Below the pieces are notes generated by a model. It was not told where the DNA came from. It searched no databases and saw nothing but the letters and a program-made list of their open reading frames with translations. Shown piece by piece: positions 1-64,000 of a stretch of 64,000 nt of DNA. The stretch lies in contig JBEWZL010000236.1 in assembly GCA_045837725.1 (NCBI GenBank), forward strand, positions 186,001 through 250,000. The letters are read 5' to 3'. Positions within the stretch are counted from its first letter, which is position 1. Each line of letters opens with the position of its first letter. The position numbers and the translations under genes were made by a program. This stretch comes from Vermamoeba vermiformis (Eukaryota).

Positions 1-77
1 ATAGCTCCTATAGTCGAATAAGACATAGTTGTGGTTGTCTTGGCAGGTTTGAATTTTGATTTATTTTCATTTTTTTG

Positions 78-1504
78 TTATTGACCCAGCACGATAGATC
101 TGATTTGTTCTATAATCTTCAAGTGCACATCTAAGGCTAGACCATCAACTGAAGCTTCGTTCTTTTGCGTGCACCCATCGACAGCACCTATGTAGCAGTA
201 AGTATTTTGTTCATGAACAACGCACTGTAAATTGCCGCTTACCAGCCGCTACAATTGCATCAAGTAATTTAACTTCTTTTTCACTTGAAGGGAGCAATGA
301 GCCTAATTTGTCGCTTGGCACATCTAGAACGCGTTTGTTATCAACGGAAGGATCAATTACCATAAAAGGAAATAGCGTACCTTGGTGCTGCTCTTGGTAC
401 AACACTGCCAAGGCACCTGCTAGTGCATAGCCTGCAATGAATGAGTGTAAGTGACATGACACGTGTCACATGTCAAACATTAAGCGCACACGCACCTCCC
501 CAATTTGACACGCCGCACGTGATCAGATAATCAGTCGCGACGACAGTGCCAATTTTATCACCGTGCGGAATGAACAGCTTGACTGCCTCGTGCACTTTGC
601 CCTGGGAAATGTCAATTGATATTACACCGACTGATAGTGCCTGATTCTTACCATGCCTATCTCGTTGCCTCCTACATGTCATAATAACAATTGTTAATAT
701 GCAGTCTTGTCTACGGGTCTAACAAGCACTCACCATCGCCAATGCCAATCGTCTTGATTCCAAGCTCAGGATAGAGTTGTGCAGTCAAAAACAACTTGTC
801 AATCTTCGCGGTGTATTCACTGATGTTCATGCCTCTATTATAATCAAGTACATCAGTATTGTTGTTTGATCTAGAAAGTCAAAGTCACGTGCCTCATGTT
901 GTAGTAGTTTCCATCGCTAGCTGCTCCCAATCGTTCAATAGAGACCAAGCAATCAATTTTCTGATGGTGATGACGTCCATCCATATTTAATAATGTATCA
1001 ATAAACGGCTGTTCGTTCTCCATTGGGAATACAATCACGGGATCTATTTTGAGGCCACTTTCATTAACGCACTTTTGAAGCACTTCTTGATTTCGAACGT
1101 CTGTCAGTAATTGAACGTTCTTTCCGAGTACTTTTAACGCTTTAGCACTAATAAAACGGAATTAGAATATTGTACGTGAATTAAAAACAGATCCACCTGA
1201 GCGGAGTTCGACAACAATTTCGGAAAAATATTTTGCTTACATAGCAACAGCCCCTAATGGTCCGTCAGTTTCAGGATGGCCGCATTGAAAAATAAAAAAT
1301 CCGGTGACGATTAAAATATTTTTTGCTTCGAGCAATACTTTGGCAGCCCCTTCTACCTCACCAGTGAGGCTAATTTTGCCAATTCCTCTATTGCCTACAT
1401 TTTTGTTGATTAATTAAATGATAGTGGAGTCAGGAAAGCTTACCGATATCATTTTGGATCAAGGTTTCGATGTCTTTGATTTTCTTGTTCACTGTTGCGG
1501 TCAT
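78..1504 (-). CDS. DUF4392 / D-glutamate cyclase-like protein (multi-exon)
   Basis: Spliced exons give GNRGIGKL, PETDGPLGA, IERLGAASDGNYYNMR, IGIGDG, TDYLITCGVSNWGGYAL and DGCTQKNEASVDGL; GT-AG introns. Confidence 0.8.
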
Positions 1505-1606
1505 TCTGCTAAATTAACTTAGGTATGATGCAATATGTGTTGTTAATACGATTGTGCTTCACTTAATTTGAATGAAATCATTGATTGAAATGTCACAGAA
1601 TGACAT

Positions 1607-2833
1607 TCAGTCGCGGTGCTGTTTATTCAACAATGACAATCGATATTTGAGCGCATCTTTCTTCGAATACTTAGTCGCTGCAATGCCCATGTGTTGCGCC
1701 ACTAAGTGTTGTACACGGTTGGCAAATTGATCCGGATCCTCGGTCTCCTTCTTCTCCTGTTAGACGTATCAGCTACTATTATATAATTTAATATCCGATA
1801 CTTGCCTGAGGAGCTAACAATTCAATGTTGTAAATGTACAGTGGACTGAAGAACATCCACACAATCTCCTTGAATATCGATGAGCCCAACTTGCCCGGCA
1901 CGAGAGGCAGGCCCAACACATTGACTTTCAACGCGACAGGCAGCACAGTGAGGCCGAGTGAAAACAAGAACTTTTGATAGATCAGCAGCCCTATGCCATT
2001 CGTGTCCCAGCCTTCAGGGAAGTATACGAGCGGTCTTTTGCTTTGATTCAAGTGTTGCACGATGAATTCGCGCTGTTGTTGGCGCTTGTACTCTGTCGTT
2101 CATCATTAGCACGCCATTACATACAAAAAATTTTTGTCGTACCTTCGTGATGCGAATCGATCTTAATCGTGCCCATGATATTCGCCACAAAATCAATGAA
2201 CTTGCGCGAGATGACGTGTCCGTCAAAGAATCCACGGTCAATGAGCACATCGAGCGGTGGGTACAGCAGAAATGGAATGACATCTTGCTTGTGTCAGTCA
2301 CAGAGGAATGTTATTCAAGAGTGGCACGTACCAAAAGCAGTTCGATGATTAGAAGCCACTATGTACGGCTTCTTTAATGTCTTCAAAGTGTCACCGTTCT
2401 TAAACCTATCGTACGTTGTCAGATCCGAAAGCGATTTTCTACCGAACTGTTGTAATGGACTTCACATTACCTGCAATATAGACCAAACATTGCCAATATT
2501 ATTTTGCATATTCTTTGATGAAAGACAATGTCTACAAGGTTAGTGGTTAGCAAAATGCACGAGTGACAGTTTCATACTTGCATACCGGTGACGGGGATAC
2601 GGAGGGCGGTGCCAATAAATAAAATAGATAATAATATCGATAATAATACAAAGCGGGCGATTAATAAAGTGACGCCAACCGGAATATAATACAGAAGGAT
2701 CAAGCCCCGCCAAAAATTCAAAGGCTATTTGAATAATTAGTACCCAGGTGAGTTAAAATAAATGCAAATATAATTTTAAAAATAGAAAGAATATTATTAA
2801 AGACTTCTGGTGTAATAAATCTCACCTTAACAT
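1607..2833 (-). CDS. Lysophospholipid acyltransferase-family (AUP1-like) membrane protein, multi-exon
   Basis: ANHLTL, PLVYFPEGWDTNG, VLPVAL and FANRVQHLVAQHMGI motifs typical of PlsC-type/AUP1 proteins. Confidence 0.7.
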
Positions 2834-3074
2834 GGCTCGTAAAAAACAGATCTTGCAGTTGGCGTACGTCTGTCATTTTAAAGCGTGGCGATCATCAACA
2901 AATAATGTCTAACTATGTACATACACAAGAAGTAGTGATAACACTAAAATTTATTTTTGGTTCTAATGAATTGACAACACGTGTCCTAACAAACTAGGTG
3001 CAAGTTATTTTGTTGTTTAAGAAGAGTTAATGAGAGACAAGGTGTTTAGTCGCTCATGTGGACTGTTGGGGCGT

Positions 3075-4492
3075 TTAGAACGACAAGTCGTAGTCATCGC
3101 CGTCATCTTCTTCGACGTCAACGTTAGTATCTTGTTCGTCCATCGCAGTCAAGTCGAGCTTGTAGCGCAACAGACCGCCAAGGCCGCCAAGACCCTTCGT
3201 GAACTGGTCTCCGAGGGGCGAGTTGTCGCTGACGAGCTCAATCTTCGCACCGAAGTTGTGATAAGAGTCCATGAGCCAGTCCAACAAAGCACCTTCTTCT
3301 TCGACTTCCCAGTCAGCGTTGTCAGTGTTCTCAGTGTTGTTGTTGTTGTTCGTCGTGTCGGGATTGACGCACACGACACGAGTTTCACCGTTGGATTTGT
3401 TCTTGAGCTTGCGGCGGATGGTCGGCAAGTTGTCCCACACGATCAAGGTCTCAACAATACCGCTCTCAAGGGCCATCAAAGTGTCACGAGCACCAATGCA
3501 GTAGGGACCATCAGTGGCAATGGTCTCCATGAACTTGGAAAGCAGTTCTTTCTCGCGCACGAGCTTGACGCCCTTGAGCACGTCACTCGCGAGTTGGATC
3601 GTCTCGTTGAGTCCTGTCTCGCCATTGTATTGAATGTCGAGCACTTTGATCACCTTAGACTGAATGCGCTTGTCGAGGTACTGGGACTTGACGAACTCGC
3701 GCTTGAGGTCTCCAAAGCCTGCGACGATGAGGCCCTCGACGTTGGTCTTGTTGGTAGCAGGGTCGATGAAGTGCTTCACCGCTGCTTCGATCACGTCCTT
3801 CACGTACCAATCGCGCTTTTCTTCGCGAATTCGACGGAAGCGGTCGTGAGATTGACCTCCACGGCCGTGCTTCTTAGGCAGACTGACGTCCCACTTGACG
3901 AGAGTTTCGCGCGTGTCGCCGCAAATGACGTGCATGCTACACCCAGAACCATCCATTAGAATGATGCCAAAGCGTGCGTTGTCCTCCAACTGAGACTTAA
4001 GCGTCTCCGTGTGGAATTTGCTACCACAAAAGTAGAGATTGTGGGTTGTAGGCTTCAGAGGCTCCAAGGCAACGTTGATCCACTTGGATTTGCCAGCTTC
4101 GGTCGTATAATTGCCACAAAAGATGGCAAGTCCATTCGGAGGTGGCGCCTTATAGTATTTCAACTAAAATAAAATAATCAGTCACTGCGTAATTATTATT
4201 CGAATTACTAATTATTTAATAAAATCAAATTAAATTATCCGAGATGCTTACCTTTGCCAGGATGGACCGAATTGCATCCTGGACTGACTGCCTGTTAAAG
4301 ACGCGACTTGATGTTGTCAGCGGCGCCGTATTCGGAATTCAACTTGGTGGCCACCTTGCTGATCGAGCCACCGGCAGGGATGATAATCGAAAGCATGCTT
4401 GTGCCGCTTCCTTCCACGTTCTCAATGTCGTTGAGTAATCGTTTCAGGCGGAGTTTTTCTACTTCAGCGTTGCGAATAACAGATGAGGTCAT
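3075..4492 (-). CDS. ETF1: Eukaryotic release factor 1 (divergent eRF1). ORF1 4492-4298, +1 frameshift at CTT-TAA (4300-4295), shifted frame 4296-4252, intron 4251-4164, exon 2 4163-3075; 442 aa if shifted
   Basis: GTS (GSGTSMLSIIIP), NIKS (GAADNIKSRL), PPNGLAIFCG, YFCGSKF (YxCxxxF), KKHGRGGQS and QFTKGLGGLGGLLRYK. The frame is restored by skipping one nucleotide. Confidence 0.93.
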
Positions 4493-4680
4493 TTTCAGGT
4501 TTAGTTGTTGCGTTTGGTAGCTTTTGTAAAGCTTGAGGTTTGGTTGTTGCTTTGTATGAGCAGTTGGAAAAGGAAAAATGAAGAAGAAACTGTTTTTGTC
4601 CCTGCCTTTCTGCCCTATTTCTCAAAAGCAAAAACCAGCGTTCACTGAATTCCAACTATTTTCACGTGCGAGATATTTAC

Positions 4681-5170
4681 TTATATAGATACACTAGTTG
4701 GCAGCGACGATTCGGTCGAGTTCTTTTTCATTTCAAACACGAGAATTTGCAACAGTGAAATCGTGAGTGTAGTGTCCATCAGAAAGTTGTAGGCGAGCCA
4801 TACGTAAGGGGAACCGGGTATATCGGGGACAAAAGGAGGGCCACAACAACATCCAGAAGAAATACAAGCCAATGCTAGCATTTAGTAAAAATGAGCCAAG
4901 TCATCTGTTGGGCACTGTGTCAGATCCGTCAACTAGAGAGGACTACAACTTACTCTATACAACAGAGCCTTGCCTCGACTATTTAAGGTCGTCGAGGCCT
5001 TAATGCGCTTCAATAATTTTGCCCCAACGACCAAGTAGAATATCGACATGCCCGCTGCAATTGCCGCGTACACAGCGGCCGACATGATCAAACCAGCACT
5101 CCACCACACATTTTTCACCACTTTCACGATCATAGGCTCCTTGTTGATGTGCTTCTGCTGGTAACTAATC
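4681..5170 (-). pseudogene. 3' fragment of a multi-pass membrane (7TM-like) gene, apparently frameshifted and 5'-truncated
   Basis: Hydrophobic helices (AAVYAAIAAGMSIFYLVVGAKLLKRI; YVWLAYNFLMDTTLTISLLQILVF) and one intron. After the acceptor the helical reading needs two frame changes. No upstream exons or start codon found. Confidence 0.45.
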
Positions 5171-5484
5171 TACTGTAGAGGTTGGTATTCTAACACCACT
5201 TATAGGCTAACAAATAATCCACTTGAACTGAGAGGTAGATAGTAGGCCTGTGGTAGAACAGACAGTAAAAACCGCACGAAAACGATATTTCGCTCTGCTC
5301 GCCGTCATTCCGCTGTCTCTTTAACACGTTATTTCTGATCCAATCCGGCTACGCAAATTGGAAATATTGACCTGGTTATAATTATAATATTATTTTGGTA
5401 CCAAGTACGGTGATCAAAAATAAACGTTACTTTATATCATACAATACGTAAAACATATACACAAAACCAGTTCGCATCAGCGGC

Positions 5485-6240
5485 TTAGCCGATCGAGATG
5501 AATGACTTGAATTGACCACGCTGGTCGGCGACGGTTCCGTTGAAAGCAGTACCATAGAATGCGGCTAATGCGGCAAGTTGTGCTAGAGTTAAAGCGTCTG
5601 CCGCTACCAACGTTGGCGGGAAAAAAACCACCGGATTTGCAGCTTGTGGCAATAAACCCACTAGTTCGAGTATATTAGGTTCTACCATTAATCAAGCAAT
5701 AATGAAGTTAAACTCACTGTTGGGTCCAGCTACAGTCGAGGGCAAAGGGTACAGGACGCCTCGAGAAACGCTGATTGCATGTGCATTCCTTGCCCGTAAG
5801 GAAGGCAACTGAAGGCTGACCTGTAGGAGGGTTTGCATAGCCTGCTGGTTGTTTTGCACAACCTGCAGGGCGTTTTGCACAGCCTGCTGGTTGTTTTGCA
5901 CAACCTGCAGGGTATTTTGTATGGCGTTTATCTGCGCTAAAAGTTGCTGGCCCCAGAGGGGAGCTCCGGCTCCTGGATACGTCTGCTCGGCAGCTAAAAT
6001 TGTTAGTTGATGGAAGCGGATGTTATAACAGAAGATATTATATTACCTGCATTCTGTACAGCTGTTTTTCTTTTACTGACGGAGACGTACTCCGCATCAG
6101 TGACCAAATTCCCGTTAGCCGCTGACAAAAATTAACTTAATATTATCTCAATTGCTAAAATTAATCTGTTCTCGTATTAATTATTGTTAGTAATGTACCC
6201 GTTTATTTCTATTTTTACCGCGCGTGCGCGGAATTTATTG
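5485..6240 (-). CDS. Mug135-like coiled-coil protein (start not resolved)
   Basis: APLWGQQLLAQINAIQN, a Q/N heptad repeat, RARNAHA...LYPLP and FFPPTL...LAALAAFYG resemble fungal-type Mug135-like proteins; introns present. Confidence 0.5.
5839..5912. repeat. 42-bp-period tandem duplication in coding sequence
   Basis: agcctgctggttgttttgcacaacctgcaggg occurs at 5839 and 5881 and encodes LQVVQNNQQA twice. Confidence 0.9.
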
Positions 6241-6434
6241 TACAACAACTTATAAATAGTTGGTGTTGTATATTGGGTGAGTTCATAACCCCAATATACC
6301 TACTGACTACAGGCTAATCAAACTTACAGTGCTTAGTAATAACCGTTGATGACGTCATCAGTCTTGGTTGTAACTTTTTGAAAATGTGCTGCGCAATCAA
6401 TTTCTATTTGTTTTGAATGGAACAGCACGTCTAA

Positions 6435-9400
6435 ATGGGTCGCTATCATTTCGAAGGCTTGTCCTCCTCTGAGGTATTAAAGTCTAGAGAAATATCAGGC
6501 TCTAATGAGCTGGACCCACCCAAAATTGAAACTTTTTGGGAGAAGTTGCTCGATAATTTTCAAGATCCGCTCATCAAAATTCTATGCGTGGCCTTAGCTA
6601 TTACGGGCATATTGGCATTCCTCGGATTTGCAAACTGGCTTGAAGGAATTGGAATTGCCATGGCTGTGTTTTTAGCAACGTTTGTCAGCACTTATTCAGA
6701 ATTTAAAAACGAAGCTTCATTTCAAGATCTGCAGAAAAAAGCAAGCGCAATAACATGCACTGTCTATAGGTAAATTTTTAAAAATGTCTAGAGCAATTAT
6801 AAAGGTCTCATAATTAAGATAAATATTCATGAAATTTTTTTAGACGTTTTTTTAATTTTCCGTTTATTTTTCAGGAACGGTGGTCACCTCCTAGAAATCC
6901 AATCAAGTGATATTGTCGTTGGCGATTATGTTTTGTTGCAATCTGGAGACCGTATTCCTGCCGATGGACGACTTGTAGCAGGAGAATTATTGGTAAAGTT
7001 CAAAAATTGACAATAATCCTCTAAAAAATGTGCACATACACTTGCTATTAATTCGCGTTATTTAACTAATCGCTCGATGATTTCATAATAATTTAAAATT
7101 CGAAAACGCGGAAGATCCTAACGTCGAACTCTACTCCAGGTTAACAACGCGGTATTAAACGGCGAATATGCCTCGAAGAAGAAGCTCGTTACTCCACCTC
7201 ATTATGTACCTCTGGATCAGCATGACTTCGCGGATCCTTACCTTGTGTTTCGTGGTGCTGTTGTAGGCACGTATCAAAACACTCTCGAGCTGCACTATTA
7301 CATAAGAGCTAATATTATTAAATACAGACGACGGAGAAGCAGTGTTGCTCGTAGAGTCAGTCGGCAAGTCTACTGTCTACGGTCAACTCGCTGCAGAACT
7401 CTGCGCACAACTTGAAGACAGAGAGTCCCCGCTGCAATTTAAATTGAACGTGCTCGCTGAACAGATTAGCAAATTGGGCTATATAATGGCCACATTTATT
7501 GCCGTGTCATATCTCTTCAAGCAAATTGTCATGGACAACCACTGGAGCTGGACTGAAATCTCCACGTAAGATGAATTAGTAGTTTCTAGTATTAACGACT
7601 AATGCTTGATTGTTTTGCAGTTATTTGACGAAGTTACCACTGTTGATTCACGATGTGGTGACGTCAGCAATTTTAGCCATTATCATTATTGTCGTCGCTG
7701 TGCCGGAGGGTCTTCCGATGATGATTGCAATTGTTCTATCGCTCAATATGCGCCGCTTGTTAAAGGTACAGTCGCTTCATAGACTTGTCAAAATGAGACT
7801 AATCTATTTTAGGCACGAGTTCTTGTTCGAAAGTTGCTCGGAATTGAAACAGCAGGATCAATGTCGCTCTTATTCGCAGACAAGACTGGCACCATGACTA
7901 AAGGACGATTTGAGCCGTGTTCATTTATCTCAGGCTATTGTGACTCTTACGCGTACGTGTCACACTTAAACCATTCATTTTTGCTAACAACGATCAACTT
8001 CAGTCGGTTCCATGACATGCCCAAAGACTTGGCAGAAATTCTTGCAACAGCCCTGAAGGAGTCAGCGAGTTCAGTGATCAATGTGGACACTGGAGATATT
8101 GTCGGCGGCAATGCATCGGACAAGGCACTATTGTCATTTTTGGATCGCGAGTCACTCGTTGCACCCACTGAAGTGACAGTTGAAAGACAAATTCTCTTCA
8201 ACAGCGAGCGAAAATTTTCAGCTTCTCAAGTCTTGTTCAATAACAAGTCACGCAGAGCTCAAAAATTCTTCTCAGCAAGTGATTTCGATCACCATCAGCG
8301 CATTGTTTTCATCAAAGGCGCACCTGACATTTTGCTGCCCAAATGCAAAAATTACTACGACCATAACGGTGCTGTAGTGCCTTTTGGCAGCATGACACCA
8401 ATCTTGGAACAAATTGATATGGCTTCGTGCAAGGGCCAGCGCCTGATTGCTGTGGGAACTTATCGCCAACCGATTCAAGACGAGCACACAAACGAACCAC
8501 CCGCTTCAATTGATCTGATTGGCGTGATTGGTGTGTTGGATCAAATTCGACCAAGCACGAAGAGTGCAGTGATTGAACTGCAGCACGCAGGTGTGCAAAC
8601 AGTGATGGTGACAGGTGACAAGCTTGAGACTGCGGCTGCTATGGCCGTTGAAGCGGCACTTATTGAGCCTGGAGACGTGCGCAGAAATGACGTCATTATC
8701 ACCTCGCTCGATCTCAAGCGCATGTCCGATGAACAGATCAAATCACTGCTGCCTTCACTACGCGTCGTTGCACGTGCATTGCCAACGGATAAGAGTCGCT
8801 TGGTCTCCATCGCACAACAAATGGGCTTTGTAGTGGGCATGACTGGTGACGGCATCAATGACAGTGCTGCTCTTCGTCGTTCAGACGTCGGATTTGCCAT
8901 GGGCTCAGGTGCTGAAGTGGCCAAAGAAGTCGCTGACATTGTCATTCTCGGTAAGTCCTCTCTATATAACTGCGGCAAATATCTATTAACACGCCCTAGA
9001 CGACAACTTTGCTTCAATTACAAAGGCCGTTTTGTATGGCAGAACGATTTTCAAGTCCATCAGAAAGTTCATTGTGTTCCAATCGACGATCAACTTGGCC
9101 TCAACTTTCATCGTATTCTTTGGCCCGTTCTTGGGTTTTGACTTCCCACTGACACTGTACGTATATATGCCTCTAAGCTCACTGTCAATGTTTCTAACAC
9201 TACAATAGGACACAACTTTTGTGGGTCAATTTGGTGATGGACACCCTCGCAGCATTAGCCTTTGGTGGCGAAGTACCTCTTGAATCGTAAGTGTTCCAAG
9301 TCTCTTGCACCACTGTCTAACGCAAAAGCAGCACTATGACGGAGAAACCAATCAAAAGAGAAGATCCAATCATTGATATTCCAATGTGGTCCTCGATTCT

Positions 9401-10080
9401 CATTGGTGGTATTCACATTGCCTTGCTCTCCATCATATTTTTGACCTCTAACTACATTGCGGTAAGTTCTAACCTCGTGTTTGCAACTGCGACTAACCTT
9501 CAATACTAGGATACTTTCGTTCGCGGAGGAAATCACGCGGAGGATGTGTTCTTGACAGCTTTCTTTTGCTTCTTCATCTACAGTGCCACTTTCAACGCTT
9601 TCAATGTCAGGTAAGCGACGGACTGCTCTCTTCCCTTTAACAATGGGGTTGTAAATTTTGGAATACGACGGATCAACAAGCGCTCGTGGCTCAAGTGGTA
9701 GAGTGTCTGGCTACGAACCAGGAGGCTGCGGGTTCAAGTCCCGTCGGGCGCAATTTCTTTTTTGCTTTTTACTATTTTGAACCCCCGATTAACAAACCCT
9801 TCTTAGAACGCCCAGTATGAACTTGCTCGAGAATGTGCTACAAAACAGGAACTTTGTTGCTGTGGTTGGATTTATTATGTTTGTTCAATGGATCATGACT
9901 TATGTCGGTGGATCCGTGCTTCGTACAGTCCCGTTGACAGCCCACGAGTGGTTCTTCACCCTATTTTTGTCCTCTACGGTCATACCAGTAGACTTGTTCC
10001 GCAAGTACTTCGTTTTGCCAAGGATCCTGCGGAGTTTCACTTTCACAAACAGAAGACATGAAGGATTTTCAATGGTTTAA
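6435..10080 (+). CDS. P-type (P2) Ca2+-transporting ATPase, multi-exon
   Basis: GDRIPADG, VAVPEGLP, DKTGT phosphorylation site, KGAPD, MVTGD, GMTGDGINDS and QLLWVNLVMDTLAALA. Confidence 0.95.
9680..9752 (+). tRNA. tRNA-Arg(ACG), in last intron (9611-9806) of the Ca-ATPase gene
   Basis: GCGCTCG/CGGGCGC acceptor stem, TGGCTCAAGTGG A-box, anticodon loop CT-ACG-AA, GGTTCAAGTCC B-box and a downstream T-run. Confidence 0.95.
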
Positions 10081-10135
10081 ACCACACAAACACCTGTAAA
10101 TAAACTTCGCGACTATGTACATTTTTACAACAAAA

Positions 10136-11388
10136 TTACAGTCTGATAATAACAGGTTTTAAGGCTTCTTGACGCTTTCGCAACAGCTGCCCTAATGTCC
10201 TTTCGATATCAGGCGGAATTTGATGAGGCTGCCCATCCATCTACAAAAAGAATAATCAGCGCAGTTCTTTGCCAAAGCAGTACATGGAAAGCGTAACGAG
10301 CAAAAAAGAAATGGTTCCGCCCGGACTCGAACCGGGGACCTACTGCGTGTGAGGCAGACGTGATAACCAACTACACCACGAAACCTTGTTATTTTCTCAC
10401 CCCAATTTTTTGGGGTCACACCAGTTCGGCTACGTACCTGTATATTCTGCAACAAAACCATTATTTCGCGGTCTAGCTTTGATACAATCCTATAAGGCCA
10501 CTTGCGCTGTTTCACGGCATCTTTCCACCTCTTCGATAATGTACTGGTTGGTATTCCAAGTCTGTTTGCTGCGTCTTTCTGTGGCATATTGAGGTAAGGA
10601 GTGACATCGAGATATTGCTCGTTCTTCGTGTTGTTATAAAATGAGTTCGGTATCTCAGCTGAAGCTCGTGGCAGGTCCGAAGCTCTGTACCAAGTAGTCC
10701 CTCCCGAGTTGTTATTATTGTTGTTACTCTTTGTATTTGTGTTGGACGTATTTGCGCTGCTAGATGATAGACTCACAGGCTCGCTCGATGTGTTGTTTAA
10801 AAATGACAAAACTGGTGAACTATCCGCGTTGAATGAATTTGACCTGATAATCTCTTTTAGCTGGTTGTGAATATCAGCCGATGAATTGTAGTTAGCCAAT
10901 TGATGCGGTGACTCGATGAGCTCTCCGTCGTCATTTGGAATAAACGAATTGGGTTCATCCTCGCCAACGGTGAATATATGTTCATCTGTCACTGGAACGT
11001 CGTGATAAGCCGATGTGATGTCATCAATATAGCTGAGACTATTTTCATCGTCCTCTAGTCCGCTCAGTGAAGCAAAATTGTCTGACGGTTCGATGGGATC
11101 TGCCACTGGGAGCAAATTATTGTTGTTCAAAGGTGTAATTAACGTGCTGCTGACGTTTGGTATATTGTCTGTATTATCCGCGGTAATATAAGAACTGTGT
11201 CCATTCACATAATTATTGACGCCATTCGAATTCAAAGAATTGGTATGTTGGTGCGTGACTCCTAGGGCTCCTTCAGCTTCTTCTACTACCTTTCTAAGCT
11301 CCTCTTGTTGCTTAAAAAAATTCAATATGCTTTGTGGTATAATTACTTTGGTAAATGGCACGCTGTTAGAGCTGGCCAATTGCTCCAT
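10136..11388 (-). CDS. RWP-RK domain transcription factor (coding intron 10241-10437, plus a 5'-UTR intron)
   Basis: YLNMPQKDAANRLGIPTSTLSKRWKDAVKQRKWPYRIV. Last exon MDGQPHQIPPDIERTLGQLLRKRQEALKPVIIRL*. N/S-rich low-complexity N-terminus. Confidence 0.88.
10312..10385 (-). tRNA. tRNA-Val(CAC), in last intron of the RWP-RK gene
   Basis: Reverse complement GGTTTCGTGGTGTAGTTGGTTATCACGTCTGCCTCACACGCAGTAGGTCCCCGGTTCGAGTCCGGGCGGAACCA, followed by a T-run. Confidence 0.95.
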
Positions 11389-11736
11389 CTGAAAAATTAA
11401 AAATTAATTTGACATGTTAGATAAATGCAATAAATGCGTTAATTGCTTAATATGTGCCTCTAAATTGCTAGAAAATACTTCTATTGATAAAAAGAATTGT
11501 CCGATTGAAGTTTGACAAGCTTTTCGGTAGCGAACTTTGCAAAAAGCTAAAGTAGTGCCGAAAATTACCACCTACCTTGCCTGCCAAATGCCAATATGCT
11601 GACTTCTCAACCACAATAAGTTTTCTCGTGGATCTGTGGTCTTGGAGATAAAACGAATAAATTTTGCAACCAAAGGCACTCTTTTGGTCGGGCGACCTGC
11701 GAATTTGAGAAAAAAGTTAGTTTTTTATTATAAACG

Positions 11737-14700
11737 ATGGGAGACACTGCCCACATAAGTCCCGAGCAAGCTAGTCAAGTGCTTAACTTGGCAAACGTCG
11801 ACGCTAATCTGATCGGCAAGTCCTTGATAGTTAAACAATTCAAATGGTCATGACTAACCGCACAAATTATAGACATACTTGCTCGAAAAGATGTAGTTAC
11901 TTTTGGCTCGCTTGTACGAGTAGGCTTGGAGTTAATTCGGGATCCAACGTAAGTTCAGAATAACAATTTTATTTTATTACGGGCATAAGAAATTATTGAT
12001 TATTTAGTTTATTGAACTCTAATCTTTACAGATAACAATATTATGAATTTGAAAAATTTGTTAATTAATCGAGATCTCGCCAGACTAGCACAAGAGACTG
12101 CTCCCCACACTATTAAATTATCGAATAAGGCCGTCAATATTATTAAAGATTTTGCCACGAGATTTCCCAGTAAGTACCAATAATTGACACGCCCGTGCTG
12201 GCCTCTAGTCTAATATAATCGTATTACAGCCATTTTGCCGCTAATTAAAGCCGGTCAATCCTCTCCCAAAGGTCACTTCATCTTTTGTTCCGACAGCGCA
12301 GTTATATCAGCCATCACAAAGTGGCGATTTGAACAATTACCACCGAGCATTATTGTACGCACTAAATACAGCTCATACACGTCATTATTAATCAACTACT
12401 TTACTTTAATTAGCTTCGAATGCAAGCACCACCAACGCCCCCAGCTGCAAAATTTACCCAACATGCACCGAGCACGGAAAATCAAGTACAGGAAGTAACC
12501 AGCACTGAGCCCAACAGTGATGGAGTGCAGAGTCAAAAGAAGAAAAAAGCACGACGAGGCAAAAAGAAAAAAGCAATGCCGAATGCACCAGACACAAGTC
12601 AAGACAGCGAAGATACAATTACGAGTTCAGCGAACACGGCCGATGAGAGCAACAAGTCAGCGGGCAATACAAACGTGTGGTTTCACAAGAACATTGAAAA
12701 TGTCAAAAAAGCAACGCCAACCAAGGCACCGCCGAAGTTAGGCAGTTCAAAGCCAAAACAACCACCTCCCAAGGCCAACACCACCACTAACAACAACAAA
12801 GCAGCTACTTCACCTGCCACAGCCAGTCCTCAGCTGGAGTCAAAAAGTACCCCGAGTCCAGCAAAGACGAGCACCATTCGCTACTCCGACATTCTCAAAG
12901 CACCGCCACCAAAGGTACGACATCAGCGTGCAAAAACTAGTATCTAACCTTTCGTCACCAGAAATCAACTCCACCACCTCCTGCTGCTGCTCCAAAGGCC
13001 ATTGCAAAAGCTCCTAGGGCTCCTCCAAAAGAAGCCACAGCCGCTCCTCCGAAAGCGCAGCCTAAGAGAAAGAAACGCGAGCCGATATTGCTTGGCGATA
13101 TTGTCATCAAAGAGGTACGAATGAAACCGTAACACAAATGTGAGCCTAACTAGTACATTGCAGCAAGAGGCAAAGAAACTGCCTGCAGCCAAGAAGAATA
13201 TACAGCCGCCAAAGAACAAAGCCCCTCCGAGCGCAGTTCTCACGATGAACACAGCGACAGATGCGGTCATTGTCAAGCGAAGTAAGGTGCGCGAGACACC
13301 GAAGCCGAAGAAGTTTAGTCGTCTGAAGAAATTGATTCTGATTGAACGTGCTGAGAAGTGGAAGTCGCGTAATACCGCAGCACAAGCGACACAAAACATC
13401 GATAGTAATGAAGACGCTGTGAAAAGAGATGACACGAAGGAAGATAGCGAGCACGAAGATATTGATGAACTGTCGGACGAGGTACTCAGATAAGCCCGTA
13501 TCTCACTGATAGTTTAATTAACACTCGCTTGTATTCAGGACAAAGATGCAAATTCCAATGTGAACAACACGAATGTAAATAATGAAGCAGAAACAAAACC
13601 CAAAATTACCAAAGTGAAGAAAGTTCCGAACAAGTTTCTCATCAGAGAGTGAGTCGCCATCATACCTCTCGTATATCCATATTTTATTAACCACCGATTA
13701 GATATTGCGACCAAATTATCACCGATCAACTCAACAGCAAGATTATCGCGTTATTGACCAAATTGCGGGAACTACAAACTAAGATGAAACAAAGGGACGC
13801 TAAGAAAGTACGTTAGCAAGCTCGCTTCGTCGAACAGTCCTAACTTTGTACAGGCTGCAATGAAAAGACGATTTGTAGTCGGACTGCGAGAGGTGGCGCG
13901 AAGTGTCAAAGTGTCACAAGTCAAGCTGATCATCTTAGCCCCAGACATCGAAGAAAGTAGTGCCCCAGGTACGCATACTGAGCCTATTTATCTCCGAAAC
14001 TAATTCCTCCGCAGAAAGTCTTGATGACCGCGTTGCGGAGATTCTTGAAGGAGCACGTGAGATGAGTGTCTTGTGCGTGTTTGGACTAAATAGGAAGAAA
14101 CTTGGAGCAGCGTTGGGCTTCAAATTGCGTATGAGCGTCGTTGGTCTATCGTATATAGATGGTAAGGATTGCTTACGTCGCTTACAGCTGTTGACATGTG
14201 TTGCAGGTGCCAATGAGCTGTACAATGATCTCGTGGAGTGTGCCGTCAAGAGCCGCATTCTGTTTGCCTTGCAACGAAAAGTACTCGAGCGCCAGGCTGA
14301 ATTACGAGGAACTGAATTAATTGTACCGAAATTCGAAGCTACAGGTCATCGAGATGAAGGTAAGGACAACACGGGACTAGATCTGGATGCACAATTGTTA
14401 ACTAGCAATACAGACACTCAAAAATCGAAGAACAAAATCCTGTTTACGATGGCAAAGTACAAAAATGAAGAGAAGCTGCCTGACTATCAAAAGTTCACCA
14501 CCGACAAGCTGGTAGATCTGTTACACGACGGACGATCGAAGCAAAAGAACAGCTTGACTCTGTTCGTGCAAGACCTTGATAAGAACAAAATACACCTTTT
14601 TGAAGAATTATCGCCAGCTACCAAAGTCATTGAGCTGAAAGTAAGCCATAACCGCCGGATATCCGAATCCCAATCTCTTCTCAATTCGGAATATTTCATT

Positions 14701-14890
14701 TTAGGAACAACTTCTGCTGCGCACTGCTACTGCAAAAAAACTCCTTCCAGAAATGCAACTAAAATTCCACGACCTGGTGCTTGGTGCGGAGTTGGATGAA
14801 GTGCCCATCAGCGAATTGCCTAGTTTAGAAAATTATTCGACAATTACTGTTCAAAAAAATGCCCTATCTTTAATCAAGATTGTTTTGTAA
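11737..14890 (+). CDS. SECISBP2: SECIS-binding protein 2 (L7Ae domain) with a C-terminal ubiquitin-like extension, multi-exon
   Basis: K-rich KKFSRLKKLILIER, IREYCDQII, KRRFVVGLREV, IILAPDIE...LDD and VFGLNRKKLG...SVVG...GANELY match SBP2. The first intron has a GC donor. Confidence 0.85.
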
Positions 14891-15413
14891 ATAATAAATG
14901 TAAATACTCCGAGGTGACGCGACGATCGTCCAAACGGTCTGAAACTGCTTCAAACCCTCGCAACAATCAGGAGACACGCGATATTGTAGCTCCCATGCAC
15001 TGGGATATTTAACAGCACGCTCTCGTCAGTAAGGGCAGCATTGTAGCTCGAATTGCAATTGAATCTGCGTAATGGAGAGATTGCGCGCGTACACAACAAT
15101 AAAAAATAACAGATGAAATTCTTATCGAAAAGCCCCACGATTGGTCAATCGGTTTTGTTTTTGTTTTTATATGTATCTTTCTCGACTGCACATAAAAATG
15201 ATAAAAATTTGGAGCTCTCTGATTGGTCGGCTGGAAAAGATAAAATCCAAAATTGGCGTTTCATCTCTTTTTTCTACATTGTTTTTTTTTCGTAACGTGG
15301 TGAAGCAAGCCTACCCCAAGTTCTTCCACCTTGGTAGTTCAGAGCTCCTCGCCGCAACACAAGAAAAAACTTTTGCTATTTTAGCAAGCCTTTAGAAACT
15401 TCGGTTTCGTCGT

Positions 15414-15479
15414 ATGCACTTTAACTTCCACTCTACTTTCACTTTCCTTGCAAATCCGGGTGACCGAGGGTATTCCTGA
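15414..15479 (+). promoter_or_regulatory. 21-codon uORF (MHFNFHSTFTFLANPGDRGYS*) in the AdoMetDC leader, ending TCC-TGA
   Basis: ATG at 15414 is in frame with TGA at 15477-15479, 17 nt before the main start. AdoMetDC mRNAs are commonly uORF-regulated. Confidence 0.65.
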
Positions 15480-15496
15480 CATCTCTAACTACGTGA

Positions 15497-16634
15497 ATGT
15501 AAGTATTCTCAAATTTGGCGCGAATGCCAGCGAAGCATCTGAATCAAATCCCAAAACAGAAAAATTAATTGCCATTAATTAAATAGGTCGGCTATCCAAG
15601 ATTTCCTCCTTGATACTGGTGTTAACCTTCCCCCAGCACAAGAGTGCTTTGGTTTTGAAGGCGTCGAAAAGAAGCTCGAAATCGACTTCAAGAAGATTAA
15701 AAACAACAAGCTTGGCTTGCGCGTCATTCCTCGCGCTTGCTGGGAAGAAGTACTCGATATTGTCAAATGCAAAATCCTCAACATGACCAAGAACGCGTAC
15801 TTCGATGCTTATGTCTTATCCGAATCTAGCTTGTTTGTCTATCCATACAAAGTCATGCTCAAGACTTGCGGCACAACTGTTACCCTTCGCTGCCTTGACA
15901 GACTCATGGAAATTGTGAAGGAGCACGTTCCCGAGACCTCTATCGAATTCTGCTTCTTCAGTCGACGCAATCTTCTCTTCCCCGATCGACAGATCTTCCC
16001 TCACACTAGCTTCGAAGACGAAGTTGGCTACTTGAACAAAGCTTTTGGTACTGATGGAGAGGCCTACGTCTTTGGCCCCAACAACGCTCATCAATGGCAC
16101 TTGTACTTTGTCGACTACAGCGACAAGACCGAGATCACAGACGACGTGACTTTGGAGATTATGATGACTGACCTTGACCGCACTGTCATGGAACAGTTCT
16201 ACAAATCTGCCGAAGATATTTCTGCTAAAGAAATCACTCGTTCTGCCGGTATCTCGAATCTGATCCCTGGTCAAGTCACTGACGAGTACATGTTCGACCC
16301 CTGTGGCTATTCGATGAACGGTTTGTTTGGTGATGTCTACTCCACCATTCACATCACTCCTGAGGCTCACTGCTCATTCGTCTCGTTCGAAACCAACATC
16401 AAGGCTGCTGATTACACCAAGGTCCTCAACGATGTAATTGCTGCCTTCAAGCCTGGAAGATTCACCGTATCTCTCTTTGCCGACAGCGGCGCTCTCTGTG
16501 GTCCTTCAACCTTCAATGCTTTCAACCGCGAAGTTGGCGGTTTTACTTGCAAATCCAATGCCTACCACGAGTTCGAAGGACAATACAACGTTACGGTTAG
16601 CAACTATGTTGCCCGTGACTTTATTGGCGCTTAA
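15497..16634 (+). CDS. AMD1: S-adenosylmethionine decarboxylase proenzyme; start codon split AT|G by intron 15499-15586
   Basis: FEGVEKKLEIDF, the YVLSESSLFV autocleavage site, LKTCGTT, FDPCGYSMNG and TIHITPE. The only in-frame start is made by splicing. Confidence 0.95.
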
Positions 16635-16857
16635 ATACAACAAGCGCACACACTAGTGACCAATGCTCTTTGATTGGTCACTGCCGCTGTTTGCCCCCGT
16701 GACAGCTAATTAGTTTGCAATCAATTTATGTAAAGCACCCTCTCACCTCACAACAACAACTTGTAAATACTACTTGCTTAAGAGTGGACGATGTTCACTA
16801 ATGTTAATAAAGAAGTGCTTGCGAAATCAAATCCGCTTCGTGAAACCTTTCATTGGT

Positions 16858-17584
16858 TTATTTAGTGGCTGGTGTGCCGGTAGTACGAGGAGTTTTAAAG
16901 TAAGCAACAGCAGGCGTGTATGTGTATTCCATGAGCTTAGTAACTCCGTGATCGATAGGCTTGTAGATGATGGGAATGGCGACCAAACCGCTGGATGTGG
17001 TGTCAGTCGAAGTTTGACGACAAAGTTTGCTGCTTACCTGAGTGTGGATGCCCATCGCTGCGCTAATGGTGACAAGGTGCTGCGTTGCAGAGCTTTAGCA
17101 GTGAAGTGACAAGTGCGATTAATAAAGAACGGAGGAACGACAACGCTCGCCAACAATTGCCATAGCGCCGTTTCGCCCGCTTTTTCAAAATTAAATTTTC
17201 CCTAACGAGTGCAAAGCGGGTTAGCGATTGGTTGTGTTGAAATGCAGGAGGGAAATTAAATTAATATTTTCAGTTGCAGATCTCGCGGTAATTATTTGTA
17301 TAATGGGATTTTATTCGGAAAATCTCACTAAAATGTTCAATAAAAAAATTACCTGATTATTTACACTCGCTTTCTTTCCTTTATCAACGGTGTCAGCTGC
17401 AGCGTAGCCGATCGCCACTAAATATGTGGAAATAACTACTGAACGAGGAATGACTGGTCTAAATGCTTCACCGACTTCATTTGCGTAGCCTAAAAAGCGC
17501 ATCCAACCGTCTGCATCGAAGTTCAGAATTCAGCTGCCACAGCAAGTTTGTTGAAGTTACCTTTGAACGGATCGTGCTCGACAT
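16858..17584 (-). CDS. MTFP1: Mitochondrial fission process protein MTP18
   Basis: RFLGYANEVGEAFRP, WQLLASVVVPPFFINRTC and GLVAIPIIYKPID. Confidence 0.88.
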
Positions 17585-17768
17585 TTGTAGCTTTGTGTTC
17601 GCTCATTTTGTTATGTTTATATTCTATTGCTCTGTATTGGCAAGTTTTAAGAATAAATTTCGCGTTTCAATTTAATTTACCCGTAAGAAACTCACCGTTA
17701 ATAGGAATGAGTTTATTATGTACATTTATGGGATAAGTAGTGATGCCGCAACGATAGGATATTACCCT

Positions 17769-19285
17769 CTATTCTTGTTTCTTAGCCTCACCACTCTTAG
17801 TTTTCTTGCCCCACAGACCCTCGTGGTAGGCCAACTTGTCTTGGAATGTAGCTTCAGAGACTGGCACTTTCAACGCCTTGGCCATCACCTGTACTTCATG
17901 TTAGAGGATCGCGATATTATGCATGTGTAGTACGTGCCTGTCTAACATTGTCAGCGAAGAGTTTGGGGTCTTTCTTCTCAGCCTCGTTGGGATAGTACAC
18001 GGGCAAGAACTCAACTTCGCAGTGGTTTCTGAACTGGGCGAACAATCTCAAAATGTGAGGAATGCCCTTGATGGACTCGTACGTCGGACTGAAGTTCTTG
18101 TAGGGATATCGAATGACTACTGGCTTGACCGGATGACCTCCGATAAATGCACCGGTCTTGAATTGGACTGTCATAGTGATAAGGAGTTAGTAACGAGTCA
18201 CTCAAATACAGAGCTGATATTGCGTACTTAAATAGCGGCCGTTGCTAGTGGTACCCTCAGGAAAGCAAAGAATTGGTGCCTTGTCTGTTTGATTGGTTAG
18301 AATTGTCGTGAAGCAATAGATCAGTCTAAAAACAATGCAGTACCTAATTCCACACCTCGCTGTGCAATCTGAGTGGCTACACTTTCACCCGTGTGACCGA
18401 CGCGAGTGGACACGAAGACACCTTGCCACGCTTGAGACAAGTAGCCAATCAAGGGAATGTTCTTCACTTCAGCCTGTGCCGCGTTAGAATACACACGAGG
18501 GTCATAATAAGATCTTCTAGTACCTTGGCTACGAAGCCAGGAATGCCGTCAGCAACACCCATCATGACAAAAATGTCGAGCCAAGAGGTGTGGTTCATGA
18601 CAATAATATTCGCTTGGCCTTTGTCGCCTGTGAGCTAAATATATTGCATTAATATGTAGTCGCCGAGTACAATAGATTGCTTACTCTATTTGAGCCCTTA
18701 ATAGGCACGTAATAGAATCCCATGATCCACAACAGATTGCGAGCCATAATTTGCCACGAGTTGACGAACCAATCTCTGTGGAGGATATTAATATGAGTAT
18801 AATTAATATATATTAGACGTGCCTGCGCCACTTTGGAATGGGTTTGCTCAAGTCATTGATGCCTATCAAGCCGAAGTGCACGACGACAAAGTACCACGAG
18901 ACCAGCACTAGTGAAGCTATAATTCGGATAGGGACGAGAATAAGGCCTCCTACGACGAGCTAAAAATTAATTAGATTAATTCATATGCATTCTATAAATA
19001 ATAACAATAAACCGGTCAAATTACAATTAAAAATGTCAAAAATCAAAAAATAATTAGGATCAAATCCTACAAATGTCTAAAACGGAAATTACAACAGATT
19101 ATGATCGAAATATTATTTTCGATATTTTATCGGTTCTATTTCACTAATTCCTGAACCGAAAATAGTGGATCTGTCTGTCGAGGTTTCTTTACCTTGAATT
19201 GTTCATAGACGTTCCATTTATCGTTTCTAACAAACGGAAGAAAGTTTGGATTGATACCAGAGTCAGGTACTTTATGCTCAGACAT
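17769..19285 (-). CDS. Lysophospholipid acyltransferase (LPCAT/LPEAT-like), multi-exon
   Basis: NHTSWLD, GFVAK, LCFPEGTTSNG and FKTGAFIGGHPVKPVVIRYP. Confidence 0.9.
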
Positions 19286-19669
19286 TGCGTTCGTTCGTTG
19301 CAAAATAAAAAACTGGATGCAACCCAAGTTCATTGATGGCCTTTAACGCCCGGAGTTTCAACACCTATCAGTTAATAGTAGCAGCAAGTCCATGAGTAAT
19401 ACCAATGACAAGTACCACTACAGAGTATAGTTGCTGGGATAAAGAGGCAAAGCAGATCTGGGTGGTACGACAGTGTAGTTCTAATTAAATATTTAGCAGG
19501 TTTATTAACACGATTATATTTACATATTAAACATTGGTTTCGCGAGCTCAAAATTTCCTCTTCACTTCTTCTCGTATTGTTCATCATTAATTGCGAGTGC
19601 CAGTCGACAATGAAACTCTGATCAATTCAATCAAACTCTTCAAATCCAGATCTAGCGACGGTGGGGAAG

Positions 19670-21132
19670 TTAAAAGAACAAAGGATGAATGCTCTTCTTG
19701 GTCAGGTGCGTACGGCAGATAGGGCACTTCCGTTGTATCTCAATCGCAGGCAAAATGCAACCTTCGCAGAAGATGTGGCCGCACACAGTAGCAGTGATGT
19801 TCTCAATAGGCCCCAAGCATATAGCACACTTCAAGTCCTTAGTCAAGTCTGCAACAGTCGCAGCTGCAGTCTTGGTCTCCGTCGCATTGGGCTTGTCTGG
19901 GCTCTTCGTGCTGGCACTCGATCCACCGCCAGATGTGCTCGATTTGTTCGTGGGCTCGTCATCGTCAATGTCCACGACAGTCACTGGACCTTGTTGCGAA
20001 CTCGAGCTCATGCTGCCCATGCTGCGATTGAGCTGTTGTTGTTGCTGACGACGACGCGACCAATAACCTCCACCGAATCTGTCTTCAACATTCTCGACAG
20101 GCTCTCGTGAGCGGTGGTCATTTAATAATGGTCGCAGCGAAGCTGGCACTGGGGGCAGTGTGTTGAACAAGAAGTCGATTGCAGCAGCTGGAGAGTGACG
20201 TTGATAAGAGGTCAACAGATATTGAGGCAAGCTAGGATACTGACCCATGCCAAACGAACGCATTAACGAGTTCAAGGTGCTAGGAGTGGAGGGCGGGTAC
20301 GAAGCATTGCGCTATAATCGTAAAAATAGGGTGTTAGTTGCGTGTTCGTGCAATCGCGTGATTTCTGATTTTCAAAACTAACTCCGGATTGGAGTTCCAT
20401 TACAAGATTTCGGCCGTAGTATGTCATTTCAAATTAAGCTATAATATTTAGGCGTTAACTTACCGTAGTCATTGGTGTCAACGGGACTCTAGAAGCAGAT
20501 GGGGCAGTTTCCACGTCAATTACGTCGCGATCACTCGTTAAATCGATTACATCTTCCTCAGAATTGCTCGAAGCTATAGAACGGACTATTAATATACGTT
20601 TGGATGGAAATTATGGGTGAATCAAGAAGTTTGCGCGTGCCAAAATTTAATGCACGAGAAGACGCATCTGAACTGCATTTTTTAGCGGGAAATAAGATGT
20701 TCACAGCATGATAATATTATTTTCGCATATTATGATTATATGATATTCGGGGATATTAATCAGCACGGCAGTTAATGCATTCTAGAATTAGAAATCGGAT
20801 TTTACCTTCAGATGCCATAGAAGTGCGTAATCTCTTCCGCCTTGTTTGCGGTTCATCTTCACGTTGTCTTTTACGTCCTCGAGTATTAATTGGAGCTCTC
20901 TCAGGCTGTATTATGAAATAGGAAAATTATTAGTAATCCAAATAACAAATTTGAAATTATGAGCTGGAATAAATCCCATGCAAACAATAATTACCTCATG
21001 CTCGTCTATTGATTCCTCGGAGTCCGAATCGTCAATTAATATCGTTGCTGGCTCGGGTTGTGTCAAGCAAACCGTCCGCGAAGGATGAATCACCGATGGT
21101 GGAGAGAGTAATGTTTCGCTTTGAGAAGCCAT
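19670..21132 (-). CDS. RNF4-like SUMO-targeted RING E3 ligase
   Basis: C-terminal C3HC4 RING (CAICL...TVCGHIFCEGCI...CPIC...IHPLFF) and several SIM-like motifs (ILIDDSD, VIDLT, VIDVE, VVDID). Confidence 0.8.
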
Positions 21133-21766
21133 GTACAATGTGTTGTGTATATATTACAGTTATTACGGAGTTTCTTATGATTCAAATAAATAATAAGCGT
21201 TGTTGAAGACTCCAGAACAAGATCAAATGAACATCTTAGTAAAGTGAGGGTTTTTGTTGATAATTGTGGTCGCGTTACCTAGTCGTCATCAGAAAATAAG
21301 CTATTGGTTGGGTTTCTGTCATTCTTGTGCTTTTTGGTCCGAAGAAATTCTTCGGAAAACTGAAGTTCAAAATGGATCGCCGGAAACACGTGTTTCGAGA
21401 AGTCTTCAGAAGACGAATTTCACCGTGTCATTTTCTGAAAAAACTCTTTCGGCAATTCACGAGACTCTTCTTAAGGGCGAGGAGGAAAAGGTTGGATTCG
21501 CACTCCGCGTAACAATACCAGACCTTCTAGAACTCGTTTCCAGAGTCGACTTTTGTTCGGTTAAAAGCACAGCTTGACTGCTCGCGAATGATGTTGATCA
21601 TCGGGCGTCAATAAACTGGTACAATGAATGGAATGTGAACTTCATTTCCTGCAGCTTGGATCCAAGCCGTTGTAGCGGCTTCAGTAGTTACAGCAATTTG
21701 ATAGTCGATTCAATTCAACGGCGATTTTAAGATAAATTATACAGTGCCGGTACAAAGACAGGTCGC

Positions 21767-22675
21767 TTATTGTCTGACCTGATCAATCAATTGCTGCGTC
21801 AGTGTTTTAGGCAGTCCTTGAATGGTTTCTTCTTCGCCCTCAAGTGATCTGTTCATAATGTAAGTAATATATCCATATATGCATACTATAAGAGCGTTAG
21901 TATGCTCGTAGTCTAAGTACGTACTTCAAGTAAGGGGTCATATGTTCGATTGTAAAGCCACCTGCACACCACATGACATCGCCTTGCTTGATTAATTCGT
22001 CAATCACGTGCTCGGGTATTTCATGAAAATATTGCTTCGCGGTTGCTACGCCTTCAGCTCTCTTGCCTGCATGGTCGTCAACACGCGTGTTCACAACTAT
22101 AGATTTTCAACGTTGTTACGTACCAGTAGCAGTGTTAATGATGACCAATCCATCAACAGCCTCAGCGGGATGGTCTTTATAGCTGCGCAAGAATGTTCTG
22201 CACTCTTCTTCGTCTTTAGGCTTCTCCCGAACTTGGCCGTTGTAAACGATGACTTGATCCGAGCAAATCAATATGGCAGGCTCAGTAATCTATACGAAAA
22301 TCTTAATGACGTGATGTGGGGTTGGTTAATATCGATTTAAGCGCTATGGCTGTCAGGAAGTCAACTTCCATTCTGAATTAATTTTTAAAATTCACAATAT
22401 CCTCTACTTGACAATTAGTACGACTATTAACGTTACCTTTGGCAATAACGCTTCGGCCTTGGCTCTAGCAATTTTTAAAGTCATAACGTGCGGATTTGGA
22501 TCGCGAATTGCTGAAAGATTCGTCTTAATAATCGTCAGGATGAATACTTATCTAATTTACCCTTCTCGTCAATATCAGGTGACATTGTCTCGAATGTGTA
22601 GCCCATTTTGCTCAGCATCTCCTTGCGCCATTTCGATGAGGAGCCAAGGATGATTTTAGGAGTAGTGCTGGCCAT
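21767..22675 (-). CDS. Maf family nucleotide pyrophosphatase
   Basis: IILGSSSKWR, MSPDIDEKAIR, IARAKAEAL, LICSDQV, EKP, CAGGFTIE and TIQGLP. Confidence 0.9.
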
Positions 22676-22888
22676 AATGATGCTCGTTAGTGTGTTGACA
22701 AGATATTGCTTTCAAGCGGAAGAACTAACGCACGCTGTGGAATTTTATCTCGAAACTAGGAGATATTCACACTTGTGGATTTGCTCCTCCTGAAAAAAAA
22801 CGTTTCGGGTGCTTTTTTGTTCAAAATCTTTATTTATTGAGCAACAATGCAGCGATAGCGATCTTTTACTTGAAATTCAACTTGAACC

Positions 22889-25800
22889 ATGGCCATCTTA
22901 ACGCGTCAATATGGGGTTTTCTCTATTGCCCTACTGACCATTTGTATAATGATAATTACCACCGGAACCGATAATGTAGACTACCCAGAATTTACTGACA
23001 ATGATATGGCGTCAATGCGGTATGTAAAACAAAATTAAATTGAACCCGATCTTGCAAATGACATCCAAAAATTAATAATTTCATGAATTTTAAAAATATA
23101 TGATCATGCTAATTGAGTTCAATATTAGCGCCCAAATAAAGGACATGTTTTACCACGCCTACGGAAATTATATGGATCGAGCTTTTCCAGCCGATGAATT
23201 GAAGGTTAGTAATTCAATAAAAGCAACGGAATTTAGTGTGCTAATGTCACTATAAATAGCCTATTAGTTGCAAGCCGAGAGAACGCGGAGAAAACCGAGG
23301 AAGCTTAGATGACGTCCTCGGAGAGTAAGTTGGGACGATCCGCGATATTCTTTATGGTATTTGCGATAATAACGAAAATTCTGCATTTATAGCTTCTCAT
23401 TAACGCTAGTTGATTCGCTTGATACGCTACTGGTAAGTATTCTGACCTTACCAATTTGGGATCGTTTGAATTTAGGCATTCGTTCTGTAGGTATTGGGCG
23501 ATATCGATGAGTTTAATAAGGCAGTGCAGGCAGTTATTACAACCGTCAGATTTGATAAGGATGTTAATGTTTCAGTTTTTGAAACAACGATCCGAATTCT
23601 CGGCGGGCTGTTATCAGCTCACCTGCAAGCAGAAGAGCGATTACCCGAGTATAAGGTATTTTAGTCACACGGAGCATATATTGATGAATAAGGAGCTCAA
23701 AATAAGCTATTTAGGGTGAATTACTGACGATGTCTGTGGATTTGGCTGATCGGCTGTTACCGGCCTTCAATACAAAGACGGGCATTCCTTATTCTCGAGT
23801 AAGTACCATCATTCACATTGTATACTTTAGCAACAGTTCGTTACATAACTTTAAGTAACGTAGACTTTATTCGAGATCTCCAAACATTACCAAATTTAGA
23901 AATTCAATTTTATTCCGTACAACGGACCACTAACCCTCGTAAGAATTCAATTCTTTAGCTAATGCTTTGTTTCCCTAATTTAGGTAAATTTATTGTACGG
24001 ACTAATCCCGCGAGAAAAGCCTGAGAGTTGTACTGCATGCGCCGGAACACTTATTATGGAGTTTGTACGTCATAATGCTCAAATAGCTCATATGAAACTA
24101 ATTAAACCGAATTTAGGGCCTGCTCTCAAAATTAACTAAGAATCCCGTTTATGAGGTAAGACTAATTAACTTTCATTCTACTCCCAGCTTTCCTGATCTT
24201 GCAACTATACTAATCAACTAATTTATTATGAACAATAGAATGTCGCTAAAGCAGCCTTAAAAGCACTTTACAGCAGAAGATCCGCCCTCGGACTTGTAGC
24301 GACAACAATTAATGTTCATTCGGGACAATGGACTTCACGAGACAGCGGTACGAACCATAACAGTGCTAATATAAGGGCGAGTATTAATAAGGAATATAAT
24401 AGGCATTGGTGCCGGAATTGACTCGTATTATGAATATTTACTGAAAGCCTATTTGATGTTTGGCGATGAAGAGTATTACCACATGTTCAACGTCGTATGA
24501 TTATTCGATACTAGTGACTATAGGACCATTGTGGCTAATTATTTTTCAGAGCTATGCTGCCGTCATGAAGCACATCAAAAAAGATCATTTCTACACGAAT
24601 GTGGATCTGGTCTCAGGCCAGTTGAAGTACAATTGGATCGACAGTCTTTCTGCGTTCTGGCCCGGTCTTCAAGTGCTCGCTGGTGACGTGCCTAACGCTG
24701 AGCAAGCGTGGAGCAAATATTACTTTGCCTGGCGCAAGTATCAAGTTGGCTTGCCTGAACGATTTGACTTCTTGCAGTACGTGAAGAGTATTGACATTAC
24801 TGACGATATTAATATGATGCTTAGTCTCGGTGCCACATTGAAGTTCTATCCATTGCGACCAGAGTTCATCGAGTCCACGTACTTCTTGTACCAAGCCACC
24901 AAAAATCCATTCTATTTGCACGTGGGCAGAGAAATATTCAACGGCTTGAAGACCCACACCAAGTACGTACTTACACTAGTACTAGTAAACGGTTAATATT
25001 AACGTTATTGGTGCACCAGAACGGAGTGCGGCTATGCCACGGTGACGGATGTCGAGTCCAAAAAGCTTGAAGATCGCATGGACAGCTTCTTTTTGAGCGA
25101 GGTGTGCAAGTACTTGTATCTGCTGTTTGACCCCGACAACTTTGTCACCAAAGAGAACTTCATTTTTACCACTGAAGGACACTTCTTCCCGATGTAAGTC
25201 GCTCTATTGATTCGTTGAGTATAATCTAATACTAATTTCCTAATTAGGCAATACGACTTTTTCAATACCTCGCAGTCTAAATCTGGCGTGACTGAACGAT
25301 GTAAAGTGACGCGCAAGAAGATTGAGACAGTTGAAGATTTGACAGCACCATTGCTCGAACACGAAAAGAACAAGACGAGACAAGGTCAATGTGACGTTAA
25401 AGAGGGTAAAAATGCAAAAGAATTGAACGCTACGGCAGTCAACATGCCTAAATACGTCATCACTGGACTGGATCCGCAATTGATCGGAGGAATTTTTGTC
25501 AATTTGGGTAAGACCTCACAAACATCTTTTTTCTCGATTTATTGTCGATTATCTATATAGCATCGTATATAAGGAGTAATATTAATACTAATCAGCTTTC
25601 TTGCTTTTTTTGGCATACCTCAGTCCCCAAAAGTCGTGAAGCGCAAGTGATATTTACTGCTGAAGGACAACAGGTCAAAATATTCGCCGGACAGGTAAGT
25701 TTTGACATCATTGTTAAATACAGATGAAGCTCTATATCGCGTTATATGATACTAATGTAATGTTCTTGTAGGCTGAATTTGGACCAGGAGTGCCACCAGA

Positions 25801-26707
25801 GGGCTTGAAGTCGCACGAAGTCATTCAAGTGCAGCCTTCTGACGGGTGCGCCCAACTGATCACTCCGTTAGAATGGACGCAAGGCCGAATAGTTGTGATT
25901 GATCGTGGCAATTGTCCATTTGTGCAGAAAGTGTTTTACGCGCAGCGTGCTGGAGCGACAGCAGCGATCATAGTTGACAACATTCCTGTAAGTGTAGTGG
26001 CACTTGACACCTGTCAAAACCTCGGACAAGACCGCTGTCACACGGCAAGTTTTGCTAACATTCTTTCTTCAGAAAAACGGAGTATTCACGATGGTCAACG
26101 GTGACAAGGACGACGATGAGCCGGTGAGTTGTGCATTACCATGTCTTATTATGTCAGAGTGTTTGTTAATTGATGTCAATAGGACATTGCCATACCTTCA
26201 GTGCTGATCTCGTATGAAGATGGACGCAAGCTGAGAAAGCATCTGATCGATCCAACGCTTCTAATCGAGACAGCGAGTGACGAAGAGTCCGGTCAACAAG
26301 ATACATATGCTCATAAGTCCGTCACTAGCCTCTTGCCTCTGCGAGTGGATCTGATCCCTGTCGGAACTCGCGAAGATGACCAACGATTAGAATTCACCGT
26401 AGAAACGAAGCAGAAGATCAGTCAAGAGCTGTTCAAACGAGCAGGCATTCGAGTGGAGAATAATATGATCGTGTTCCATACCAACGAAGACTTCAAGTTC
26501 GACGATCCACGCTTTGGTGGTGTGAAGGGCAGTAACGGACTGCCGGAGGGATTTACTATGAATATCATGCTCGATCCTAGGGACAGTAATATAGACCTAC
26601 TGCTCGTCGATGAATACAACAAGCAACAACAACAGCTTGACACAAGCGGATCTCAACCGGAAACAAGTAACCAACAACCAAATGACGATAATAAAAGTGA
26701 ACCTTAA
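22889..26707 (+). CDS. EDEM-type GH47 alpha-mannosidase with PA domain (EDEM3-like), multi-exon
   Basis: [70 protein letters not shown] and the PA domain [15 protein letters not shown]. Confidence 0.92.
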
Positions 26708-26830
26708 CATGAAGTCACTAATTCTCTAAATTTTCTTGGCAAGGGCACGCTCAGTGTCCCAATTTTCATTCAGTGAAGTCACAATCAACAACGAGCACAA
26801 TACAGCACCAGCGGTTGATATTTATTTAAT

Positions 26831-29202
26831 ATGAATGCCATAGCAAAAGGCATATGGAGGCTAGTCCCTCTAGTACGAAATACGATTTGCACTCGAAGAT
26901 CAGCAATTACGAGGGCAGGAAAAAACTCTAGAAAATTCCCAAAAATCGGCAATAATAATTCTCTAAAGATCTCTACGTCTTTCATTCAATGTAATTATTG
27001 CAGACTAATTTTTAAATAATCTGGCAAATGAAAATTAATGACTTCCGACTTGACAGGTCGTTTTTATAGCGATTCAAAGGTCGATAGCGTTCATCAGCGG
27101 ACACTAATACGCGAATGGAATGCAATAGGAGTAGAATTATCTGAACAGCAGCGATGGTCGGAAGCATTAGAAGCATTCAATAAAGTTTTATCAACTGACA
27201 ACAATAATCTGCGAGCTCTAGCGGGCAAAGGTACCTCAATCGCAATCAATGCTTTGCTCTAACTTACTTTCACTAGCCGTTGCATGCTACATGTTGAATC
27301 AATTTCAAGCTGCAATGGATTGTTACGAATTGATCCTCGATCTGGGCGAAGCGACAGCGCCTATTTTCTTAGGGAGAGGCGTCACCCGATGTCAGTTGGT
27401 ACGATTAAAGACTTTTTAAAGGCATGCCTGATACCATTGTTATAGGAACAATATGACGAAGCACTCGAAGATTTCAAACTAGTTCGTAAATTAGACCCAG
27501 AAGAGACCAGTCAGAAATTCTGGGGCCAGTTAGGAGCAGATATCGATGGGTTTGGGCCTAAAACAATTGAAATCTACCGTCGGGCAGTCAAACAATTTCC
27601 GAACGATTCAATGCTTTGTTATTACCTTGGTACTTGCTACTTGAAATTCAACCGATTCGCTGAAGCCGAAGAGGCCTTAAAACGTGCTGTCGAAATGGAG
27701 CCTAATAACATTGACTATCTACTAGCCCTCGGTAGAGTTGAGTTCGGTCTGAGTAAGTATAATACATATACAAAACCCTTCAGATATTTAACGAATGCAG
27801 AGAATTGGAAGGAAGCATCAACAATATTGGACAAGTGCATTGAACTAGGCAATGAAGATAATGCCGATCTATGGATGTTTAAGCTAGAAGCACAGTATCA
27901 TATGGGCAATGACGGAAAATCAGACGAGATGTTCGTTGACACAAAGAAACGAGATGACGTAATCAAATTTCTTCGCAAGCTTCATGAAAAGAATCCGAGC
28001 AACGTCGACACTACTTTTCAGTACGCGAGGATGCTTGAACCAAAACAAGCACTCCCTTTTTTCGAGGAACTGACACGAACTGCTCCAAGCGAACAAACAT
28101 GGAGTCACCTCGGCGATATTTACCGTAAATAGCCATATTTTACGCATTAATTTTATTAAGCTGATGCCATTGGTTAGTCGAGCTGGGTCAGTACGAGAAG
28201 AGTGTCGAGGCCTTCGACAGGGCCGCAGCTATTGAAGACCATTGGTACACTCGTTCAACGCAAGCGAGTGCTTACGTACATTTGCGACAATACGACAAAG
28301 AGAATCAAACAATGCACCGCTTATACGAGCTGCTAGCAATTGAAGGTCCAGCTCACTACGCCTACTTCCCTGTCTTGCCTCTAGTCATCAGGTACTCATC
28401 ACTACTCTCTTGCAGATCAATCAAATGTTGATAATACTACCTCGCAGGTGGCAGTACAACCAAGCCTTGCACGCTATTGATGAATTTTTGGCGAAGCAGC
28501 CGCAAGTGTTCGATGGGTGGAATGTTCGAGCGACGCTGTTGAAGGAAATGGTATGGTCGATGTTGTCGTATTAGTTTGTAATTAGCATGATCGATCAGGG
28601 TCGTGAAAAAGAGGCACTAGAGTCGATCGAAAAAGGGTTAAAACTCGAGCAGCATGTGTCAGTCTATTGTCAGAAAATAGATATTTTGGGAACTTTTGGT
28701 CGGTTTGACGAAGCATTTGAACTCATTAAGCACGCAGAAACACTTTTGCCCGAGGAATTTGATCAAATGCACGTAATGTATCACTTAACTGTCGGTGTCA
28801 CATTGCACAAACAAGGTACAATGATGATGCGTTTTTGGGGGTTACTAGAGATCTAACAAACTTCTATCAGGAAAATACGAACAAGCCTTGGAGCACATTA
28901 ATAAGAGCATCGACAATATGGATAAAGCTACCAATATAGACATATTCAGATTTCAGTACTGGGTGGAGAAGGCAAAAGCTCTCGAGGCATTGAAGCGTAT
29001 TAACGAAGCCATTGCCGACTACGAATATGCGCTGAGTATTTTCCCAGAAGAGCCGTATTCATTGCTGCACTTGGCGAAGTTGTATCGAGAAACTGGTCGC
29101 GACTCAGATGCACGAGCATTAGTGCCTCGACTCGCAGCACTCAAAACAGACGTTGAATCATTCAATAAGGAAGTTGCAGAGCTATTAGCACTACTGAAGT
29201 AA
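26831..29202 (+). CDS. Tetratricopeptide-repeat protein, possible mitochondrial presequence
   Basis: Repeated TPR patterns (EALEAFNKVL, YYLGTCYLKFNRFAEAEEALKRAVEMEP, EAIADYEYALSIFP) and an Arg-rich N-terminus. Confidence 0.8.
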
Positions 29203-29400
29203 ATCAAATGAATGCGTATTGCATTCACGTCCAACAAAGTACGTCTTATTGAGATCTCGGCTTTCGACTTTAAATTCGTTACCCCGAGGCGCCTTAAAAA
29301 ACAGCACAATTTCTTTGAGAGCGCAGTTATTTGAATAAATTAACGCTTAACAGCACAAATACTATATTATATTTTTTGTAAGCCACCTCGAGCATCAACG

Positions 29401-29610
29401 ATGGAGACTGGAAATCAGCAAGATCAAGAAAATACCAAACGAATAATGAAAGAAAACCTCAGCCATATCGAATTAAATGATAAATTGGATCCCCAATTGG
29501 AGGAACATGAATTGATGGCCGCACCATCGCGAAGACCAAAAAAAAGCAAGATTAAAATTTTTGTTTTAGTCTTAATTGTAGCAATGATTGTTTATCGCAT
29601 ATTTATGTAA
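29401..29610 (+). CDS. 69-aa tail-anchored protein resembling a truncated R-SNARE (brevin)
   Basis: Intronless ORF. TKRIMKENLSHI...DKLD resembles the N-half of the VAMP motif, followed by a basic linker and a C-terminal TM helix. Confidence 0.5.
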   Translation: METGNQQDQENTKRIMKENLSHIELNDKLDPQLEEHELMAAPSRRPKKSKIKIFVLVLIVAMIVYRIFM

Positions 29611-29835
29611 TCCGTTCTAATGTACGTAAATGTATATTTAAAAAACGAAAAAAAATCAAAAATTCGTTACCCTTCAAGCAATTACCTGCGTTCATAATAA
29701 TAATTGACTTATATTGGTCGTCGATACCTGCGTACATGTAAATTCGTTGTAGATACCTGCCAGTGCACATAAGCAAAATACCGCAACCAATGTTTTGTTT
29801 TATTTTCCTTACAACAAAACAAGCAAATACCATAA

Positions 29836-31173
29836 ATGGGTACAGGCCTTTCAAAGGGCGCTGAACTAATAAGATACGGCGATGCTGCTCGCAGCGCTTT
29901 TCCCTTCTTAACGCCGAGAATACTGGGCATAATTCGACTTATTATTGGTGCTTATATTACGAGTATTATAGCGGCTGGGATTGCTACCGATCAAGCAAAG
30001 GGAGTTCCATGGTAATATATTTTTCTTGTTAAGCGCTAAATCGCTAATTAATTCTCTGCAGGTGGCGGTACTGGTACGCACTCGCTAAGCTTGGCTTAAT
30101 ATGCTGCGGATAATTTTAATTTGCGTAAATTTAGGGCTTTCTTAACTAATTGGAGCTATACGGTAGCAGCTGCGTATTTTTGGGTGAGTTGAATAATTTA
30201 AAATAAATTTCGACCGTTGAAAATTAATTTGTCTCGCAGATGGCAGGAATAAACTCGATTATATTTGAAGAACGTTTAAAAAAAGCACATAATAATAGTG
30301 CCGATCCTTTGAACGAAAAATTAAGCGAAACTGGATCCGCGTGGGACATGACTTTGTGGATCATGTTTGAAACTGCGTGGGTGTCTGGATTTGTAAGTGA
30401 CTGTAATTTCACTATTGACTATATATTAACTGTAGTCAGATCGTATTTTTGCTGTTCTGGGCTGTATTGGTCGGACTCTCAGGGTGCGTCAACAAAGGCA
30501 CTTGCAACTTCGACTTTTATTCGTGGAACGCGCACGGCGTCAACTTCGCGTTCTTAGTGCTCGATATGATACTCAATAAGTAAGTCGATAGCGCGCACAT
30601 AGTCAGAGCTGCTGTATATGAAATTGAACCACTGCCTAGGCATCGATTTGCAACGCTCCACGTGTGGTTCTCAATGCTGTTTATCTCCATGTACGAATGC
30701 TTTTCAGTGCTGTATCGTGTCGGAGGCACCGAGTAAGTATTGCTGAAACAATCGGATTCATTGGTCTCACGTGCAATGTTAGATGGCCCTACTCCGTACA
30801 AGACGTCACAGTTGGTGGCATCATCGCTTACGTGTTCTATCCTGGACTGTTGGCTGCTTACGTAGCCGTGTTTTATATTGGTAAGTCTAACACAAACACA
30901 ATACGCACGAAGTAGTACACCTTCTAATTTACTGCACTAGCTCTGGGCTTAGAAAAGCTGTTGAATATTTGTCACCCCAGTCGTCACAAGCATGATATCG
31001 ACAGCGTTAGTGATGCGATTGATGAAGAAGAAATGAAAGTGAAGCAGTCCTCGCACAGCTCACAACAAAGTTCTAGACAATCGAGCAGTTCATCTGATCC
31101 GAGCAACTATGTGGACAATTCAAACAGTTCAGCGCAATCGAACAGCTCTGATGATTACACGTCAAGTTCGTAA
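29836..31173 (+). CDS. Multi-pass membrane protein (rolling stone / FAR-17a-AIG1-like)
   Basis: MGTGLSK start, AFLTNWSYT, HGVNFAFLVLD, WPYSVQD, several TM helices and a 12-nt microexon at 30061-30072. Confidence 0.6.
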
Positions 31174-31454
31174 AATTAATATTTTAAACTTGTATTTTAT
31201 CTATATATGTACATAAACGCGAAATAAAGACTTGTTTATATCTATATATATGATTTATTGTTTTAAGTATAAGATCTAGTGATCTATTATAAGAATTGAT
31301 CTCATTACAGAGATTATTGGAAGCGGAATATTTCGGAAACAGAAAATTCGAAGGTTCATTTTCGACGTCGGCCAGTTTCAGAATTTATTTTTATGCCAAT
31401 ACTTACAACAACAATAGCTCCGAGGTTGGAAGTATAGAACAATAGATTAGTGGT

Positions 31455-34124
31455 ATGCAATGCAAATAAGAAATTGCGTGCCGTTGTTGATTGCTCTGTT
31501 AGCGATCGGCATTTGCTTCCAACAGCAAGGTAAGTTGAACTTTTACAATTTAATTATTTAATTAAAAACCGTGATCCTCAATACGAGCGAGTTGCGAATA
31601 CAGATCTGAATAATTACGGAAATTATTAATTATTTATTTAAAATTAACGCACGCTGCTTTTAGGTTTTGTAAATGGACAAAAACTTGATGAATGGGCTAT
31701 AGAATTTGATAATGAAGTTGATTCTATTGCTTTTGCCGAACGCTACGGGCTGATCCATGAAGGCCAGATCGGACCCCTAAAAAACACTTATTTATTTTCG
31801 AAACCAACGTCCACGAAAAGATCTGAAGACTCAGGCTTTGAGTCGAGGCATCGGAGATTTTTGGACATGTTGGAATTACCACAAACGTTGCAGCATCCGA
31901 AAAGATCCCTCACTTCGATAGAGAGTGCAACTGATGAAGAGATTCGCAGCGAAATTAAATGGTTCGAGCAACAAGAGTTAAAACAAAGGAGTAAGAGATC
32001 AATAAGAGAAGATCCAACATTCACGGTCCCGCCAACGGATCCGCTCTATCCCAAACAATGGCACTTGAGCGGCAACAAAACAAACAATCAAGTCGACATT
32101 AATGTACTCGGTGCTTGGAAGTTGGGTACGACAATAGCACAATAATTATAACTGATAACGTATTGACTCATACGCGCAGGTTACACGGGCAAAGGAGTCA
32201 CGATTGCCATTGTGGATGACGGCATTGACCAAGATCACCCTGACATTAAGCCTAATTTCAAACAAGAGGGCTCGTACAACTTCAATACAAACTCTAACAA
32301 CACCAGGCCCGTCAACTTGGGTGCACACGGAGTAAGTTTTGTCAAAACTGAAAATTATGCTAGATATAGCTAATACTAACTGTTACTTCTCAGGACTGGC
32401 ACGGCACAACAAGTGCAGGTGTTGCAGCAGCGCGTGATGACGGACAAGTGTGCGGAGTTGGAGTGGCTCCAAGAGCCAGTTTATCAGCCGTTGTGATCTT
32501 GCAAAGTGGTTCGGTGTCCGACGCCGTGGAAGCACGTGCAATTACACACGCACTGGAAGTGAATGATATTTATAGCAACAGTTGGGGACCAGTCGATGAT
32601 GGCAGACGAAAAGAGGCCCCTGGTCCCCTCACTCAAAAAGCATTCGAGCACGCACTCAAAAAGGGAAGAAACGGCCTCGGGTATGTTGTACTCACATCTG
32701 CGTGGCACCTCAATAATAATATAATGTAGCACGATCTATGTCTGGGCAGCAGGCAATGGCCGCAGGAATTCAGATGAGTGCAATTACGATGGCTACGCAA
32801 ACTGGCGTGGCACGGTGTTGATCGGCGCTGTATCGTGGAAAGGATCGTCAGTGTGGTACTCAGAGTCCTGTGCTGCACTTTTAGGTGTCACACCGAGCTC
32901 GGGTGATGCAGCTAGGAAAGATCCGGACATTGTAACAACTGATCTGAGAAACGGAGGACTTGAAAATGTAAGCACGACCAATACATGCACCAAGACAAGA
33001 TACTAACCAAAACAGGGCCTATGCACGAGCAAATTCACTGGCACATCCGCTTCGTGCCCAATGGCCGCAGGTATCGTTGCACTGATGTTAGAGGCCAATC
33101 CAAAGCTCTCGTGGCTAGACGTGCAGTACATTCTGGTTGAAAGCTGTGTCCGCACCGAGTTGGATGATCCAGATTGGAAACAAAACGGTGCTGGCCGCTG
33201 GGTGAACCACAAGTTTGGGTTTGGACTGATTGACACTACGCGCGCAGTAGAATTGAGTGTGAAGCACAAAGATAATATCAAAGAAGAAAGTAGATCCTTC
33301 CAATCACTAGAAATGAAGACTTGGGACGCGTAAGTTTAAAAACCACCTAAACCTTTCGTGCTCACCATTCGCAGCCAAACACCAGAAGTCAGTGCAACAA
33401 TTATGGTGCCCAATGATTCGTTAGAGTTGCATCACGTTGAAATTCGGGTCAACATCACGCATCGCATGCGAGGAAAACTGAGTATCGTGCTAACAGCTCC
33501 TTCGGGTTTGAGTAAGTAGAAAAACAAGGGTTACAAGGGCGAGGCGTTTGGCCCCCTTTCGCCACAAAATCCTAAACTCGCGAAAACCGCGAACAAGTTG
33601 CCCTTATAGCTCAGTTGGCAGAGCGCTAGTCTCGTAAACTAGAGGTCTTGGGTTCGATTCCCAGTGAGGGCAGTTTTTTTTTTTGCTTTTGGGTTACTTA
33701 CTTTTTATTTCAGCAAGCATCTTAGCTAATCAACACAGCGATGGAGGTGCTGACTACAATGCTTGGCGATTCACCTCATTGCGCCATTGGGGAGAAGACA
33801 TCACGGTTAGTTTTTTTTTTTAGTTAATTCCTGTGATGTGATCTGACTCATGTACCACAGGGAAATTGGACCATATACATACGAGATTCAGGACAACTCA
33901 GTGGCGAGTTCAAAGACTGGAGCCTGAATTTTTACGGCATTCCTCGCACGCCCAGCGCTCCTCAAGTCGATCCCACTACTGTCATCAATGACGACAGCGG
34001 CATTTACAGCTATCTCACTACGATGTCAATATTCCTCGTGTGCGTAATGGCTGGCTTAATGTACGTCTATTATCGAAAGCGAAAGGCTCGCTACGATCCA
34101 TCTGGCGTTGTAAATATTTTGTAA
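31455..34124 (+). CDS. Kexin/furin-like proprotein convertase (S8 domain, P domain, TM)
   Basis: Signal peptide, RSKR propeptide site, IAIVDDG, HGTTSAG, YVWAAGNG, FTGTSASCP, HKFGFG, RHWGE and a C-terminal TM helix. Confidence 0.93.
33600..33672 (+). tRNA. tRNA-Thr(CGT), in penultimate intron (33512-33713) of the kexin gene
   Basis: GCCCTTA/TGAGGGC acceptor stem, anticodon arm CTAGT-CT-CGT-AA-ACTAG, GGTTCGATTCC and a long T-run terminator. Confidence 0.95.
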
Positions 34125-34268
34125 AAATAAAACAGCAAAGCACATGCACGTGTATCATATTAAAACATTAGATTTTAGTTGTTGATACAAAAGAAAATAA
34201 GATTTGATCTGTCAGTCGTGCTTGAAACGAGATCAAAAAAGTTACCGTTGCGGTGACTAAGAACGGTC

Positions 34269-34848
34269 TTAGTTCTTGTTCTTGTCCTTCTCCTTGTGTT
34301 CCTTATCCTTGTGCTCCTTATCCTTCTTCTTTTCGTCCTTCTTCTCATCCTAAAATAATTCGAATGAGTACCAGATGCAATCACAACACGACCAAAATAA
34401 AAAATATCTTTGACAGGTTAAGAAATTATAAATATGATTCAGTAGTGGTACTTACGTGAGTGACGACCTTGGCCTTGTCGGGGTTCTCCTCAACAATACC
34501 TTCCTTGTGGAAAACGAAGACCAATTCCCAAGCAGATCCGCCAGATGAGACCAACTTGTAACCCTCGCGTTCCAAACCGTTGAAAATCTCGCACAAGCTG
34601 CGCTTGTCGGGGCTATTTATAGAATATTCGTTAGAGAGACTCGTCTAGCACGTTCAGCTAAAATAAGAAGGATTCGCAAATATTTTATTTGAAAGAAAGG
34701 AAATTTGGATGCTCTGTGCTGTCGAGTACTGCAATATTGTGCAGAGTATATAAATGTATTAGTAAATTGCTAGTGCTTACATTTGTTCCTTGGGGGTTTC
34801 AACGAGAGTGAAATCCTTGCTGTACTTGGTGACGGTAACGAAGACCAT
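34269..34848 (-). CDS. Small hypothetical protein with a K/D/E/H-rich tail, 3 coding exons
   Basis: MVFVTVTKYSKDF...LCEIFNGLEREGYKLVSSGG...FVFHKE followed by DKEHK repeats; biased codon usage and clean introns. Confidence 0.65.
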
Positions 34849-35492
34849 TTTGCTAAAAATAAATATTAGAACATATTATTACGCGAGTCAAACTAAGAGT
34901 GAGCTTTAAAATAAAGTTTTCAACGTTTTGGAGAAGATTTGACTTTGCTAGTATTTTCGGCTTTTTCGAGATTGTTATCTCGCAATTTATCGTGAATATG
35001 ACGAAAGGAAGAGTGCACAATACAAAATTAATGCCGTGCCATTACTAACGGCAATTTAAATTCCAAAAAAATATCAAAAACAAAAATATCAAATGCGCTG
35101 GTCAACCTCGCCAAAAGGCCGAATTAAGGGCCAGTTTAACGAGAACTGCGGCGATACTTACTAGGTGTGTTATGTATTCAGAATTGAATTGAAATTTGAC
35201 TAACTCACACGTGTAAACAGCCAAAACTGTTGTTGGCAGTTAAGTCACGAATTTGGACCATGACTTAATTGCACTGCTAAATAAGGAGCGCTGGATCCAC
35301 CTAGGATCAACGTGGGTTCTATCACCTACAGGGACATTGTCAATGGATTTGGTCAACTTTTTATTTCAGATCAAGCTGGGCTGCGCACGTTCGAAACAAA
35401 ATTACAAAATAGAACGTACCAGCTCAACTCAATATGAGCCAACAAATTTAAATAATATTGGTACTAATATACGTGGAATTGCGTTGATAAGT

Positions 35493-38400
35493 TCAATTCA
35501 GATCAGGCCTCGGGGACGCATCTAAGCTCAAAGCCATCAGCTCCTTTTGCGAAGCTTTTTTCTCCATGCCATCCGTTGCTGAGGTCGTCAAGAGGCTCTT
35601 TGATCGCGATCGCTCGGGAGACGTAGAAGTAGCATTGGTATTGGTGTTCGCACTCGACGACGAAGAGAACAGGCTCGAGTCCTGACTGTGCGGCATGCCG
35701 TCATCGAGCTTAGTTGTCGGGGATATCACGGTACTGCCTATTCGCTTTTGAACGATTGCGTTGTTCAACTCGAACGAGTCCGAGTCTGACTCTGAATCGT
35801 AGTGCGGGATTTCATGGTCGTTGTCGATCAGTTCTTGGTTCAACTTGCCCAACACGTCATCGAGCTTCGGCACCAACGGCTCGTTAGGGAAGTAACTCTG
35901 CAAGAACAGTCAATAATGCGTCCTTTGTAGTGTATATTATAGAGCTCAAGAGGTACCTTTAGACGAGGCAAACTATGTCCGATGAAGTAATGCACACGCG
36001 CCATCTCTCGGCCAAAGTTGATGCTCGTGTTGGCCGGGATCTGATCGGGAGGAATCGTCGGGTGTGTGCAGAGATCATCAATAAAGACCTTCATATCCTT
36101 CATATTGTCCGTAATGAACTGATTCATCTCGTGCATGAACGGTTCTTTCGCGCCAAAGCTGCACAAGTTGCCCAAGTTTTGAAGTGTCTTCGTAATCAAC
36201 GTCATTTCGCGTGAAATTGCAGCAGGTGGGTGGTCTATTCGAGAGAACTATTAGTTATTGCGTAATTACGCTTACAAAGCACGTACCATTTACAAGTCCG
36301 AAGGCCTTCAAGTTGAGCAAGGCAGGGCAGAAAAATCGCAAAAAGATGAAGCCGCTGGGACCGATGTAAGGCGCAATATCATCGTTGGGGAACTTCTTTT
36401 TGAGCTCGTTTTGAATGTGCTCGAAGATATTTCTGAAACTCCTATTGAGAATAAGAACGAACATCAGTTTCAGCTCAGATGATACGTATAGCAGTAAATT
36501 CATTATTTTAGTATAGTGCATCATCTCTGGTGCCAGAGAAGCTTTCGTCTTCACAAATTTCAGACGGTAATTCCATTTTTATCATCTGCATCAGTAGCAT
36601 AGGATTGCGGTTGGTGTTGAGTACTTACATGGGGCAGATATTCAACGAGGTCCTAATAGCATCGAAGATTTGTTGGCAGTATGTTTGTAACGTTTGTTTG
36701 TTCTTTTTTAAGATTTTTTCCGGATCTTTTTGATCTACTCTTTGCGGATCCATCTAAGCATACCAGTGTTAATGAAATCATATATACGTCCTTATAATCG
36801 ATATCTAGGACTCACCTCGCAAGATTTCTTGCCAATATTTGCGTAAATTTCGGCAACGATTGGCTTCAGCACTCGTTGCAAGTACGGCATGCCCGTCAGT
36901 CGCATGTAAATATCCAACGACTTGGTGCCGACAGTATTGCCTCTGAAAATGATCTTCGAGTCCAATGTGCGCTGAATTTCATCGCTGATAATTGATTTCA
37001 AGAAATGCACGGCTGTTTTTCTCGTTTCAAATGACTTGACCAAACAATCAGCCACACGGCGCTCTTTCTTCGTACTGATCGTTGAAAACAACTTTGTAAG
37101 CTTCATATCTTCTTCTAATAGTAGCGATAATAGATTATCATAGGACGTGTCGGGCAAAATAGTTGATGACTAAGCGATGAAAAAAAACGGAGTAATTAGT
37201 ACACGATAATTTTGCCATATTAGGAAATGAGCGATATTGATAACCTCGCTCGTAATGATAGTTCATTACAACGCTTATCAAGAATAATTAAAGTCATTAA
37301 AGTGTATTATTATTTTGGAACTTACGCTGAACTGCAAGGTCAATCGGACTTCACCAATTGATTTCTCGCGCGACGGACTTAATTTCCACCATTTGCCTTT
37401 GACTTTGGTCGGGTCATCGAGCTCTTTCAATAATATTTCAACTTCGCCCAATATCATTTCATCCGAGCTCTGCATAATTGTGCTCGCATCGCATATTCGA
37501 ATGGTGATTGTGTTATTGTATTCAGGTACGTCGCTATATATAAATATCTATGTTAGCGCATCAAGAAAAATTGCAATTTTCTAAATTAGGAAATAATAAG
37601 CTAATTTTGAGTATTTTAAAAAAAGCCGCGCATAATCTTACAATTGACATTCAGCGCCGGTGTAGGTCGGAGAAGTTCCGCGCGTAGGTTGAGAGCGCAC
37701 TGTTTTGGACTTAAATACGACGGAAGCATACGTGTCCGTTTCACTGGCAAGATCTCGCGCTTGTACACCTTGATTTTGAATCATCAGTATTAGAAAGAAA
37801 ATAATCGTTCTATCAACTCATAAAGCATATAAATGTGATCTATAGTAGGCTGTTATAATAAATATGCTATTTTGCAATCATTAAAATGACGAGCGGGTTC
37901 TTACCATTGATTTTTATGCAGCCAATGACATTTTTGTTGGGGACTGGTGGCGTGTATAAAATATCTAGTGAAATTTCTCCTTTCACTGAATCTTCTTCAG
38001 CTGGAACAAGCGCGTACCAACCGTCTTTTGGTCGACCGTCGGTTAGATCTGGCATCGGAATCGATACTTTGCCTACAATATTTTCTTTTTTCTTTCTATC
38101 ATCTTCTTTGAGCATAACAATCAATTCTTTAGCATCTTCTTCGATATCCCTATTTAATAGAGTCCATTTAATATTAATATTTGAATTCACACCGGACACA
38201 AAAAGTTTTTTGTAACACAATAACAATCGCATTGACGTGCAGCGAAATCTTTAAGATATATTTAGCGCATATGTGTATTTGTATCGCGACTATTCTTAGT
38301 GGTAGGTATTGCAGATCTAGGTCAACACTTACAGATCAAATTCTTGCATAAAACCGGGTTGCTTAGTCTCCCATATAGTCATCGTCCTAGCCTTTTGAAC

Positions 38401-39275
38401 GCCATCTACAGCGACTGTACAATAATAATCGCGCTCTTTTTTCAATTTGCGAGCTTCGCTAACTAAAAATATTCAAAATCAATATGACCGTTACATGAGA
38501 TTACGGAGCAATGTATATCAATATTAATGCTATGATTCGATTGTAAGAGGTACATACTCTTCATGTAGAGGTTATATTCTGTTCTTAGTGTTCCGGGACC
38601 GTAGCGCAAGAGACTGTTGTGCACCCGCTAAATATAATATTGCTCAATGAGTCATCCATACTACTCATAAGAAAAGTATGGTCTAAGGGTATAATAAAAT
38701 ATATGAGTTAAAATAATTTAATTCATTGCTGCAGCCGAATTTAGATCAGAAGTTGCTGATCGTTATTGTGAACCAAAAAATCGATGGAACTATTCTGGAT
38801 ATAAATATGTGCGTATATCAGTATTACTCACTTGTAACGCCTTGTGAATGGCGTCGATCCATTGCTGCATTTCTTCGCGCGAATCTGCTTTCATGTAAAA
38901 TACTCTAAGGCCTGTTTTTTGAGAATTAAACATTCTGAATGTGTTTTTCTTCTCTCCCGGTGCTTCTTCGCATTCTCGATATGATTTTAAGCTGATTACT
39001 CCTTTCGGTTTGGATGCCTACAAAAAAATTTTTGATCACAAAATTGAATAAAATAAATTATTACAATATCCATAACACCGTACCATTTCATCGGTAAAAT
39101 AATACAGCGAGTGGTCGTCTAATATAAACCATCGCTTTTTCCAATTTCGGTTCAGCCCTTTGCCTCCCAATTTGACCAAGTAGCCTTGTTTGCGCGTGTT
39201 AGTCAATGAAGCAGGTGAGGGCAGGTCACCAGGGATAATATTCTTCTTTTTTTTCAAGCTCTGTGTATCGCTCAT
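35493..39275 (-). CDS. RasGAP with PH and two C2 domains, multi-exon
   Basis: PH domain KQGYLVKLGG...NWKKRWFIL, C2 strands, and RasGAP motifs IFRGNTVGTK, SGFIFLRFFCPA and TKTLQNLGN...FGAKEPFM. Confidence 0.92.
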
Positions 39276-40055
39276 CTTGATCTCGGATCCCAAGCCAACT
39301 AATTCTACAGAACCGATTCGTGCACGAGTATCAGTATTTACTTGAGCAGTGTGTCGTTCAGTTTCACACTCAATCAGACAATGCTCGTGTAATTCAGTTC
39401 GGTGCGCACAAAGAAAATGGTCCCGAAATGTGGAAGGGACCAGAGGCCGTCAAAAAATCACCAGAAATTTACTGGAACTAGACGATTCACAATGGACAAC
39501 ACTCGCGTGACGGTTAATCGAATACTGGCTTGGAAGTAAAGAGGCACAGCAGGATCTCCTCCAACGGATGGATGGTGCTTTTTCTCGCTCCCTCCATTGA
39601 ACAAAATTTATCGCCAAATTGCTCTGAACTTTCCTCCAAAATTGCGGCGTATTTTTGTATTAGGTATGGTGGAAATGTAATCATGTTACGAAAGCAAATC
39701 CCAAAGTCGTTCTGGATTCGTTCGTTGAAACGACAATAGCACGTGCTTCAATCCTAGAATTCTTTACACACATTAACACATGGTTCTAACACAGCTCATT
39801 CTCAATATGGCTCGTGTCGTAGTCGTAAACCTTGATTCTGCTCCAGATCTGGCTTCCTTGTGGTTTATACTACTACATTCCGATGGAAATTGTGCGTCAA
39901 ACTTGCGCATAGATTGATATGATGCACTATTATAATAAATGGCTTGTGGTGAGTTCAATTCTTGTTGGACACGTGCTTTTGGGGCTTTGATTTAATGTTT
40001 AAATAGATGAGATAAACTCAGTTTTAAACCACTCCGAAACGCGACCACACACAGT

Positions 40056-43016
40056 ATGGAGAGCTATTTTGCAACTCTGCCGCTCGAAGTAGTGGTGGAT
40101 TTGTTATCGGTTCTCGACAAACGGTCAGTTGCACAGTTTGCCAGCGTTTCAAAAAATCAGAAATATTATTTTGAAAAGCAAGATGGTCTTTGGAAGCAAT
40201 TAGTATGCAAATTATTTCGCTGGGGAAGCAAAGGTAAATTTAAAATTAGATGTGTCAAGAAATCGAAAAATCCTCAGACTGTTACAAAAATCTAACCTTG
40301 ATCTTAGAGCTAAGTAAAGTTCAAAAAGGAAGCAAAATTGACTGGGCAAAGGAATATCGAGTATCAGCGTATTATAACGAAAAAATTCGAAACAACCAAA
40401 TTTACGCTGATCCAACCCAAACTCAATTCAAATATTTCTCAGTAGTTGATGAAGCTACAAAGCACTATCGATTTGACGATAAAGATATTGAAGATACTCA
40501 GGGTATACCTTTTTTCTACTTTGTAAGTCAACGCCGTCTTTTTTCTGCATGCACTCGTAGTAATTGTAATTGCTGCTAGAATATTCAAAGCAAAATACCT
40601 CTGTATCCATTGCCGATAGGAAATTTTAGCGTGGCTTATTACGAAGTCGAGAACATTGATAGTGATCCTTCTTTGTAAGTCTTTTTTCCTTTATCCTGCA
40701 TCATGTTAATAATTAAATAGGAGCGGCTACCTTTATGTAGGCGGGGCTTTGGATGGATTCGTTAATGGCCTGCCTGGCGTCGGAAGAAATTCGTACAGTT
40801 ATTGCGTGTACGACGGTCGGATCGTTCTTGAAGACGACTTTGGAATGAGTACTGTACCTGAATGCACGAGTGGCGATGTCGGTATGATTGCTTATATGAG
40901 TAATGAAGAAATTAAACAACGTCTAACGACTTTTTTTAGCTGGATTCGGCATTGACTTCAGTACGAACTCTATTTTCTTTACCAAAAATGGTAAAATTGT
41001 CGCCGAGGCCACAAAGACCTCAACAGGGACTCCGTTACTCAATTTAAAGAGCCTGCATGCCACGATTGGTTTCTGTGCAACGAAAGAATGCAAAGTTAAT
41101 CTCGGGGCAGATCCGTTCAAATTCGACGTTCTGAAATATCAACAAGAAAAAGCCAAAACGAAGCTATATTCGGTCACTAAGTTCTATTCTGACATTCGTA
41201 CGTACCATAACATTACCACATTCCCAAATTAGGCAATCGAAATTTAATCCTAAATTCTTTTTAGTACGAGAGCACTTGACGGCATTCAGTGAATCAGAAA
41301 CCAGTGCCTTAGTCAACGAGTTGTCGGTGACATATGCACCCATGGACTATAATCTTCCCCCAGCCGGTGCTCGTCTCAATTCATTCTTGTACATGCTGCT
41401 CTACATGCGCATCCCGCCGAACTACGTGCCACCGAGTGATTTTGACGTGCAAGTGAACGGCTTGCCAAACGCTCTCACAGCAATGGCTCATTGCCGCGCA
41501 ATTACTCATGCGAACTCGTTGTTGCCGTCGTAAGATCATATAATCCGGATCGAATTATTGGATCTAACTTAATATGTAGGCTTGAGAATAGTTTAGCACG
41601 ATCAATCATTGACTATATGGCTAGAAGTTTGGAAGTGGTAAATAATAGAGCTTAACAATTTAAATTTTTACGATCCGCTAACTAGTTACTACCTACCAAT
41701 CGCAGGAGCAAAAAGAGATGCCATATGAAGATTATTGCCAGGAAATTATGTACAAAGCGATGGGGACTCTTGGTGCTATATTTCAAATATTGGTAGCCGC
41801 TTCTGTGGACGATTTGGTGAAAGATTTTGGTTGCGTAAGTTGAAATTTACATTTCAATCGTGTTGGTACCAAAAAAAGATAATTAATTTCTATTTTATTA
41901 TATTTAATAAGGCCTTCGGCTTACTGTTTTGAACTTATTACTAAACATGGTAATTCCATAGTTCCACTCGTATCTTGCGTTGAGTTATGTTTTGCTGGGT
42001 AAGTGTCTTACATTTGACGACAGCGTAGAATAACAATGTATACTAATGTTAATTATTTAAATAAGGTGGTTGGGAAAATAACCACTACCTCCCTCAAATG
42101 GCTGCGAGGGCATTTTATCAACATAAGGATCCGCTCTTAAAAAACAACAACCAAGAACTGACTATGGAACAGTTGCAAGAGGCGTACAGCGTGGCTATTC
42201 ATAAAATTATATAGTACGTTATTAGTTAGCGATAATACCAAATTCTAAATGATTTTTTTTCTAGCCTTAGGCGTACTGCAATTATAATAAGCGCTGCAGA
42301 AAAGATGAGACTCAAATTTATACCACAAAGAAAAGGAGAAAAAGCGGAGGCAATGGTAAGTTCAATTGGATCTAATTGTATTTAATGTACGCCTTATACT
42401 AATAAAGTTATAGCGAGTTTACGGCAACGACAAGATCTTAGAGAGTTTGTTCGATTCGTCCGTCAAACGAATGGCTAATTTAGAAGTCAATACGTACAGT
42501 CCACCACGAAGTAGTGTTATTCTGACGCTAATAGCCGAGGCTAAGTCAGGAAACACCAATCAATTGATTACATATGGCGTTTACGCATTCAGATTGCCCG
42601 TCAATAATTTCGCAACGAAAGCAGCCTTGGCCGCGGAGATTTTGCAACGATTGAACGAATTAGTGACGGATGAAATGAAACGAGAATTCTTGGAAGATAC
42701 TTTGAAAATGTTGTTAGATCCGTCTACGATTGATGAAAGCGCGCTGGCCAAAAGTCTTGAAGTGGCGCAAGTGATCTTCGGCTACCAACTGAAAATGAAA
42801 AAGAACGTGCAAGAGCTGTTGCAAGAGACTGAAGAGTTTTTGCGCGACAAAGTGAAGAAATATGAACGGAAAATCAAGAAAAAACAGCGCGAGACTGCCT
42901 TGGCCACCGCACAGAGCAACACTTCGTCAAGAAACATACTCATTGGTGCTAGCCTTGCAATGGCTGCTGCAGTGTTTGTATCGGCCTTGATTTATATGAG
43001 GAAAAAGACGAAATAA
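40056..43016 (+). CDS. F-box + SPRY domain protein with C-terminal TM anchor (assumed to be one gene)
   Basis: F-box FATLPLEVVVDLL...ASVSK; SPRY motifs YYEVE, LPGVGRNSYSY..DG, FFTKNG and VNLGADPFKFD; coiled coil plus TM helix at the end. Confidence 0.7.
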
Positions 43017-43326
43017 GACAATAATAAAATACGGCTGGAACCAACCAACTCCAGATCTCGATTGTATCTTGTCTAATAGCAGCTACTACGTGCTTAATAC
43101 TACATTAATATGATAATGGCCTGGTAGATAATCAAGAATAACTTGGTGTTTTGTCGCGGGATCCGATCTACGTTACTAACTCCGGGTATTAAATACTGAA
43201 GTTCTTATACCCTTCTTTGGTAAGTGCAACCCTAATATTTTGAGACTTTGAGTCGACATGTCGGTTCACAAATAAACAATCACAAAGTTCGACATTTATT
43301 TACATGAGTTTGACACTTTACGACCG

Positions 43327-44069
43327 TTACACTTTGGTGCTAATCGTCGTATCCGTGTTAAACTTGGTCTTGCTAGCGAGGTATGTGTTCCACACTAATG
43401 ATACGCAGTTTAAGTACAATAGTCGGAAGTGCAGCGGAACGACGTAAAAGTTGACCATTTGAGCTGCGGGCCATAATTTCAATGAGTTCTTATAAATATT
43501 GACGTAGTTATCTTGTAAGTTCTTCTTAATATCATCGCTATTCTTGCCGGCTATTAGCCCTCTATAAACGAAGAAACAGCCGATAAAAAATGGCGAGATT
43601 GTAGTCTGATCTATAACTACTTTTCCAATCAAGTTACCGAGCTGTCCTAGCTTTGTTTGTCGTTTAGGGAATATCTTTTCCAAGAATCTGAACCAATTAT
43701 GCGAGATTGGAGCGAGGAAAGCGAATCCGTACGCTCCCATGGCGAGGGATCTGAACACAAAAAACATTAAAACTTGAATCATTCGCGTAATAACATAGTA
43801 ATTAATATATTTAATTTATGAGAAGGATTATTAGATGTTTTATAAGCAGATCAAGCTTGAAAAACCGGATGCCGGTTAATAAAATCACAAAAATTGGACA
43901 GAATTTAATTAACTTACCGACTGTAGTCCCATGGGCCTTCTTTTTGAATATATTGCGCAAGGGCATCGCCCGAAAATAAAATAATGCTTGAGGTGATAGC
44001 TTTGGTTCGGATCGGGATGGTGAGAAGCGCTCTTTGGTACGCGTCCCACGCTGAGCGCATAGCAAGCAT
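43327..44069 (-). CDS. Mpv17/PMP22 family membrane protein
   Basis: TKAITS...GDALAQ, KVVIDQ and LWPAAQMVNFYVVPLHFR...WNTYL. Confidence 0.92.
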
Positions 44070-44415
44070 TTTTGGCGTTAATGTAAATATGTAGTGGTGT
44101 ACTACCGCATAGGAATAAAAATTTAATGATAACGGCCCGTATTTATCATGTAACTCACTCCGCAGCACGTGACTCGAAATTTCAGGTCCGACAACAGCGT
44201 CAAACTTGGTTAATATTCCCAGTCATTACAATTCAGGTAATTGCTGCGGGCTAGCTACGGGCACGGGCCGCTTTCGAACAACAAATCTAGCGCTGAACAC
44301 GCCGTAGTACTAACTCTCGATATACCTATCTCACCAAGCATAGAATCGTGTATAATATAATATAACAATTGGCGCCGTGGTCATCTACATGCAGCTTTTA
44401 CTAAATGTGTGCATT

Positions 44416-45929
44416 TTAATACGTGGCTGCGAGCAGTCTGTCCAAGTACTCTTTCGCATTGATGGGCTCGTACTGCGCTGGATTTTGAATCGCTTTTGCA
44501 GCTGTCAAAACACTCCACTACAGTCATAGGATCGTTAGTTAGTTAAGCATTGGACTACTATAGGTCTTATCGTCTTAAAACTCGTACCTGACACGTTATC
44601 ATCGGGATGAACGAATAGTGCAATGCTATTATCGATTATATATGTAGTGAAGTAATGCTAGTGTTTGTTTTGCTCTTTACCTGAACCGCTCTTTAGACCA
44701 GATCTCACCTTGCTCATTCTTGGGTTCCGGTGAATCTACCACACGATGTCTCGTTGATAGCAGGACATTGTTACTCCATCTCATGAGCTATAATATAATG
44801 TATACATTAGTCTAATACACGTGGATATTTGATTGCTTGTCAGGCCGTACCAGATCTCCAGTATTCACCAAGCAAACACTCGTCCCTAACGGCTCTACAT
44901 CGAACCAATCCTGTCTATTTCTCAATTGTACTTGCAATCCTCCCGCATTATCTTGCCACAGCAGTGTAATACTGCCATAGTCTGTGTGTGCTCCTGCTCG
45001 AAGTTCTGCATCTACAAGAAAAATAGTTGAGTCACGTGATAAGTGGCATTAAATAGCACTATCATACTTGGATTATTAGGGTTTAATTTCCTTCGCGGGT
45101 ATTTTAATAGTCGCAGCGTTGTAGCATTTTCATCACCAATTGAATTTTGATCGAAAAAATTAGGCTCCAATTTTAACGCCTGTACGATATTATTAGTGAC
45201 TTAAAATAGGATATCATATTTCCCATACCATAGCATAGGCTTGTAACACTACTAATGCGGCTTTTCGTGATCGTTGAAAAAAGCTAAATTCAGACGTCAG
45301 ATCCGTTCGAACTGACAAATCGATAGTTTACCTTTCCATTGTCGGTCTCATATCTTTAACGCTATCGATTGACTCAGGTAGCCATACATTGTCTGTTGCA
45401 AGCATATTAAATGCTTCTTTTGGATCTCCCGTCGGATTTGTAACGGGATCGAGCTTTTCTCCTTTCATCTTTACATAGCCTCTATTTGACTCTGTCCATG
45501 GTATTGTTGATTTAACTTCGTCAGGAAGGGCGAAAAATCGCTTTGATAAGTCGAATATGGTGGCTAGCTCTTGTTCGCTAAACAATTAGCGAGATCAGCG
45601 AAAAGTTGCAGAACCAAGAACAATTAGAATTCAATTACCTGACACCTATATTTTTTGCATAGAGAAATCCCACGGTTGTGCAAGCATGAAATACTTGCTG
45701 GACGACTTTTGAACGTTGATCCGCGTCCGAATTTTCTATCCAAAAATGGTAATTAATTAAATGTGAAATTTTTACAATAATCCGCGTATTTTATACGGGT
45801 TAATATCTATAATTAAATTCGATGGTGATTTATTGAAGTTTGGAAACGACTAATAAATTTTGCTTGCATACCAGACAAAAACGGGGTAAAATCGATAACA
45901 GGAATGCTAATTGACTGCGCCATAGTCAT
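44416..45929 (-). CDS. 2-oxoglutarate/Fe(II) dioxygenase (IPNS/DIOX_N family), multi-exon
   Basis: IPVIDF, TVGFLY, NRGY, GDPKEAF, RAGAHTDYGSITLLWQD, VNTGDL..RWSN...STRHRV and AKEYL. Confidence 0.9.
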
Positions 45930-46045
45930 AAATATTATATGGTTTCAAAATTGCCGCGCGTTCTGTGGGACTTCTAATTTTAATGAAACGCAAATGACCA
46001 TTTTGAGATTTTTTTGCCTTGAAGACCTCACAAGAATCTAACAAT

Positions 46046-48271
46046 ATGTTTGACGTTATTATCGTGGGCGCTGGTGTATCTGGTAAGTCTGTGCATTCTT
46101 GAAATACGTATTGAAATACTGAAACAACGCGATCCTCTTTATTCGATCGGATCTTGAGTACGAATATTAGAGCTAATAATTGCCAATTAAATAGGCCTGT
46201 ACACTGCCAAATTATTGCAAGACGAATATAAGTTAAAAGTATTAGTCGTTGAAGCGTCAGATCGTGTTGGAGGTAGAGTTAGACAGGTAAGCTTATTTAG
46301 CGGATTTCTTTCGTCAAAATTATATAAAAATATTTAATACACGGAAATGACCCGTAGAATACCCATTGCATCGTTCACATTTTATTTCACGAATCCAATC
46401 TAAAATCATGAAAATCAGAATTTGATCAACAATTAGCGCAATTATTGCTTAACTACCTCTTAATAAATAGGAAACTGGATTCGTTAGTTGGCCTATTGAT
46501 GTTGGTGCTGAAATTGTTCACGGCAAAGACGTCTTGCTCTATAAAATTGCCAAACAAAACGGCTGGGAAATGAAACGCGTGCGTAAAAATTACAAAGCTA
46601 GTATTTATGTGCTAATTGAGATTTAGATTTTCGATTCTTTGCCTCGCTTGGACGGCACGCCTTTCACAGGTCGCGAGTGGTGGTACCTCGGACGTGAACG
46701 CAAGTTCTTGCCTTATCCGACCACTGAGCCTGATGTGCGCAAAGCTTTTGAACTCATTCGACGCGGATCTGACGGTGGTGTGAAAGCTAACGACGGGTCA
46801 TTGATGAAGGTGAGCACGTGACTTTGATGATCTTAGGTTCAGTTAACTAATTATGGTAATAGTTCATGGTCGACAACGGAGTTTCATGGCGAGCTCTCCC
46901 ACTTGTGGACGCACTTTACGGCAAAATTTGGGCCACGGACATCGACAAGTTGGGTGCTAAAGTACGTGCACATAACGCGTTGAAATATTTTATTAACGGG
47001 ACTGAATAGGAAACATTGACTGAAGAACACAAAGAGAACTCTGACGTTGAAGACAATTACAAGGTTATTAAGTCATTTTCCGTTTTGTTGGATTTCTTGA
47101 AGAAGGATCTGGAGATCAAGACAAACTGGAGGGTACGTTGTACTGACTCAAACATGGAACGCAATCTAATTCACACTTTATATAGGCTACATCAGTCACA
47201 TATCAAGGAGACGTCATTAAAATTAAGAATGATCGTGGCGAGGAGTTATTGAGCAGACGCGCAGTCATTAGTGTGCCGGTCAATATTTTGCGCGATGGAG
47301 ATATTAAATTCACTCCCGAGCTTCCTAAAGAGAAGGTGCTTGCCTCACAGAAGGTTGGCATGGGCATGGCTCTGAAAGTCATTTTGAAGTTCTCTCAATT
47401 GCCATTCTGGCCCAAAGATATGCAACTGTGCATTTGTTCTGAATCGATCTTCCCACAAATTTGGCTCGAGGTAAGCTACCTAAGCATGAAAGCTAGTTTA
47501 GACTTGAGTATTAAATTGTACTCGTAGGGAGGACCAAGCCGTGGCTTAAATGCTCCTTACATTGTCGTTGCCTTTGTGTCTGGCGATGCTGCAAAGAATA
47601 TTCAAAGTATGCCCGATAAGTTGGTAGTGGACAGTTTCTTGAAGCAATTAGACACCATGTTCGGCAACGAGCAAGACAGCAACCCTGCTACACGCCACTA
47701 CTTGGACTACTTCATCTTTGATTGGGCCAAGATGCCGTTTGTGCGTGCTGGATACAGCTATCCTGCCACTGGAAGCCTCGGCCAACGCGCTGTCCTAGCA
47801 AAGGCAAGTAACTGGACTCGATTTTTTTCTGGGCAATCTGTTGCGTTTTGAAGCAGCCATCACAATTTTGATTGTCGCGGGGATCCCACAAACATTGAAC
47901 AGGCCTCCGAGCCCAAGGGGTCGTGTTTTCCTAGAATTCGAAAATCAAGCAAGGTTCCGTAGCTCAGCGGCAGAGCGGATGACTGCAGATCATCAGGTCA
48001 CCGGTTCAAATCCGGTCGGAACCTTTTCTTTTTACTTTTTTGTTGTTACCACTCTTGTTTGGGGCCCCAAACAGCTATCCCAAGCAGCTTTTTATTCAAC
48101 GATGATCGCTAATATCTTTTTTAGTCTGTACAAAATAAGTTGTTCTTCTGCGGTGAAGGAACTGGAGATGAGGAATCTGGAACCGTGAATGCTGCTCTCG
48201 AGACGAGTGTTCGTGCTGCTAACGAAGTTGCCGTATCATTGTCAAAACCCAAGCTCAAGAGCAAGTTGTAA
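46046..48271 (+). CDS. Flavin-dependent amine oxidase (polyamine oxidase-like) with C-terminal SKL peroxisomal signal
   Basis: DVIIVGAGVSG, EASDRVGGR, DVGAEIVHG, RAGYSY, LFFCGEG and a ...KSKL* ending. Confidence 0.88.
47953..48024 (+). tRNA. tRNA-Cys(GCA), in last (GC-AG) intron 47804-48124 of the amine oxidase gene
   Basis: GGTTCCG/CGGAACC acceptor stem, anticodon arm GATGA-CT-GCA-GA-TCATC, GGTTCAAATCC and a T-run. Confidence 0.95.
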
Positions 48272-48360
48272 ATGTGCGCGTCAATTTAAATTATCAACTC
48301 GAACTTAGCACCACAAATCTTATTTGGTGCTCATTTATTCAAAATTCGTTATGTACAAAA

Positions 48361-50343
48361 ATGAGTACGTCAAAGGACTCGTCAACACCTTCCAGGAGAA
48401 GAAGAAACGCGGATGCAGATGAAAACGAAGATAAAACTTCACGAGCTTTAAAACGAAGGAAATTGGAGAAAAATAATAGCAATATTAGCGATGAAGAAAT
48501 AGAAGATAAAATGAGTATTGATAATGACGCAGAGCAGTTCCAAGAAGGACAAGATCTGAATATTGCCAAAAGAACTCGCCGTTCACTCATAAATAGCGGA
48601 AAATTAGATATAAAAATGGTCGGTGAAAATTATCATGATGAATTGCCTGAGATGGATGTCGATGACGAGGTAGAATTGTTACCGAGCATTACAGGATGTG
48701 ATTGCTGACCCGTAAATTAGCAGAAATCGAGCAACACAAACGTAGAGCCCTCGAAAAAATATGCAGTTTCGTTGGATGAGATTCGCTCTCGAACAGCGTT
48801 GTACAGGTTAAAGATGACGTCGTCAAGTAAGATCCTCCAATGCTGCGGCGCAAGGCTTTAGCCTAATTAATTCCGTCCTATTTAGAACGACTAGAGCATT
48901 CATTTTGCATGACGAAACATAAGCACAATGTCTTTGCAATGGAGGCTACCGTCAACAACGCACTTTTCGCAGCTGGTACGCGACGAAAGGACTCACTGAA
49001 ATGACTTGACTAATTATGATTATAATAGGAGGGGGCGGTGGCAACTTATCTCTTTTTGATCTCGGTGAAGGGCTCTATTGTAATTCAAAACTTGATACGA
49101 CAGTCCTTGGTCGCAAAAATACAGTGCGGCATCTACCTCCATTTCTAACCATGCAAGTTCACGATGCATGGATTTCTGGCGTTAAATTTTTAGATATTCA
49201 CAAAGATGGTGAGACCTTAATATTAAAATCTTAGTATGATGTTAATAGAACTATATAGATGACAGTTATTGTTTGCTGACTTCATCGGATGACGCGAAAT
49301 TGAAATTATGGCACATTGACATGAACGAGAAAGATTACTATAAGAAGCTAGCGCATATTAATCCTGCCGCACAAGTGAGCACCGAGTCAGGAATTTATTC
49401 TATTGATGCATTTAATAAGAGCATTCTTACCTCGTGCAAGGTACGGATCAGATCCACTTGATCTCGGTCAGCGAGACTAATTGTATCTGTTAGAGTGGTG
49501 AAGTTATATTGCACGAGTTGACTGAAAGTCAAATACGACCAGTACAACATTATATAGCCCATACTGATGTAGCAAAGGTAACGTTAAAGGGGTGCCTAGC
49601 GTTAGATCTGTACTGACTTTAACTTCGTAGCACGTGCGTTGGCGAGATGCAAATGTGTTTGCAACGTGTGGCAACGACAAAAAGGTCAATGTGTATGACA
49701 TTCGAGTGGCACAAACACAGCCCAAAGTGACCACGTACGAGAACGCGCATTCCTTGTCAATTAACACTGTAGCTTGGCAACCAGGAGACCCACTCAGATT
49801 AATGTCCTCGGGGTTTGGTAATAGCCACGGTTTCATATAAACAATGACTAACGTTACTGTCAAAACAGATCAAGTGATCAATGTTTTTGACTTGAAAAAA
49901 ACGGATGCGCCACTGTAAGAAATAACAAAAATACGATATTATAATAAAATGTTAATACGATATTATTATATTGTAGTTTTACAATTACCGAGCACCAAGG
50001 CAAGAATGGCCGTTCAAGTTCGATCCATCACCCTGTCTTTGGATTCGCAGGCGCGGCTATTCTGACAGCTGCAGACACGAGCAAAGACATTTACATGTTC
50101 GAGTAAGTACATTACTACTATGGTGCTTGGGTCTTATTAACTATTTTGCGTAGCACTGTCCGCGGCAAGTTGGTCCGAAAGTTCGATCTGGGCTACACGG
50201 CGAATAGTATCTACACTGATTGGCCCACGGAGTATTTCATCGCGGTGCATAATCAACACATCAATCTCTATCATCCAAAGGCTGAGAAAGTCAGTGCTGT
50301 CATCAAAAAACGGTCTGGCAACAACTTTCTCAGCAATCAATGA
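48361..50343 (+). CDS. WD40-repeat protein with NLS-like basic/acidic N-terminus
   Basis: VHDAWISGVKF, LLTSSDDAKLKLW, FATCGNDKKVNVYD and AHSLSINTVAW. Confidence 0.85.
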
Positions 50344-51006
50344 AAACTTAAACGACAAACCATTGGTTATTAAATGCTTAAAATATAGTTATTGTTGATA
50401 CTATTCTCAGTCAAGCCTAAGGTAGGTATGTTTCAATGTCATCCCGGATCCAGTAAAATATAACCAAAAATTTATTGGTACAGTAATCGCAAGCAAAAGT
50501 TAAGCAAGCGAGTGTGCAAGGATGATATGGTACTCATGTGGAGGGCACTGCGAGTGGTTCTCCGGCTGCGCCAACAGACCACCGGGTATCGTGGTGACAG
50601 CGTTGCTCTTAAGTCAGCTGCTACTTCTGCTTGTCTAGGTCGCCCCGAGGAGCAAATGCCCCTCTCCCAGCGAGCGTATCGTCGTTTTTATGGAGTGTGA
50701 TGCGGATGGTCATGCCAGCCTACCAGCCACAATCTACCTCTGTCCACGCTCTTTACAACACATCCGCAAGCCTGAGCACAGTCTATCAACCGCTATACAA
50801 GACGGGCTCCGACGGGGCGCGGTGACGCCCGCAGGAGGGACGCCAGTCGCCGGGGACGACGATCTCAACCACCGACAGAATGTCCCTTCACCAACAACCT
50901 CTCAGAAAGAGAGAGAACTAATGGAAATAATTTTCCAAAATCATTTACTTAAGTTTTTTTTATTGATTACACTATCTATTCTTCTTCCGTACAACTGCAC
51001 AACAGT

Positions 51007-53530
51007 CTATTGCTCACCAAGTAAAATAGCTTTTTCAATGTTTTCGGACAATTTGTGCGGCGTTATAGTACCAGCCGACGTAAGAACTTGTTTTGCCATC
51101 ATATTTTCTCGCCGCATCGTGAAGAAAATAGGCCTGAATGGATTCTTTTTGACAACGCTGTCCAATTCTTTGAGCTCTTTGCAGTGATCCAGCGAATGAT
51201 AGTACTCATCGATCTTGATACAGAACTCCTCAAATAAGCCAAGTACTTCTTCGAAAACACTTCCAAATTTGGTAAATTTCTTTTTGAATCTCGGCATATC
51301 TCCGCTATTCATCGATCGAAAGACTTTCAGAACCAGTGTTTTGACGGTGATGTGCGAGTACATGTCGTAATAGCCATTAACTAGAAGTTGCATAGATTCA
51401 TAGCCAGTGTGTAGTACTTGTGTCCTATTGTATTGGCTGTCACATACAACAAGTCCACTGTGCGTCAACAACTTCAGATCTGCTGCGTACTGCTCCAACG
51501 CAAAAAAGTTTTGTTTGCCGCTGAGTACCGTAGATCGCAACGGCTCTTCACTTGCCAAATTAGGAAGTTTCTTCCACTGTACGTCATCAATAGGCACCTC
51601 GTTCAATGTGTTCATGTCACGTGCTGCAATCAAAAACAGATCTGCCTCGCCATACTCGAGGATATAATTAACGTAGTCCTCAGGTCCAATCAATTCAAAT
51701 ACATAACATATGCTAGTATTGGTTGGCAAAGAATAGTTTCTAGTGTTGAAAATGCTCCAAAACAGATCCACGCATTTGTGACACCTGTCAAAGTGTCAGA
51801 TTATTCTCCCTACTAAAGTATACTATAGACCTATTACATACTTCTCCTTTGAGTACCTGTCGATGAAATTAAAGGCAGTTGCTAGCCATCGATCTTTGTA
51901 CGAGTATAATAATATTTGTACGCCGTCAAGTTTGGGTGTCACGGTGATATTTTTGTCGAATTTGATGTTCGGTCTTAACAGCTCCGTGTCTTTTGATATA
52001 TTGTCCATAGGATATGCGACTATATCTAATGTCTCCTAATGTCCTAATTAATCGAAGAAAAAAAGTAGGTAGGATCCGCTCACTTTGTTGATAATCAGCC
52101 CGGTACAGGTGCGTAGCCAAGACTTGTCCCACGGCGTTTCTTTTTTAGAGGGCAATAATTGAATTAATTCTGGGAATTCTTTTGAGCACGGAACACAATG
52201 CACGGATAAAATCTTCGTCAAATTTTCAATCCCAATGGATCTAACGTACTCCATAAACATCAATACTTTCTATAATAGAATAGTTTAGATTATAAGTATA
52301 TGTATATATATCCTAGGCTTACTTTGTCAGTTTTAACATGTGGCTCGAAGTTTCTGTACGAATAACAAATCGCATCCAATTTCTCGAACAATTTTTCCTT
52401 TTTAGGCTTATACCAGGCCTCAATGAGCGTATAATCTCCGTTAAAATCGATCGGCATCAATTCTTCGCGATATTTGTTGCCAGCTGTCAGATCGTAAATG
52501 GTACCTCGTTCAAATACTTGAATAGCAAACTCCAAGTGTTGAAGAATGTAAATCTGAATATAAATATTATTAAAATATTAATTTATTAGGCAGAATAATA
52601 CTTCGTAATTTTGTAGCGTTAATTTATAAGAAATTAAAATCGTCTAATAATTTTTTTTGCTTGATCTGGCTACTTACAATTTTTTTCTTCGTTTTGTTGT
52701 ATTTATTTTGTTTAATCCAAAACATTTTCATATATTTCTCATTTTTGCTGAAATCAATCAACGCCTGATAATGCATCATTTGCCACCGAATACTAACTTC
52801 AAAATTTTTTCTTTTAACGAGCACTTTTGGATGTTCTTCGCCTCCTAATGTCTCGAATACATAGATCCATATTATATTTTGCTGTAATAAATGCTGCCAG
52901 TACTTTTCTTCGAAACAAACTACGTCGAAATGAACGCCGTGGATTTCTGCTTTTGATACGAGCTTTGTATGCGCATCCTTTTCATAAGTAATTAATATGT
53001 TAATAATAGTATATATTTTATTATATATTATTCTATAAAATCGCGGTTTAATAAAATTAGTTTTTGGGACCGGATCCCCGAACAAATTTTTCTTTATACT
53101 GAGCAATTCAATCGCAAAATAATAATATATAATTATTATTATATTACTATGGTATATTTAAACGCAAATATATAATGCTTACAGCAACTAATTGCCAATC
53201 AGGAGCGTAGTCAGTTTGACCCTTCAGTACACCATAATTATAACCACGCACTACCGCGACGAGATCGTAATCTGAGTTAGGACCATTGGTGCCGAAGAGG
53301 TGTGAGCCCCATTGATATAAGCACAGCAAATCATCGGATTTATCTGGATCGAGTTCAATAAAAAGTGTTTAAAAAAACAGAATAATTCGTTAAAATTTAT
53401 CTAAAATTACCCTGTGGCATATTCAATATTTTCATGGCAATCTCAACGAGCTCTTTTTTATTGAAGCTGCAACTTGATTAATATTTCCCAATAAGAGTCA
53501 GATCTTGCTAACTTACGACATGATTGCCAT
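51007..53530 (-). CDS. Pol-beta-type nucleotidyltransferase fused to an Rnl1-like RNA ligase domain (ligase motifs partly degenerate)
   Basis: N-terminal WGSHLFGTNGPNSDYDLV (GS...DxD). Ligase motif I TPKLDG, then YVFELIGP, LFLIAARD and SGLVVCD. Exons are linked by canonical introns. Confidence 0.7.
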
Positions 53531-53648
53531 AATAATGGTCTCCACTTTAGGTTAAATAATATTCTTCAGTCTAGTTACGACTTTATCTTACATTTGTGTT
53601 GCAGCATTTGATAAAATTTGTTCTTACTATTTAACAACGACACCACGT

Positions 53649-55359
53649 TTAAAGGTACAAGCTTAACGACACCACGTTGCTATTAAATATAATCAAGTTT
53701 CTTGGTCTTCCTTGGCCACCAAAGTTCAATTCTTCTACCAATAATGAATCGAAGTGCGTTCTTGCTTGATCGAATTCTTCGCTGTCGTTATTAGCCCGCT
53801 TAGCTAGGTATATGTTACCGAGCATAGCACAGCATAATAATAACGGAATATACTCTTTTTAAAGCGATTAGTATCGAAAATAAAAATAAAATAAATTATT
53901 ATTACCTTCTTGCTTGTTACAAGCGCACAATGAATCTGTCAATAAATCGCCCGAATTACATTTCATACAAGGAACATATTCGTTAGTAGCCTCAGCTGTG
54001 TCTAGCAAAATAGCCGCGGATCCAAATCGCGTAGGCACCAACGGCAGTCCCGTCTCAATTGCGCGGTAAGTATTCGCCCAATTTCCGCCGTAAAATAACC
54101 ACGTGTTAATACTGTCTATCATTCCTGACCTCACTGGGTGCTCTTTGAGATGCTGAATAGCGGTCACGTTAAAATCTTGAATATTTTTAGCTTGAACTTT
54201 GTCGCGGGCGGCACAGAATGCTTTCTCTCGCAGTGGATTTTCAATAGTAAAAGCTTGTACTATTTGAAGGACACGGGAGGGCTTTCCTGTAAAAAGCCCG
54301 TAGACACCTAATTATAACGTTAGTTACAATTCTTTATCTTATTTCATTATTACTATAGCTTTTGTGAGTGAGTAATGTATAATGTTACTTACTAGGCAAA
54401 TTCGAAGTATTAAAAGCTTGAATTAAATTCGAGAAATTGCCGTGCATGACTTCGTTGGTTTGGATCGGCCTTAAAACGTAGTTTTTGCCTTGCAACGTCG
54501 ATACTCCCAAATGCGAGTATGTATTGTTGATTATAGGCACTTGTTGTTGCTTATTATTATTACTATTATTAGTGCCACTGTTCTTGCTTTGAAATGCAGT
54601 TGTAGAGACTGTTTTTATGCTTGATTTTAGAGTTGCCAAGCCAGTACGCTGTTTGTGCTTATGACTCGTATTATGTGCCTCGCAAGACAATTCGTCGAGC
54701 AGTACTTCATAATGCAAACAAGTGCGTTCTAACTGACTGAACATTGGTCGAATCCACTCAAAAAATTCAAAACGTTTGTTGACTGGCAATCCATCGATCG
54801 TCTCGCGCCATACACTGACAGTTGCTAGTGATTCAATATGCCACTTCTCAAGAAACGATATCGTCGATATGAAGTGCTCATCCAGCTCTAAATTGAAATT
54901 TACAACTTTAATTGTGGAATTGCTTTGAATTCTTTACCTTTCTTTAAGCCTCCTAGTTGAATATTAATTAAGCGGGCCAATTTAGCGTCCAGAAAATCGA
55001 GTTTGGCATACAATTCTCTTCTTCGTTCACGGGCAACAGGATCTGGCTGATCTGATTCAATTAATTGATTAAATTTTTAAAGGATTATTAATAATTACGC
55101 ACGGCACGAGTTTCTACTTACCGCCGACTTGTTTGGCTTTGAGGTTGTCTAGCTCGGTTTGCTTTACCACTAATTTCTCTTTATCCAGCTTGAACTGCCC
55201 GCATTGCTTGTTTAAAAATGTAATCAATTGCGCGGCAGGTTGATTTTGAAAATTAATCTTCAAAGAATTAAAAAATTGGTTGATCCGCTTTTCTAACGCG
55301 TTGAGGTGCTCGTACTCGACGGCTATTCGTTCAGTGAATTCCTGGAACGAAATATTCAT
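53649..55359 (-). CDS. Coiled-coil plus PARP-like (ARTD) domain protein with substituted catalytic residues
   Basis: IENPLREKAF, WLFYGG, RFGSAAILL, TNEYVPCMKC, LLLCCAMLG, HFDSL and RNLIIFN line up with PARP/tankyrase catalytic-domain blocks. Confidence 0.6.
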
Positions 55360-55615
55360 TTGATAGTCTTTAGTTTGCTGTTATTTTTAATTAATAGTGT
55401 TGCAGTAGAATGTGGTGACGTCGAGAGTAAAGCTAAGACGTTAACAATTAATGTATTGAAGATACAAGGTGACTAATTTATAGTTGTAAAGCAGTTAAAT
55501 GATTCGGTAGATTCAAAAGTCCCACAGGGAGGGACAGGACACATGTTTCGTCCAGGTCTCGTACGGAATCTAGAACTTTAAATTTTATTTCAACGACAGC
55601 AGTGCTGTAGCACAA

Positions 55616-57221
55616 ATGAAAACCTACATTTCAATAATATTGGTTTGTTTCACGCTGCAATGTATGTTTTTAAGGTACATCATTAAACGCTAACGGTCGG
55701 TTTGTCTTAGATGTAGAAGTAAAATCACTTGCCGACGATGACAATATAGTTAAATTATTCCAGCAAGAGACATTTAAACGCGATTATAATTATTTCTATA
55801 CGCCAACAGAGTTACAGGAGATAGCTAAAACAAGTTATAAATCGAATCCACCAAAGGTCAATAGTTTCAACGACCCAAACCTCCAGAATCAAATTAGAAT
55901 TAACGCCTTGATTATTATTGACAAGCTGTTGAATTTATCGGCGAATGCCCAAAGGTAAAATCGGTAGTTGAATAAATTTCTCGTGTCGGATCTGATATCT
56001 TTTAATTAGCTCTTTCCAAAAAGACAGAATAGAGCAGCTTAAACAATTGAGATATATTTATGCAACGGAAGAGTCGTTGTCGAAGCGAGGATTGCCGCGA
56101 TATTACCATACAACACCATTTCAGCAAAAAGGATTTATTGGCATCGTCGAATCCATGAAAATTAAAGCGACTTCAGCACAATATTACGGCGCATGGCTAG
56201 GCACTCACTTTTGGACTTGGAATTACACTATATTCGCATTCGGAACTGAACTTGAGGTGCCATCACGTCGAAGTGTCAAAACAAAGTCACACAATCAACA
56301 GTCCGTCATTGACACCGTTCTATTTTTACGGCTTGGGACGATTGCACGACAGTAAGTTTGATATTTATGGCATTATATCTTCCCAAGAATAATTTCAGGC
56401 AAAGTTTCGTTTGACACTTTTGACACGATCTGTTTTTCAGTTCCTCTATGGAAGAATAATACGGATCTATTATTATGGTCAGTGCCTTACGTACTAGAAG
56501 AAAAGGCTAAAGCAGTCATCGAAAGCCTTCCTAATGATCAACGTGACTTTTTGATGAGTCGAATGAGTCCTTACAATCAAACGGTGTTGGAACGTCAAAT
56601 AATCTCGTTAGCGGAGATTTATACTGCAAATAGAGCTAACAGGTATATTGAATTATTTATAATATTAAAATTTGCTAATGTCGTTTTTGACAGCATGTTT
56701 TGGATGAACTTGTTATTGAATACTAGCGAGTTTAACACGAGGCCTATAAGCACGCCTATTAACGGGACTATGGGCGAGAGTAAGTAACATAAATGAATCA
56801 CAAATGCATTTCTTGGACTCACAAAATTGTTTCATTTTAAGTCCTGTATTGTTCACTCGTTACCTCCGAAGAGTTCCCATATTACTTAGTGCTTAATAGC
56901 GGCATCAATCCAACACTATTAACGATGAATATGGGCTCGCGACAAACAGTCACATTGCGCGCGTTAAAATACCCGAAAGTGTGCGTGCATCTCAATGCTT
57001 TTGTACCTGACGTCAATATCAAGGATGCAAGTGATGCATTAGTCTTACTAGCTGATGGACAAATAGTTATTAATATAAGGCCGAATTATGTCCGCTTTGA
57101 ACGATGCACACGCGAGATCTTACAAAAGTTCGATTTGGATGTCGGCCGAAACGCGTCAGACGAGGACGTTATACGGAAAAAAACAAAGGAGAAGCTTCTG
57201 AAAAAGCATACATGTGTATAA
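55616..57221 (+). CDS. Hypothetical secreted protein, multi-exon
   Basis: Signal-peptide-like start MKTYISIILVCFTLQ and spliceable exons; no family recognised. Confidence 0.55.
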
Positions 57222-57328
57222 TAAAGGAAAAAAGCGTGCTTAAAGAATGTTCTAGAGCATAAATGTTGCGAAAATGAAAAGAAAGAACCAGGTTAAATTG
57301 AGATTTTGTTTTTAAAGTAAATAGCACA

Positions 57329-58802
57329 ATGAAGAGTCATATTGAAGCTAGTAAGAAGAAGGTTGTATACCTGCGGGCAGCTAAAATTTGCGCACAAAAT
57401 AACAAAGTACGCGATCGTCTTCGGATCTGAAACTCATTTTACGACTTGAATAATGATCCGCAATAACGTCATTTTATTCATAAAATTAAATTATAATTTA
57501 TTATAGGACCTTTTAATCGATGTATTAGAGTCGCAACAAAAATTACCGATAACGGCTTCGATCCACCAATGGAACGCTGAAGAAACAAAGAAAATAGTGG
57601 AAGAATGCGATTTAGTTATGCCTCTATTATTATGGGACTATCCAAATTATTATAATGAATTTTTGGCGTTTATGGATCATCTGATCGAAAAACGGATCCC
57701 GCTAGCCAACGATCCATTCATAATCAAATGGAGCTCTGACAAAATGTACCTCAAGGTAATATATTATATAGTTATACTTATCCGTTAGATATGCCGTTTG
57801 CTAAGTCAAAAACGGATGTGGCGACGCGTAGTTTTGAGGACTAGATGCTAATGCAATAAATCAAATAGGACCTCATTTCTCACGGCGCCGCTATAGTACC
57901 TACCCTTTTTATTGGTACGTTAAAGGTCGATTAAGATTTGTAGCGGATCCAACATTAATTGACTGAACTTGTAATCGCAGAGACTAGCTCAGATATAGAC
58001 CAAGGACTACTCGCGCTGCAAACTAAAATTATTATGCGCGAATGGAACGAAATTATCATTAAACCAACCATTGCTAACGGTGCTCTTGGAGTACTCCGTC
58101 TGAAACCCGAAGATTACTTAACAGTACGTTTAAACTTCCTATTAAAATGATATAATAATACTTATATACTTATATTATAGAAAGGATTGCCTCATATTAA
58201 GAAATTATTGAGCGCAGGCTACAAAGTTTTAGCGCAACCGTTCATGTCAGTTGTAGAATCAGCTGGCGAGATATCAGCGCTGTATTTCAACGGAAAATAT
58301 TCCCATAGTGTACGAAAAGTGCCTGAAAAGGTAATAATTTCTTATCAAGACCAGATCCAGATCCGGTACAAAAATTTTAAGACCGGAGTTGGATCTCGCT
58401 TAAAAATCAATCAATGCTGACCTAATTTATATTAGGGTGATTTTAGAGTTCAAAATGAATATGGAGGCGTTGATTTCGAATACGAGCCGTCTCAAGAAGA
58501 GTTTTCGTTTCATGAAAAAATATTATCCGCTGCGAAAGAGTCAGTGAAGGCCTATTCTAAGCAAGACTATTATAGGCACGACTTCTTATATGCAAGGATA
58601 GACTACTTCATTACTGAAGATAATAGGCCGCTGTTATCAGAACTTGAAGTTATGGAGCCACATCTGTTTTTGAACGTGGCTTCTGAAATCTCAATTCCGA
58701 ACTGGCAAAATGCTGTAGTGGATGTAAGTACTTATTATATGTATTTTACAACAATACTAACATTATTTTAAGTATTTACAGAAGATCCAGGGCGACAAGT
58801 GA
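57329..58802 (+). CDS. RimK/glutathione-synthetase-like ATP-grasp ligase (bacterial DcsG-like type)
   Basis: LWDY, KWSSDKMYL, VPTLF, IIKPTI, LAQPF...GEIS, SHSVRK...GDFRVQNEYGG, YARID and ELEVMEPHLF. Confidence 0.82.
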
Positions 58803-58922
58803 ACGAAAATTCGGTCTGTGCCTAAAAATAAAATATTTATTTGTATTTTTCTGTTTATTTTTACAAGCACATCTTAGTGTGATATATAACAGACCCTATC
58901 ATTGCAAACGACTGAAAGGTAG

Positions 58923-60786
58923 ATGGATCAGATCTTGGAACTATTGAAACTCACGGGCTATACGCCACAAGACGAGTCTGAATTCCTCCAAGTAACACGT
59001 GGTATGAATTGGCTTATAAGCACTATTCCAAACTTTACACCGACGCCAGTGAAGTTTGAGGATAAAATTGCTTCCAAGATGTAAGTACCATCAATTTTAA
59101 AAAATACGGTGACCGACGGGATACAATACACCGCATTATGTTAGTTTATTTATACGCTATTCTCGCTATTAAGAATTGTTTCGAAATTTTTTTTGTGACA
59201 TCCGTCACAACCTTTCAATTTCGCTTAGCAAGCCTTAAATTACTGTATTGACGTCTTACTTATATTTACGCCTTTAGAATGATATCCGAAGCCATAGCAA
59301 AAGATTTGAGAGACTTGAAATGTCCTTTCGCCGTAGTGCCGTTTCAAATCCAAGGCCTAGACACGCACCACTTAATTCCTGCAATTCAATGGCTAGCTGT
59401 TAAGTCAAAGGGCGCTTCTTCTCAAACCAGTAATGATGGAGCCTCTCGATTAGAATTCTCCAAATTTGGTAAAGCTATCGAAGTCTTGGAGCTGAAATCT
59501 GGCTTGGAGATACCAGTGCCGCAAAGAAATGAAATTGTTGTGCGCGTGACAGCGACACCAATTCATCCTTCGATATTGGGGCTGATAAAAGGTACCTTTA
59601 TTGACACGTGTCAAAGTGTCACTTTTGACCTATCTAACACATTTCTATGAAGGTACTTACGGTCATAAACCATCACTTCCTGCAGTGCCCGGCAACGAAG
59701 GTAAGTTTCATATTGATATACCATTCATACTTAACATGCATTATAAGGTGCGGGTGTTGTACATGCCGTCGGAGAAAATGTCACAGAATTCAAAGTTGGT
59801 CAAAGAGTTTGTTTTTCAAGCTCAGGTACGTTCGAATACTAATTGATTATACCCGCAATATTAATTTTGTGCAGAGGGTCTCTGGTCACACTACGTCGTG
59901 TTGAAGAAACTAGAAGACGGATCTTTCATTGACACACCAGTCCTCGCTGTTGACGACAACGTACCCAATGATTTTGCCGCGCAATTTTATGTCAATCCAG
60001 TCACTGCATATGTCATGATGTTCGGTAAGTCCGTATTTTTGACAACTAAATTGGCTTAACACTGCTGTCAAACAGAGGTCTTGAACATTCAAGCAGGCCA
60101 GTGGCTCATTCAATCTGCTGCTGGATCCACACTAGGCCGCGTTGTGATTCAACTAGCAAAGTAAGAATTAGATATAGAGTGCATCTAATGAGATACTTAT
60201 ATTGAACAATAGGCACATGGGTATCAATCTTATCAACTTGGTGCGTCGTGCAGAACAAGCGGAAGAACTAAAAAAAGAATTCGGACAGGACACACACGTG
60301 GTAGTGTTTGACGGAACCACCTCCGATGAGGCACTGAAACAAATCAAAGAAATTACCAACAATCATGGTGTCAATTTTGGTGTTGACGCCGTGGCTGGTA
60401 CAACGACCGAATTGATCATGAAATCACTCGCACAGCTTGGAAAAGTCTTAGTCTATGGTGTACTCAACGGAATCGAACTCAAATTGAACGCTGGTGAAAT
60501 GTTGTTCAAAGAGACTTCAGTGCAAGGTAATCGGATCTACTTCCGATGTTGAAATTTCTGCAAAGTCTAAATGATTTTTTTTGTAGGTTTTTGGTTGAGT
60601 CCTTGGCTCAAGAGGAACACTAGAGAAACGAGACAAAGAGTGTACGACGAAGTGATGAAATTAATGGGCCAAAAGATCATCACGCCGTTCGTTGAAGCAC
60701 GGTACCCGTTCACTGAATACATTGCCGCCATTAACCATTCGATGCAGAAGGGCAAGAGCGGCAAAGTCTTGCTTGAATGGAAATAA
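58923..60786 (+). CDS. CCDC93-like N-terminal CH domain fused to an MDR-family enoyl reductase (MECR-like)
   Basis: LKCPFAVVPFQIQGLD...PAIQWL (CCDC93-N) is continuous in one exon with the MDR region; MDR motifs PIHPS, PAVPGNEGAG, VNPVTAYVM, QSAAGSTLG and GKSGKVLL. Confidence 0.78.
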
Positions 60787-60894
60787 ATTCTTTGCAACAA
60801 TTTTTCAACCAATCAAACGCTAATTTTACATTTCAAATCTACAAGAAAAATATTACATTAACTATTATCCGTGCCATCATATTGTCCTTTTTTT

Positions 60895-62866
60895 TTAATC
60901 GTCGGATATTTGCACGACTGTAATCACGTGCTTGTTTTGTTTGGCTCGTTTTGTAATTTCATCCACAATTTCATCCATTTTTGGTGATTCATAATATTCC
61001 TCGGTTTTATCTTTGAATCTACAGTAGTATTAATATACATTTCATTGCACTCTAGTTAAAATACATCTACTTACGTGATCGTGAAGAAATTGTTCTGCGT
61101 GTATTTGGTCAATTTTTCAATCTCGGTGTACCTGAACTGACCGCGCGTAGAATTGCTCTTCGGCAATAATCGCGAGAACGAATCTTTTTCGAGTCTGAGA
61201 ATACGAACTTGTTCTATATATAACACTTCATAATTAGTATCACGTGGACAGAATTATCAAGGTCACTTACGTCTCCAATACCAATTTGTTCGCAACACTG
61301 TGTATTCAACAGCTTCACTGCTGGTCTGATAGGGCGTTAGTAAATGCGTTGTAATTGCTTCAAATGTTGCATACCTCCTCATTTGGCACGGGTCCCTTGA
61401 CTTCGTGTTTGGGTTTTGACGATGAACCGTACCACCAGTCAGCTAGTCTCTTGGCGCCAGGTCCAATCAACGTCTCGACAGTGTTGACAGTCTTGCTGAA
61501 CAGCGTCATATTGTTTTGTAAGTCTTTGTTCGCAGAACCAGTCTTGTCATCTGCTGTGACACGCAGATCTGACGAAGATCCAGAACTTGATGGTGGCACC
61601 ACAAAGCTCTTATTCTCCGGAGAATAATCGTTGATGAGATCTACATCACAATTAGAACTATTGCATCAAGGTGAATTGACGTGACTTACCAGGACTTGGC
61701 ATGACATTAGTGGAGTTCGGGATGGCTATGCCTTGACGTGGCGGTGAAGTCGAGAATGAATATCTTCTGTGCGGCGTGTGCGTGCCTGAGCGCGGACTTT
61801 CTTCTTCGTCGGAAAATTCATCGACCGTAATTTCTGTCAGACCGGTCAACGAATCGTAACCCTTGATTTTACTCGACTCATATCTGCAAACGTATCGTTA
61901 GGCATATTATGGTATTATAGTATATGATAGTATCAGGGACCTAGTACATACTCTAATAGTTTTTTCAAGTTGATCTTGTCTTCTTCTTTGGGAGCAGCGG
62001 GTACAACCTCGTTGCGCGGAGGAGAACTTGAAAGGCTAACAGAGTTTGTATTAGATCCTGCACTGTTTTTTCGAGGAGGAGTGGGCTGATTTTGAGCGAT
62101 ATTAACATTCTTGACTAAAACATTGGTGTTGTTCGAGCTGGAATTAGGTCCATCCGAGATCGTCAACTTTTCGACATCCAATCCCGTGCTCTCGACGCCA
62201 GATGTTCGTAAATCTAAAATTAAAAATATTATGGATTAATATTTTTAAATACTCGAAGCTCCTTTAAACATAAGAATTGCTTTTGTAAATTTTTGCGAGC
62301 GGATCTCGTGATCCATTCAATGCTCCTTCCATAAATTGCTCTTAATATTTACCTGCATTAACATGCTCTTTTATCCATGCCGCCAAATCGTCCACAGACT
62401 GAACAGATATGTTAATCGGAGATCACGACGAAATTTTGCTCGCATAAATTAATATTTTTTGTAAGCGCAGAATAATATAAATTTGATATGAAAATATTTT
62501 ATATTAATTCTTAGCGCCAAATTTATCATTAATAAAAGTATAGAAAAGGTCTGGCTAATTCTAAACTGCAAAAAAAAAATTGGATCTTACCCCAATAGGA
62601 ACGTCATCCAAAAATATAATAGGAAATCCTTTCTTAAGACTCCTATCGCCTTTTTCTGATAATACTTTTTGCTGGATCTTTTCACGAAGACTAAGATTAT
62701 TCGTAAGATCGACTTCTTTGACTTTCTTGCCTTCAATTCCAACACTTTTTAATAGCTCCTTTGCAGTCTTCATATTTTGAATGACTTTAGGGGTCACATT
62801 AATTCTCATGAGATACAGGGTGGCGGTACCACCTAATCCCGAAGATCGACCTTGTGCTTCGTCCAT
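60895..62866 (-). CDS. Glutaredoxin/SH3BGR-like N-terminal domain plus C-terminal PH-like domain protein
   Basis: KEVDL...FPIIFLDDVPIG, a S/P-rich linker and a C-terminal YTVLRTNWYWR...RILRL PH-like block. Confidence 0.55.
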
Positions 62867-63064
62867 TGTATTTTACGATAGCTAGAAGTATCTAAATATA
62901 TCGTATCTATGGTGCTCTTCTAGTATAGCGTAAGTTTAAGAATTAGAATTAGTTCGCTGCTTATAAATTCTTTGGTTTGACCAAAGTTTGACCGGATCTG
63001 ATCCATTTTAGGCCAGCTGTCTTTACTTGTTGTTTTTTTATTTACAAAATTAAATTAAATTAAA

Positions 63065-64000
63065 TTAATCGTCGGCAAGCATTTGCAATCCTCGTTTGTT
63101 GATGCTTTGTACCAGATCTTCAACACTGTTCAGGAGCATCACATTCAGCGCTGTTTCCATAGTATTCTTAATCTTGGTTGAGAACAACTTCATTAAGATA
63201 TTATACAGCCAGGCAGCCTTAACAAACATTAGGACAAATGAATCGTATACAACAAATAGTAAGGCCTTACCTTTGCCTCTTTAATGTAGATCTCGATGCC
63301 ATTTACTTTGATATTCAAATTGTTAACTTTAATGCTCGGAATTCCCATGATCGGAGACACGACGTCAAAGATCAACTTGATCTCGCCTCCCTACCCAAGC
63401 GTTAGCTGTATGTAATATCAAGATATGTTCATGAACGTACAAGTATCTTGGCCGACGCTTGACCTTCGTCTGAGAGGTTAGGAAATGCTAATTGACGGTA
63501 CGCCCAATTCAGTGAGACCACGTGCGCAGTCCATTTTTTCACTGAACGAAGGAAAAAGTTAGCGTCGGAGCAACTTCCGAGAAGCGTGTAATGTTACCTT
63601 CAATTTCTAATTTGGTCGACGTGAAATTGACTATCACATCGTCAGGGTCCACTATTGTCTCGTCCTCTGGCTGTCGCAGCACCATGTCATTCACCAAATA
63701 ATTCACTTCTCCGATCGGCGTTGCCGTGACATCCCTGAACAATTTCAATTAACATATTGCCTTATATGGTAATAATACGTACTCGAACTCGTTCTCAATG
63801 TCGCCTATGTCAAATTGGTCTTCCAAGAAGGTCAATATCTCCGTCTTGATCGCCAGTTTAATGTCATCAACATCTTGGTGCGCGACTGCTCTGAAGAACG
63901 AAATCAAGGAGTTCTGTGACTCTTGTTCAAATCGTTGTTGAATCTCCATTTTCAATGCTTCAGACAACTTTTGATATTCGGGCGATTCAATCACTTCGTT
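63065..64000 (-). CDS. 3' part of a TULIP/BPI-like (HAM1-like) lipid-binding protein; 5' end lies outside the window
   Basis: Beta-rich segment (WAYRQLAFPNLSDEG, IKVNNLNIKVNGIEI) followed by the helix AAWLYNILMKLFSTKIK. Confidence 0.5.

What the first reader, a model, noticed from the sequence alone, without database searches (positions are those of the whole stretch)
4252..4300. eRF1 gene with an RF2-like CUU-UAA-C +1 frameshift site: candidate autoregulatory recoding in a eukaryotic release factor
Seen: on the minus strand the eRF1 ORF reads ...AAC ATC AAG TCG CGT CTT TAA C AGG CAG TCA GTC, stopping after NIKSRL (65 aa). Skipping one base gives AAC AGG CAG TCA GTC CAG GAT GCA ATT (NRQSVQDAI), matching the eRF1 segment after NIKS (consensus-like NRLSVLGAI). 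The shifted frame runs in phase across intron 4251-4164 into an intact 362-codon exon with YxCxxxF and GGQ, giving 442 aa. No other lesion is visible. Simple readthrough does not work, because frame 0 hits another TAA just after the splice. Known: bacterial prfB (RF2) uses CUU-UGA-C, where peptidyl-tRNA-Leu slips from CUU to UUU when release factor is scarce, giving negative feedback. Recoded eRF1 genes are known in giant viruses, while cellular eRF1 autoregulation is known through readthrough/NMD. Inference: this is a termination-sensing +1 frameshift switch in an intron-containing nuclear eRF1, convergent with RF2. Caveat: a one-base error in a T3 run, or a young pseudogene, would look the same, and a decayed gene lies next door.
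Basis: partly seen in the sequence, partly recalled or inferred. Interest (0 to 1): 0.95.

Follow-up and report, generated by a model that had tools for sequence, protein, structure and literature searches.

The report
Frameshift-dependent eRF1 gene in an amoeba
A free-living amoeba carries an expressed, intron-containing gene for the protein that ends translation, and the whole protein can be made only if the ribosome slips one base forward at an internal stop codon, a self-sensing device so far described only in bacteria and giant viruses.

Summary
On the minus strand, ORF1 (4492-4298) ends NIKSRL at CTT-TAA-C (4300-4294). The +1 frame continues NRQSVQDAIRSILAK, crosses an 88-nt GT..AG intron (4251-4164) and reads a 362-codon exon with YxCxxxF and GGQ.

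It is not an assembly error. Contigs from 4 runs of 4 studies join 4163 to 4252, so the intron is spliced, and none shows an indel at the site.

It is not a pseudogene. A diverged strain differs from ORF1 by 12 synonymous and 1 non-synonymous codon in frame 0.

The same NTT-TAA-C shift at the same codon occurs in:
- 3 of 80 environmental eRF1 loci;
- 3 giant-virus contigs;
- 5 of 5 ORF1-type proteins, all ending NIKSRL;
- 10 of 150 cluster representatives, as a protein signature.

Neighbouring genes place the window in Vermamoeba vermiformis or a close relative (98% identity to its SAM decarboxylase).

Best reading: a conserved programmed +1 "shifty-stop" frameshift in a nuclear eRF1. It uses the heptamer published for Megavirus eRF1, and the logic of bacterial RF2. 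Feedback on termination activity is inferred, not shown. Whether the amoeba also has an ordinary eRF1 could not be tested.

This scan had already found the device in giant viruses, but not in a cellular genome. Six literature searches found no such report.

The parts
4493..4549 (-). 5' untranslated region, at least this long; it contains no upstream ATG
   Evidence: The RNA contig of run X15 reaches 4549 (table 8). Sequence read.
4298..4492 (-). ORF1 in frame 0: 65 codons from ATG to Leu65. It encodes the start of the eRF1 N domain with the GTS and NIKS motifs (..GSGTSMLSIIIP..EYGAADNIKSRL).
   Evidence: The 95%-identical ORF1 homologue P0444 aligns to residues 11-66 of canonical eRF1 P0008 at 45% identity. 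Against the X17 strain there are 12 synonymous and 1 non-synonymous codon changes in frame 0, versus 3/11 and 0/13 in the other two frames.
4294..4300 (-). Shift heptamer CTT TAA C: P-site Leu codon CUU, in-frame UAA (4297-4295), then C
   Evidence: No indel at this site in the RNA contigs of 4 runs (table 4). The same NTT-TAA-C sits at the same codon in L019, L020, L047 and in L089, L090, L091.
4252..4296 (-). Rest of exon 1 in the +1 frame: 15 codons, NRQSVQDAIRSILAK
   Evidence: It matches canonical NR(L/Q)SV(L/Q)xAI. It is continuous with exon 2 in P0001.
4164..4251 (-). Spliceosomal intron, 88 nt, GT..AG, 22% G+C
   Evidence: Contigs of X15, X3, X4 and X17 all join 4163 to 4252, skipping 88 nt with ends CT..AC on the + strand (table 5). 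G+C.
3075..4163 (-). Exon 2: 362 codons plus the terminal TAA (3077-3075, followed by A). It covers the rest of the N domain (YFCGSKF), the M domain (GGQ) and the C domain with mini-domain and acidic tail.
   Evidence: 48% identity to canonical eRF1 over 343 aa with 4 gaps. The best PDB matches are eRF1 chains at E 1e-98 to 1e-100.

Best explanation
This is a nuclear, intron-containing, expressed eRF1 gene of the amoeba Vermamoeba vermiformis or a close relative. Its full-length 442-aa product requires a programmed +1 ribosomal frameshift at CUU-UAA-C.

Inferred mechanism. The ribosome holds peptidyl-tRNA-Leu on CUU in the P site, with UAA in the A site followed by C, a weak termination context.
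- If release-factor activity is high, termination wins and only a 65-residue peptide is made.
- If it is low, the tRNA re-pairs from CUU to UUU, AAC (Asn) is decoded, and translation continues into the remaining 377 codons.
Output of full-length factor would thus fall as termination activity rises. This is the logic of bacterial RF2 and of the eRF1 genes of mimivirus relatives.

Shown here: the site is real, transcribed, spliced and conserved, and both flanks are under selection in their respective frames.

Inferred: the shift itself, its dependence on eRF1 level, and the likely origin of the site. In canonical genes the two codons read V-N (GTN AAY), and one extra T between GTT and AAC creates the site.

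The gene belongs to a diverse family of eRF1 genes that are recoded at this codon. The family also occurs in giant-virus contigs, so gene exchange between amoebae and giant viruses is likely. The direction of transfer is unresolved.
For: 1. Real and expressed. Of 24 listed runs, 20 hold the stretch, from 10 studies. All 4 runs laid come from 4 different studies, and 2 of them are on record as RNA. Each has a contig that splices out exactly 4164-4251. None shows an indel at 4294-4300; the only indels listed are at 3041/3042.

2. Selection. Against the diverged X17 contigs, ORF1 shows 12 synonymous and 1 non-synonymous codon changes in frame 0, versus 3/11 and 0/13 in the other frames. Exon 2 shows 13/6, versus 4/15 and 0/20.

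3. Conservation at DNA level.
- L019: TCG CGG GTT TAA C AGA.
- L020: TCC CGC GTT TAA C AGG.
- L047: TCG CGC GTT TAA C AGG.
These three are 45-48% identical to exon 2. tblastn puts the frame change between canonical residues 66 and 67. The giant-virus contigs L089, L090 and L091 carry GTT TAA C at the same codon.

4. Conservation at protein level.
- 5 of 5 short ORF1-type proteins end ..EYGAADNIKSRL. Three of them lie on contigs of the same lengths as the matching ORF2-type proteins.
- P0001, which is 92% identical and spliced, and P0007, at 47%, start with the +1-frame read-through signature SSR(V/A)FNRQSV.
- 10 of 150 cluster representatives carry that signature.

5. Phylogeny. The window sits in a 100*-supported clade of 6 rows. 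The named cellular eRF1s sit in a separate clade. A tree that holds all 16 shift-bearing rows together has a log-likelihood 12.9 units higher than the free tree (p-AU 0.73).

6. Functional motifs are intact: GTS, NIKS, YxCxxxF, GGQ, the mini-domain and the acidic tail.

7. Stop contexts. The gene's own stop is UAA-A, while the internal one is UAA-C.

8. Precedent. CUU UAA C is the Megavirus eRF1 shift motif. +1 shifting at the Mimivirus CUU UAG C site was shown in E. coli (PMC3521657, passages read).

9. Host identity. The SAM decarboxylase gene 11 kb away is 98% identical to the EukProt entry for Vermamoeba vermiformis. Other neighbours are ordinary cellular genes.
Against: - There is no direct evidence of translation across the site. 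No ribosome profiling or peptide data were available.
- All RNA evidence comes from assembled contigs. These drop rare variants, so a minority RNA species lacking one T cannot be excluded.
- In one search, 33 further substitutions were not listed. The synonymous/non-synonymous counts therefore rest on the listed subset.
- No conserved stimulatory RNA structure lies downstream. z-scores were near 0 in 5 of 6 sequences, and only one window segment reached z = -2.4. Efficiency would rest on the heptamer alone.
- UAA is usually an efficient stop (recalled, from no call).
- Feedback by eRF1 level is argued by analogy only.
- The gene evolves much faster than ordinary eRF1: its sister lineage is only 57-61% identical in ORF2. 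It may therefore not be the cell's main release factor.
- The backbone of the tree is unresolved, and no archaeal outgroup was available.
Confidence: 0.8

Rival explanations
1. Assembly or sequencing error: one extra T in a T3 run of an otherwise continuous gene.
For: The interruption is a single base in a short homopolymer.
Against: Contigs from 4 runs of 4 separate studies cover the site and show no indel. One of them is a strain with 16 differences across 245 nt. The same extra base is present in relatives at 45-92% identity.
Confidence: 0.01
2. Young pseudogene: a recently broken spare copy that is still transcribed.
For: A single lesion. The gene is much more diverged from canonical eRF1 than is usual, at 45-49% identity.
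Against: Purifying selection acts on both sides of the break in the correct frames. The break is conserved at the same codon in lineages below 50% identity and in the 57-61% identical sister lineage. There are no other lesions and all catalytic and decoding motifs are intact.
Confidence: 0.03
3. Two separate products without frameshifting: the 65-residue ORF1 peptide, plus an N-terminally truncated protein made by reinitiation or internal initiation in the +1 frame.
For: Gene callers predict ORF2 products that start at internal Met or Leu codons (P0002, P0255, P0273). Termination at UAA must occur part of the time.
Against: The first in-frame ATG of the +1 frame lies at exon-2 codon 69. The stretch before it (NRQSV.., YFCGSKF) is nevertheless conserved as protein and aligns to the canonical N domain. 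ORF1 and ORF2 together form exactly one colinear eRF1, with no residue missing or duplicated at the junction. A factor without NIKS and GTS could not read stop codons, by established knowledge of eRF1.
Confidence: 0.05
4. Correction at the RNA level: transcriptional slippage or editing removes one U, so an in-frame mRNA is translated normally.
For: Contigs cannot exclude a minor corrected RNA species (caveats).
Against: All four spliced RNA contigs keep TTT. A run of three T is far shorter than known slippage tracts (recalled, from no call). The conserved feature is NTT-TAA-C rather than a long homopolymer.
Confidence: 0.04
5. The programmed frameshift is real, but the gene is a virus-derived accessory copy. 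It would have been captured from a giant virus, or be part of an old viral insertion, and would sit beside an ordinary, uninterrupted host eRF1. In that case it is not the cell's own termination governor. This is a sub-case of the best explanation, and the figure given is conditional on that explanation.
For: The same shift site is found in giant-virus contigs. The gene lies outside the clade of named cellular eRF1s. The family evolves fast and is very diverse. Some members are fused to a translational GTPase. Acanthamoeba is reported to have a canonical eRF1 plus a divergent paralog (PMC3521657, passage read). V. vermiformis hosts many giant viruses (paper listings).
Against: The best IMG/VR matches are only 41% identical or less. 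None of the 23 loci from the second protein scan is shifted at this site. The gene has a spliceosomal intron, a full mini-domain and an acidic tail, which viral eRF1s are reported to lack (PMC6582330, passage read). It has cellular neighbours, and no viral hallmark gene was seen among the 12 window ORFs scanned. The presence of a canonical copy could not be tested, because no genome is held.
Confidence: 0.6

Closest known systems
Recoded class-I release factor of Mimiviridae (Mimivirus R726, Megavirus mg280; Jeudy et al. 2012, PMC3521657; extended to Klosneuviruses, Tupanviruses and Bodo saltans virus by Zinoviev et al. 2019, PMC6582330). I read passages of both papers.
   Same: An eRF1-type factor whose reading frame is broken by a shifty stop. 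The heptamer CUU UAA C is identical to the Megavirus motif. NIKS, YxCxxxF and GGQ are kept. An autoregulatory reading has been proposed.
   Different: - This gene is nuclear, has a spliced intron and lies among amoebal genes.
- It has no upstream UGA-C readthrough stop.
- It keeps the mini-domain and acidic C-terminal tail, which the papers say viral eRF1s lack.
- Its shift lies directly after NIKSR(L/V). Three divergent giant-virus contigs in IMG/VR (L006-L008; lineage not determined) shift about 35 codons further on.
- I could not see the papers' figures or supplements to place the published sites.
Bacterial prfB (RF2) programmed +1 frameshift at CUU UGA C
   Same: The gene for a release factor holds an early in-frame stop that its own product reads. 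The P-site codon is CUU followed by U, with C after the stop. A short ORF1 is followed by the bulk of the protein in the +1 frame.
   Different: - The protein family is unrelated (RF2 versus eRF1).
- The stop is UAA rather than UGA.
- There is no Shine-Dalgarno stimulator, which has no eukaryotic counterpart.
- The site is at codon 66 rather than about 26.
- Feedback is not demonstrated here.
Plant eRF1-1 autoregulation by stop-codon readthrough and nonsense-mediated decay (PMC5397192; search listing and abstract only)
   Same: A cellular eukaryotic eRF1 whose expression senses termination efficiency.
   Different: The plant circuit uses readthrough of the normal stop plus NMD. It does not use a frameshift inside the coding sequence.
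Shifty-stop +1 frameshifting in Euplotes (PMC4759687, PMC10235951; listings and abstracts only)
   Same: A +1 shift at a stop codon in the A site of a eukaryotic ribosome, without an evident RNA structure.
   Different: In Euplotes the phenomenon is genome-wide and non-regulatory, typically at AAA-UAA/UAG. Here it is a single gene-specific site, conserved across lineages that otherwise use UAA as a stop.

Membership tests
eRF1 (eukaryotic/archaeal class-I release factor) | Three-domain architecture (Pfam eRF1_1, eRF1_2, eRF1_3) | tested here: met
   eRF1_2 at 9.3e-38 and eRF1_3 at 9.3e-26. eRF1_1 is only weak on the 65-aa ORF1 (E 0.0019, below cut-off). ORF1-type homologues carry precomputed PF03463, and P0444 aligns to residues 11-66 of canonical eRF1.
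eRF1 (eukaryotic/archaeal class-I release factor) | Decoding and catalytic motifs: GTS, NIKS, YxCxxxF, GGQ | tested here: met
   GSGTSM, ADNIKSRL, YFCGSKF and GRGGQS were read. GGQ is invariant in alignments A1 and A2.
eRF1 (eukaryotic/archaeal class-I release factor) | Placement among cellular eukaryotic eRF1 orthologues | tested here: not met
   Only 45-49% identity to canonical eRF1. The gene lies outside the 98*-supported clade that holds the animal, fungal, plant, Corallochytrium and Leptophrys sequences. The trees are unrooted and their backbone is open.
RF2-type (prfB) autoregulatory +1 frameshift | Early in-frame stop read by the gene's own product, with the rest of the protein in the +1 frame | tested here: met
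   UAA at codon 66 and 377 codons in the +1 frame. That eRF1 reads UAA is established knowledge.
RF2-type (prfB) autoregulatory +1 frameshift | Slippery P-site codon that can re-pair in +1 (CUU then U), and a weak stop context (C after the stop) | tested here: met
   CTT TAA C in the window. GTT TAA C in 6 other loci.
RF2-type (prfB) autoregulatory +1 frameshift | Upstream Shine-Dalgarno-like stimulator | tested here: not met
   Not applicable to 80S ribosomes. The three codons upstream vary at synonymous sites (TCG/TCC/TCA, CGT/CGG/CGC). No conserved downstream structure either.
RF2-type (prfB) autoregulatory +1 frameshift | Shift frequency falls as release-factor level rises | not testable with these tools
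   This needs reporter assays or ribosome profiling.
Mimiviridae-type recoded eRF1 | Shifty stop CUU UAR C inside an eRF1 homologue | tested here: met
   The window has CTT TAA C. The motifs quoted in PMC3521657 are CUU UAG C and CUU UAA C.
Mimiviridae-type recoded eRF1 | Additional upstream UGA-C readthrough stop | tested here: not met
   ORF1 is open from the ATG at 4492 to the shift site.
Mimiviridae-type recoded eRF1 | Encoded in a giant-virus genome | tested here: not met
   The gene has a spliced GT..AG intron. Its neighbours are a P-type ATPase with introns, an RWP-RK protein, and a SAM decarboxylase 98% identical to that of V. vermiformis.
Mimiviridae-type recoded eRF1 | Loss of the mini-domain and a C-terminal truncation | tested here: not met
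   The gene aligns to canonical eRF1 through residues 320-422 with one 1-residue gap, and ends in an acidic tail.

The most novel reading that the evidence does not exclude
The frameshift-dependent gene is the main, or only, release factor of Vermamoeba and its relatives. A free-living eukaryote would then govern translation termination by an RF2-like +1 frameshift. The recoded eRF1 genes of giant viruses would descend from such amoebal genes (or the reverse), which makes the device an old, shared amoeba-virus trait rather than a viral oddity.
Probability: 0.25. Interest if true: 0.92.

Novelty: new variant of a known kind. Interest (0 to 1): 0.78.

Why it matters
Autoregulation of a release factor through a frameshift at its own stop codon is a textbook bacterial mechanism. 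In the eukaryotic world it has been reported only for giant viruses, where it was seen as a viral peculiarity.

An expressed, spliced, conserved nuclear gene with the same device shows that 80S ribosomes of a free-living amoeba are expected to use it. This has four consequences:
- It gives a culturable system (V. vermiformis) in which to test termination-sensing frameshifting in a eukaryotic cell.
- It bears on where giant viruses obtained their translation genes.
- It warns that such genes are being annotated as fragments. Every relative found here is recorded as a split or truncated protein.
- It shows that a bare heptamer (NUU UAA C), without a detectable RNA structure, has been kept for a very long time.

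Tried and rejected
- Own genome: none is held. A second, ordinary eRF1 in the same organism could therefore not be sought. This is the main gap.
- Four-letter code CTTT=L across exon 1: an earlier in-frame CTTT also shifted, so the translation was useless. The frames were read separately instead.
- Metagenome scan: it returned mostly canonical eRF1.
- Earlier-findings look-ups by place and by sequence: nothing.
- ESM Atlas: only generic eRF1 clusters, which did not inform origin.
- Downstream RNA structure: no consistent signal.
- GC3: 0.62-0.68 for eRF1 against 0.44-0.56 for neighbours. This is not discriminating, because GC3 in V. vermiformis is reported to range widely (PMC11702301, passage read).
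- Backbone of the eRF1 tree: unresolved in both FastTree and IQ-TREE. L089 has a very long branch, and FastTree joined it to other long branches. I draw no conclusion on the direction of transfer.
- Variant genetic code with UAA as sense: rejected. Frame 0 meets another TAA after splicing, the homology continues in +1, and the gene's own stop is TAA.
- The listing of cluster members on the one promising EukProt hit (P0080): it proved to be Leptophrys, not Vermamoeba.
Full report
**1. The observation**

- The ATG lies at 4492 and is followed by 65 codons ending ..EYGAADNIKSRL.
- CTT is at 4300-4298, TAA at 4297-4295 and C at 4294.
- Reading on from A4296 gives NRQSVQDAIRSILAK, down to 4252.
- Next come gtaagc...ttttag (4251-4164) and an open frame of 362 codons (4163-3078). 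Its terminal TAA lies at 3077-3075.
- After splicing, frame 0 runs into ..GTT GAA ATA CTA TAA, so readthrough cannot rescue the protein.

Pfam finds eRF1 domains 2 and 3 in exon 2, at 9.3e-38 and 9.3e-26. It finds a weak domain-1 match in the 65-residue ORF1, at E 0.0019, below the curated cut-off. Exon 2 is 48% identical to a canonical eRF1 over 343 residues with four gaps, and the alignment includes the mini-domain. The best solved structures are eRF1 chains.

The conceptual junction NIKSRL|NRQSV is colinear with canonical NIKSRV|NRLSV. No residue is lost or gained.

**2. Not an error, and expressed**

The look-up of sequencing runs listed 24 runs. Twenty of them hold the stretch, from 10 studies. 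I laid four runs from four studies, two of which are on record as RNA.
- Each has a contig that joins 4163 to 4252, skipping 88 bases with CT..AC ends on the + strand. The intron is therefore removed and these are mRNA-derived contigs.
- The contigs cover the shift site: X15 4252-4549, X3 4252-4537, X17 4252-4496 and X4 4277-4435.
- The table of inserted or deleted letters lists only 3041/3042 in the 3' UTR.

The extra T is thus present in spliced RNA of four independent data sets. One of them, X17, is a strain with 16 differences in exon 1.

Two limits apply. These are contigs, which drop rare variants. And 33 further substitutions were not listed.

**3. Under selection on both sides**

I took the X17 differences that one search lists and classified them by frame.

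| Region | True frame (syn/non-syn) | Other two frames |
|---|---|---|
| ORF1, 13 changed codons | 12/1 (the one change is D>E) | 3/11 and 0/13 |
| Exon 2 | 13/6 | 4/15 and 0/20 |

ORF1 is therefore read in frame 0 and exon 2 in the +1 frame. A pseudogene would not behave like this.

**4. The same site in relatives**

Protein search with exon 2:
- The nearest relatives are 92, 92 and 86% identical, followed by a group at 57-58%.
- Everything else, including all named organisms, is at 49% or less.
- P0001 (92%, on a 1.5-kb contig without the intron) begins VPRTTSSRVFNRQSVQDAIRSILAKLKYYK. That is the +1 frame read backwards through the site, so its DNA must read ..AAG TCG CGT NTT TAA C.
- P0007 (47%) begins ..KSSRAFNRQSVQEAL, the same signature.

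DNA of environmental relatives:
- Of 80 environmental eRF1 loci, 71 read NIKSRVNR continuously.
- Of the other nine, four are continuous by tblastn and two are cut short at the 5' end.
- Three (L019, L020, L047) change frame exactly between canonical residues 66 and 67.
- Their DNA reads TCG CGG GTT TAA C AGA, TCC CGC GTT TAA C AGG and TCG CGC GTT TAA C AGG.
- Synonymous positions differ while NTT TAA C is kept.

ORF1-type proteins:
- A search with the 65-residue ORF1 found five short proteins, at 95, 91, 75, 75 and 73% identity. All five end ..EYGAADNIKSRL.
- Three lie on contigs of 32,898, 29,387 and 193,577 bases. These are the same lengths as the contigs that hold the 57-61% identical ORF2-type proteins. 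The sister lineage is therefore split at the same codon.

Wider sampling: among the 150 best cluster representatives of a profile search over 1.84 billion proteins, 10 carry the read-through signature and 41 are continuous. The other 99 cannot be judged, because they are truncated or have variant motifs.

**5. Giant viruses**

Earlier notes of this scan pointed to giant-virus eRF1 genes that need a +1 shift, and to Jeudy et al. 2012.

From the literature:
- Passages of PMC3521657 report a UGA-C readthrough plus a frameshift at CUU UAG C (Mimivirus) or CUU UAA C (Megavirus). They also report +1 shifting shown in E. coli, and an Acanthamoeba paralog without internal stops.
- Passages of PMC6582330 extend this to Klosneuviruses, Tupanviruses and Bodo saltans virus. 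[quoted passage not shown]

From IMG/VR:
- A DNA pattern of the site found three giant-virus contigs (L089, L090, L091) with NIKSRV GTT TAA C at the same codon.
- Two protein-based scans found 8 and 23 viral loci, partly the same contigs. None of the 23 is shifted at this site.
- L006-L008 shift at another place, after ..AGSWV or ..AGQYV, near canonical residue 100.
- The best viral match to the window's protein is 41% identical.

**6. Whose genome**

The single-exon SAM decarboxylase gene at 15579-16634 is 98% identical to a protein whose EukProt accession names Vermamoeba vermiformis. All other named hits are dictyostelids at 47-50%.

The neighbours are a P-type ATPase with introns, an RWP-RK protein, a RING protein, a TPR protein and a D-glutamate-cyclase-like fragment. 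I saw no viral hallmark gene among the 12 window ORFs I scanned.

Members of the eRF1 and SAM decarboxylase clusters both list a 608,359-base contig. This suggests the same linkage in an independent assembly. No whole genome is held.

**7. Phylogeny**

- FastTree on 164 rows puts the window in a starred 28-row group with no continuous canonical sequence.
- IQ-TREE (LG+C20, quick search, 71 rows, restricted to the part downstream of the site) gives a 100*-supported clade of the window with P0001, P0003, P0004, P0272 and P0273.
- The same tree gives a separate 98*-supported clade that holds the animal, fungal, plant, Corallochytrium and Leptophrys sequences. Its backbone is open.
- Holding all 16 shift-bearing rows on one side against the 28 continuous rows gives a tree with a log-likelihood 12.9 units higher than the free search found (p-AU 0.73). 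A single origin of the site is therefore not rejected.
- There is no outgroup and several branches are long, so I do not infer the direction of transfer.

**8. Mechanism**

Three features are conserved:
- a P-site codon NUU (CUU or GUU);
- UAA in the A site;
- C as the next base.

After a +1 slip the P-site tRNA faces UUU and keeps two or three of its pairs. The new A-site codon AAC encodes the conserved Asn67. Because that residue must be Asn (AAY), the 0-frame stop can only be UAA, and the base after it can only be a pyrimidine.

Canonical genes read V-N at these two codons. One extra T between GTT and AAC would therefore create the site. This origin is my inference.

The gene's true stop is UAA-A, whereas the internal one is UAA-C. 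I found no conserved RNA structure downstream, and the upstream codons vary at synonymous positions.

By analogy with RF2 and with the published viral genes, a slow release reaction at UAA-C would favour the slip, so full-length eRF1 would be made when termination activity is low. This feedback is inferred and not shown.

**9. Novelty**

Six literature searches and passages of five papers gave no report of a cellular eukaryotic eRF1 that needs a frameshift. The library does not hold most subscription journals, and supplements were closed.

The kind of device is known from RF2 and from the eRF1 of mimivirus relatives. What is new is its setting, a nuclear, spliced, conserved gene of a free-living amoeba, together with the wide environmental family recoded at this codon.

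The main open point is whether the amoeba also has an ordinary eRF1. I put that at roughly 70-75%, for three reasons:
- this family evolves fast;
- it is linked to viruses;
- Acanthamoeba is reported to carry two copies.

Noticed in passing
L020:108-2858 (+), and protein P0278: Two members of the recoded family continue without a stop into an EF-Tu/eEF1A-type GTPase (Pfam GTP_EFTU, D2, D3, GTP-eEF1A_C). They are 917 and 815 residues long. This is an eRF1 fused to an eRF3/EF1-family GTPase in one reading frame. In L020 the +1 shift site sits at the front of the gene.
   Followed up: partly
L019:~150-170, L020:~185-205, L047:1-22: These shifted relatives have QIKS in place of the near-universal NIKS stop-codon recognition motif (..AAQIKSRV). 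P0007's signature implies the same.
   Followed up: no
L006:2950-3010, L008:3000-3030: Three divergent giant-virus eRF1 genes (L006, L007, L008) change frame at a second place, after ..AGSWV or ..AGQYV near canonical residue 100. At least two different recoding positions therefore exist among viral eRF1 genes.
   Followed up: partly
L101, L106, L107-L109 (around 2455 in each): These giant-virus eRF1 genes read NIKSRV NRQSVQ(D/S/T)A continuously, like the window's NRQSVQDA. They may be the nearest unshifted viral relatives.
   Followed up: no
window 12001-14000: Strong strand asymmetry, with AT skew 0.27 and GC skew -0.11, unlike the rest of the window.
   Followed up: no
window 5692-6042 (-): An open frame with a glutamine-rich repeat (..QNNQQAVQNALQVVQNNQQAMQ..) and no Pfam match lies between eRF1 and the P-type ATPase gene. 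The opposite strand is also open here.
   Followed up: no
window 871-1161 (-) and 1788-2099 (-): Exon-like pieces of a D-glutamate-cyclase-like gene lie downstream of eRF1 (Pfam GLUCM-like_C, 3.2e-14). I did not check whether it is intact.
   Followed up: no
window 3041-3042: Strains in runs X4 and X17 carry small insertions (TC and A) in the 3' UTR of the eRF1 mRNA.
   Followed up: no

Follow-up and report, generated by a model that had tools for sequence, protein, structure and literature searches.

The window analyzed here (64,000 nucleotides of Vermamoeba vermiformis DNA) carries on its minus strand a paralog of the eukaryotic class-I release factor eRF1 whose reading frame is broken by an early stop codon. 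This raises the question of whether an eRF1 protein can be made from the gene and, if so, which features would carry the ribosome past the stop. The gene starts with an ATG at 4492, and its coding sequence ends at 3075. ORF1 (4295–4492) encodes 65 amino acids, contains the GTS and NIKS motifs, and closes with NIKSR-L-stop, as the ORF1s of its relatives do. The last sense codon, CTT (4300–4298), the TAA (4297–4295), and the C that follows constitute the putative +1 shift site CUU-UAA-C (4294–4300). In the +1 frame, exon 1 continues as NRQSVQDAIRSILAK (4252–4296); read with an X at the shift, this continuation was co-linear with solved eRF1 N-domains (E 5e-14). The sole intron (4164–4251; 88 nt, GT-AG) follows, and exon 2 (3075–4163) encodes the rest of eRF1 (362 amino acids plus stop) including the YxCxxxF motif (YFCGSKF), the GGQ motif, and the M and C domains. 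The spliced coding sequence is 1330 nt long.

In-frame readthrough of the TAA would reach another stop after 18 codons, and the remaining frame is closed within 20 codons, so that only the +1 path yields eRF1. Along this path, the N, M, and C domains (PF03463, PF03464, and PF03465) were all present, and the TASNIKS motif reads AADNIKS. The N-domain was complete only by the +1 path, as seen on the metagenomic relative L013 and on exon 1 of the window gene; in L013, PF03463 crosses the shift (residues 16–134, E 6e-13, read with an X at the shift). The full-length product would be an eRF1 of 442 amino acids, for which release activity is predicted.

Could the locus be a pseudogene, or the extra base an assembly error or a base corrected at the RNA level? 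The gene is a divergent duplicate, with 40–58% identity per exon to the canonical copy, as a decaying gene might be. The transcripts argued otherwise. The splice 4163–4252 was present in contigs from all four runs, which came from four studies (two runs recorded as RNA, one guessed to be RNA, and one unlabelled). A 1488-nt contig from an RNA library spans 4549–2975 and is gapless in exon 1, and record 1 of X15 had no gaps over 4252–4549. Among 12 of the 13 indels listed for the run contigs, none was near the stop, those 12 all falling at 2998–3331. A second joint listed within the coding sequence was seen in one contig only, with a short side of 30 letters. Because the spliced contigs are gapless across exon 1, the spliced RNA carries the stop, which speaks against an assembly error as well as against its removal by splicing. 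Selection pointed the same way: between the window and its ortholog L020, dN/dS was 0.10 for ORF1 (dS 0.71) and 0.08 for ORF2 (dS 0.78), and within the relatives L013–L015 it was 0.11–0.30. Purifying selection thus acts on both sides of the shift, as judged from the compared sequences. As the site also recurs in independent contigs and species, a pseudogene, an error, or a corrected transcript is almost certainly the wrong explanation.

The shift site was then followed in other sequences. A motif scan of metagenome contigs, with a pattern that itself required the shift site, gave nine matches, five of which were eRF1 (L013–L016 and L020). The other four (L012 and L017–L019) were not eRF1; they were regarded as chance matches and left out of all counts. 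In the window and in all five eRF1 loci, which range from 89% to 45% identity, CUU-UAA-C stands directly after NIKS-R. L020 is the syntenic ortholog (89% at the amino acid level), and L013–L016 are 45–46% identical to the window; the six DNA sequences represent three lineages, L013–L015 being one. In L013–L016 KIKS or QIKS replaces NIKS, and in L013–L015 GSS or GNS replaces GTS, so the stop-codon preference of these proteins may differ.

Evidence independent of the pattern came from predicted proteins. The short proteins matched by an ORF1 query ended in NIKSRL in five of five cases, as did four more cluster members, and none of the six closest ORF2 clusters (57–92% identity) was called full length. 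Cluster P0003 starts with the +1 reading through the shift site. A frameshift would explain why such eRF1 proteins are truncated or split by gene callers. A profile search of 1.84 billion representatives retrieved more proteins of the shifted type. An F preceding the N of NRQSV was found in 30 of the 417 eRF1 proteins fetched, mostly as SSR(V/A/G)F, as K-S-R-xTT-T would be read in the +1 frame; it was missing from all 299 proteins whose upstream part is in frame and of NIKS type, and 88 of the 417 begin after the site. The 30 proteins correspond to about 18 genes, 12 carrying SS(R/L)(V/A/G)F or a close variant of it, and six starting with VF or MF. In the latter, the start call at xTG-TTT would imply a GUU-UAA site. 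These VF or MF starters before NRQSV or NRLSV (P0160, P0178, P0238, P0247, P0322, and P0336) recall the GUU/AUU variants of Klosneuvirinae. The only named member is one signature gene in the transcriptome of Paradermamoeba levis (Amoebozoa) from EukProt; all others are environmental. The protein-only +1 signatures agree with all six DNA sequences, yet do not by themselves prove a stop. A search for homologs that used A4 as query brought up canonical eRF1s for the most part and no further family member, and an Atlas search gave generic eRF1 clusters only.

The V. vermiformis genome holds two eRF1 genes, this divergent paralog and a canonical, unshifted copy (G000:C163, L007, ~4177–1718, minus strand) that encodes 444 amino acids and has six introns. 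The motif of the canonical protein is TASNIKN, not NIKS. A quick 92-row tree had a branch (SH-aLRT 98) that set apart 17 rows with the signature, together with 12 N-truncated ones and not one full-length row; five signature rows were placed elsewhere. In a 45-row bootstrap tree, 18 of 23 shifted genes grouped at 83/95, an unstarred branch, the other five falling in two other places. Both trees were computed under LG+G4 and midpoint-rooted, and the profile had been built from the shifted genes themselves; on these sequences, one origin or several are possible.

Taken together, these data give good support to a programmed +1 frameshift in a family of nuclear eRF1 paralogs and make it very probable, the shifting itself being inferred from conservation. 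The explanation we favor, at a probability of roughly 0.75, is that the locus expresses a nuclear eRF1 paralog that reaches full length only through a +1 frameshift at CUU-UAA-C, and that this shift senses release factor. The peptidyl-tRNA-Leu on CUU would re-pair to UUU while UAA, placed in a context of weak termination, awaits eRF1. With ample release activity the ribosome would stop and release the 65-residue fragment; with scarce release activity it would shift by +1 and make the eRF1 of 442 residues. In this way the paralog would replenish termination capacity by feedback, much like RF2 in bacteria, and the quantity sensed would be the overall eRF1 activity, to which the canonical gene presumably contributes most. 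The core signal would be made up of the slippery codon together with the stop and its immediate 3' bases. An autoregulatory role of the frameshift is, by analogy, likely.

Several observations bear on this core signal. The hexamer after the stop, CAGGCA (4289–4294), fits the consensus CA(A/G)N(U/C/G)A, which is described for weak termination in yeast (PMC5829715); this yeast consensus fits five of the six DNA loci. The hexamer in the window uses AGG for Arg, and AGR codons occur in none of the 16 other Arg positions of ORF2 (1 of 17 in L020). So unusual an Arg codon points to selection for a weak stop. According to a review, CUU-U is the most efficient shift site in RF2 (PMC5009743). None of 30 tRNA loci, which sample the tRNA genes only in part, was a tRNA-Leu(AAG).

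The same site may also be viewed as tolerated constitutive slippage, which keeps a specialized paralog at a low level without any feedback. One T inserted between the Val/Leu codon (GTT/CTT) and the AAC of R-V-N makes TAA, so the site would be easily created, and it appears at three separate tree positions; canonical eRF1, moreover, covers the essential function. Slippage of this kind is nevertheless quite unlikely. A shift that depends on a stop is, in the gene of a release factor, a sensor of release activity by its very design, the site is kept across genes of only 35–47% identity, and the odd Arg codon suggests a stop selected to be weak.

We further determined what the sequence beyond the core signal contributes. 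The sequence-only reading had taken a hairpin after the stop for a required, antizyme-like 3' stimulator and had supposed that an intron less than 50 nt away allows escape from EJC-dependent NMD. The hairpin was found where it had been described: a spacer of 12 nt (4294–4283) separates the TAA from the 5' arm CCAGGATG (4282–4275), a 10-nt loop (4274–4265), and the 3' arm CATCCTGG (4264–4257), so that a perfect 8-bp stem (4257–4282, minus strand) lies wholly within exon 1. It is restricted to one lineage, and any function is putative. It is the only perfect Watson-Crick stem of at least 8 bp (loop 3–12) in the 1330-nt spliced coding sequence, and 11 such hairpins exist across the 64 kb; one beginning 5–20 nt downstream was met at 0.25% of random sites. 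Of 20,000 synonymous recodings, 177 (0.9%) placed a stem of at least 8 bp 5–20 nt past the stop, and 470 one of at least 7 bp. All of these chance tests are post hoc, the feature having been picked because it was conspicuous. The stem was predicted to pair, with probabilities of 0.75–1.0 in spliced and 0.36–0.98 in unspliced contexts. Its stability, in contrast, was unremarkable: shuffling gave z-scores of -1.2 to -1.75 for 45–49 nt (-1.49 for the 49-nt context and -1.75 for the 45 nt after the stop), and 14.6% of 2,000 synonymous recodings matched or beat the folding energy. The hairpin is thus locally unusual by placement and ordinary by folding energy.

Conservation did not single out the stem. 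L020 differs from the window by one change in the 43 bases after the stop, at a dS of about 0.75; seven of the eight pairs are kept, and the change breaks the G-C pair that closes the loop. Synonymous identity between the two genes was 13 of 14 codons after the stop against 227 of 357 elsewhere (p 0.018, nominal), and two further 15-codon blocks reached 11 of 12. Five of the six stem-arm codons and all eight spacer, loop, and flank codons were unchanged. Because the lone change falls within the stem and every non-stem codon is intact, the constraint appears to be region-wide rather than stem-specific. In L013–L016, that is in four of the six sequences, a continuous stem is absent although the shift site is shared. 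Over 8 pairs in six sequences no pair showed a two-sided, compensatory change (60% of the cells pair), RNAalifold on the six sequences did not recover the hairpin, and Rfam gave no match at E up to 1. A 4-bp helix that RNAalifold placed over the shift site (-2.9 kcal/mol) was weak and is not regarded as real. The stem is therefore conserved only among close relatives, and conservation of structure with compensation, as expected of an antizyme-like stimulator, was not found. The 13/14 synonymous identity and the 0.9% recoding figure leave room for a role that the stem may have in the lineage of the window; at most, the hairpin may assist shifting in this one lineage, with the odds against it.

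The intron was likewise where the sequence-only reading had put it, spliced contigs and coordinates both placing the junction of the only intron 43 nt downstream of the TAA. L020 has an intron of 74 nt at the same position and the same 43-nt spacing. The distance rule itself gave a weak argument. Downstream of the TAA the spliced mRNA runs on for at least 1232 nt, and long 3'UTRs are said to trigger NMD in all eukaryotes, intron-triggered NMD being described as efficient only in vertebrates, plants, and some fungi (PMC5397192). Because such a length is in itself a long-3'UTR signal for NMD, the junction distance alone would not protect the mRNA. Moreover, three relatives that form a sister group (58–61% identity) read LAK-LKNY at this place and have no intron; their ORF1s also end in NIKSRL, where the pairing of ORF1s with ORF2s is inferred from contigs of identical length. 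A single randomly placed intron would lie upstream of the stop or at most 55 nt after it in 19% of cases, and within 55 nt downstream in 4%. The canonical paralog lacks an intron at this position. In favor of NMD escape, five of its six introns lie over 200 nt beyond the corresponding codon, a region in which the shifted gene is free of introns, and UPF1, Mago, and UPF3 matches are present in the genome. A retrocopy origin would account for the loss of introns equally well. The literature searched, as far as its text was accessible, held no paper on the 50–55-nt rule in amoebae. The intron position is probably incidental or merely tolerated. Hence, the combination of a required stem and an intron placed for NMD escape is unlikely. 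The conclusion of the sequence-only reading, a programmed site rather than a random indel, withstood the analysis on other grounds, namely conservation of the site and purifying selection, rather than on the hairpin and the intron that it had named.

Constraint on the region rather than on the stem invoked the idea of a primary-sequence element 3' of the stop (GUCCA..GC.(C/A)UUC..UCC, C-rich in some lineages), with the hairpin as a by-product in one lineage. Such an element might slow termination in the mRNA channel or bind a protein that shields the mRNA from UPF1; it is compatible with a release-factor-sensing frameshift and would refine it. Invariant columns run 10–33 nt past the stop in three lineages. 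Val is encoded by GTC in six of six sequences, and GTC makes up 0–11% of Val codons elsewhere in L013–L016. Third-position C reaches 7–8 of 14 right after the stop in L013–L015, the highest block of each gene, and, according to a review, a PTB-binding sequence downstream of a stop linked to frameshifting competes with UPF1 (PMC5009743). However, there was no such enrichment in the window or L020 (3 and 2 of 14), that of L016 extends over the entire 5' part rather than being local, L013–L015 count as one lineage, and pairwise tests between distant lineages were non-significant. A sequence element of this kind is possible, with the odds against it. In L016, third-position C was seen to fall from ~45% to near 0 past codon ~60 of ORF2 and the frame breaks at 875; L016 is possibly a chimeric or error-bearing transcript contig.

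Frameshifted eRF1 genes are known from giant viruses, and the family might stem from an endogenized Mimiviridae-type eRF1 and have inherited its mechanism from them. Shifting there is described at CUU/GUU/AUU-UAG-C or CUU-UAA-C (PMC3521657; PMC6582330, Fig. S3), and the intron-free sister group lies on contigs of 29–193 kb. On the other hand, viral ORF1s end at codon 93–110 (43 in Bodo saltans virus) of 335–376 residues, here at codon 65 of 442; as the end codons differ, the position of the shift is probably not homologous to the viral one, the comparison being by codon number and not by alignment. Fifteen of 17 eRF1-like loci on viral contigs had an intact NIKSRVN, and the other two gave no N-domain; these 17 loci included no Mimiviridae-type genes. 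The motif had no match in viral contigs, searches of viral contigs with P0002, A1, and P0140 found no relative, and no viral row lay within the group of 18 shifted genes in the 45-row tree. A single pattern match from the viral-origin searches was put down to chance. The window gene, finally, has a spliceosomal intron and conserved host synteny. An origin of the family from giant viruses is thus improbable; some of the environmental relatives could be giant-virus genes.

Other features of the window also stood out. A short minus-strand ORF (5692–6042) with tandem repeats of the type QNNQQA(V/M)Q lies beside small ORFs (5485–5691) in the interval that separates the eRF1 paralog from a P-type ATPase gene, and the region looks like a repeated or mobile element. 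An intron-free plus-strand ORF of 351 codons (15579–16634) presumably encodes an S-adenosylmethionine decarboxylase, to judge by motif. Genes for this enzyme often carry regulatory upstream ORFs. tRNA genes were called at 9680–9752 (Arg), 10312–10385 (Val), 33599–33673 (Thr), and 47952–48025 (Cys); the Val call sits in an open frame of 403 codons (10192–11403) and may be false. Elsewhere in the assembly, tRNA genes are clustered in mirrored order on one contig (G000:C309; L055, L056), which suggests an organellar genome with an inverted duplication.

More broadly, the data lean slightly toward a widespread, overlooked protist family, in Amoebozoa at least, with an RF2-like gate after NIKS that arose several times and buffers termination with the aid of lineage-specific 3' helpers. 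The helpers would be the hairpin here and a C-rich tract elsewhere, and repeated origin would be explained by the insertion of one T.

Comparison with known systems placed the locus among release-factor circuits. In plants, which have further eRF1 copies, the paralog eRF1-1 monitors the efficiency of termination through a cis element, as is proposed here, but functional eRF1 arises there by normal termination, with readthrough and an intron in the 3'UTR triggering NMD (PMC5397192). Here the functional protein would need recoding, and the intron lies within the 50-nt zone. Neurospora has a circuit similar to the autoregulation of plant eRF1-1. Antizyme shares a stop-dependent +1 shift in a cellular eukaryotic mRNA. 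It differs by a site that is mostly UCC-UGA, by regulation through polyamines, and by a pseudoknot 3 nt after the site (PMC5009743); the paralog has a simple hairpin at 12 nt, which is not conserved. A search of the genome for antizyme itself gave no match, but neither did its control, so that it carries no weight.

Mimiviridae eRF1s (Mimivirus R726, Megavirus mg280, Tupanvirus, and Klosneuvirinae) are of the same protein type and are described to shift by +1 at CUU-UAG-C or CUU-UAA-C; Megavirus uses CUU UAA C, and for R726 shifting was demonstrated in Escherichia coli (PMC3521657). These genes differ in being viral, in shifting at codon 93–110 or 43, in several also needing UGA readthrough, and in encoding 335–376 residues (PMC6582330). 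The paralog stands apart from them by its host locus with intron and synteny and by its shift at codon 65. In PMC3521657, the Acanthamoeba paralog and other eukaryotic class-I release factors are said to have no internal stop.

Bacterial RF2 (prfB) likewise has an early stop in a class-I release factor, slips on CUU-U at CUU-UGA-C with a C after the stop, and pairs a short ORF1 with a long +1 ORF2 (PMC5009743; PMC3521657). The window gene has the features of this type: a conserved slippery codon, stop, and C early in the gene, the rest in the +1 frame, purifying selection on both ORFs, and the stop in the mRNA. It departs from RF2 by a non-homologous eRF1 fold, a UAA stop, a nuclear gene with an intron, and a second, unshifted copy. 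The bacterial RF2 frameshift furthermore has a Shine-Dalgarno-like stimulator, which has no counterpart in the eRF1 paralog.

Bacterial RF2 and Mimiviridae eRF1, not antizyme, are therefore the closer analogues. In the literature searched, which left aside most subscription papers and bioRxiv supplements, frameshifting was not described for any cellular eRF1 gene, and the word "frameshift" does not appear in the available text of a release-factor survey (PMC6514570); within this literature, autoregulation of release factors by frameshifting is in print for bacteria and Mimiviridae only. The hairpin alone is of little importance unless a reporter reveals an effect. The shift site, on the other hand, would lend itself as a natural reporter by which eRF1 activity can be followed on eukaryotic ribosomes. 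If our reading is true, the gene would join the few cellular eukaryotic genes with a regulatory frameshift and, as a conserved nuclear case beside those of bacteria and Mimiviridae, would add a further independent origin of the release-factor frameshift circuit.

Follow-up and report, generated by a model that had tools for sequence, protein, structure and literature searches.

Exactly four tRNA genes (Arg-ACG, Val-CAC, Thr-CGT and Cys-GCA) are found in the 64,000 nucleotides of Vermamoeba vermiformis DNA analysed here (the window; assembly GCA_045837725.1, contig JBEWZL010000236.1, positions 186,001 to 250,000), and all of them lie in sense within introns at the 3' end of protein-coding genes. 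This observation is confirmed. Probably these are genes of RNA polymerase III (Pol III) whose nesting results from genome compaction; their bias in orientation and position may have been brought about by selection. tRNA genes are usually seen as free-standing Pol III units, the position of which is relevant mainly to the neighbouring chromatin. Intron-nested tRNA genes are already known from C. elegans and Arabidopsis; the pattern seen here, in a protist genome that is compact and poorly sampled, may be a new variant, and the nesting looks unusually orderly if compared to worms and plants. The features on which the analysis rests are the following.

6435..10080, + strand: Ca-ATPase (P-type) host gene, CDS span with 12 exons, stop TAA; model corrected by homologue alignment
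9611..9806, + strand: host intron of tRNA-Arg, 196 nt, GTAAGC..TAG; joint in a contig of RNA run X1 and contiguous blastp over the junction
9680..9752, + strand: tRNA-Arg(ACG); ARAGORN; Rfam 63.5 bits; 73/73 identical in the relative contig L001
9758..9763, + strand: T6 run, Pol III terminator-like, 6 nt after tRNA-Arg
10136..11388, - strand: RWP-RK host gene, modelled CDS span, exon 2 at 10240-10136, stop TAA
10241..10437, - strand: host intron of tRNA-Val, 197 nt, GTACGT..TAG; homology only
10312..10385, - strand: tRNA-Val(CAC); ARAGORN; Rfam 62.4 bits
10302..10307, - strand: T6 run, 5 nt after tRNA-Val
31664..34124, + strand: kexin/proprotein-convertase-like host gene, supported part of the CDS (5' exons uncertain), stop TAA; Peptidase_S8 and P_proprotein
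33512..33713, + strand: host intron of tRNA-Thr, 202 nt, GTAAGT..CAG, alternative acceptor 33725; Pfam collinearity, junction translation and model
33599..33673, + strand: tRNA-Thr(CGT); ARAGORN; Rfam 69.9 bits
33674..33684, + strand: T11 run, directly 3' of tRNA-Thr
46046..48271, + strand: flavin amine-oxidase host gene, CDS span, stop TAA
47804..48124, + strand: host intron of tRNA-Cys, 321 nt, GC-AG, GCAAGT..TAG; Amino_oxidase profile spacing and frame check
47952..48025, + strand: tRNA-Cys(GCA); ARAGORN; Rfam 70.1 bits
48029..48041, + strand: T5 then T6 runs, from 4 nt after tRNA-Cys

ARAGORN and Rfam agree on the gene set. With ARAGORN, run again with introns allowed, and with Rfam at the gathering score and then at E<=1, the same four genes and zero others were obtained, which upholds the initial annotation in its statement that the window has no intergenic tRNA. 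Seven extra ARAGORN calls at a lowered threshold, bearing “introns” of 58-2781 nt, were set aside as noise. The four are canonical cytosolic-type tRNA genes with cloverleaf and A/B boxes, with scores of 62-70 bits for Rfam RF00005, whose gathering score is 29. Each resides within a spliceosomal intron on the strand of its host and in the final 10-20% of the host gene, the midpoints falling at 0.80-0.90 of the CDS span in all four. Three occupy the last intron of their host (number 11 in the Ca-ATPase gene, number 8 in the amine-oxidase gene and the sole modelled one in the RWP-RK gene), and tRNA-Thr is found in the second-to-last intron of the kexin gene. The host introns measure about 200-320 nt versus a median of 53 nt for the others, as determined from 23 further introns of the three larger host genes (45-184 nt, 1561 nt in total). 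The enlargement described earlier is real, and the range of 40-90 nt given for ordinary introns applies to most but not to four of 105, 112, 147 and 184 nt; the remaining 19 are <=73 nt.

That these are truly introns of the genes in question is supported by a contig joint, Pfam collinearity and homology, distributed unequally over the four loci. Removal from RNA is seen at one of them. In one transcript-like contig of run X1 the joint 9608>9805 is present, which skips 196 nt at a depth of 14.6 and with a side of 28 letters, and the same run shows four neighbouring Ca-ATPase introns (49, 52, 45 and 48 nt) spliced; its depth is 0 in the tRNA-centred bin 9670-9756, whereas it does cover the two flanking bins that contain exon sequence. 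The spliced model aligns unbroken over FNAFNVR|TPSMNL in all six homologues tested, the closest named relatives being from Amoebozoa (45-48% identity), and the last exon matches Pfam Cation_ATPase_C 113-175/175. A GC-AG intron at 10001-10052 proposed by the exon-chaining model is spurious and was overridden by homology. In the kexin gene three successive exons match positions 2-27, 32-60 and 62-86 of Pfam P_proprotein. The Amino_oxidase profile runs through positions 332-397 before the tRNA-Cys intron and through 411-442 of 443 after it; a rival exon-chaining model with a micro-exon at 47903-47922 inside this intron fits the profile spacing worse. Searches of solved structures with single exons were weak (E 0.0015 and 0.18), and the Pfam profile positions are clearer. 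Support for the tRNA-Val intron is the weakest and consists of homology across the junction. The spliced RWP-RK model aligns to the last residue with both homologues (ALKPVIIRL versus CLRPVKIRI and CLQPVHIRI), and these two, P0001 and P0002, carry PF02042; the Pfam RWP-RK match of the host itself reaches 24.8 bits, under the cut-off of 29.3. No in-frame stop occurs between the RWP-RK domain and tRNA-Val. Another donor chosen by the exon-chaining model was overridden by homology, the codon score (-0.34 bits per codon in the last exon versus -0.49 in the main exon) is uninformative, and X1 has no cover of 10105-10452, which places this intron outside the RNA coverage.

All four genes bear the signals expected of Pol III transcription. 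The A/B boxes match the consensus throughout, CAA(C/G)A closes each 5' flank (that of L001 included), and a run of at least five T (T5-T11) begins <=6 nt from each tRNA 3' end, upstream of branch point and acceptor as had been reported. In the 23 other introns so close a T run occurs at 3.7% of positions, and in the window at 3.1-3.2%. The four runs can be regarded as independent since the genes are different isoacceptors, and their flanks share nothing except short motifs. In the tRNA-Thr intron the T11 run starts the 40 nt leading to the acceptor, whereas in the tRNA-Cys intron the T runs stand about 80-95 nt before it; as this distance differs, the T run belongs with the tRNA rather than the splice site. 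A common trailer motif (T run, GCT, 3-8 nt, TTAC) was rejected because it is exact only at tRNA-Thr and 15 of 100 shuffles match it. From A/B boxes, CAA-type motif and nearby T run the genes are read as autonomous, which belongs to the explanation that we hold to be probable as a whole. The initial annotation had left the choice between Pol III units sheltered in introns and tRNAs processed from introns, and these signals speak for the former. The analysis found no evidence of coupling to splicing or 3'-end formation.

According to the explanation preferred here each tRNA would be transcribed independently by Pol III by means of its internal A/B boxes, CAA-type start region and own oligo-T, and Pol II would pass through the unit, with the enlarged host intron being spliced out normally. 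In Arabidopsis 19 protein-coding genes harbour sense tRNAs in an intron or UTR, and for three such genes RT-PCR showed efficient splicing of the tRNA-bearing introns (PMC6152437); nesting there concerns a small minority of tRNA genes. The nesting itself would most simply be an outcome of genome compaction. The compaction figures derive from three local spacers and the introns of the host genes: 55 nt separate the stop codons of the ATPase and RWP-RK genes, which converge, and apparent spacers to putative neighbour genes amount to about 145 nt after the kexin gene and about 90 nt after the amine-oxidase gene. Such spacers are about as short as an intron and may hold promoters or overlapping 3' ends, leaving introns as the slots able to absorb some 150 extra nt. 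The bias towards sense and 3'-proximal sites may reflect selection against interference of the Pol III complex with the promoter and 5' region of the host. Two observations stand against this explanation: only about 340 nt separate tRNA-Cys from the apparent ATG of the next gene downstream, which does not fit simple promoter avoidance, and the sense orientation of all four is equally required by a Pol II-dependent route.

One alternative is that there is no special organisation, introns being simply the most tolerated insertion sites and the sense and 3' pattern an after-the-fact coincidence of a small sample; we consider this unlikely, with part of the data in its favour. Intronic location alone is roughly at chance expectation in such spacer-poor, intron-rich DNA because the apparent spacers measure merely 55-145 nt. 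Locally, introns make up about four fifths of the non-coding DNA (1561 nt versus spacers of 55, ~145 and 90 nt), and four intronic genes out of four have a chance of about 0.4. Sense orientation of all four gives merely p = 0.0625, and the Arg and Val genes, sitting at one convergent junction, are not fully independent cases. Of the 609 tRNA genes of C. elegans 44% lie in introns, a share that does not differ from chance (p = 0.566), and only 56% of the intronic ones have sense orientation (PMC4999229). Against coincidence stands the position within the host. With all introns taken as equally likely, the observed ranks have a probability of 1/11 x 1/8 x 2/7, i.e. ~0.003 (RWP-RK with its one intron is uninformative), and the midpoints yield 0.2^4 = 0.0016; position and orientation combined reach nominally ~1e-4, post hoc. 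Furthermore, the tRNA-Arg/intron pair was kept in L001 despite a 14-24% base difference in the exons. With n=4 and statistics formulated post hoc, the all-sense orientation (p ~0.06) and the 3' position (p ~0.002-0.003) are suggestive. The worm genes resemble those described here as canonical Pol III tRNA genes in protein-gene introns, with tRNA-host pairs kept between related species (Sagi et al. 2016, PMC4999229) as the Arg/ATPase pair is kept in L001, and the host promoter can affect expression of an intronic tRNA, a possible coupling. In contrast, the worm share of 44-47% equals chance, sense orientation stands at 56% and the available text of that study makes no mention of a preference for 3' introns. 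Mass nesting as known from nematodes follows no orientation or position rule; here, all four have sense orientation and fall within the last 10-20% of the host, among introns that usually measure ~50 nt.

A stronger proposition is that a conserved rule exists by which most tRNA genes of this lineage reside in sense in the 3'-most introns, with functional coupling of Pol III and Pol II; this we treat as tentative and rather doubtful. Possible forms of such coupling are host transcription licensing or supplementing the tRNA, a tRNA bound by TFIIIB/TFIIIC acting as roadblock to read-through from tightly packed convergent neighbours, and lineage-specific G4/C4 palindromes aiding the binding of Pol III factors or the splicing of oversized introns. 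Our literature search yielded no protist or fungus for which a sense, 3'-intron rule of tRNA genes has been described; as it was made without the organism name, this is weak evidence of absence. If the pattern were true genome-wide it would offer a natural system for studying how Pol II passes a bound Pol III complex and whether tRNA supply is tied to host transcription or splicing, and it would show extreme compaction reshaping the placement of non-coding genes. If it is only local, it represents a tidy but ordinary case of nested tRNA genes.

Conservation of the intron position was checked for the Arg/Ca-ATPase pair. A metagenome scan with the Ca-ATPase gave 14 loci, with L001 as the sole close relative (85%) and the others at 21-40% identity; among L001-L006 a tRNA was found in L001 only. 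It has the identical tRNA-Arg in the same intron, following the same donor codon. Identity in its exons is 76-86%, and in the 5' flank of the tRNA nothing but TCAACAA can be aligned. For the kexin and amine-oxidase loci no close relatives were present among the 80 GTDB loci kept, all bacterial or archaeal (the best with 58-61% identity over part of the query), and a viral scan for relatives of the two loci found none. No close named relative was found for the eRF1-like gene. Four RNA runs (X1 and X21-X23) were examined at the Arg/Val stretch. The latter three, labelled as the same species, contributed 22, 11 and 15 reads, all of which match the stretch over only part of their length, mostly at 95-99%; they come from a diverged relative and are uninformative on splicing here. 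Nine reads of X21 lead from the tRNA-Arg body via the conserved trailer into unlike sequence (median 61 loose letters), and reads of X21-X23 also bear 72-99 loose letters upstream of tRNA-Arg. Longer tRNA-containing RNAs thus exist in the related organism, although carry-over of genomic DNA or read-through by Pol III would give the same picture.

These reads, which pass the T run and reach far upstream of tRNA-Arg, also bear on the possibility that the tRNAs are cut wholly or largely from host pre-mRNA or the excised intron by RNase P and RNase Z, a Pol II-dependent biogenesis that would link tRNA supply to host transcription in the manner of GUT15 or the tRNA-Sec of T. brucei. We regard both this route and the link that it would entail as quite improbable. 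It demands sense orientation, as seen in four of four, and the use of terminal or penultimate introns recalls the tRNA-like RNA carried by the final intron of Arabidopsis GUT15 (PMC6152437). In T. brucei tRNA-Sec lies in sense within a Pol II unit and is necessarily Pol II-transcribed, and the authors float intron-encoded tRNAs as well (PMC2943599). GUT15 RNA, however, depends on Pol II and is not transcribable by Pol III (PMC6152437), whereas the four genes described here, with consensus A/B boxes and immediate T runs, appear to be Pol III-competent; sense orientation in a terminal intron (last in three, penultimate in one) is what they have in common with it. The T. brucei gene is part of a polycistron and not of a spliceosomal intron, and Pol II dependence was determined experimentally there, our own case being argued from sequence. 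A tRNA derived from an intron needs no terminator, but one is found <=6 nt from the 3' end in all four, with a chance of ~(0.037)^4. Cleavage prior to splicing would sever the last exon, yet the tRNA-bearing ATPase junction has a depth similar to that of its neighbours (14.6 versus 9.9), and a sense bias of p = 0.0625 at n=4 is weak. Origin as a tRNA-derived mobile element (SINE- or MITE-like) was rejected, as no significant target-site duplication and no near-identical copies were found. The best direct repeats that the final 30 nt of the 5' flank share with the 3' flank were reached by 20, 101, 300 and 274 of 300 shuffles.

Finally, the autonomous genes preferred here may be compared with other intronic small RNAs. 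Human nimtRNAs are likewise intronic sequences that form a cloverleaf and alter host splicing by structure and position (PMC7722341), but those are look-alikes derived from mitochondria in either orientation, whereas the present four are true tRNAs of the cytosolic type and bear Pol III signals. Minimum-free-energy folds of the complete tRNA introns did not recover the tRNA cloverleaf, and no reading on bridging stems was drawn from them. G4/C4 tracts are enriched beside the tRNAs.

Intronic snoRNAs lie in sense in an enlarged host intron without own promoter or terminator and are trimmed from the spliced intron. The tRNA genes share with them the sense location in an enlarged intron and differ in having promoter and terminator. 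A possible intron-encoded snoRNA is located in the window at 36513-36600.

Within the 64-kb window four tRNA genes were found by ARAGORN, and the same four were recovered with Rfam at 62-70 bits (gathering score 29).

tRNA genes of the window, each found by ARAGORN and Rfam
9680-9752, + strand, tRNA-Arg(ACG)
10312-10385, - strand, tRNA-Val(CAC)
33599-33673, + strand, tRNA-Thr(CGT)
47952-48025, + strand, tRNA-Cys(GCA)

A rerun of ARAGORN that allowed tRNA introns gave no further tRNAs in the window, and Rfam at E ≤ 1 added no tRNA either, its two extra matches being below threshold (one to a possible snoRNA, one to a viral cis-element). Since both programs give the same four genes and all are intronic, the initial annotation was correct in stating that no intergenic tRNA occurs here. 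The nesting in sense in introns at the 3' end of protein genes, which it had also claimed, is seen in four of four cases, the strand of the host always being that of the tRNA. At about 41% G+C, the surrounding sequence is compact eukaryotic DNA whose introns are short, with GT..AG ends and CTAAC-like branch sites.

Host introns of the four tRNA genes
9611-9806, + strand, 196 nt, GT..AG, last of 11 introns in the Ca-ATPase gene (tRNA-Arg)
10437-10241, - strand, 197 nt, GTACGT..TAG, RWP-RK gene, from homology (tRNA-Val)
33512-33713, + strand, penultimate intron of the kexin-like gene (tRNA-Thr)
47804-48124, + strand, 321 nt, GCAAGT donor, amine-oxidase gene (tRNA-Cys)

The count of 11 introns in the Ca-ATPase gene comes from a homology-corrected model. 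Of four sequencing runs compared with 8800-11400, one (X1, its kind guessed as RNA) has contigs that skip five GT..AG stretches of this gene, 49, 52, 45, 48 and 196 nt long. The fifth is the tRNA-bearing 9611-9806; its joint is carried by a single X1 contig with a shorter side of 28 letters. The spliced protein is unbroken across FNAFNVR/TPSMNL if compared to all six homologues tested (closest 63% identity), unspliced reading of 9611-9806 runs into stop codons and the last exon corresponds to positions 113-175 of 175 in Pfam Cation_ATPase_C. In L001, a metagenome contig of a close relative, the encoded ATPase shows 85% amino-acid identity, with exons of 76-86% DNA identity and introns at the same sites. 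A tRNA-Arg(ACG) identical in 73 of 73 positions follows the same last donor there, and the contig stops at this tRNA. This means that the pairing of tRNA and host predates the divergence of the two sequences. The 5' flank of the tRNA measures 47 nt in L001 versus 69 nt in the window and is unalignable except for the final TCAACAA.

Several minor features of this locus are worth recording. The P-type Ca-ATPase (6435-10080, + strand) has amoebozoan proteins as its closest named members (45-48% identity) and proteins of the bacterial Cyclobacteriaceae are nearly as close (45-47%); the taxonomic distribution of this family is odd. Its 51-nt intron at 7953-8003 (+ strand, GTACGT..CAG) is free of stops and in frame; it therefore reads as a 17-residue insertion, which the homologues do not have, and is a trap for ORF-based annotation. 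In reads from a diverged related organism tRNA-Arg differs at 9682 (G>A) and 9749 (C>T), compensatory changes that turn one acceptor-stem pair from G-C into A-U.

In the kexin-like gene the last three exons cover positions 2-27, 32-60 and 62-86 of 86 in Pfam P_proprotein, and once joined they read in frame as ...APSGLTSILANQHSDGG.... Exon chaining favoured an acceptor 12 nt downstream, tRNA-Thr being intronic either way. In the amine-oxidase gene the exon upstream of tRNA-Cys covers Amino_oxidase positions 332-397, the final one 411-442 of 443. GCAAGT is the sole donor that gives an in-frame junction with correct profile spacing, so 47804-48124 appears to be a GC-AG intron. The intron with tRNA-Val, over which X1 gives no cover, is the weakest case of the four, yet it is supported by sequence comparison. 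From the RWP-RK domain to tRNA-Val no in-frame stops occur, which means that the tRNA lies in either coding or intronic sequence. Removal of the intron joins a last exon of 34 codons, and the resulting protein aligns with both available homologues through the final residue (ALKPVIIRL versus CLRPVKIRI and CLQPVHIRI). E-values against these two are 3.6e-17 and 1.6e-16 for the spliced form versus 1.3e-15 and 8e-14 if read through.

How far this arrangement exceeds chance depends on which property is considered. In the three larger hosts, the introns other than those with tRNAs number 23 (45-184 nt, median 53) and total 1561 nt. The spacer between the stop codons of ATPase and RWP-RK, two convergent genes, measures 55 nt, and apparent spacers of about 145 nt and about 90 nt follow the kexin and amine-oxidase genes, with the neighbouring genes still putative. 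Introns thus make up roughly four fifths of the non-coding DNA in these places, so that four intronic tRNAs out of four are expected with a chance of about 0.4, and intronic location by itself is no more than chance. Sense orientation in 4/4 gives p = 0.0625. Intron rank (last of 11, last of 8, penultimate of at least 7) gives p of about 0.003, and the equivalent finding that all four tRNA midpoints fall at 0.80-0.90 of the CDS span gives 0.0016; these figures for orientation and position are post hoc and come from a sample of four (n = 4), of which two share a gene junction. Across that junction 560 nt separate tRNA-Arg from tRNA-Val, which point towards each other. The convergent stop codons lie within 10078-10138 and in reads of the related organism poly(A) follows after about 10125; together with the 55-nt spacing this indicates that the 3' UTRs of both genes overlap or abut.

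Nesting of tRNA genes itself is already known. In Caenorhabditis elegans, according to PMC4999229, 44-47% of tRNA genes are intronic, which equals chance, 56% of those are in sense and tRNA-host pairs are conserved; the tRNAs of the window resemble them in an intronic share near chance expectation. For Arabidopsis PMC6152437 describes sense tRNAs in 19 protein genes, with efficient splicing by RT-PCR in three, and a reporter in which a canonical intronic tRNA left the splicing pattern of the host unaltered. The new element may be the regular placement in sense and in the 3'-most introns of a genome with introns of about 50 nt.

All four tRNAs contain consensus A and B boxes, and CAA(C/G)A directly precedes the mature tRNA in each. 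Each is also followed by a T run, 5-11 nt long, that begins at most 6 nt past its 3' end. These signals bear out the A/B boxes and oligo-T terminators that had been claimed. A T run as close as this is found at only 3.7% of positions in the other introns; that all four tRNAs, which are unrelated isoacceptors, should have one by chance has a probability of about 2e-6. Some 80-95 nt separate the T runs of the Cys intron from the acceptor downstream, so they go with the tRNA and not with the splice site. Judged from these signals, the four tRNAs are most likely autonomous Pol III genes. Pol II would read through the tRNA unit and the spliceosome would remove the tRNA along with the intron; the placement in sense and towards the 3' end plausibly avoids the promoter region of the host and head-on encounters of polymerases. 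The tRNAs may also derive from the host intron as a supplement to Pol III. Pol II routes exist elsewhere: the intron-derived GUT15 of Arabidopsis (PMC6152437) and tRNA-Sec of Trypanosoma brucei (PMC2943599). In the related organism cDNA reads traverse the trailer and reach far upstream of a tRNA-Arg copy, but such reads could equally represent pre-mRNA, Pol III read-through or DNA carry-over, and terminators would be needless for purely intron-derived tRNAs.

Besides these signals, the tRNA introns are marked by G4/C4 tracts, several of them palindromic.

G4/C4 tracts in the flanks of the four tRNAs
9645-9650
9780-9786
10400-10415
33552-33556
47879-47887
47917-47920
48059-48070

The whole window contains 96 runs of at least four G or C; 11 fall in the 620 nt of tRNA-intron flanks and none in the 23 other introns, which total 1561 nt. 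Each of the four tRNAs has one tract upstream, at about -27 to -47 relative to its 5' end. Within the window the palindromes CCCCAA..TTGGGG and TTGGGG..CCCCAA occur in the Val and Cys introns only (0.01 expected each). The 5' flank of tRNA-Arg in L001 lacks such a tract, and no target-site duplications were found around the tRNA units.

All four host genes end with TAA. No in-frame TAG or TGA was seen in the ATPase model, so this sequence gives no sign of an altered genetic code. An eRF1-like release-factor gene (3078-4163, - strand) shows 45-49% identity to named eukaryotic eRF1, which is low for eRF1, and its close relatives (86-92%) come from metagenome or assembly data only. Finally, snoR77Y, a C/D-box snoRNA, gives an Rfam match at 36513-36600 (- strand) that stays below threshold, with 33.9 bits (gathering score 52) and E 0.015. 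The match lies in sense in what looks like an intron (GTAAGT...AATAG, about 185 nt) of a - strand gene, and may represent a second kind of small-RNA gene in an enlarged intron.

What the first reader, a model, noticed from the sequence alone, without database searches (positions are those of the whole stretch)
15414..15613. AdoMetDC leader uORF ends in the antizyme shift site UCC-UGA; a +1 shift would carry ribosomes past the main start
Seen: the uORF MHFNFHSTFTFLANPGDRGYS* ends GGG TAT TCC TGA C. In the spliced mRNA the +1 frame continues DISNYVNVGYPRFPP* (TGA at 15611-15613), overlapping the AdoMetDC AUG out of frame and ending in Pro-Pro-stop. The shift does not enter the enzyme frame. Known: antizyme uses polyamine-stimulated +1 shifting at UCC-UGA (ORF1 ends ...GPRWCS*), and AdoMetDC mRNAs are repressed by polyamines through uORFs. 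Inference: at low polyamine levels ribosomes terminate and reinitiate 17 nt downstream; at high levels they shift or stall and bypass the AUG. This would be an antizyme-type sensor used as an OFF switch.
Basis: partly seen in the sequence, partly recalled or inferred. Interest (0 to 1): 0.7.

Follow-up and report, generated by a model that had tools for sequence, protein, structure and literature searches.

The report
Conserved amoebal AdoMetDC stall-type uORF

Summary
RNA contigs cover the uAUG and confirm the intron that splits the enzyme's AUG. The gene is AdoMetDC of Vermamoeba vermiformis (Amoebozoa). In 60 of 79 analysable related loci the leader carries a uORF ending (mostly) D-T-G-[I/Y/F]-S-stop-YAU. 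It is conserved as peptide, starts at a weak AUG (pyrimidine at -3 in 55 of 55), and has relatives in Tubulinea, Evosea and Discosea. The frameshift reading fails: UCC-UGA is only 25 of 59 sites, AGY serine and UAG are common, and the +1 frame ends before the main AUG in 25, overlaps it in 28 and fuses to the enzyme in 5 of 58. The Pro-Pro-stop is probably a by-product of a second finding: codons 7-13 of the enzyme (FLLDTGV) copy the uORF consensus, the only such match in the 43-Mb genome. Best reading (inferred, about 0.72): a leaky, polyamine-responsive termination-stall uORF that works like vertebrate MAGDIS but is not a member by sequence. I found no paper on it. The scan noted proline-type AdoMetDC uORFs in other genomes, not this type. 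Interest 0.52.

The parts
15301..15496 (+). 5' leader of the AdoMetDC mRNA, as far as RNA contigs reach
   Evidence: contigs start at 15301-15305 in 3 of 4 runs; true cap site not shown
15411..15417 (+). uAUG in weak context (CGT-ATG-C: pyrimidine at -3 and +4)
   Evidence: family 54 of 55 with both pyrimidines against 18% of 1356 background AUGs
15414..15479 (+). 21-codon uORF, the only AUG-started one in the covered leader
15462..15482 (+). conserved uORF end D-R-G-Y-S-TGA-CAT (family consensus D-T-G-[IYF]-S-stop-YAT); proposed termination stall site
   Evidence: stalling is inferred
15494..15496 (+). in-frame TGA directly before the main AUG, giving U at -3
   Evidence: a stop at this place in 37 of 58 family loci
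15499..15586 (+). 88-nt intron splitting the main start codon AT|G
   Evidence: skipped in 4 of 4 runs
15497..16634 (+). AdoMetDC coding sequence, 349 aa, PF01536, single match in the genome
15385..15613 (+). AUG-less +1-frame ORF overlapping the main AUG and ending RFPP-stop; probably a by-product of the next part
15603..15635 (+). enzyme codons 7-13 FLLDTGV, a copy of the uORF consensus without Ser-stop, followed by N-L-P-P (codons 14-17)

Best explanation
A conserved-peptide uORF that represses AdoMetDC by stalling at its own stop codon. Shown: the uORF is in the spliced mRNA; its last residues, a poor termination context and a weak start context are under selection across amoebae. Inferred: at low polyamines most scanning ribosomes leak past the weak uAUG and start the enzyme. 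At high polyamines a ribosome carrying D-x-G-[I/Y/F]-S-tRNA terminates slowly at the stop-pyrimidine site and blocks scanning. The queue behind it raises initiation at the weak uAUG about 20 codons upstream, which sharpens the shut-off. No change of frame is needed.
For: 60 of 79 analysable related loci carry the element (L025 dropped, no FEG motif found). Counts use 59 rows: the window plus 58, after dropping L002 (same species) and L004 (same as L003). Last five codons among the 52 strict rows: 3082 synonymous and 941 non-synonymous pair differences in the uORF frame, against 161 and 3976 in the +1 frame. Ser is TCC 43, AGC 12, AGT 2, TCT 1, with Cys once. Stops are TGA 38, TAG 19, TAA 2. 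The base after the stop is a pyrimidine in 58 of 59. An AUG is present in 55 of 59, with pyrimidine at -3 in 55 of 55, T at -1 in 55 of 55, pyrimidine at +4 in 54 of 55. Length is 19-22 codons in 42 of 55. It is the only upstream AUG in 53 of 58 leaders. In this genome 15 of 15 actin-family starts with a clear N-terminus have a purine at -3 (20 loci taken, 3 ambiguous, 2 no call). The element occurs in 14 enzyme clusters at 60% identity, with named neighbours Vermamoeba, Polysphondylium (L008), Paradermamoeba (L016 and L018 at 80%), Flamella and Nematostelium. Mammalian MAGDIS ends Ile-Ser-stop and stalls at termination in response to polyamines (PMC2811004, PMC7038982, PMC7089771). Queue-enhanced initiation at weak starts is described for Azin1 (as cited in PMC6917043).
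Against: No functional data: polyamine response, stalling and queuing are all inferred. The window's uORF is a divergent member. It scores -5.8 bits on the family profile (family median 21), has Arg for Thr, and its Phe-Leu lies three residues further from the Asp (14.6 bits if that gap is allowed). The two differences between the window and strain-level L002 inside the uORF are both non-synonymous, though in the variable first half. 42 of the 59 rows form one cluster, so counts are not independent. Leaders of the three closest relatives (63-68% identity) could not be fetched. The Ser codon ends in C in 55 of 58, so nucleotides at the stop are also selected, which a pure peptide model does not explain.
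Confidence: 0.72

Rival explanations
1. One reading: polyamine-stimulated +1 frameshift at UCC-UGA-C carries ribosomes past the main AUG to a Pro-Pro-stop (antizyme sensor as OFF switch), here as a lineage-specific add-on.
For: TCC-TGA is the commonest site (25 of 59) and occurs in 7 of 14 deep clusters. The base after the stop is a pyrimidine, as in antizymes. UAG and UAA also support shifting in mammalian antizyme (PMC1874602). A polyamine-responsive nascent peptide can stimulate +1 shifting (PMC4505036). Pro-Pro before a stop in this frame is rare in the coding background (2 of 1617).
Against: The +1 outcome is unconserved: 25 end before the AUG, 28 overlap it, 5 fuse to the enzyme (n=58); lengths run from 2 to 370 codons; frames are random. 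Ser is AGY in 14 of 59, a codon absent from the antizyme site table, and UGA is 64% against about 97% in antizymes. No 3' structure: z +0.7 here, mean +0.5, 1 of 59 below -2. FLLD-coding gives Pro-Pro in this frame in 5 of 17 family uORFs, and about 7% chance of Pro-Pro-stop with this gene's codon use (my product of counts).
Confidence: 0.07
2. The working inhibitor is the Pro-Pro-stop ORF, started at a near-cognate codon (AZIN1 uCC type), with the AUG uORF as shield or relic.
For: The frame is open for 46 codons and has six near-cognate codons. 9 of the 19 loci without the Ser-stop uORF have an AUG uORF in this same frame that overlaps the main AUG and ends Pro-x-stop. Known AdoMetDC uORFs end LFPP, RRPP, KFPS (PMC2811004 supplement). 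L003 also has an AUG-less Pro-Ser-stop in this frame.
Against: No near-cognate codon has both a purine at -3 and G at +4. Only the window and L003 among 58 rows have Pro-x-stop in this frame; the background of 4.5% predicts about that many. By my reading the N-termini of P0002-P0004 cannot encode Pro-x-stop here. Selection for Pro-Pro-stop would not produce FLLDTGV, whereas the reverse is easy.
Confidence: 0.09
3. In this species the sensor has moved into the enzyme: nascent FLLDTGV-N-L-P-P pauses elongation at codons 13-17 when polyamines are high, and the diverged uORF is secondary.
For: FLLDTGV scores 19.1 bits, best of 88,307 six-frame windows in the 64 kb (next 12.1), 0 of 20,000 shuffles. 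No window of 92,071 in 272 other AdoMetDC sequences exceeds 9.9. It is the only match of its coding pattern in the genome (reversed control 5). It is invariant in 13 full-length cluster members.
Against: It lacks Ser-stop, the most conserved part. No other species examined has it; P0004 and dictyostelids show only D-x-G-[IF]. Those 13 members vary at only 16 of 349 sites, so invariance is weak. It may be a relic of duplication or fusion. The uORF keeps weak context, typical length and stop context.
Confidence: 0.08
4. The uORF is a constitutive or stringency-sensing brake (eIF1/eIF5 type, or another metabolite such as SAM), not a polyamine sensor.
For: Both uAUG and main AUG are in weak context (main AUG pyrimidine at -3 in 48 of 58), the layout of stringency-controlled mRNAs (PMC8892498).
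Against: Every tested AdoMetDC uORF in the review read responds to polyamines (PMC2811004); peptide-level selection at the stop points to a stall.
Confidence: 0.04

Closest known systems
Vertebrate AMD1 uORF MAGDIS (and Ciona uORF ending DVS)
   Same: Same gene, AUG uORF in the leader, ends hydrophobic residue-Ser-stop without penultimate proline; L003 ends DIS exactly and L009 EIS.
   Different: 16-31 codons, not 6; uAUG 25-408 nt from the contig end (113 here), not 14 nt from the cap; Gly, not Asp, before the hydrophobic residue (55 of 58); conserved hydrophobic residues at -8 to -6; stop 6-42 nt before the main AUG in most, not 165-345.
Antizyme ORF1/ORF2 +1 frameshift cassette
   Same: UCC-UGA followed by a pyrimidine; slow termination; polyamine pathway.
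   Different: No conserved ORF2; Ser codon and stop vary; no 3' structure; random frame.
Penultimate-proline AdoMetDC uORFs (plants, algae, Pezizomycotina, nematodes, Hydra)
   Same: Same gene and inferred logic; the window's AUG-less +1 ORF ends like them, and 9 related loci carry an AUG-started version.
   Different: The conserved uORF here has no penultimate proline; the review names only vertebrates and sea squirt as exceptions.
AZIN1/ODC upstream conserved coding region; eIF5 and Hox weak-context uORFs
   Same: Weak start upstream of a conserved pause or stop, suited to queue-enhanced initiation.
   Different: Start is AUG in poor context, not non-AUG; end is not proline-based.

Membership tests
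Antizyme-type +1 frameshift cassette | ORF1 ends in a shift-prone codon plus stop (UCC-UGA) | tested here: met
   15474-15479
Antizyme-type +1 frameshift cassette | [quoted passage not shown] | tested here: not met
   UGA 38 of 59, AGY Ser 14 of 59; standard from PMC1874602
Antizyme-type +1 frameshift cassette | +1 frame has a conserved outcome | tested here: not met
   25 / 28 / 5 of 58; frames 19/22/17
Antizyme-type +1 frameshift cassette | Poor termination base after the stop | tested here: met
   C here; pyrimidine in 58 of 59; shared with stall models
Antizyme-type +1 frameshift cassette | 3' stimulatory structure (not universal) | tested here: not met
   z +0.7; 1 of 59 below -2; pseudoknots not modelled
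Antizyme-type +1 frameshift cassette | 5' nucleotide module A | not tested
   its sequence was not in the passages read
Antizyme-type +1 frameshift cassette | Polyamine-stimulated shifting | not testable with these tools
   needs a reporter
MAGDIS-type uORF | AUG uORF in the AdoMetDC leader, selected as peptide | tested here: met
MAGDIS-type uORF | Ends Ile-Ser-stop | tested here: inconclusive
   family Ile 37, Tyr 9, Phe 9, Val 2, Leu 1 of 58; the window has Tyr; I5L abolishes the mammalian stall
MAGDIS-type uORF | Asp directly before Ile-Ser | tested here: not met
   Gly 55 of 58, Asp 1
MAGDIS-type uORF | Hexapeptide next to the cap | tested here: not met
   21 codons, 113 nt from the contig end
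MAGDIS-type uORF | Polyamine-dependent stall at the stop | not testable with these tools
   needs toeprint or ribosome profiling
Penultimate-proline AdoMetDC uORF | AUG uORF ending Pro-x-stop, conserved | tested here: not met
   AUG uORF ends Tyr-Ser; Pro-Pro ORF has no AUG and is not conserved
AZIN1-type non-AUG uCC | Conserved near-cognate start in good context and conserved proline end | tested here: not met
   six near-cognates, none with both -3 purine and +4 G; end unconserved

The most novel reading that the evidence does not exclude
The hydrophobic-Ser-stop stall uORF is shared by descent between Amoebozoa and vertebrate MAGDIS, so it predates animals; and in Vermamoeba the motif acts twice, at the uORF stop and again inside the enzyme's own nascent N-terminus (codons 7-17), making the enzyme chain itself a polyamine sensor.
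Probability: 0.15. Interest if true: 0.78.

Novelty: new variant of a known kind. Interest (0 to 1): 0.52.

Why it matters
MAGDIS has been a near-invariant vertebrate oddity whose stalling differs from tunnel-constriction stallers. About 58 natural variants of a longer Ser-stop peptide show which positions matter and give a second lineage without the penultimate proline. One carrier is a dictyostelid, so the mechanism can be tested genetically. The paired weak start codons and the 19-22 codon length are a natural test of ribosome queuing. The copy inside the enzyme hints at how arrest motifs move between uORF and main ORF.

Tried and rejected
uAUG removed by an intron at the GTATGC look-alike donor (15412): rejected, contigs run through it. 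Antizyme family search of the own genome found nothing, but its controls were silent too, so it says nothing. Viral contigs: 48 pattern matches, 0 confirmed. Exact consensus FLLDTG[IV]S-stop elsewhere in the genome: 0. mis-picked two stops (L009, L069); site, frame and context counts come, and only the background AUG rate, shuffle test and L002 comparison come. The idea that the motif is a duplicate of the enzyme's T-G-F-E-G start is not supported (median -9.9 bits, best 6.6, n=246). The careful tree did not finish; the quick tree serves only for nearest neighbours, and its deep forks are weak. No variant was listed in 15301-15838 against 12 further down in 4 runs, but contigs drop rare variants, so this is not counted. 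Leaders of P0002-P0004 could not be fetched.

Full report
Observation. The 21-codon uORF starts at 15414 and ends TCC TGA CAT at 15474-15482. An 88-nt intron (15499-15586) splits the enzyme's start codon and is skipped in 4 of 4 RNA contig sets, all of which extend upstream of the uAUG. The main ORF is a 349-aa AdoMetDC with one match in the genome. It is 98% identical to a protein whose accession names Vermamoeba vermiformis (Tubulinea). The +1 frame runs 15 codons past the stop, crosses the main AUG out of frame and ends RFPP-TGA at 15611-13. TCC-TGA by itself is ordinary: 24 of 6401 six-frame stops in the window.

Relatives. One metagenome scan confirmed 163 loci and returned the best 80, nearly all transcript-like contigs at 40-52% identity, plus L002 from the same species. 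L025 could not be anchored, leaving 79. Sixty carry a uORF end of one family; with the window, and without L002 and L004, 59 rows were counted (52 strict, 5 relaxed, 2 ending P-[DE]-I-S). The consensus is [FYW]-[LI]-x-D-T-G-[IYF]-S-stop. The strict motif is in 51 of 78 leaders and in none of 100 shuffled sets. Differences in the last five codons are mostly synonymous in the uORF frame (3082 against 941) and almost all non-synonymous in the +1 frame (161 against 3976). Serine uses both codon boxes and all three stops occur. The stop is followed by a pyrimidine in 58 of 59 and by CAT or TAT in 42. An AUG is found in 55 of 59 (two contigs are cut short, two lack one). It has a pyrimidine at -3 in all 55 and at both -3 and +4 in 54, against 18% of background AUGs; actin-family starts in this genome have a purine at -3. 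Pyrimidine at -3 without G at +4 is the published definition of poor context (PMC8892498). Named neighbours are Polysphondylium violaceum for L008 (Evosea), Paradermamoeba levis for L016 and L018 (Discosea), and Flamella (70%) and Nematostelium (62%) for the large cluster. The element therefore spans three amoebozoan phyla. Most rows are unnamed and 42 of 59 are one cluster.

Frameshift test. An OFF switch by bypass needs the +1 frame to clear the main AUG without entering the enzyme. It overlaps the AUG in 28 of 58 rows, stops before it in 25 and fuses to the enzyme in 5. The enzyme frame is random relative to the uORF (19/22/17, p=0.72). UCC-UGA is 25 of 59 and UGA 38 of 59, against about 97% UGA in antizymes; AGY is not among antizyme shift codons (PMC1874602). 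No 3' structure was found. In the reading's favour, TCC-TGA is the commonest site, other stops can support shifting, and nascent peptides can stimulate it. Some shifting as a by-product of slow termination is possible, but it is not what selection keeps.

The Pro-Pro-stop. It deserved a test: known AdoMetDC uORFs end in penultimate proline, 9 related loci have an AUG uORF of that kind in this same frame, and an earlier scan note reports one in Naegleria (e1-635146, not checked on that genome). But in the enzyme frame these bases read F-L-L-D, the start of FLLDTGV at codons 7-13. That 7-mer matches the uORF consensus better than the window's own uORF does (19.1 against -5.8 bits). It is the best of 88,307 windows in the 64 kb and the only match of its coding pattern in the genome. 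I noticed it by eye before scoring it, but the search space was a few dozen codons. FLLD gives Pro-Pro in the neighbouring frame in 5 of 17 family uORFs, so the Pro-Pro-stop is most simply its shadow. Whether the copy is a relic or a working pause is open; no other species examined has it.

Mechanism. Shown: a transcribed uORF with selected peptide end, weak start and weak stop context. Inferred from MAGDIS, plant and Azin1 precedent: leaky scanning at low polyamines; slow termination, blocked scanning and queue-enhanced uAUG use at high polyamines. Overlap of uORF and main AUG in 3 of 58 loci argues against reinitiation as the general route. The 19-22 codon length in 42 of 55 is about two ribosome footprints (footprint size recalled), which fits queuing but is suggestive only.

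Literature. PMC2811004: main text parts 1-3 of 4, supplement PDF part 1 of 2, keyword search of that PDF for amoebal names with 0 hits (the index file was not searched). It lists no amoebozoan uORF and names only vertebrates and sea squirt as lacking the proline. Passages only: PMC1874602, PMC7038982, PMC8892498, PMC7089771, PMC2075485, PMC6917043, PMC4505036. Ivanov et al. 2018 was seen only as cited; Dever and Ivanov 2018 is not held. Searches listed no paper on such an element; I saw those as listings, and only 15 of 47 hits for the motif string. Subscription papers and their supplements were not visible and could hold an earlier mention.

Verdict. A real regulatory uORF, founding a peptide family I could not find described; a new variant of polyamine-pathway stall uORFs. 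It works like MAGDIS by inference, fails membership by sequence and layout, and is not an antizyme cassette. Interest 0.52.

Noticed in passing
L007, L010, L012, L013, L026, L030, L034, L053, L079 (also L006, L015, L077, L078): A second uORF type: weak-context AUG, overlaps the main AUG by 20-44 nt, always in the same frame, ends Pro-[Pro/Ser/Asn/Arg]-stop. L006 and L015 show such an end without an AUG in the contig; L077 and L078 overlap but end Tyr-Arg. Taxa unknown; several group loosely with Pharyngomonas.
   Followed up: partly
window 15494-15496 and family: An in-frame stop directly precedes the main AUG in 37 of 58 loci (33 TGA). The enzyme frame is open between uORF stop and AUG in 8 of 55 against 33 expected, all due to this codon. 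Weak context or insulation against read-through; not resolved.
   Followed up: partly
L088, reverse strand, about 850-1110 (G000:C166): An ornithine decarboxylase-family gene has an upstream TTT-ATG-C and a predicted main start TTA-ATG-T, both weak contexts. Gene model unverified.
   Followed up: no
L086, reverse strand, about 1110-1400 (G000:C238): Predicted eIF1 start is TTG-ATG-A (U at -3), as expected for an autoregulated weak start; exon model inferred by eye.
   Followed up: no
P0247, P0274-P0287: Database proteins whose called N-terminus reads like the +1 frame of the uORF end joined to the enzyme; probably gene-calling artefacts, and a case where a +1 shift would switch the gene on.
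   Followed up: no
P0048, P0050, P0053, P0064, P0067, P0101, P0111, P0004: Dictyostelid enzymes keep an N-terminal F-N-E-x-[DE]-A-G-F segment and P0004 has a similar one; it may be related to the Vermamoeba motif, but scores below zero on the profile.
   Followed up: partly
window about 12400-14800: The multi-exon gene upstream has a segment that looks like an L7Ae/SECIS-binding protein 2 domain (label recalled, not tested).
   Followed up: no
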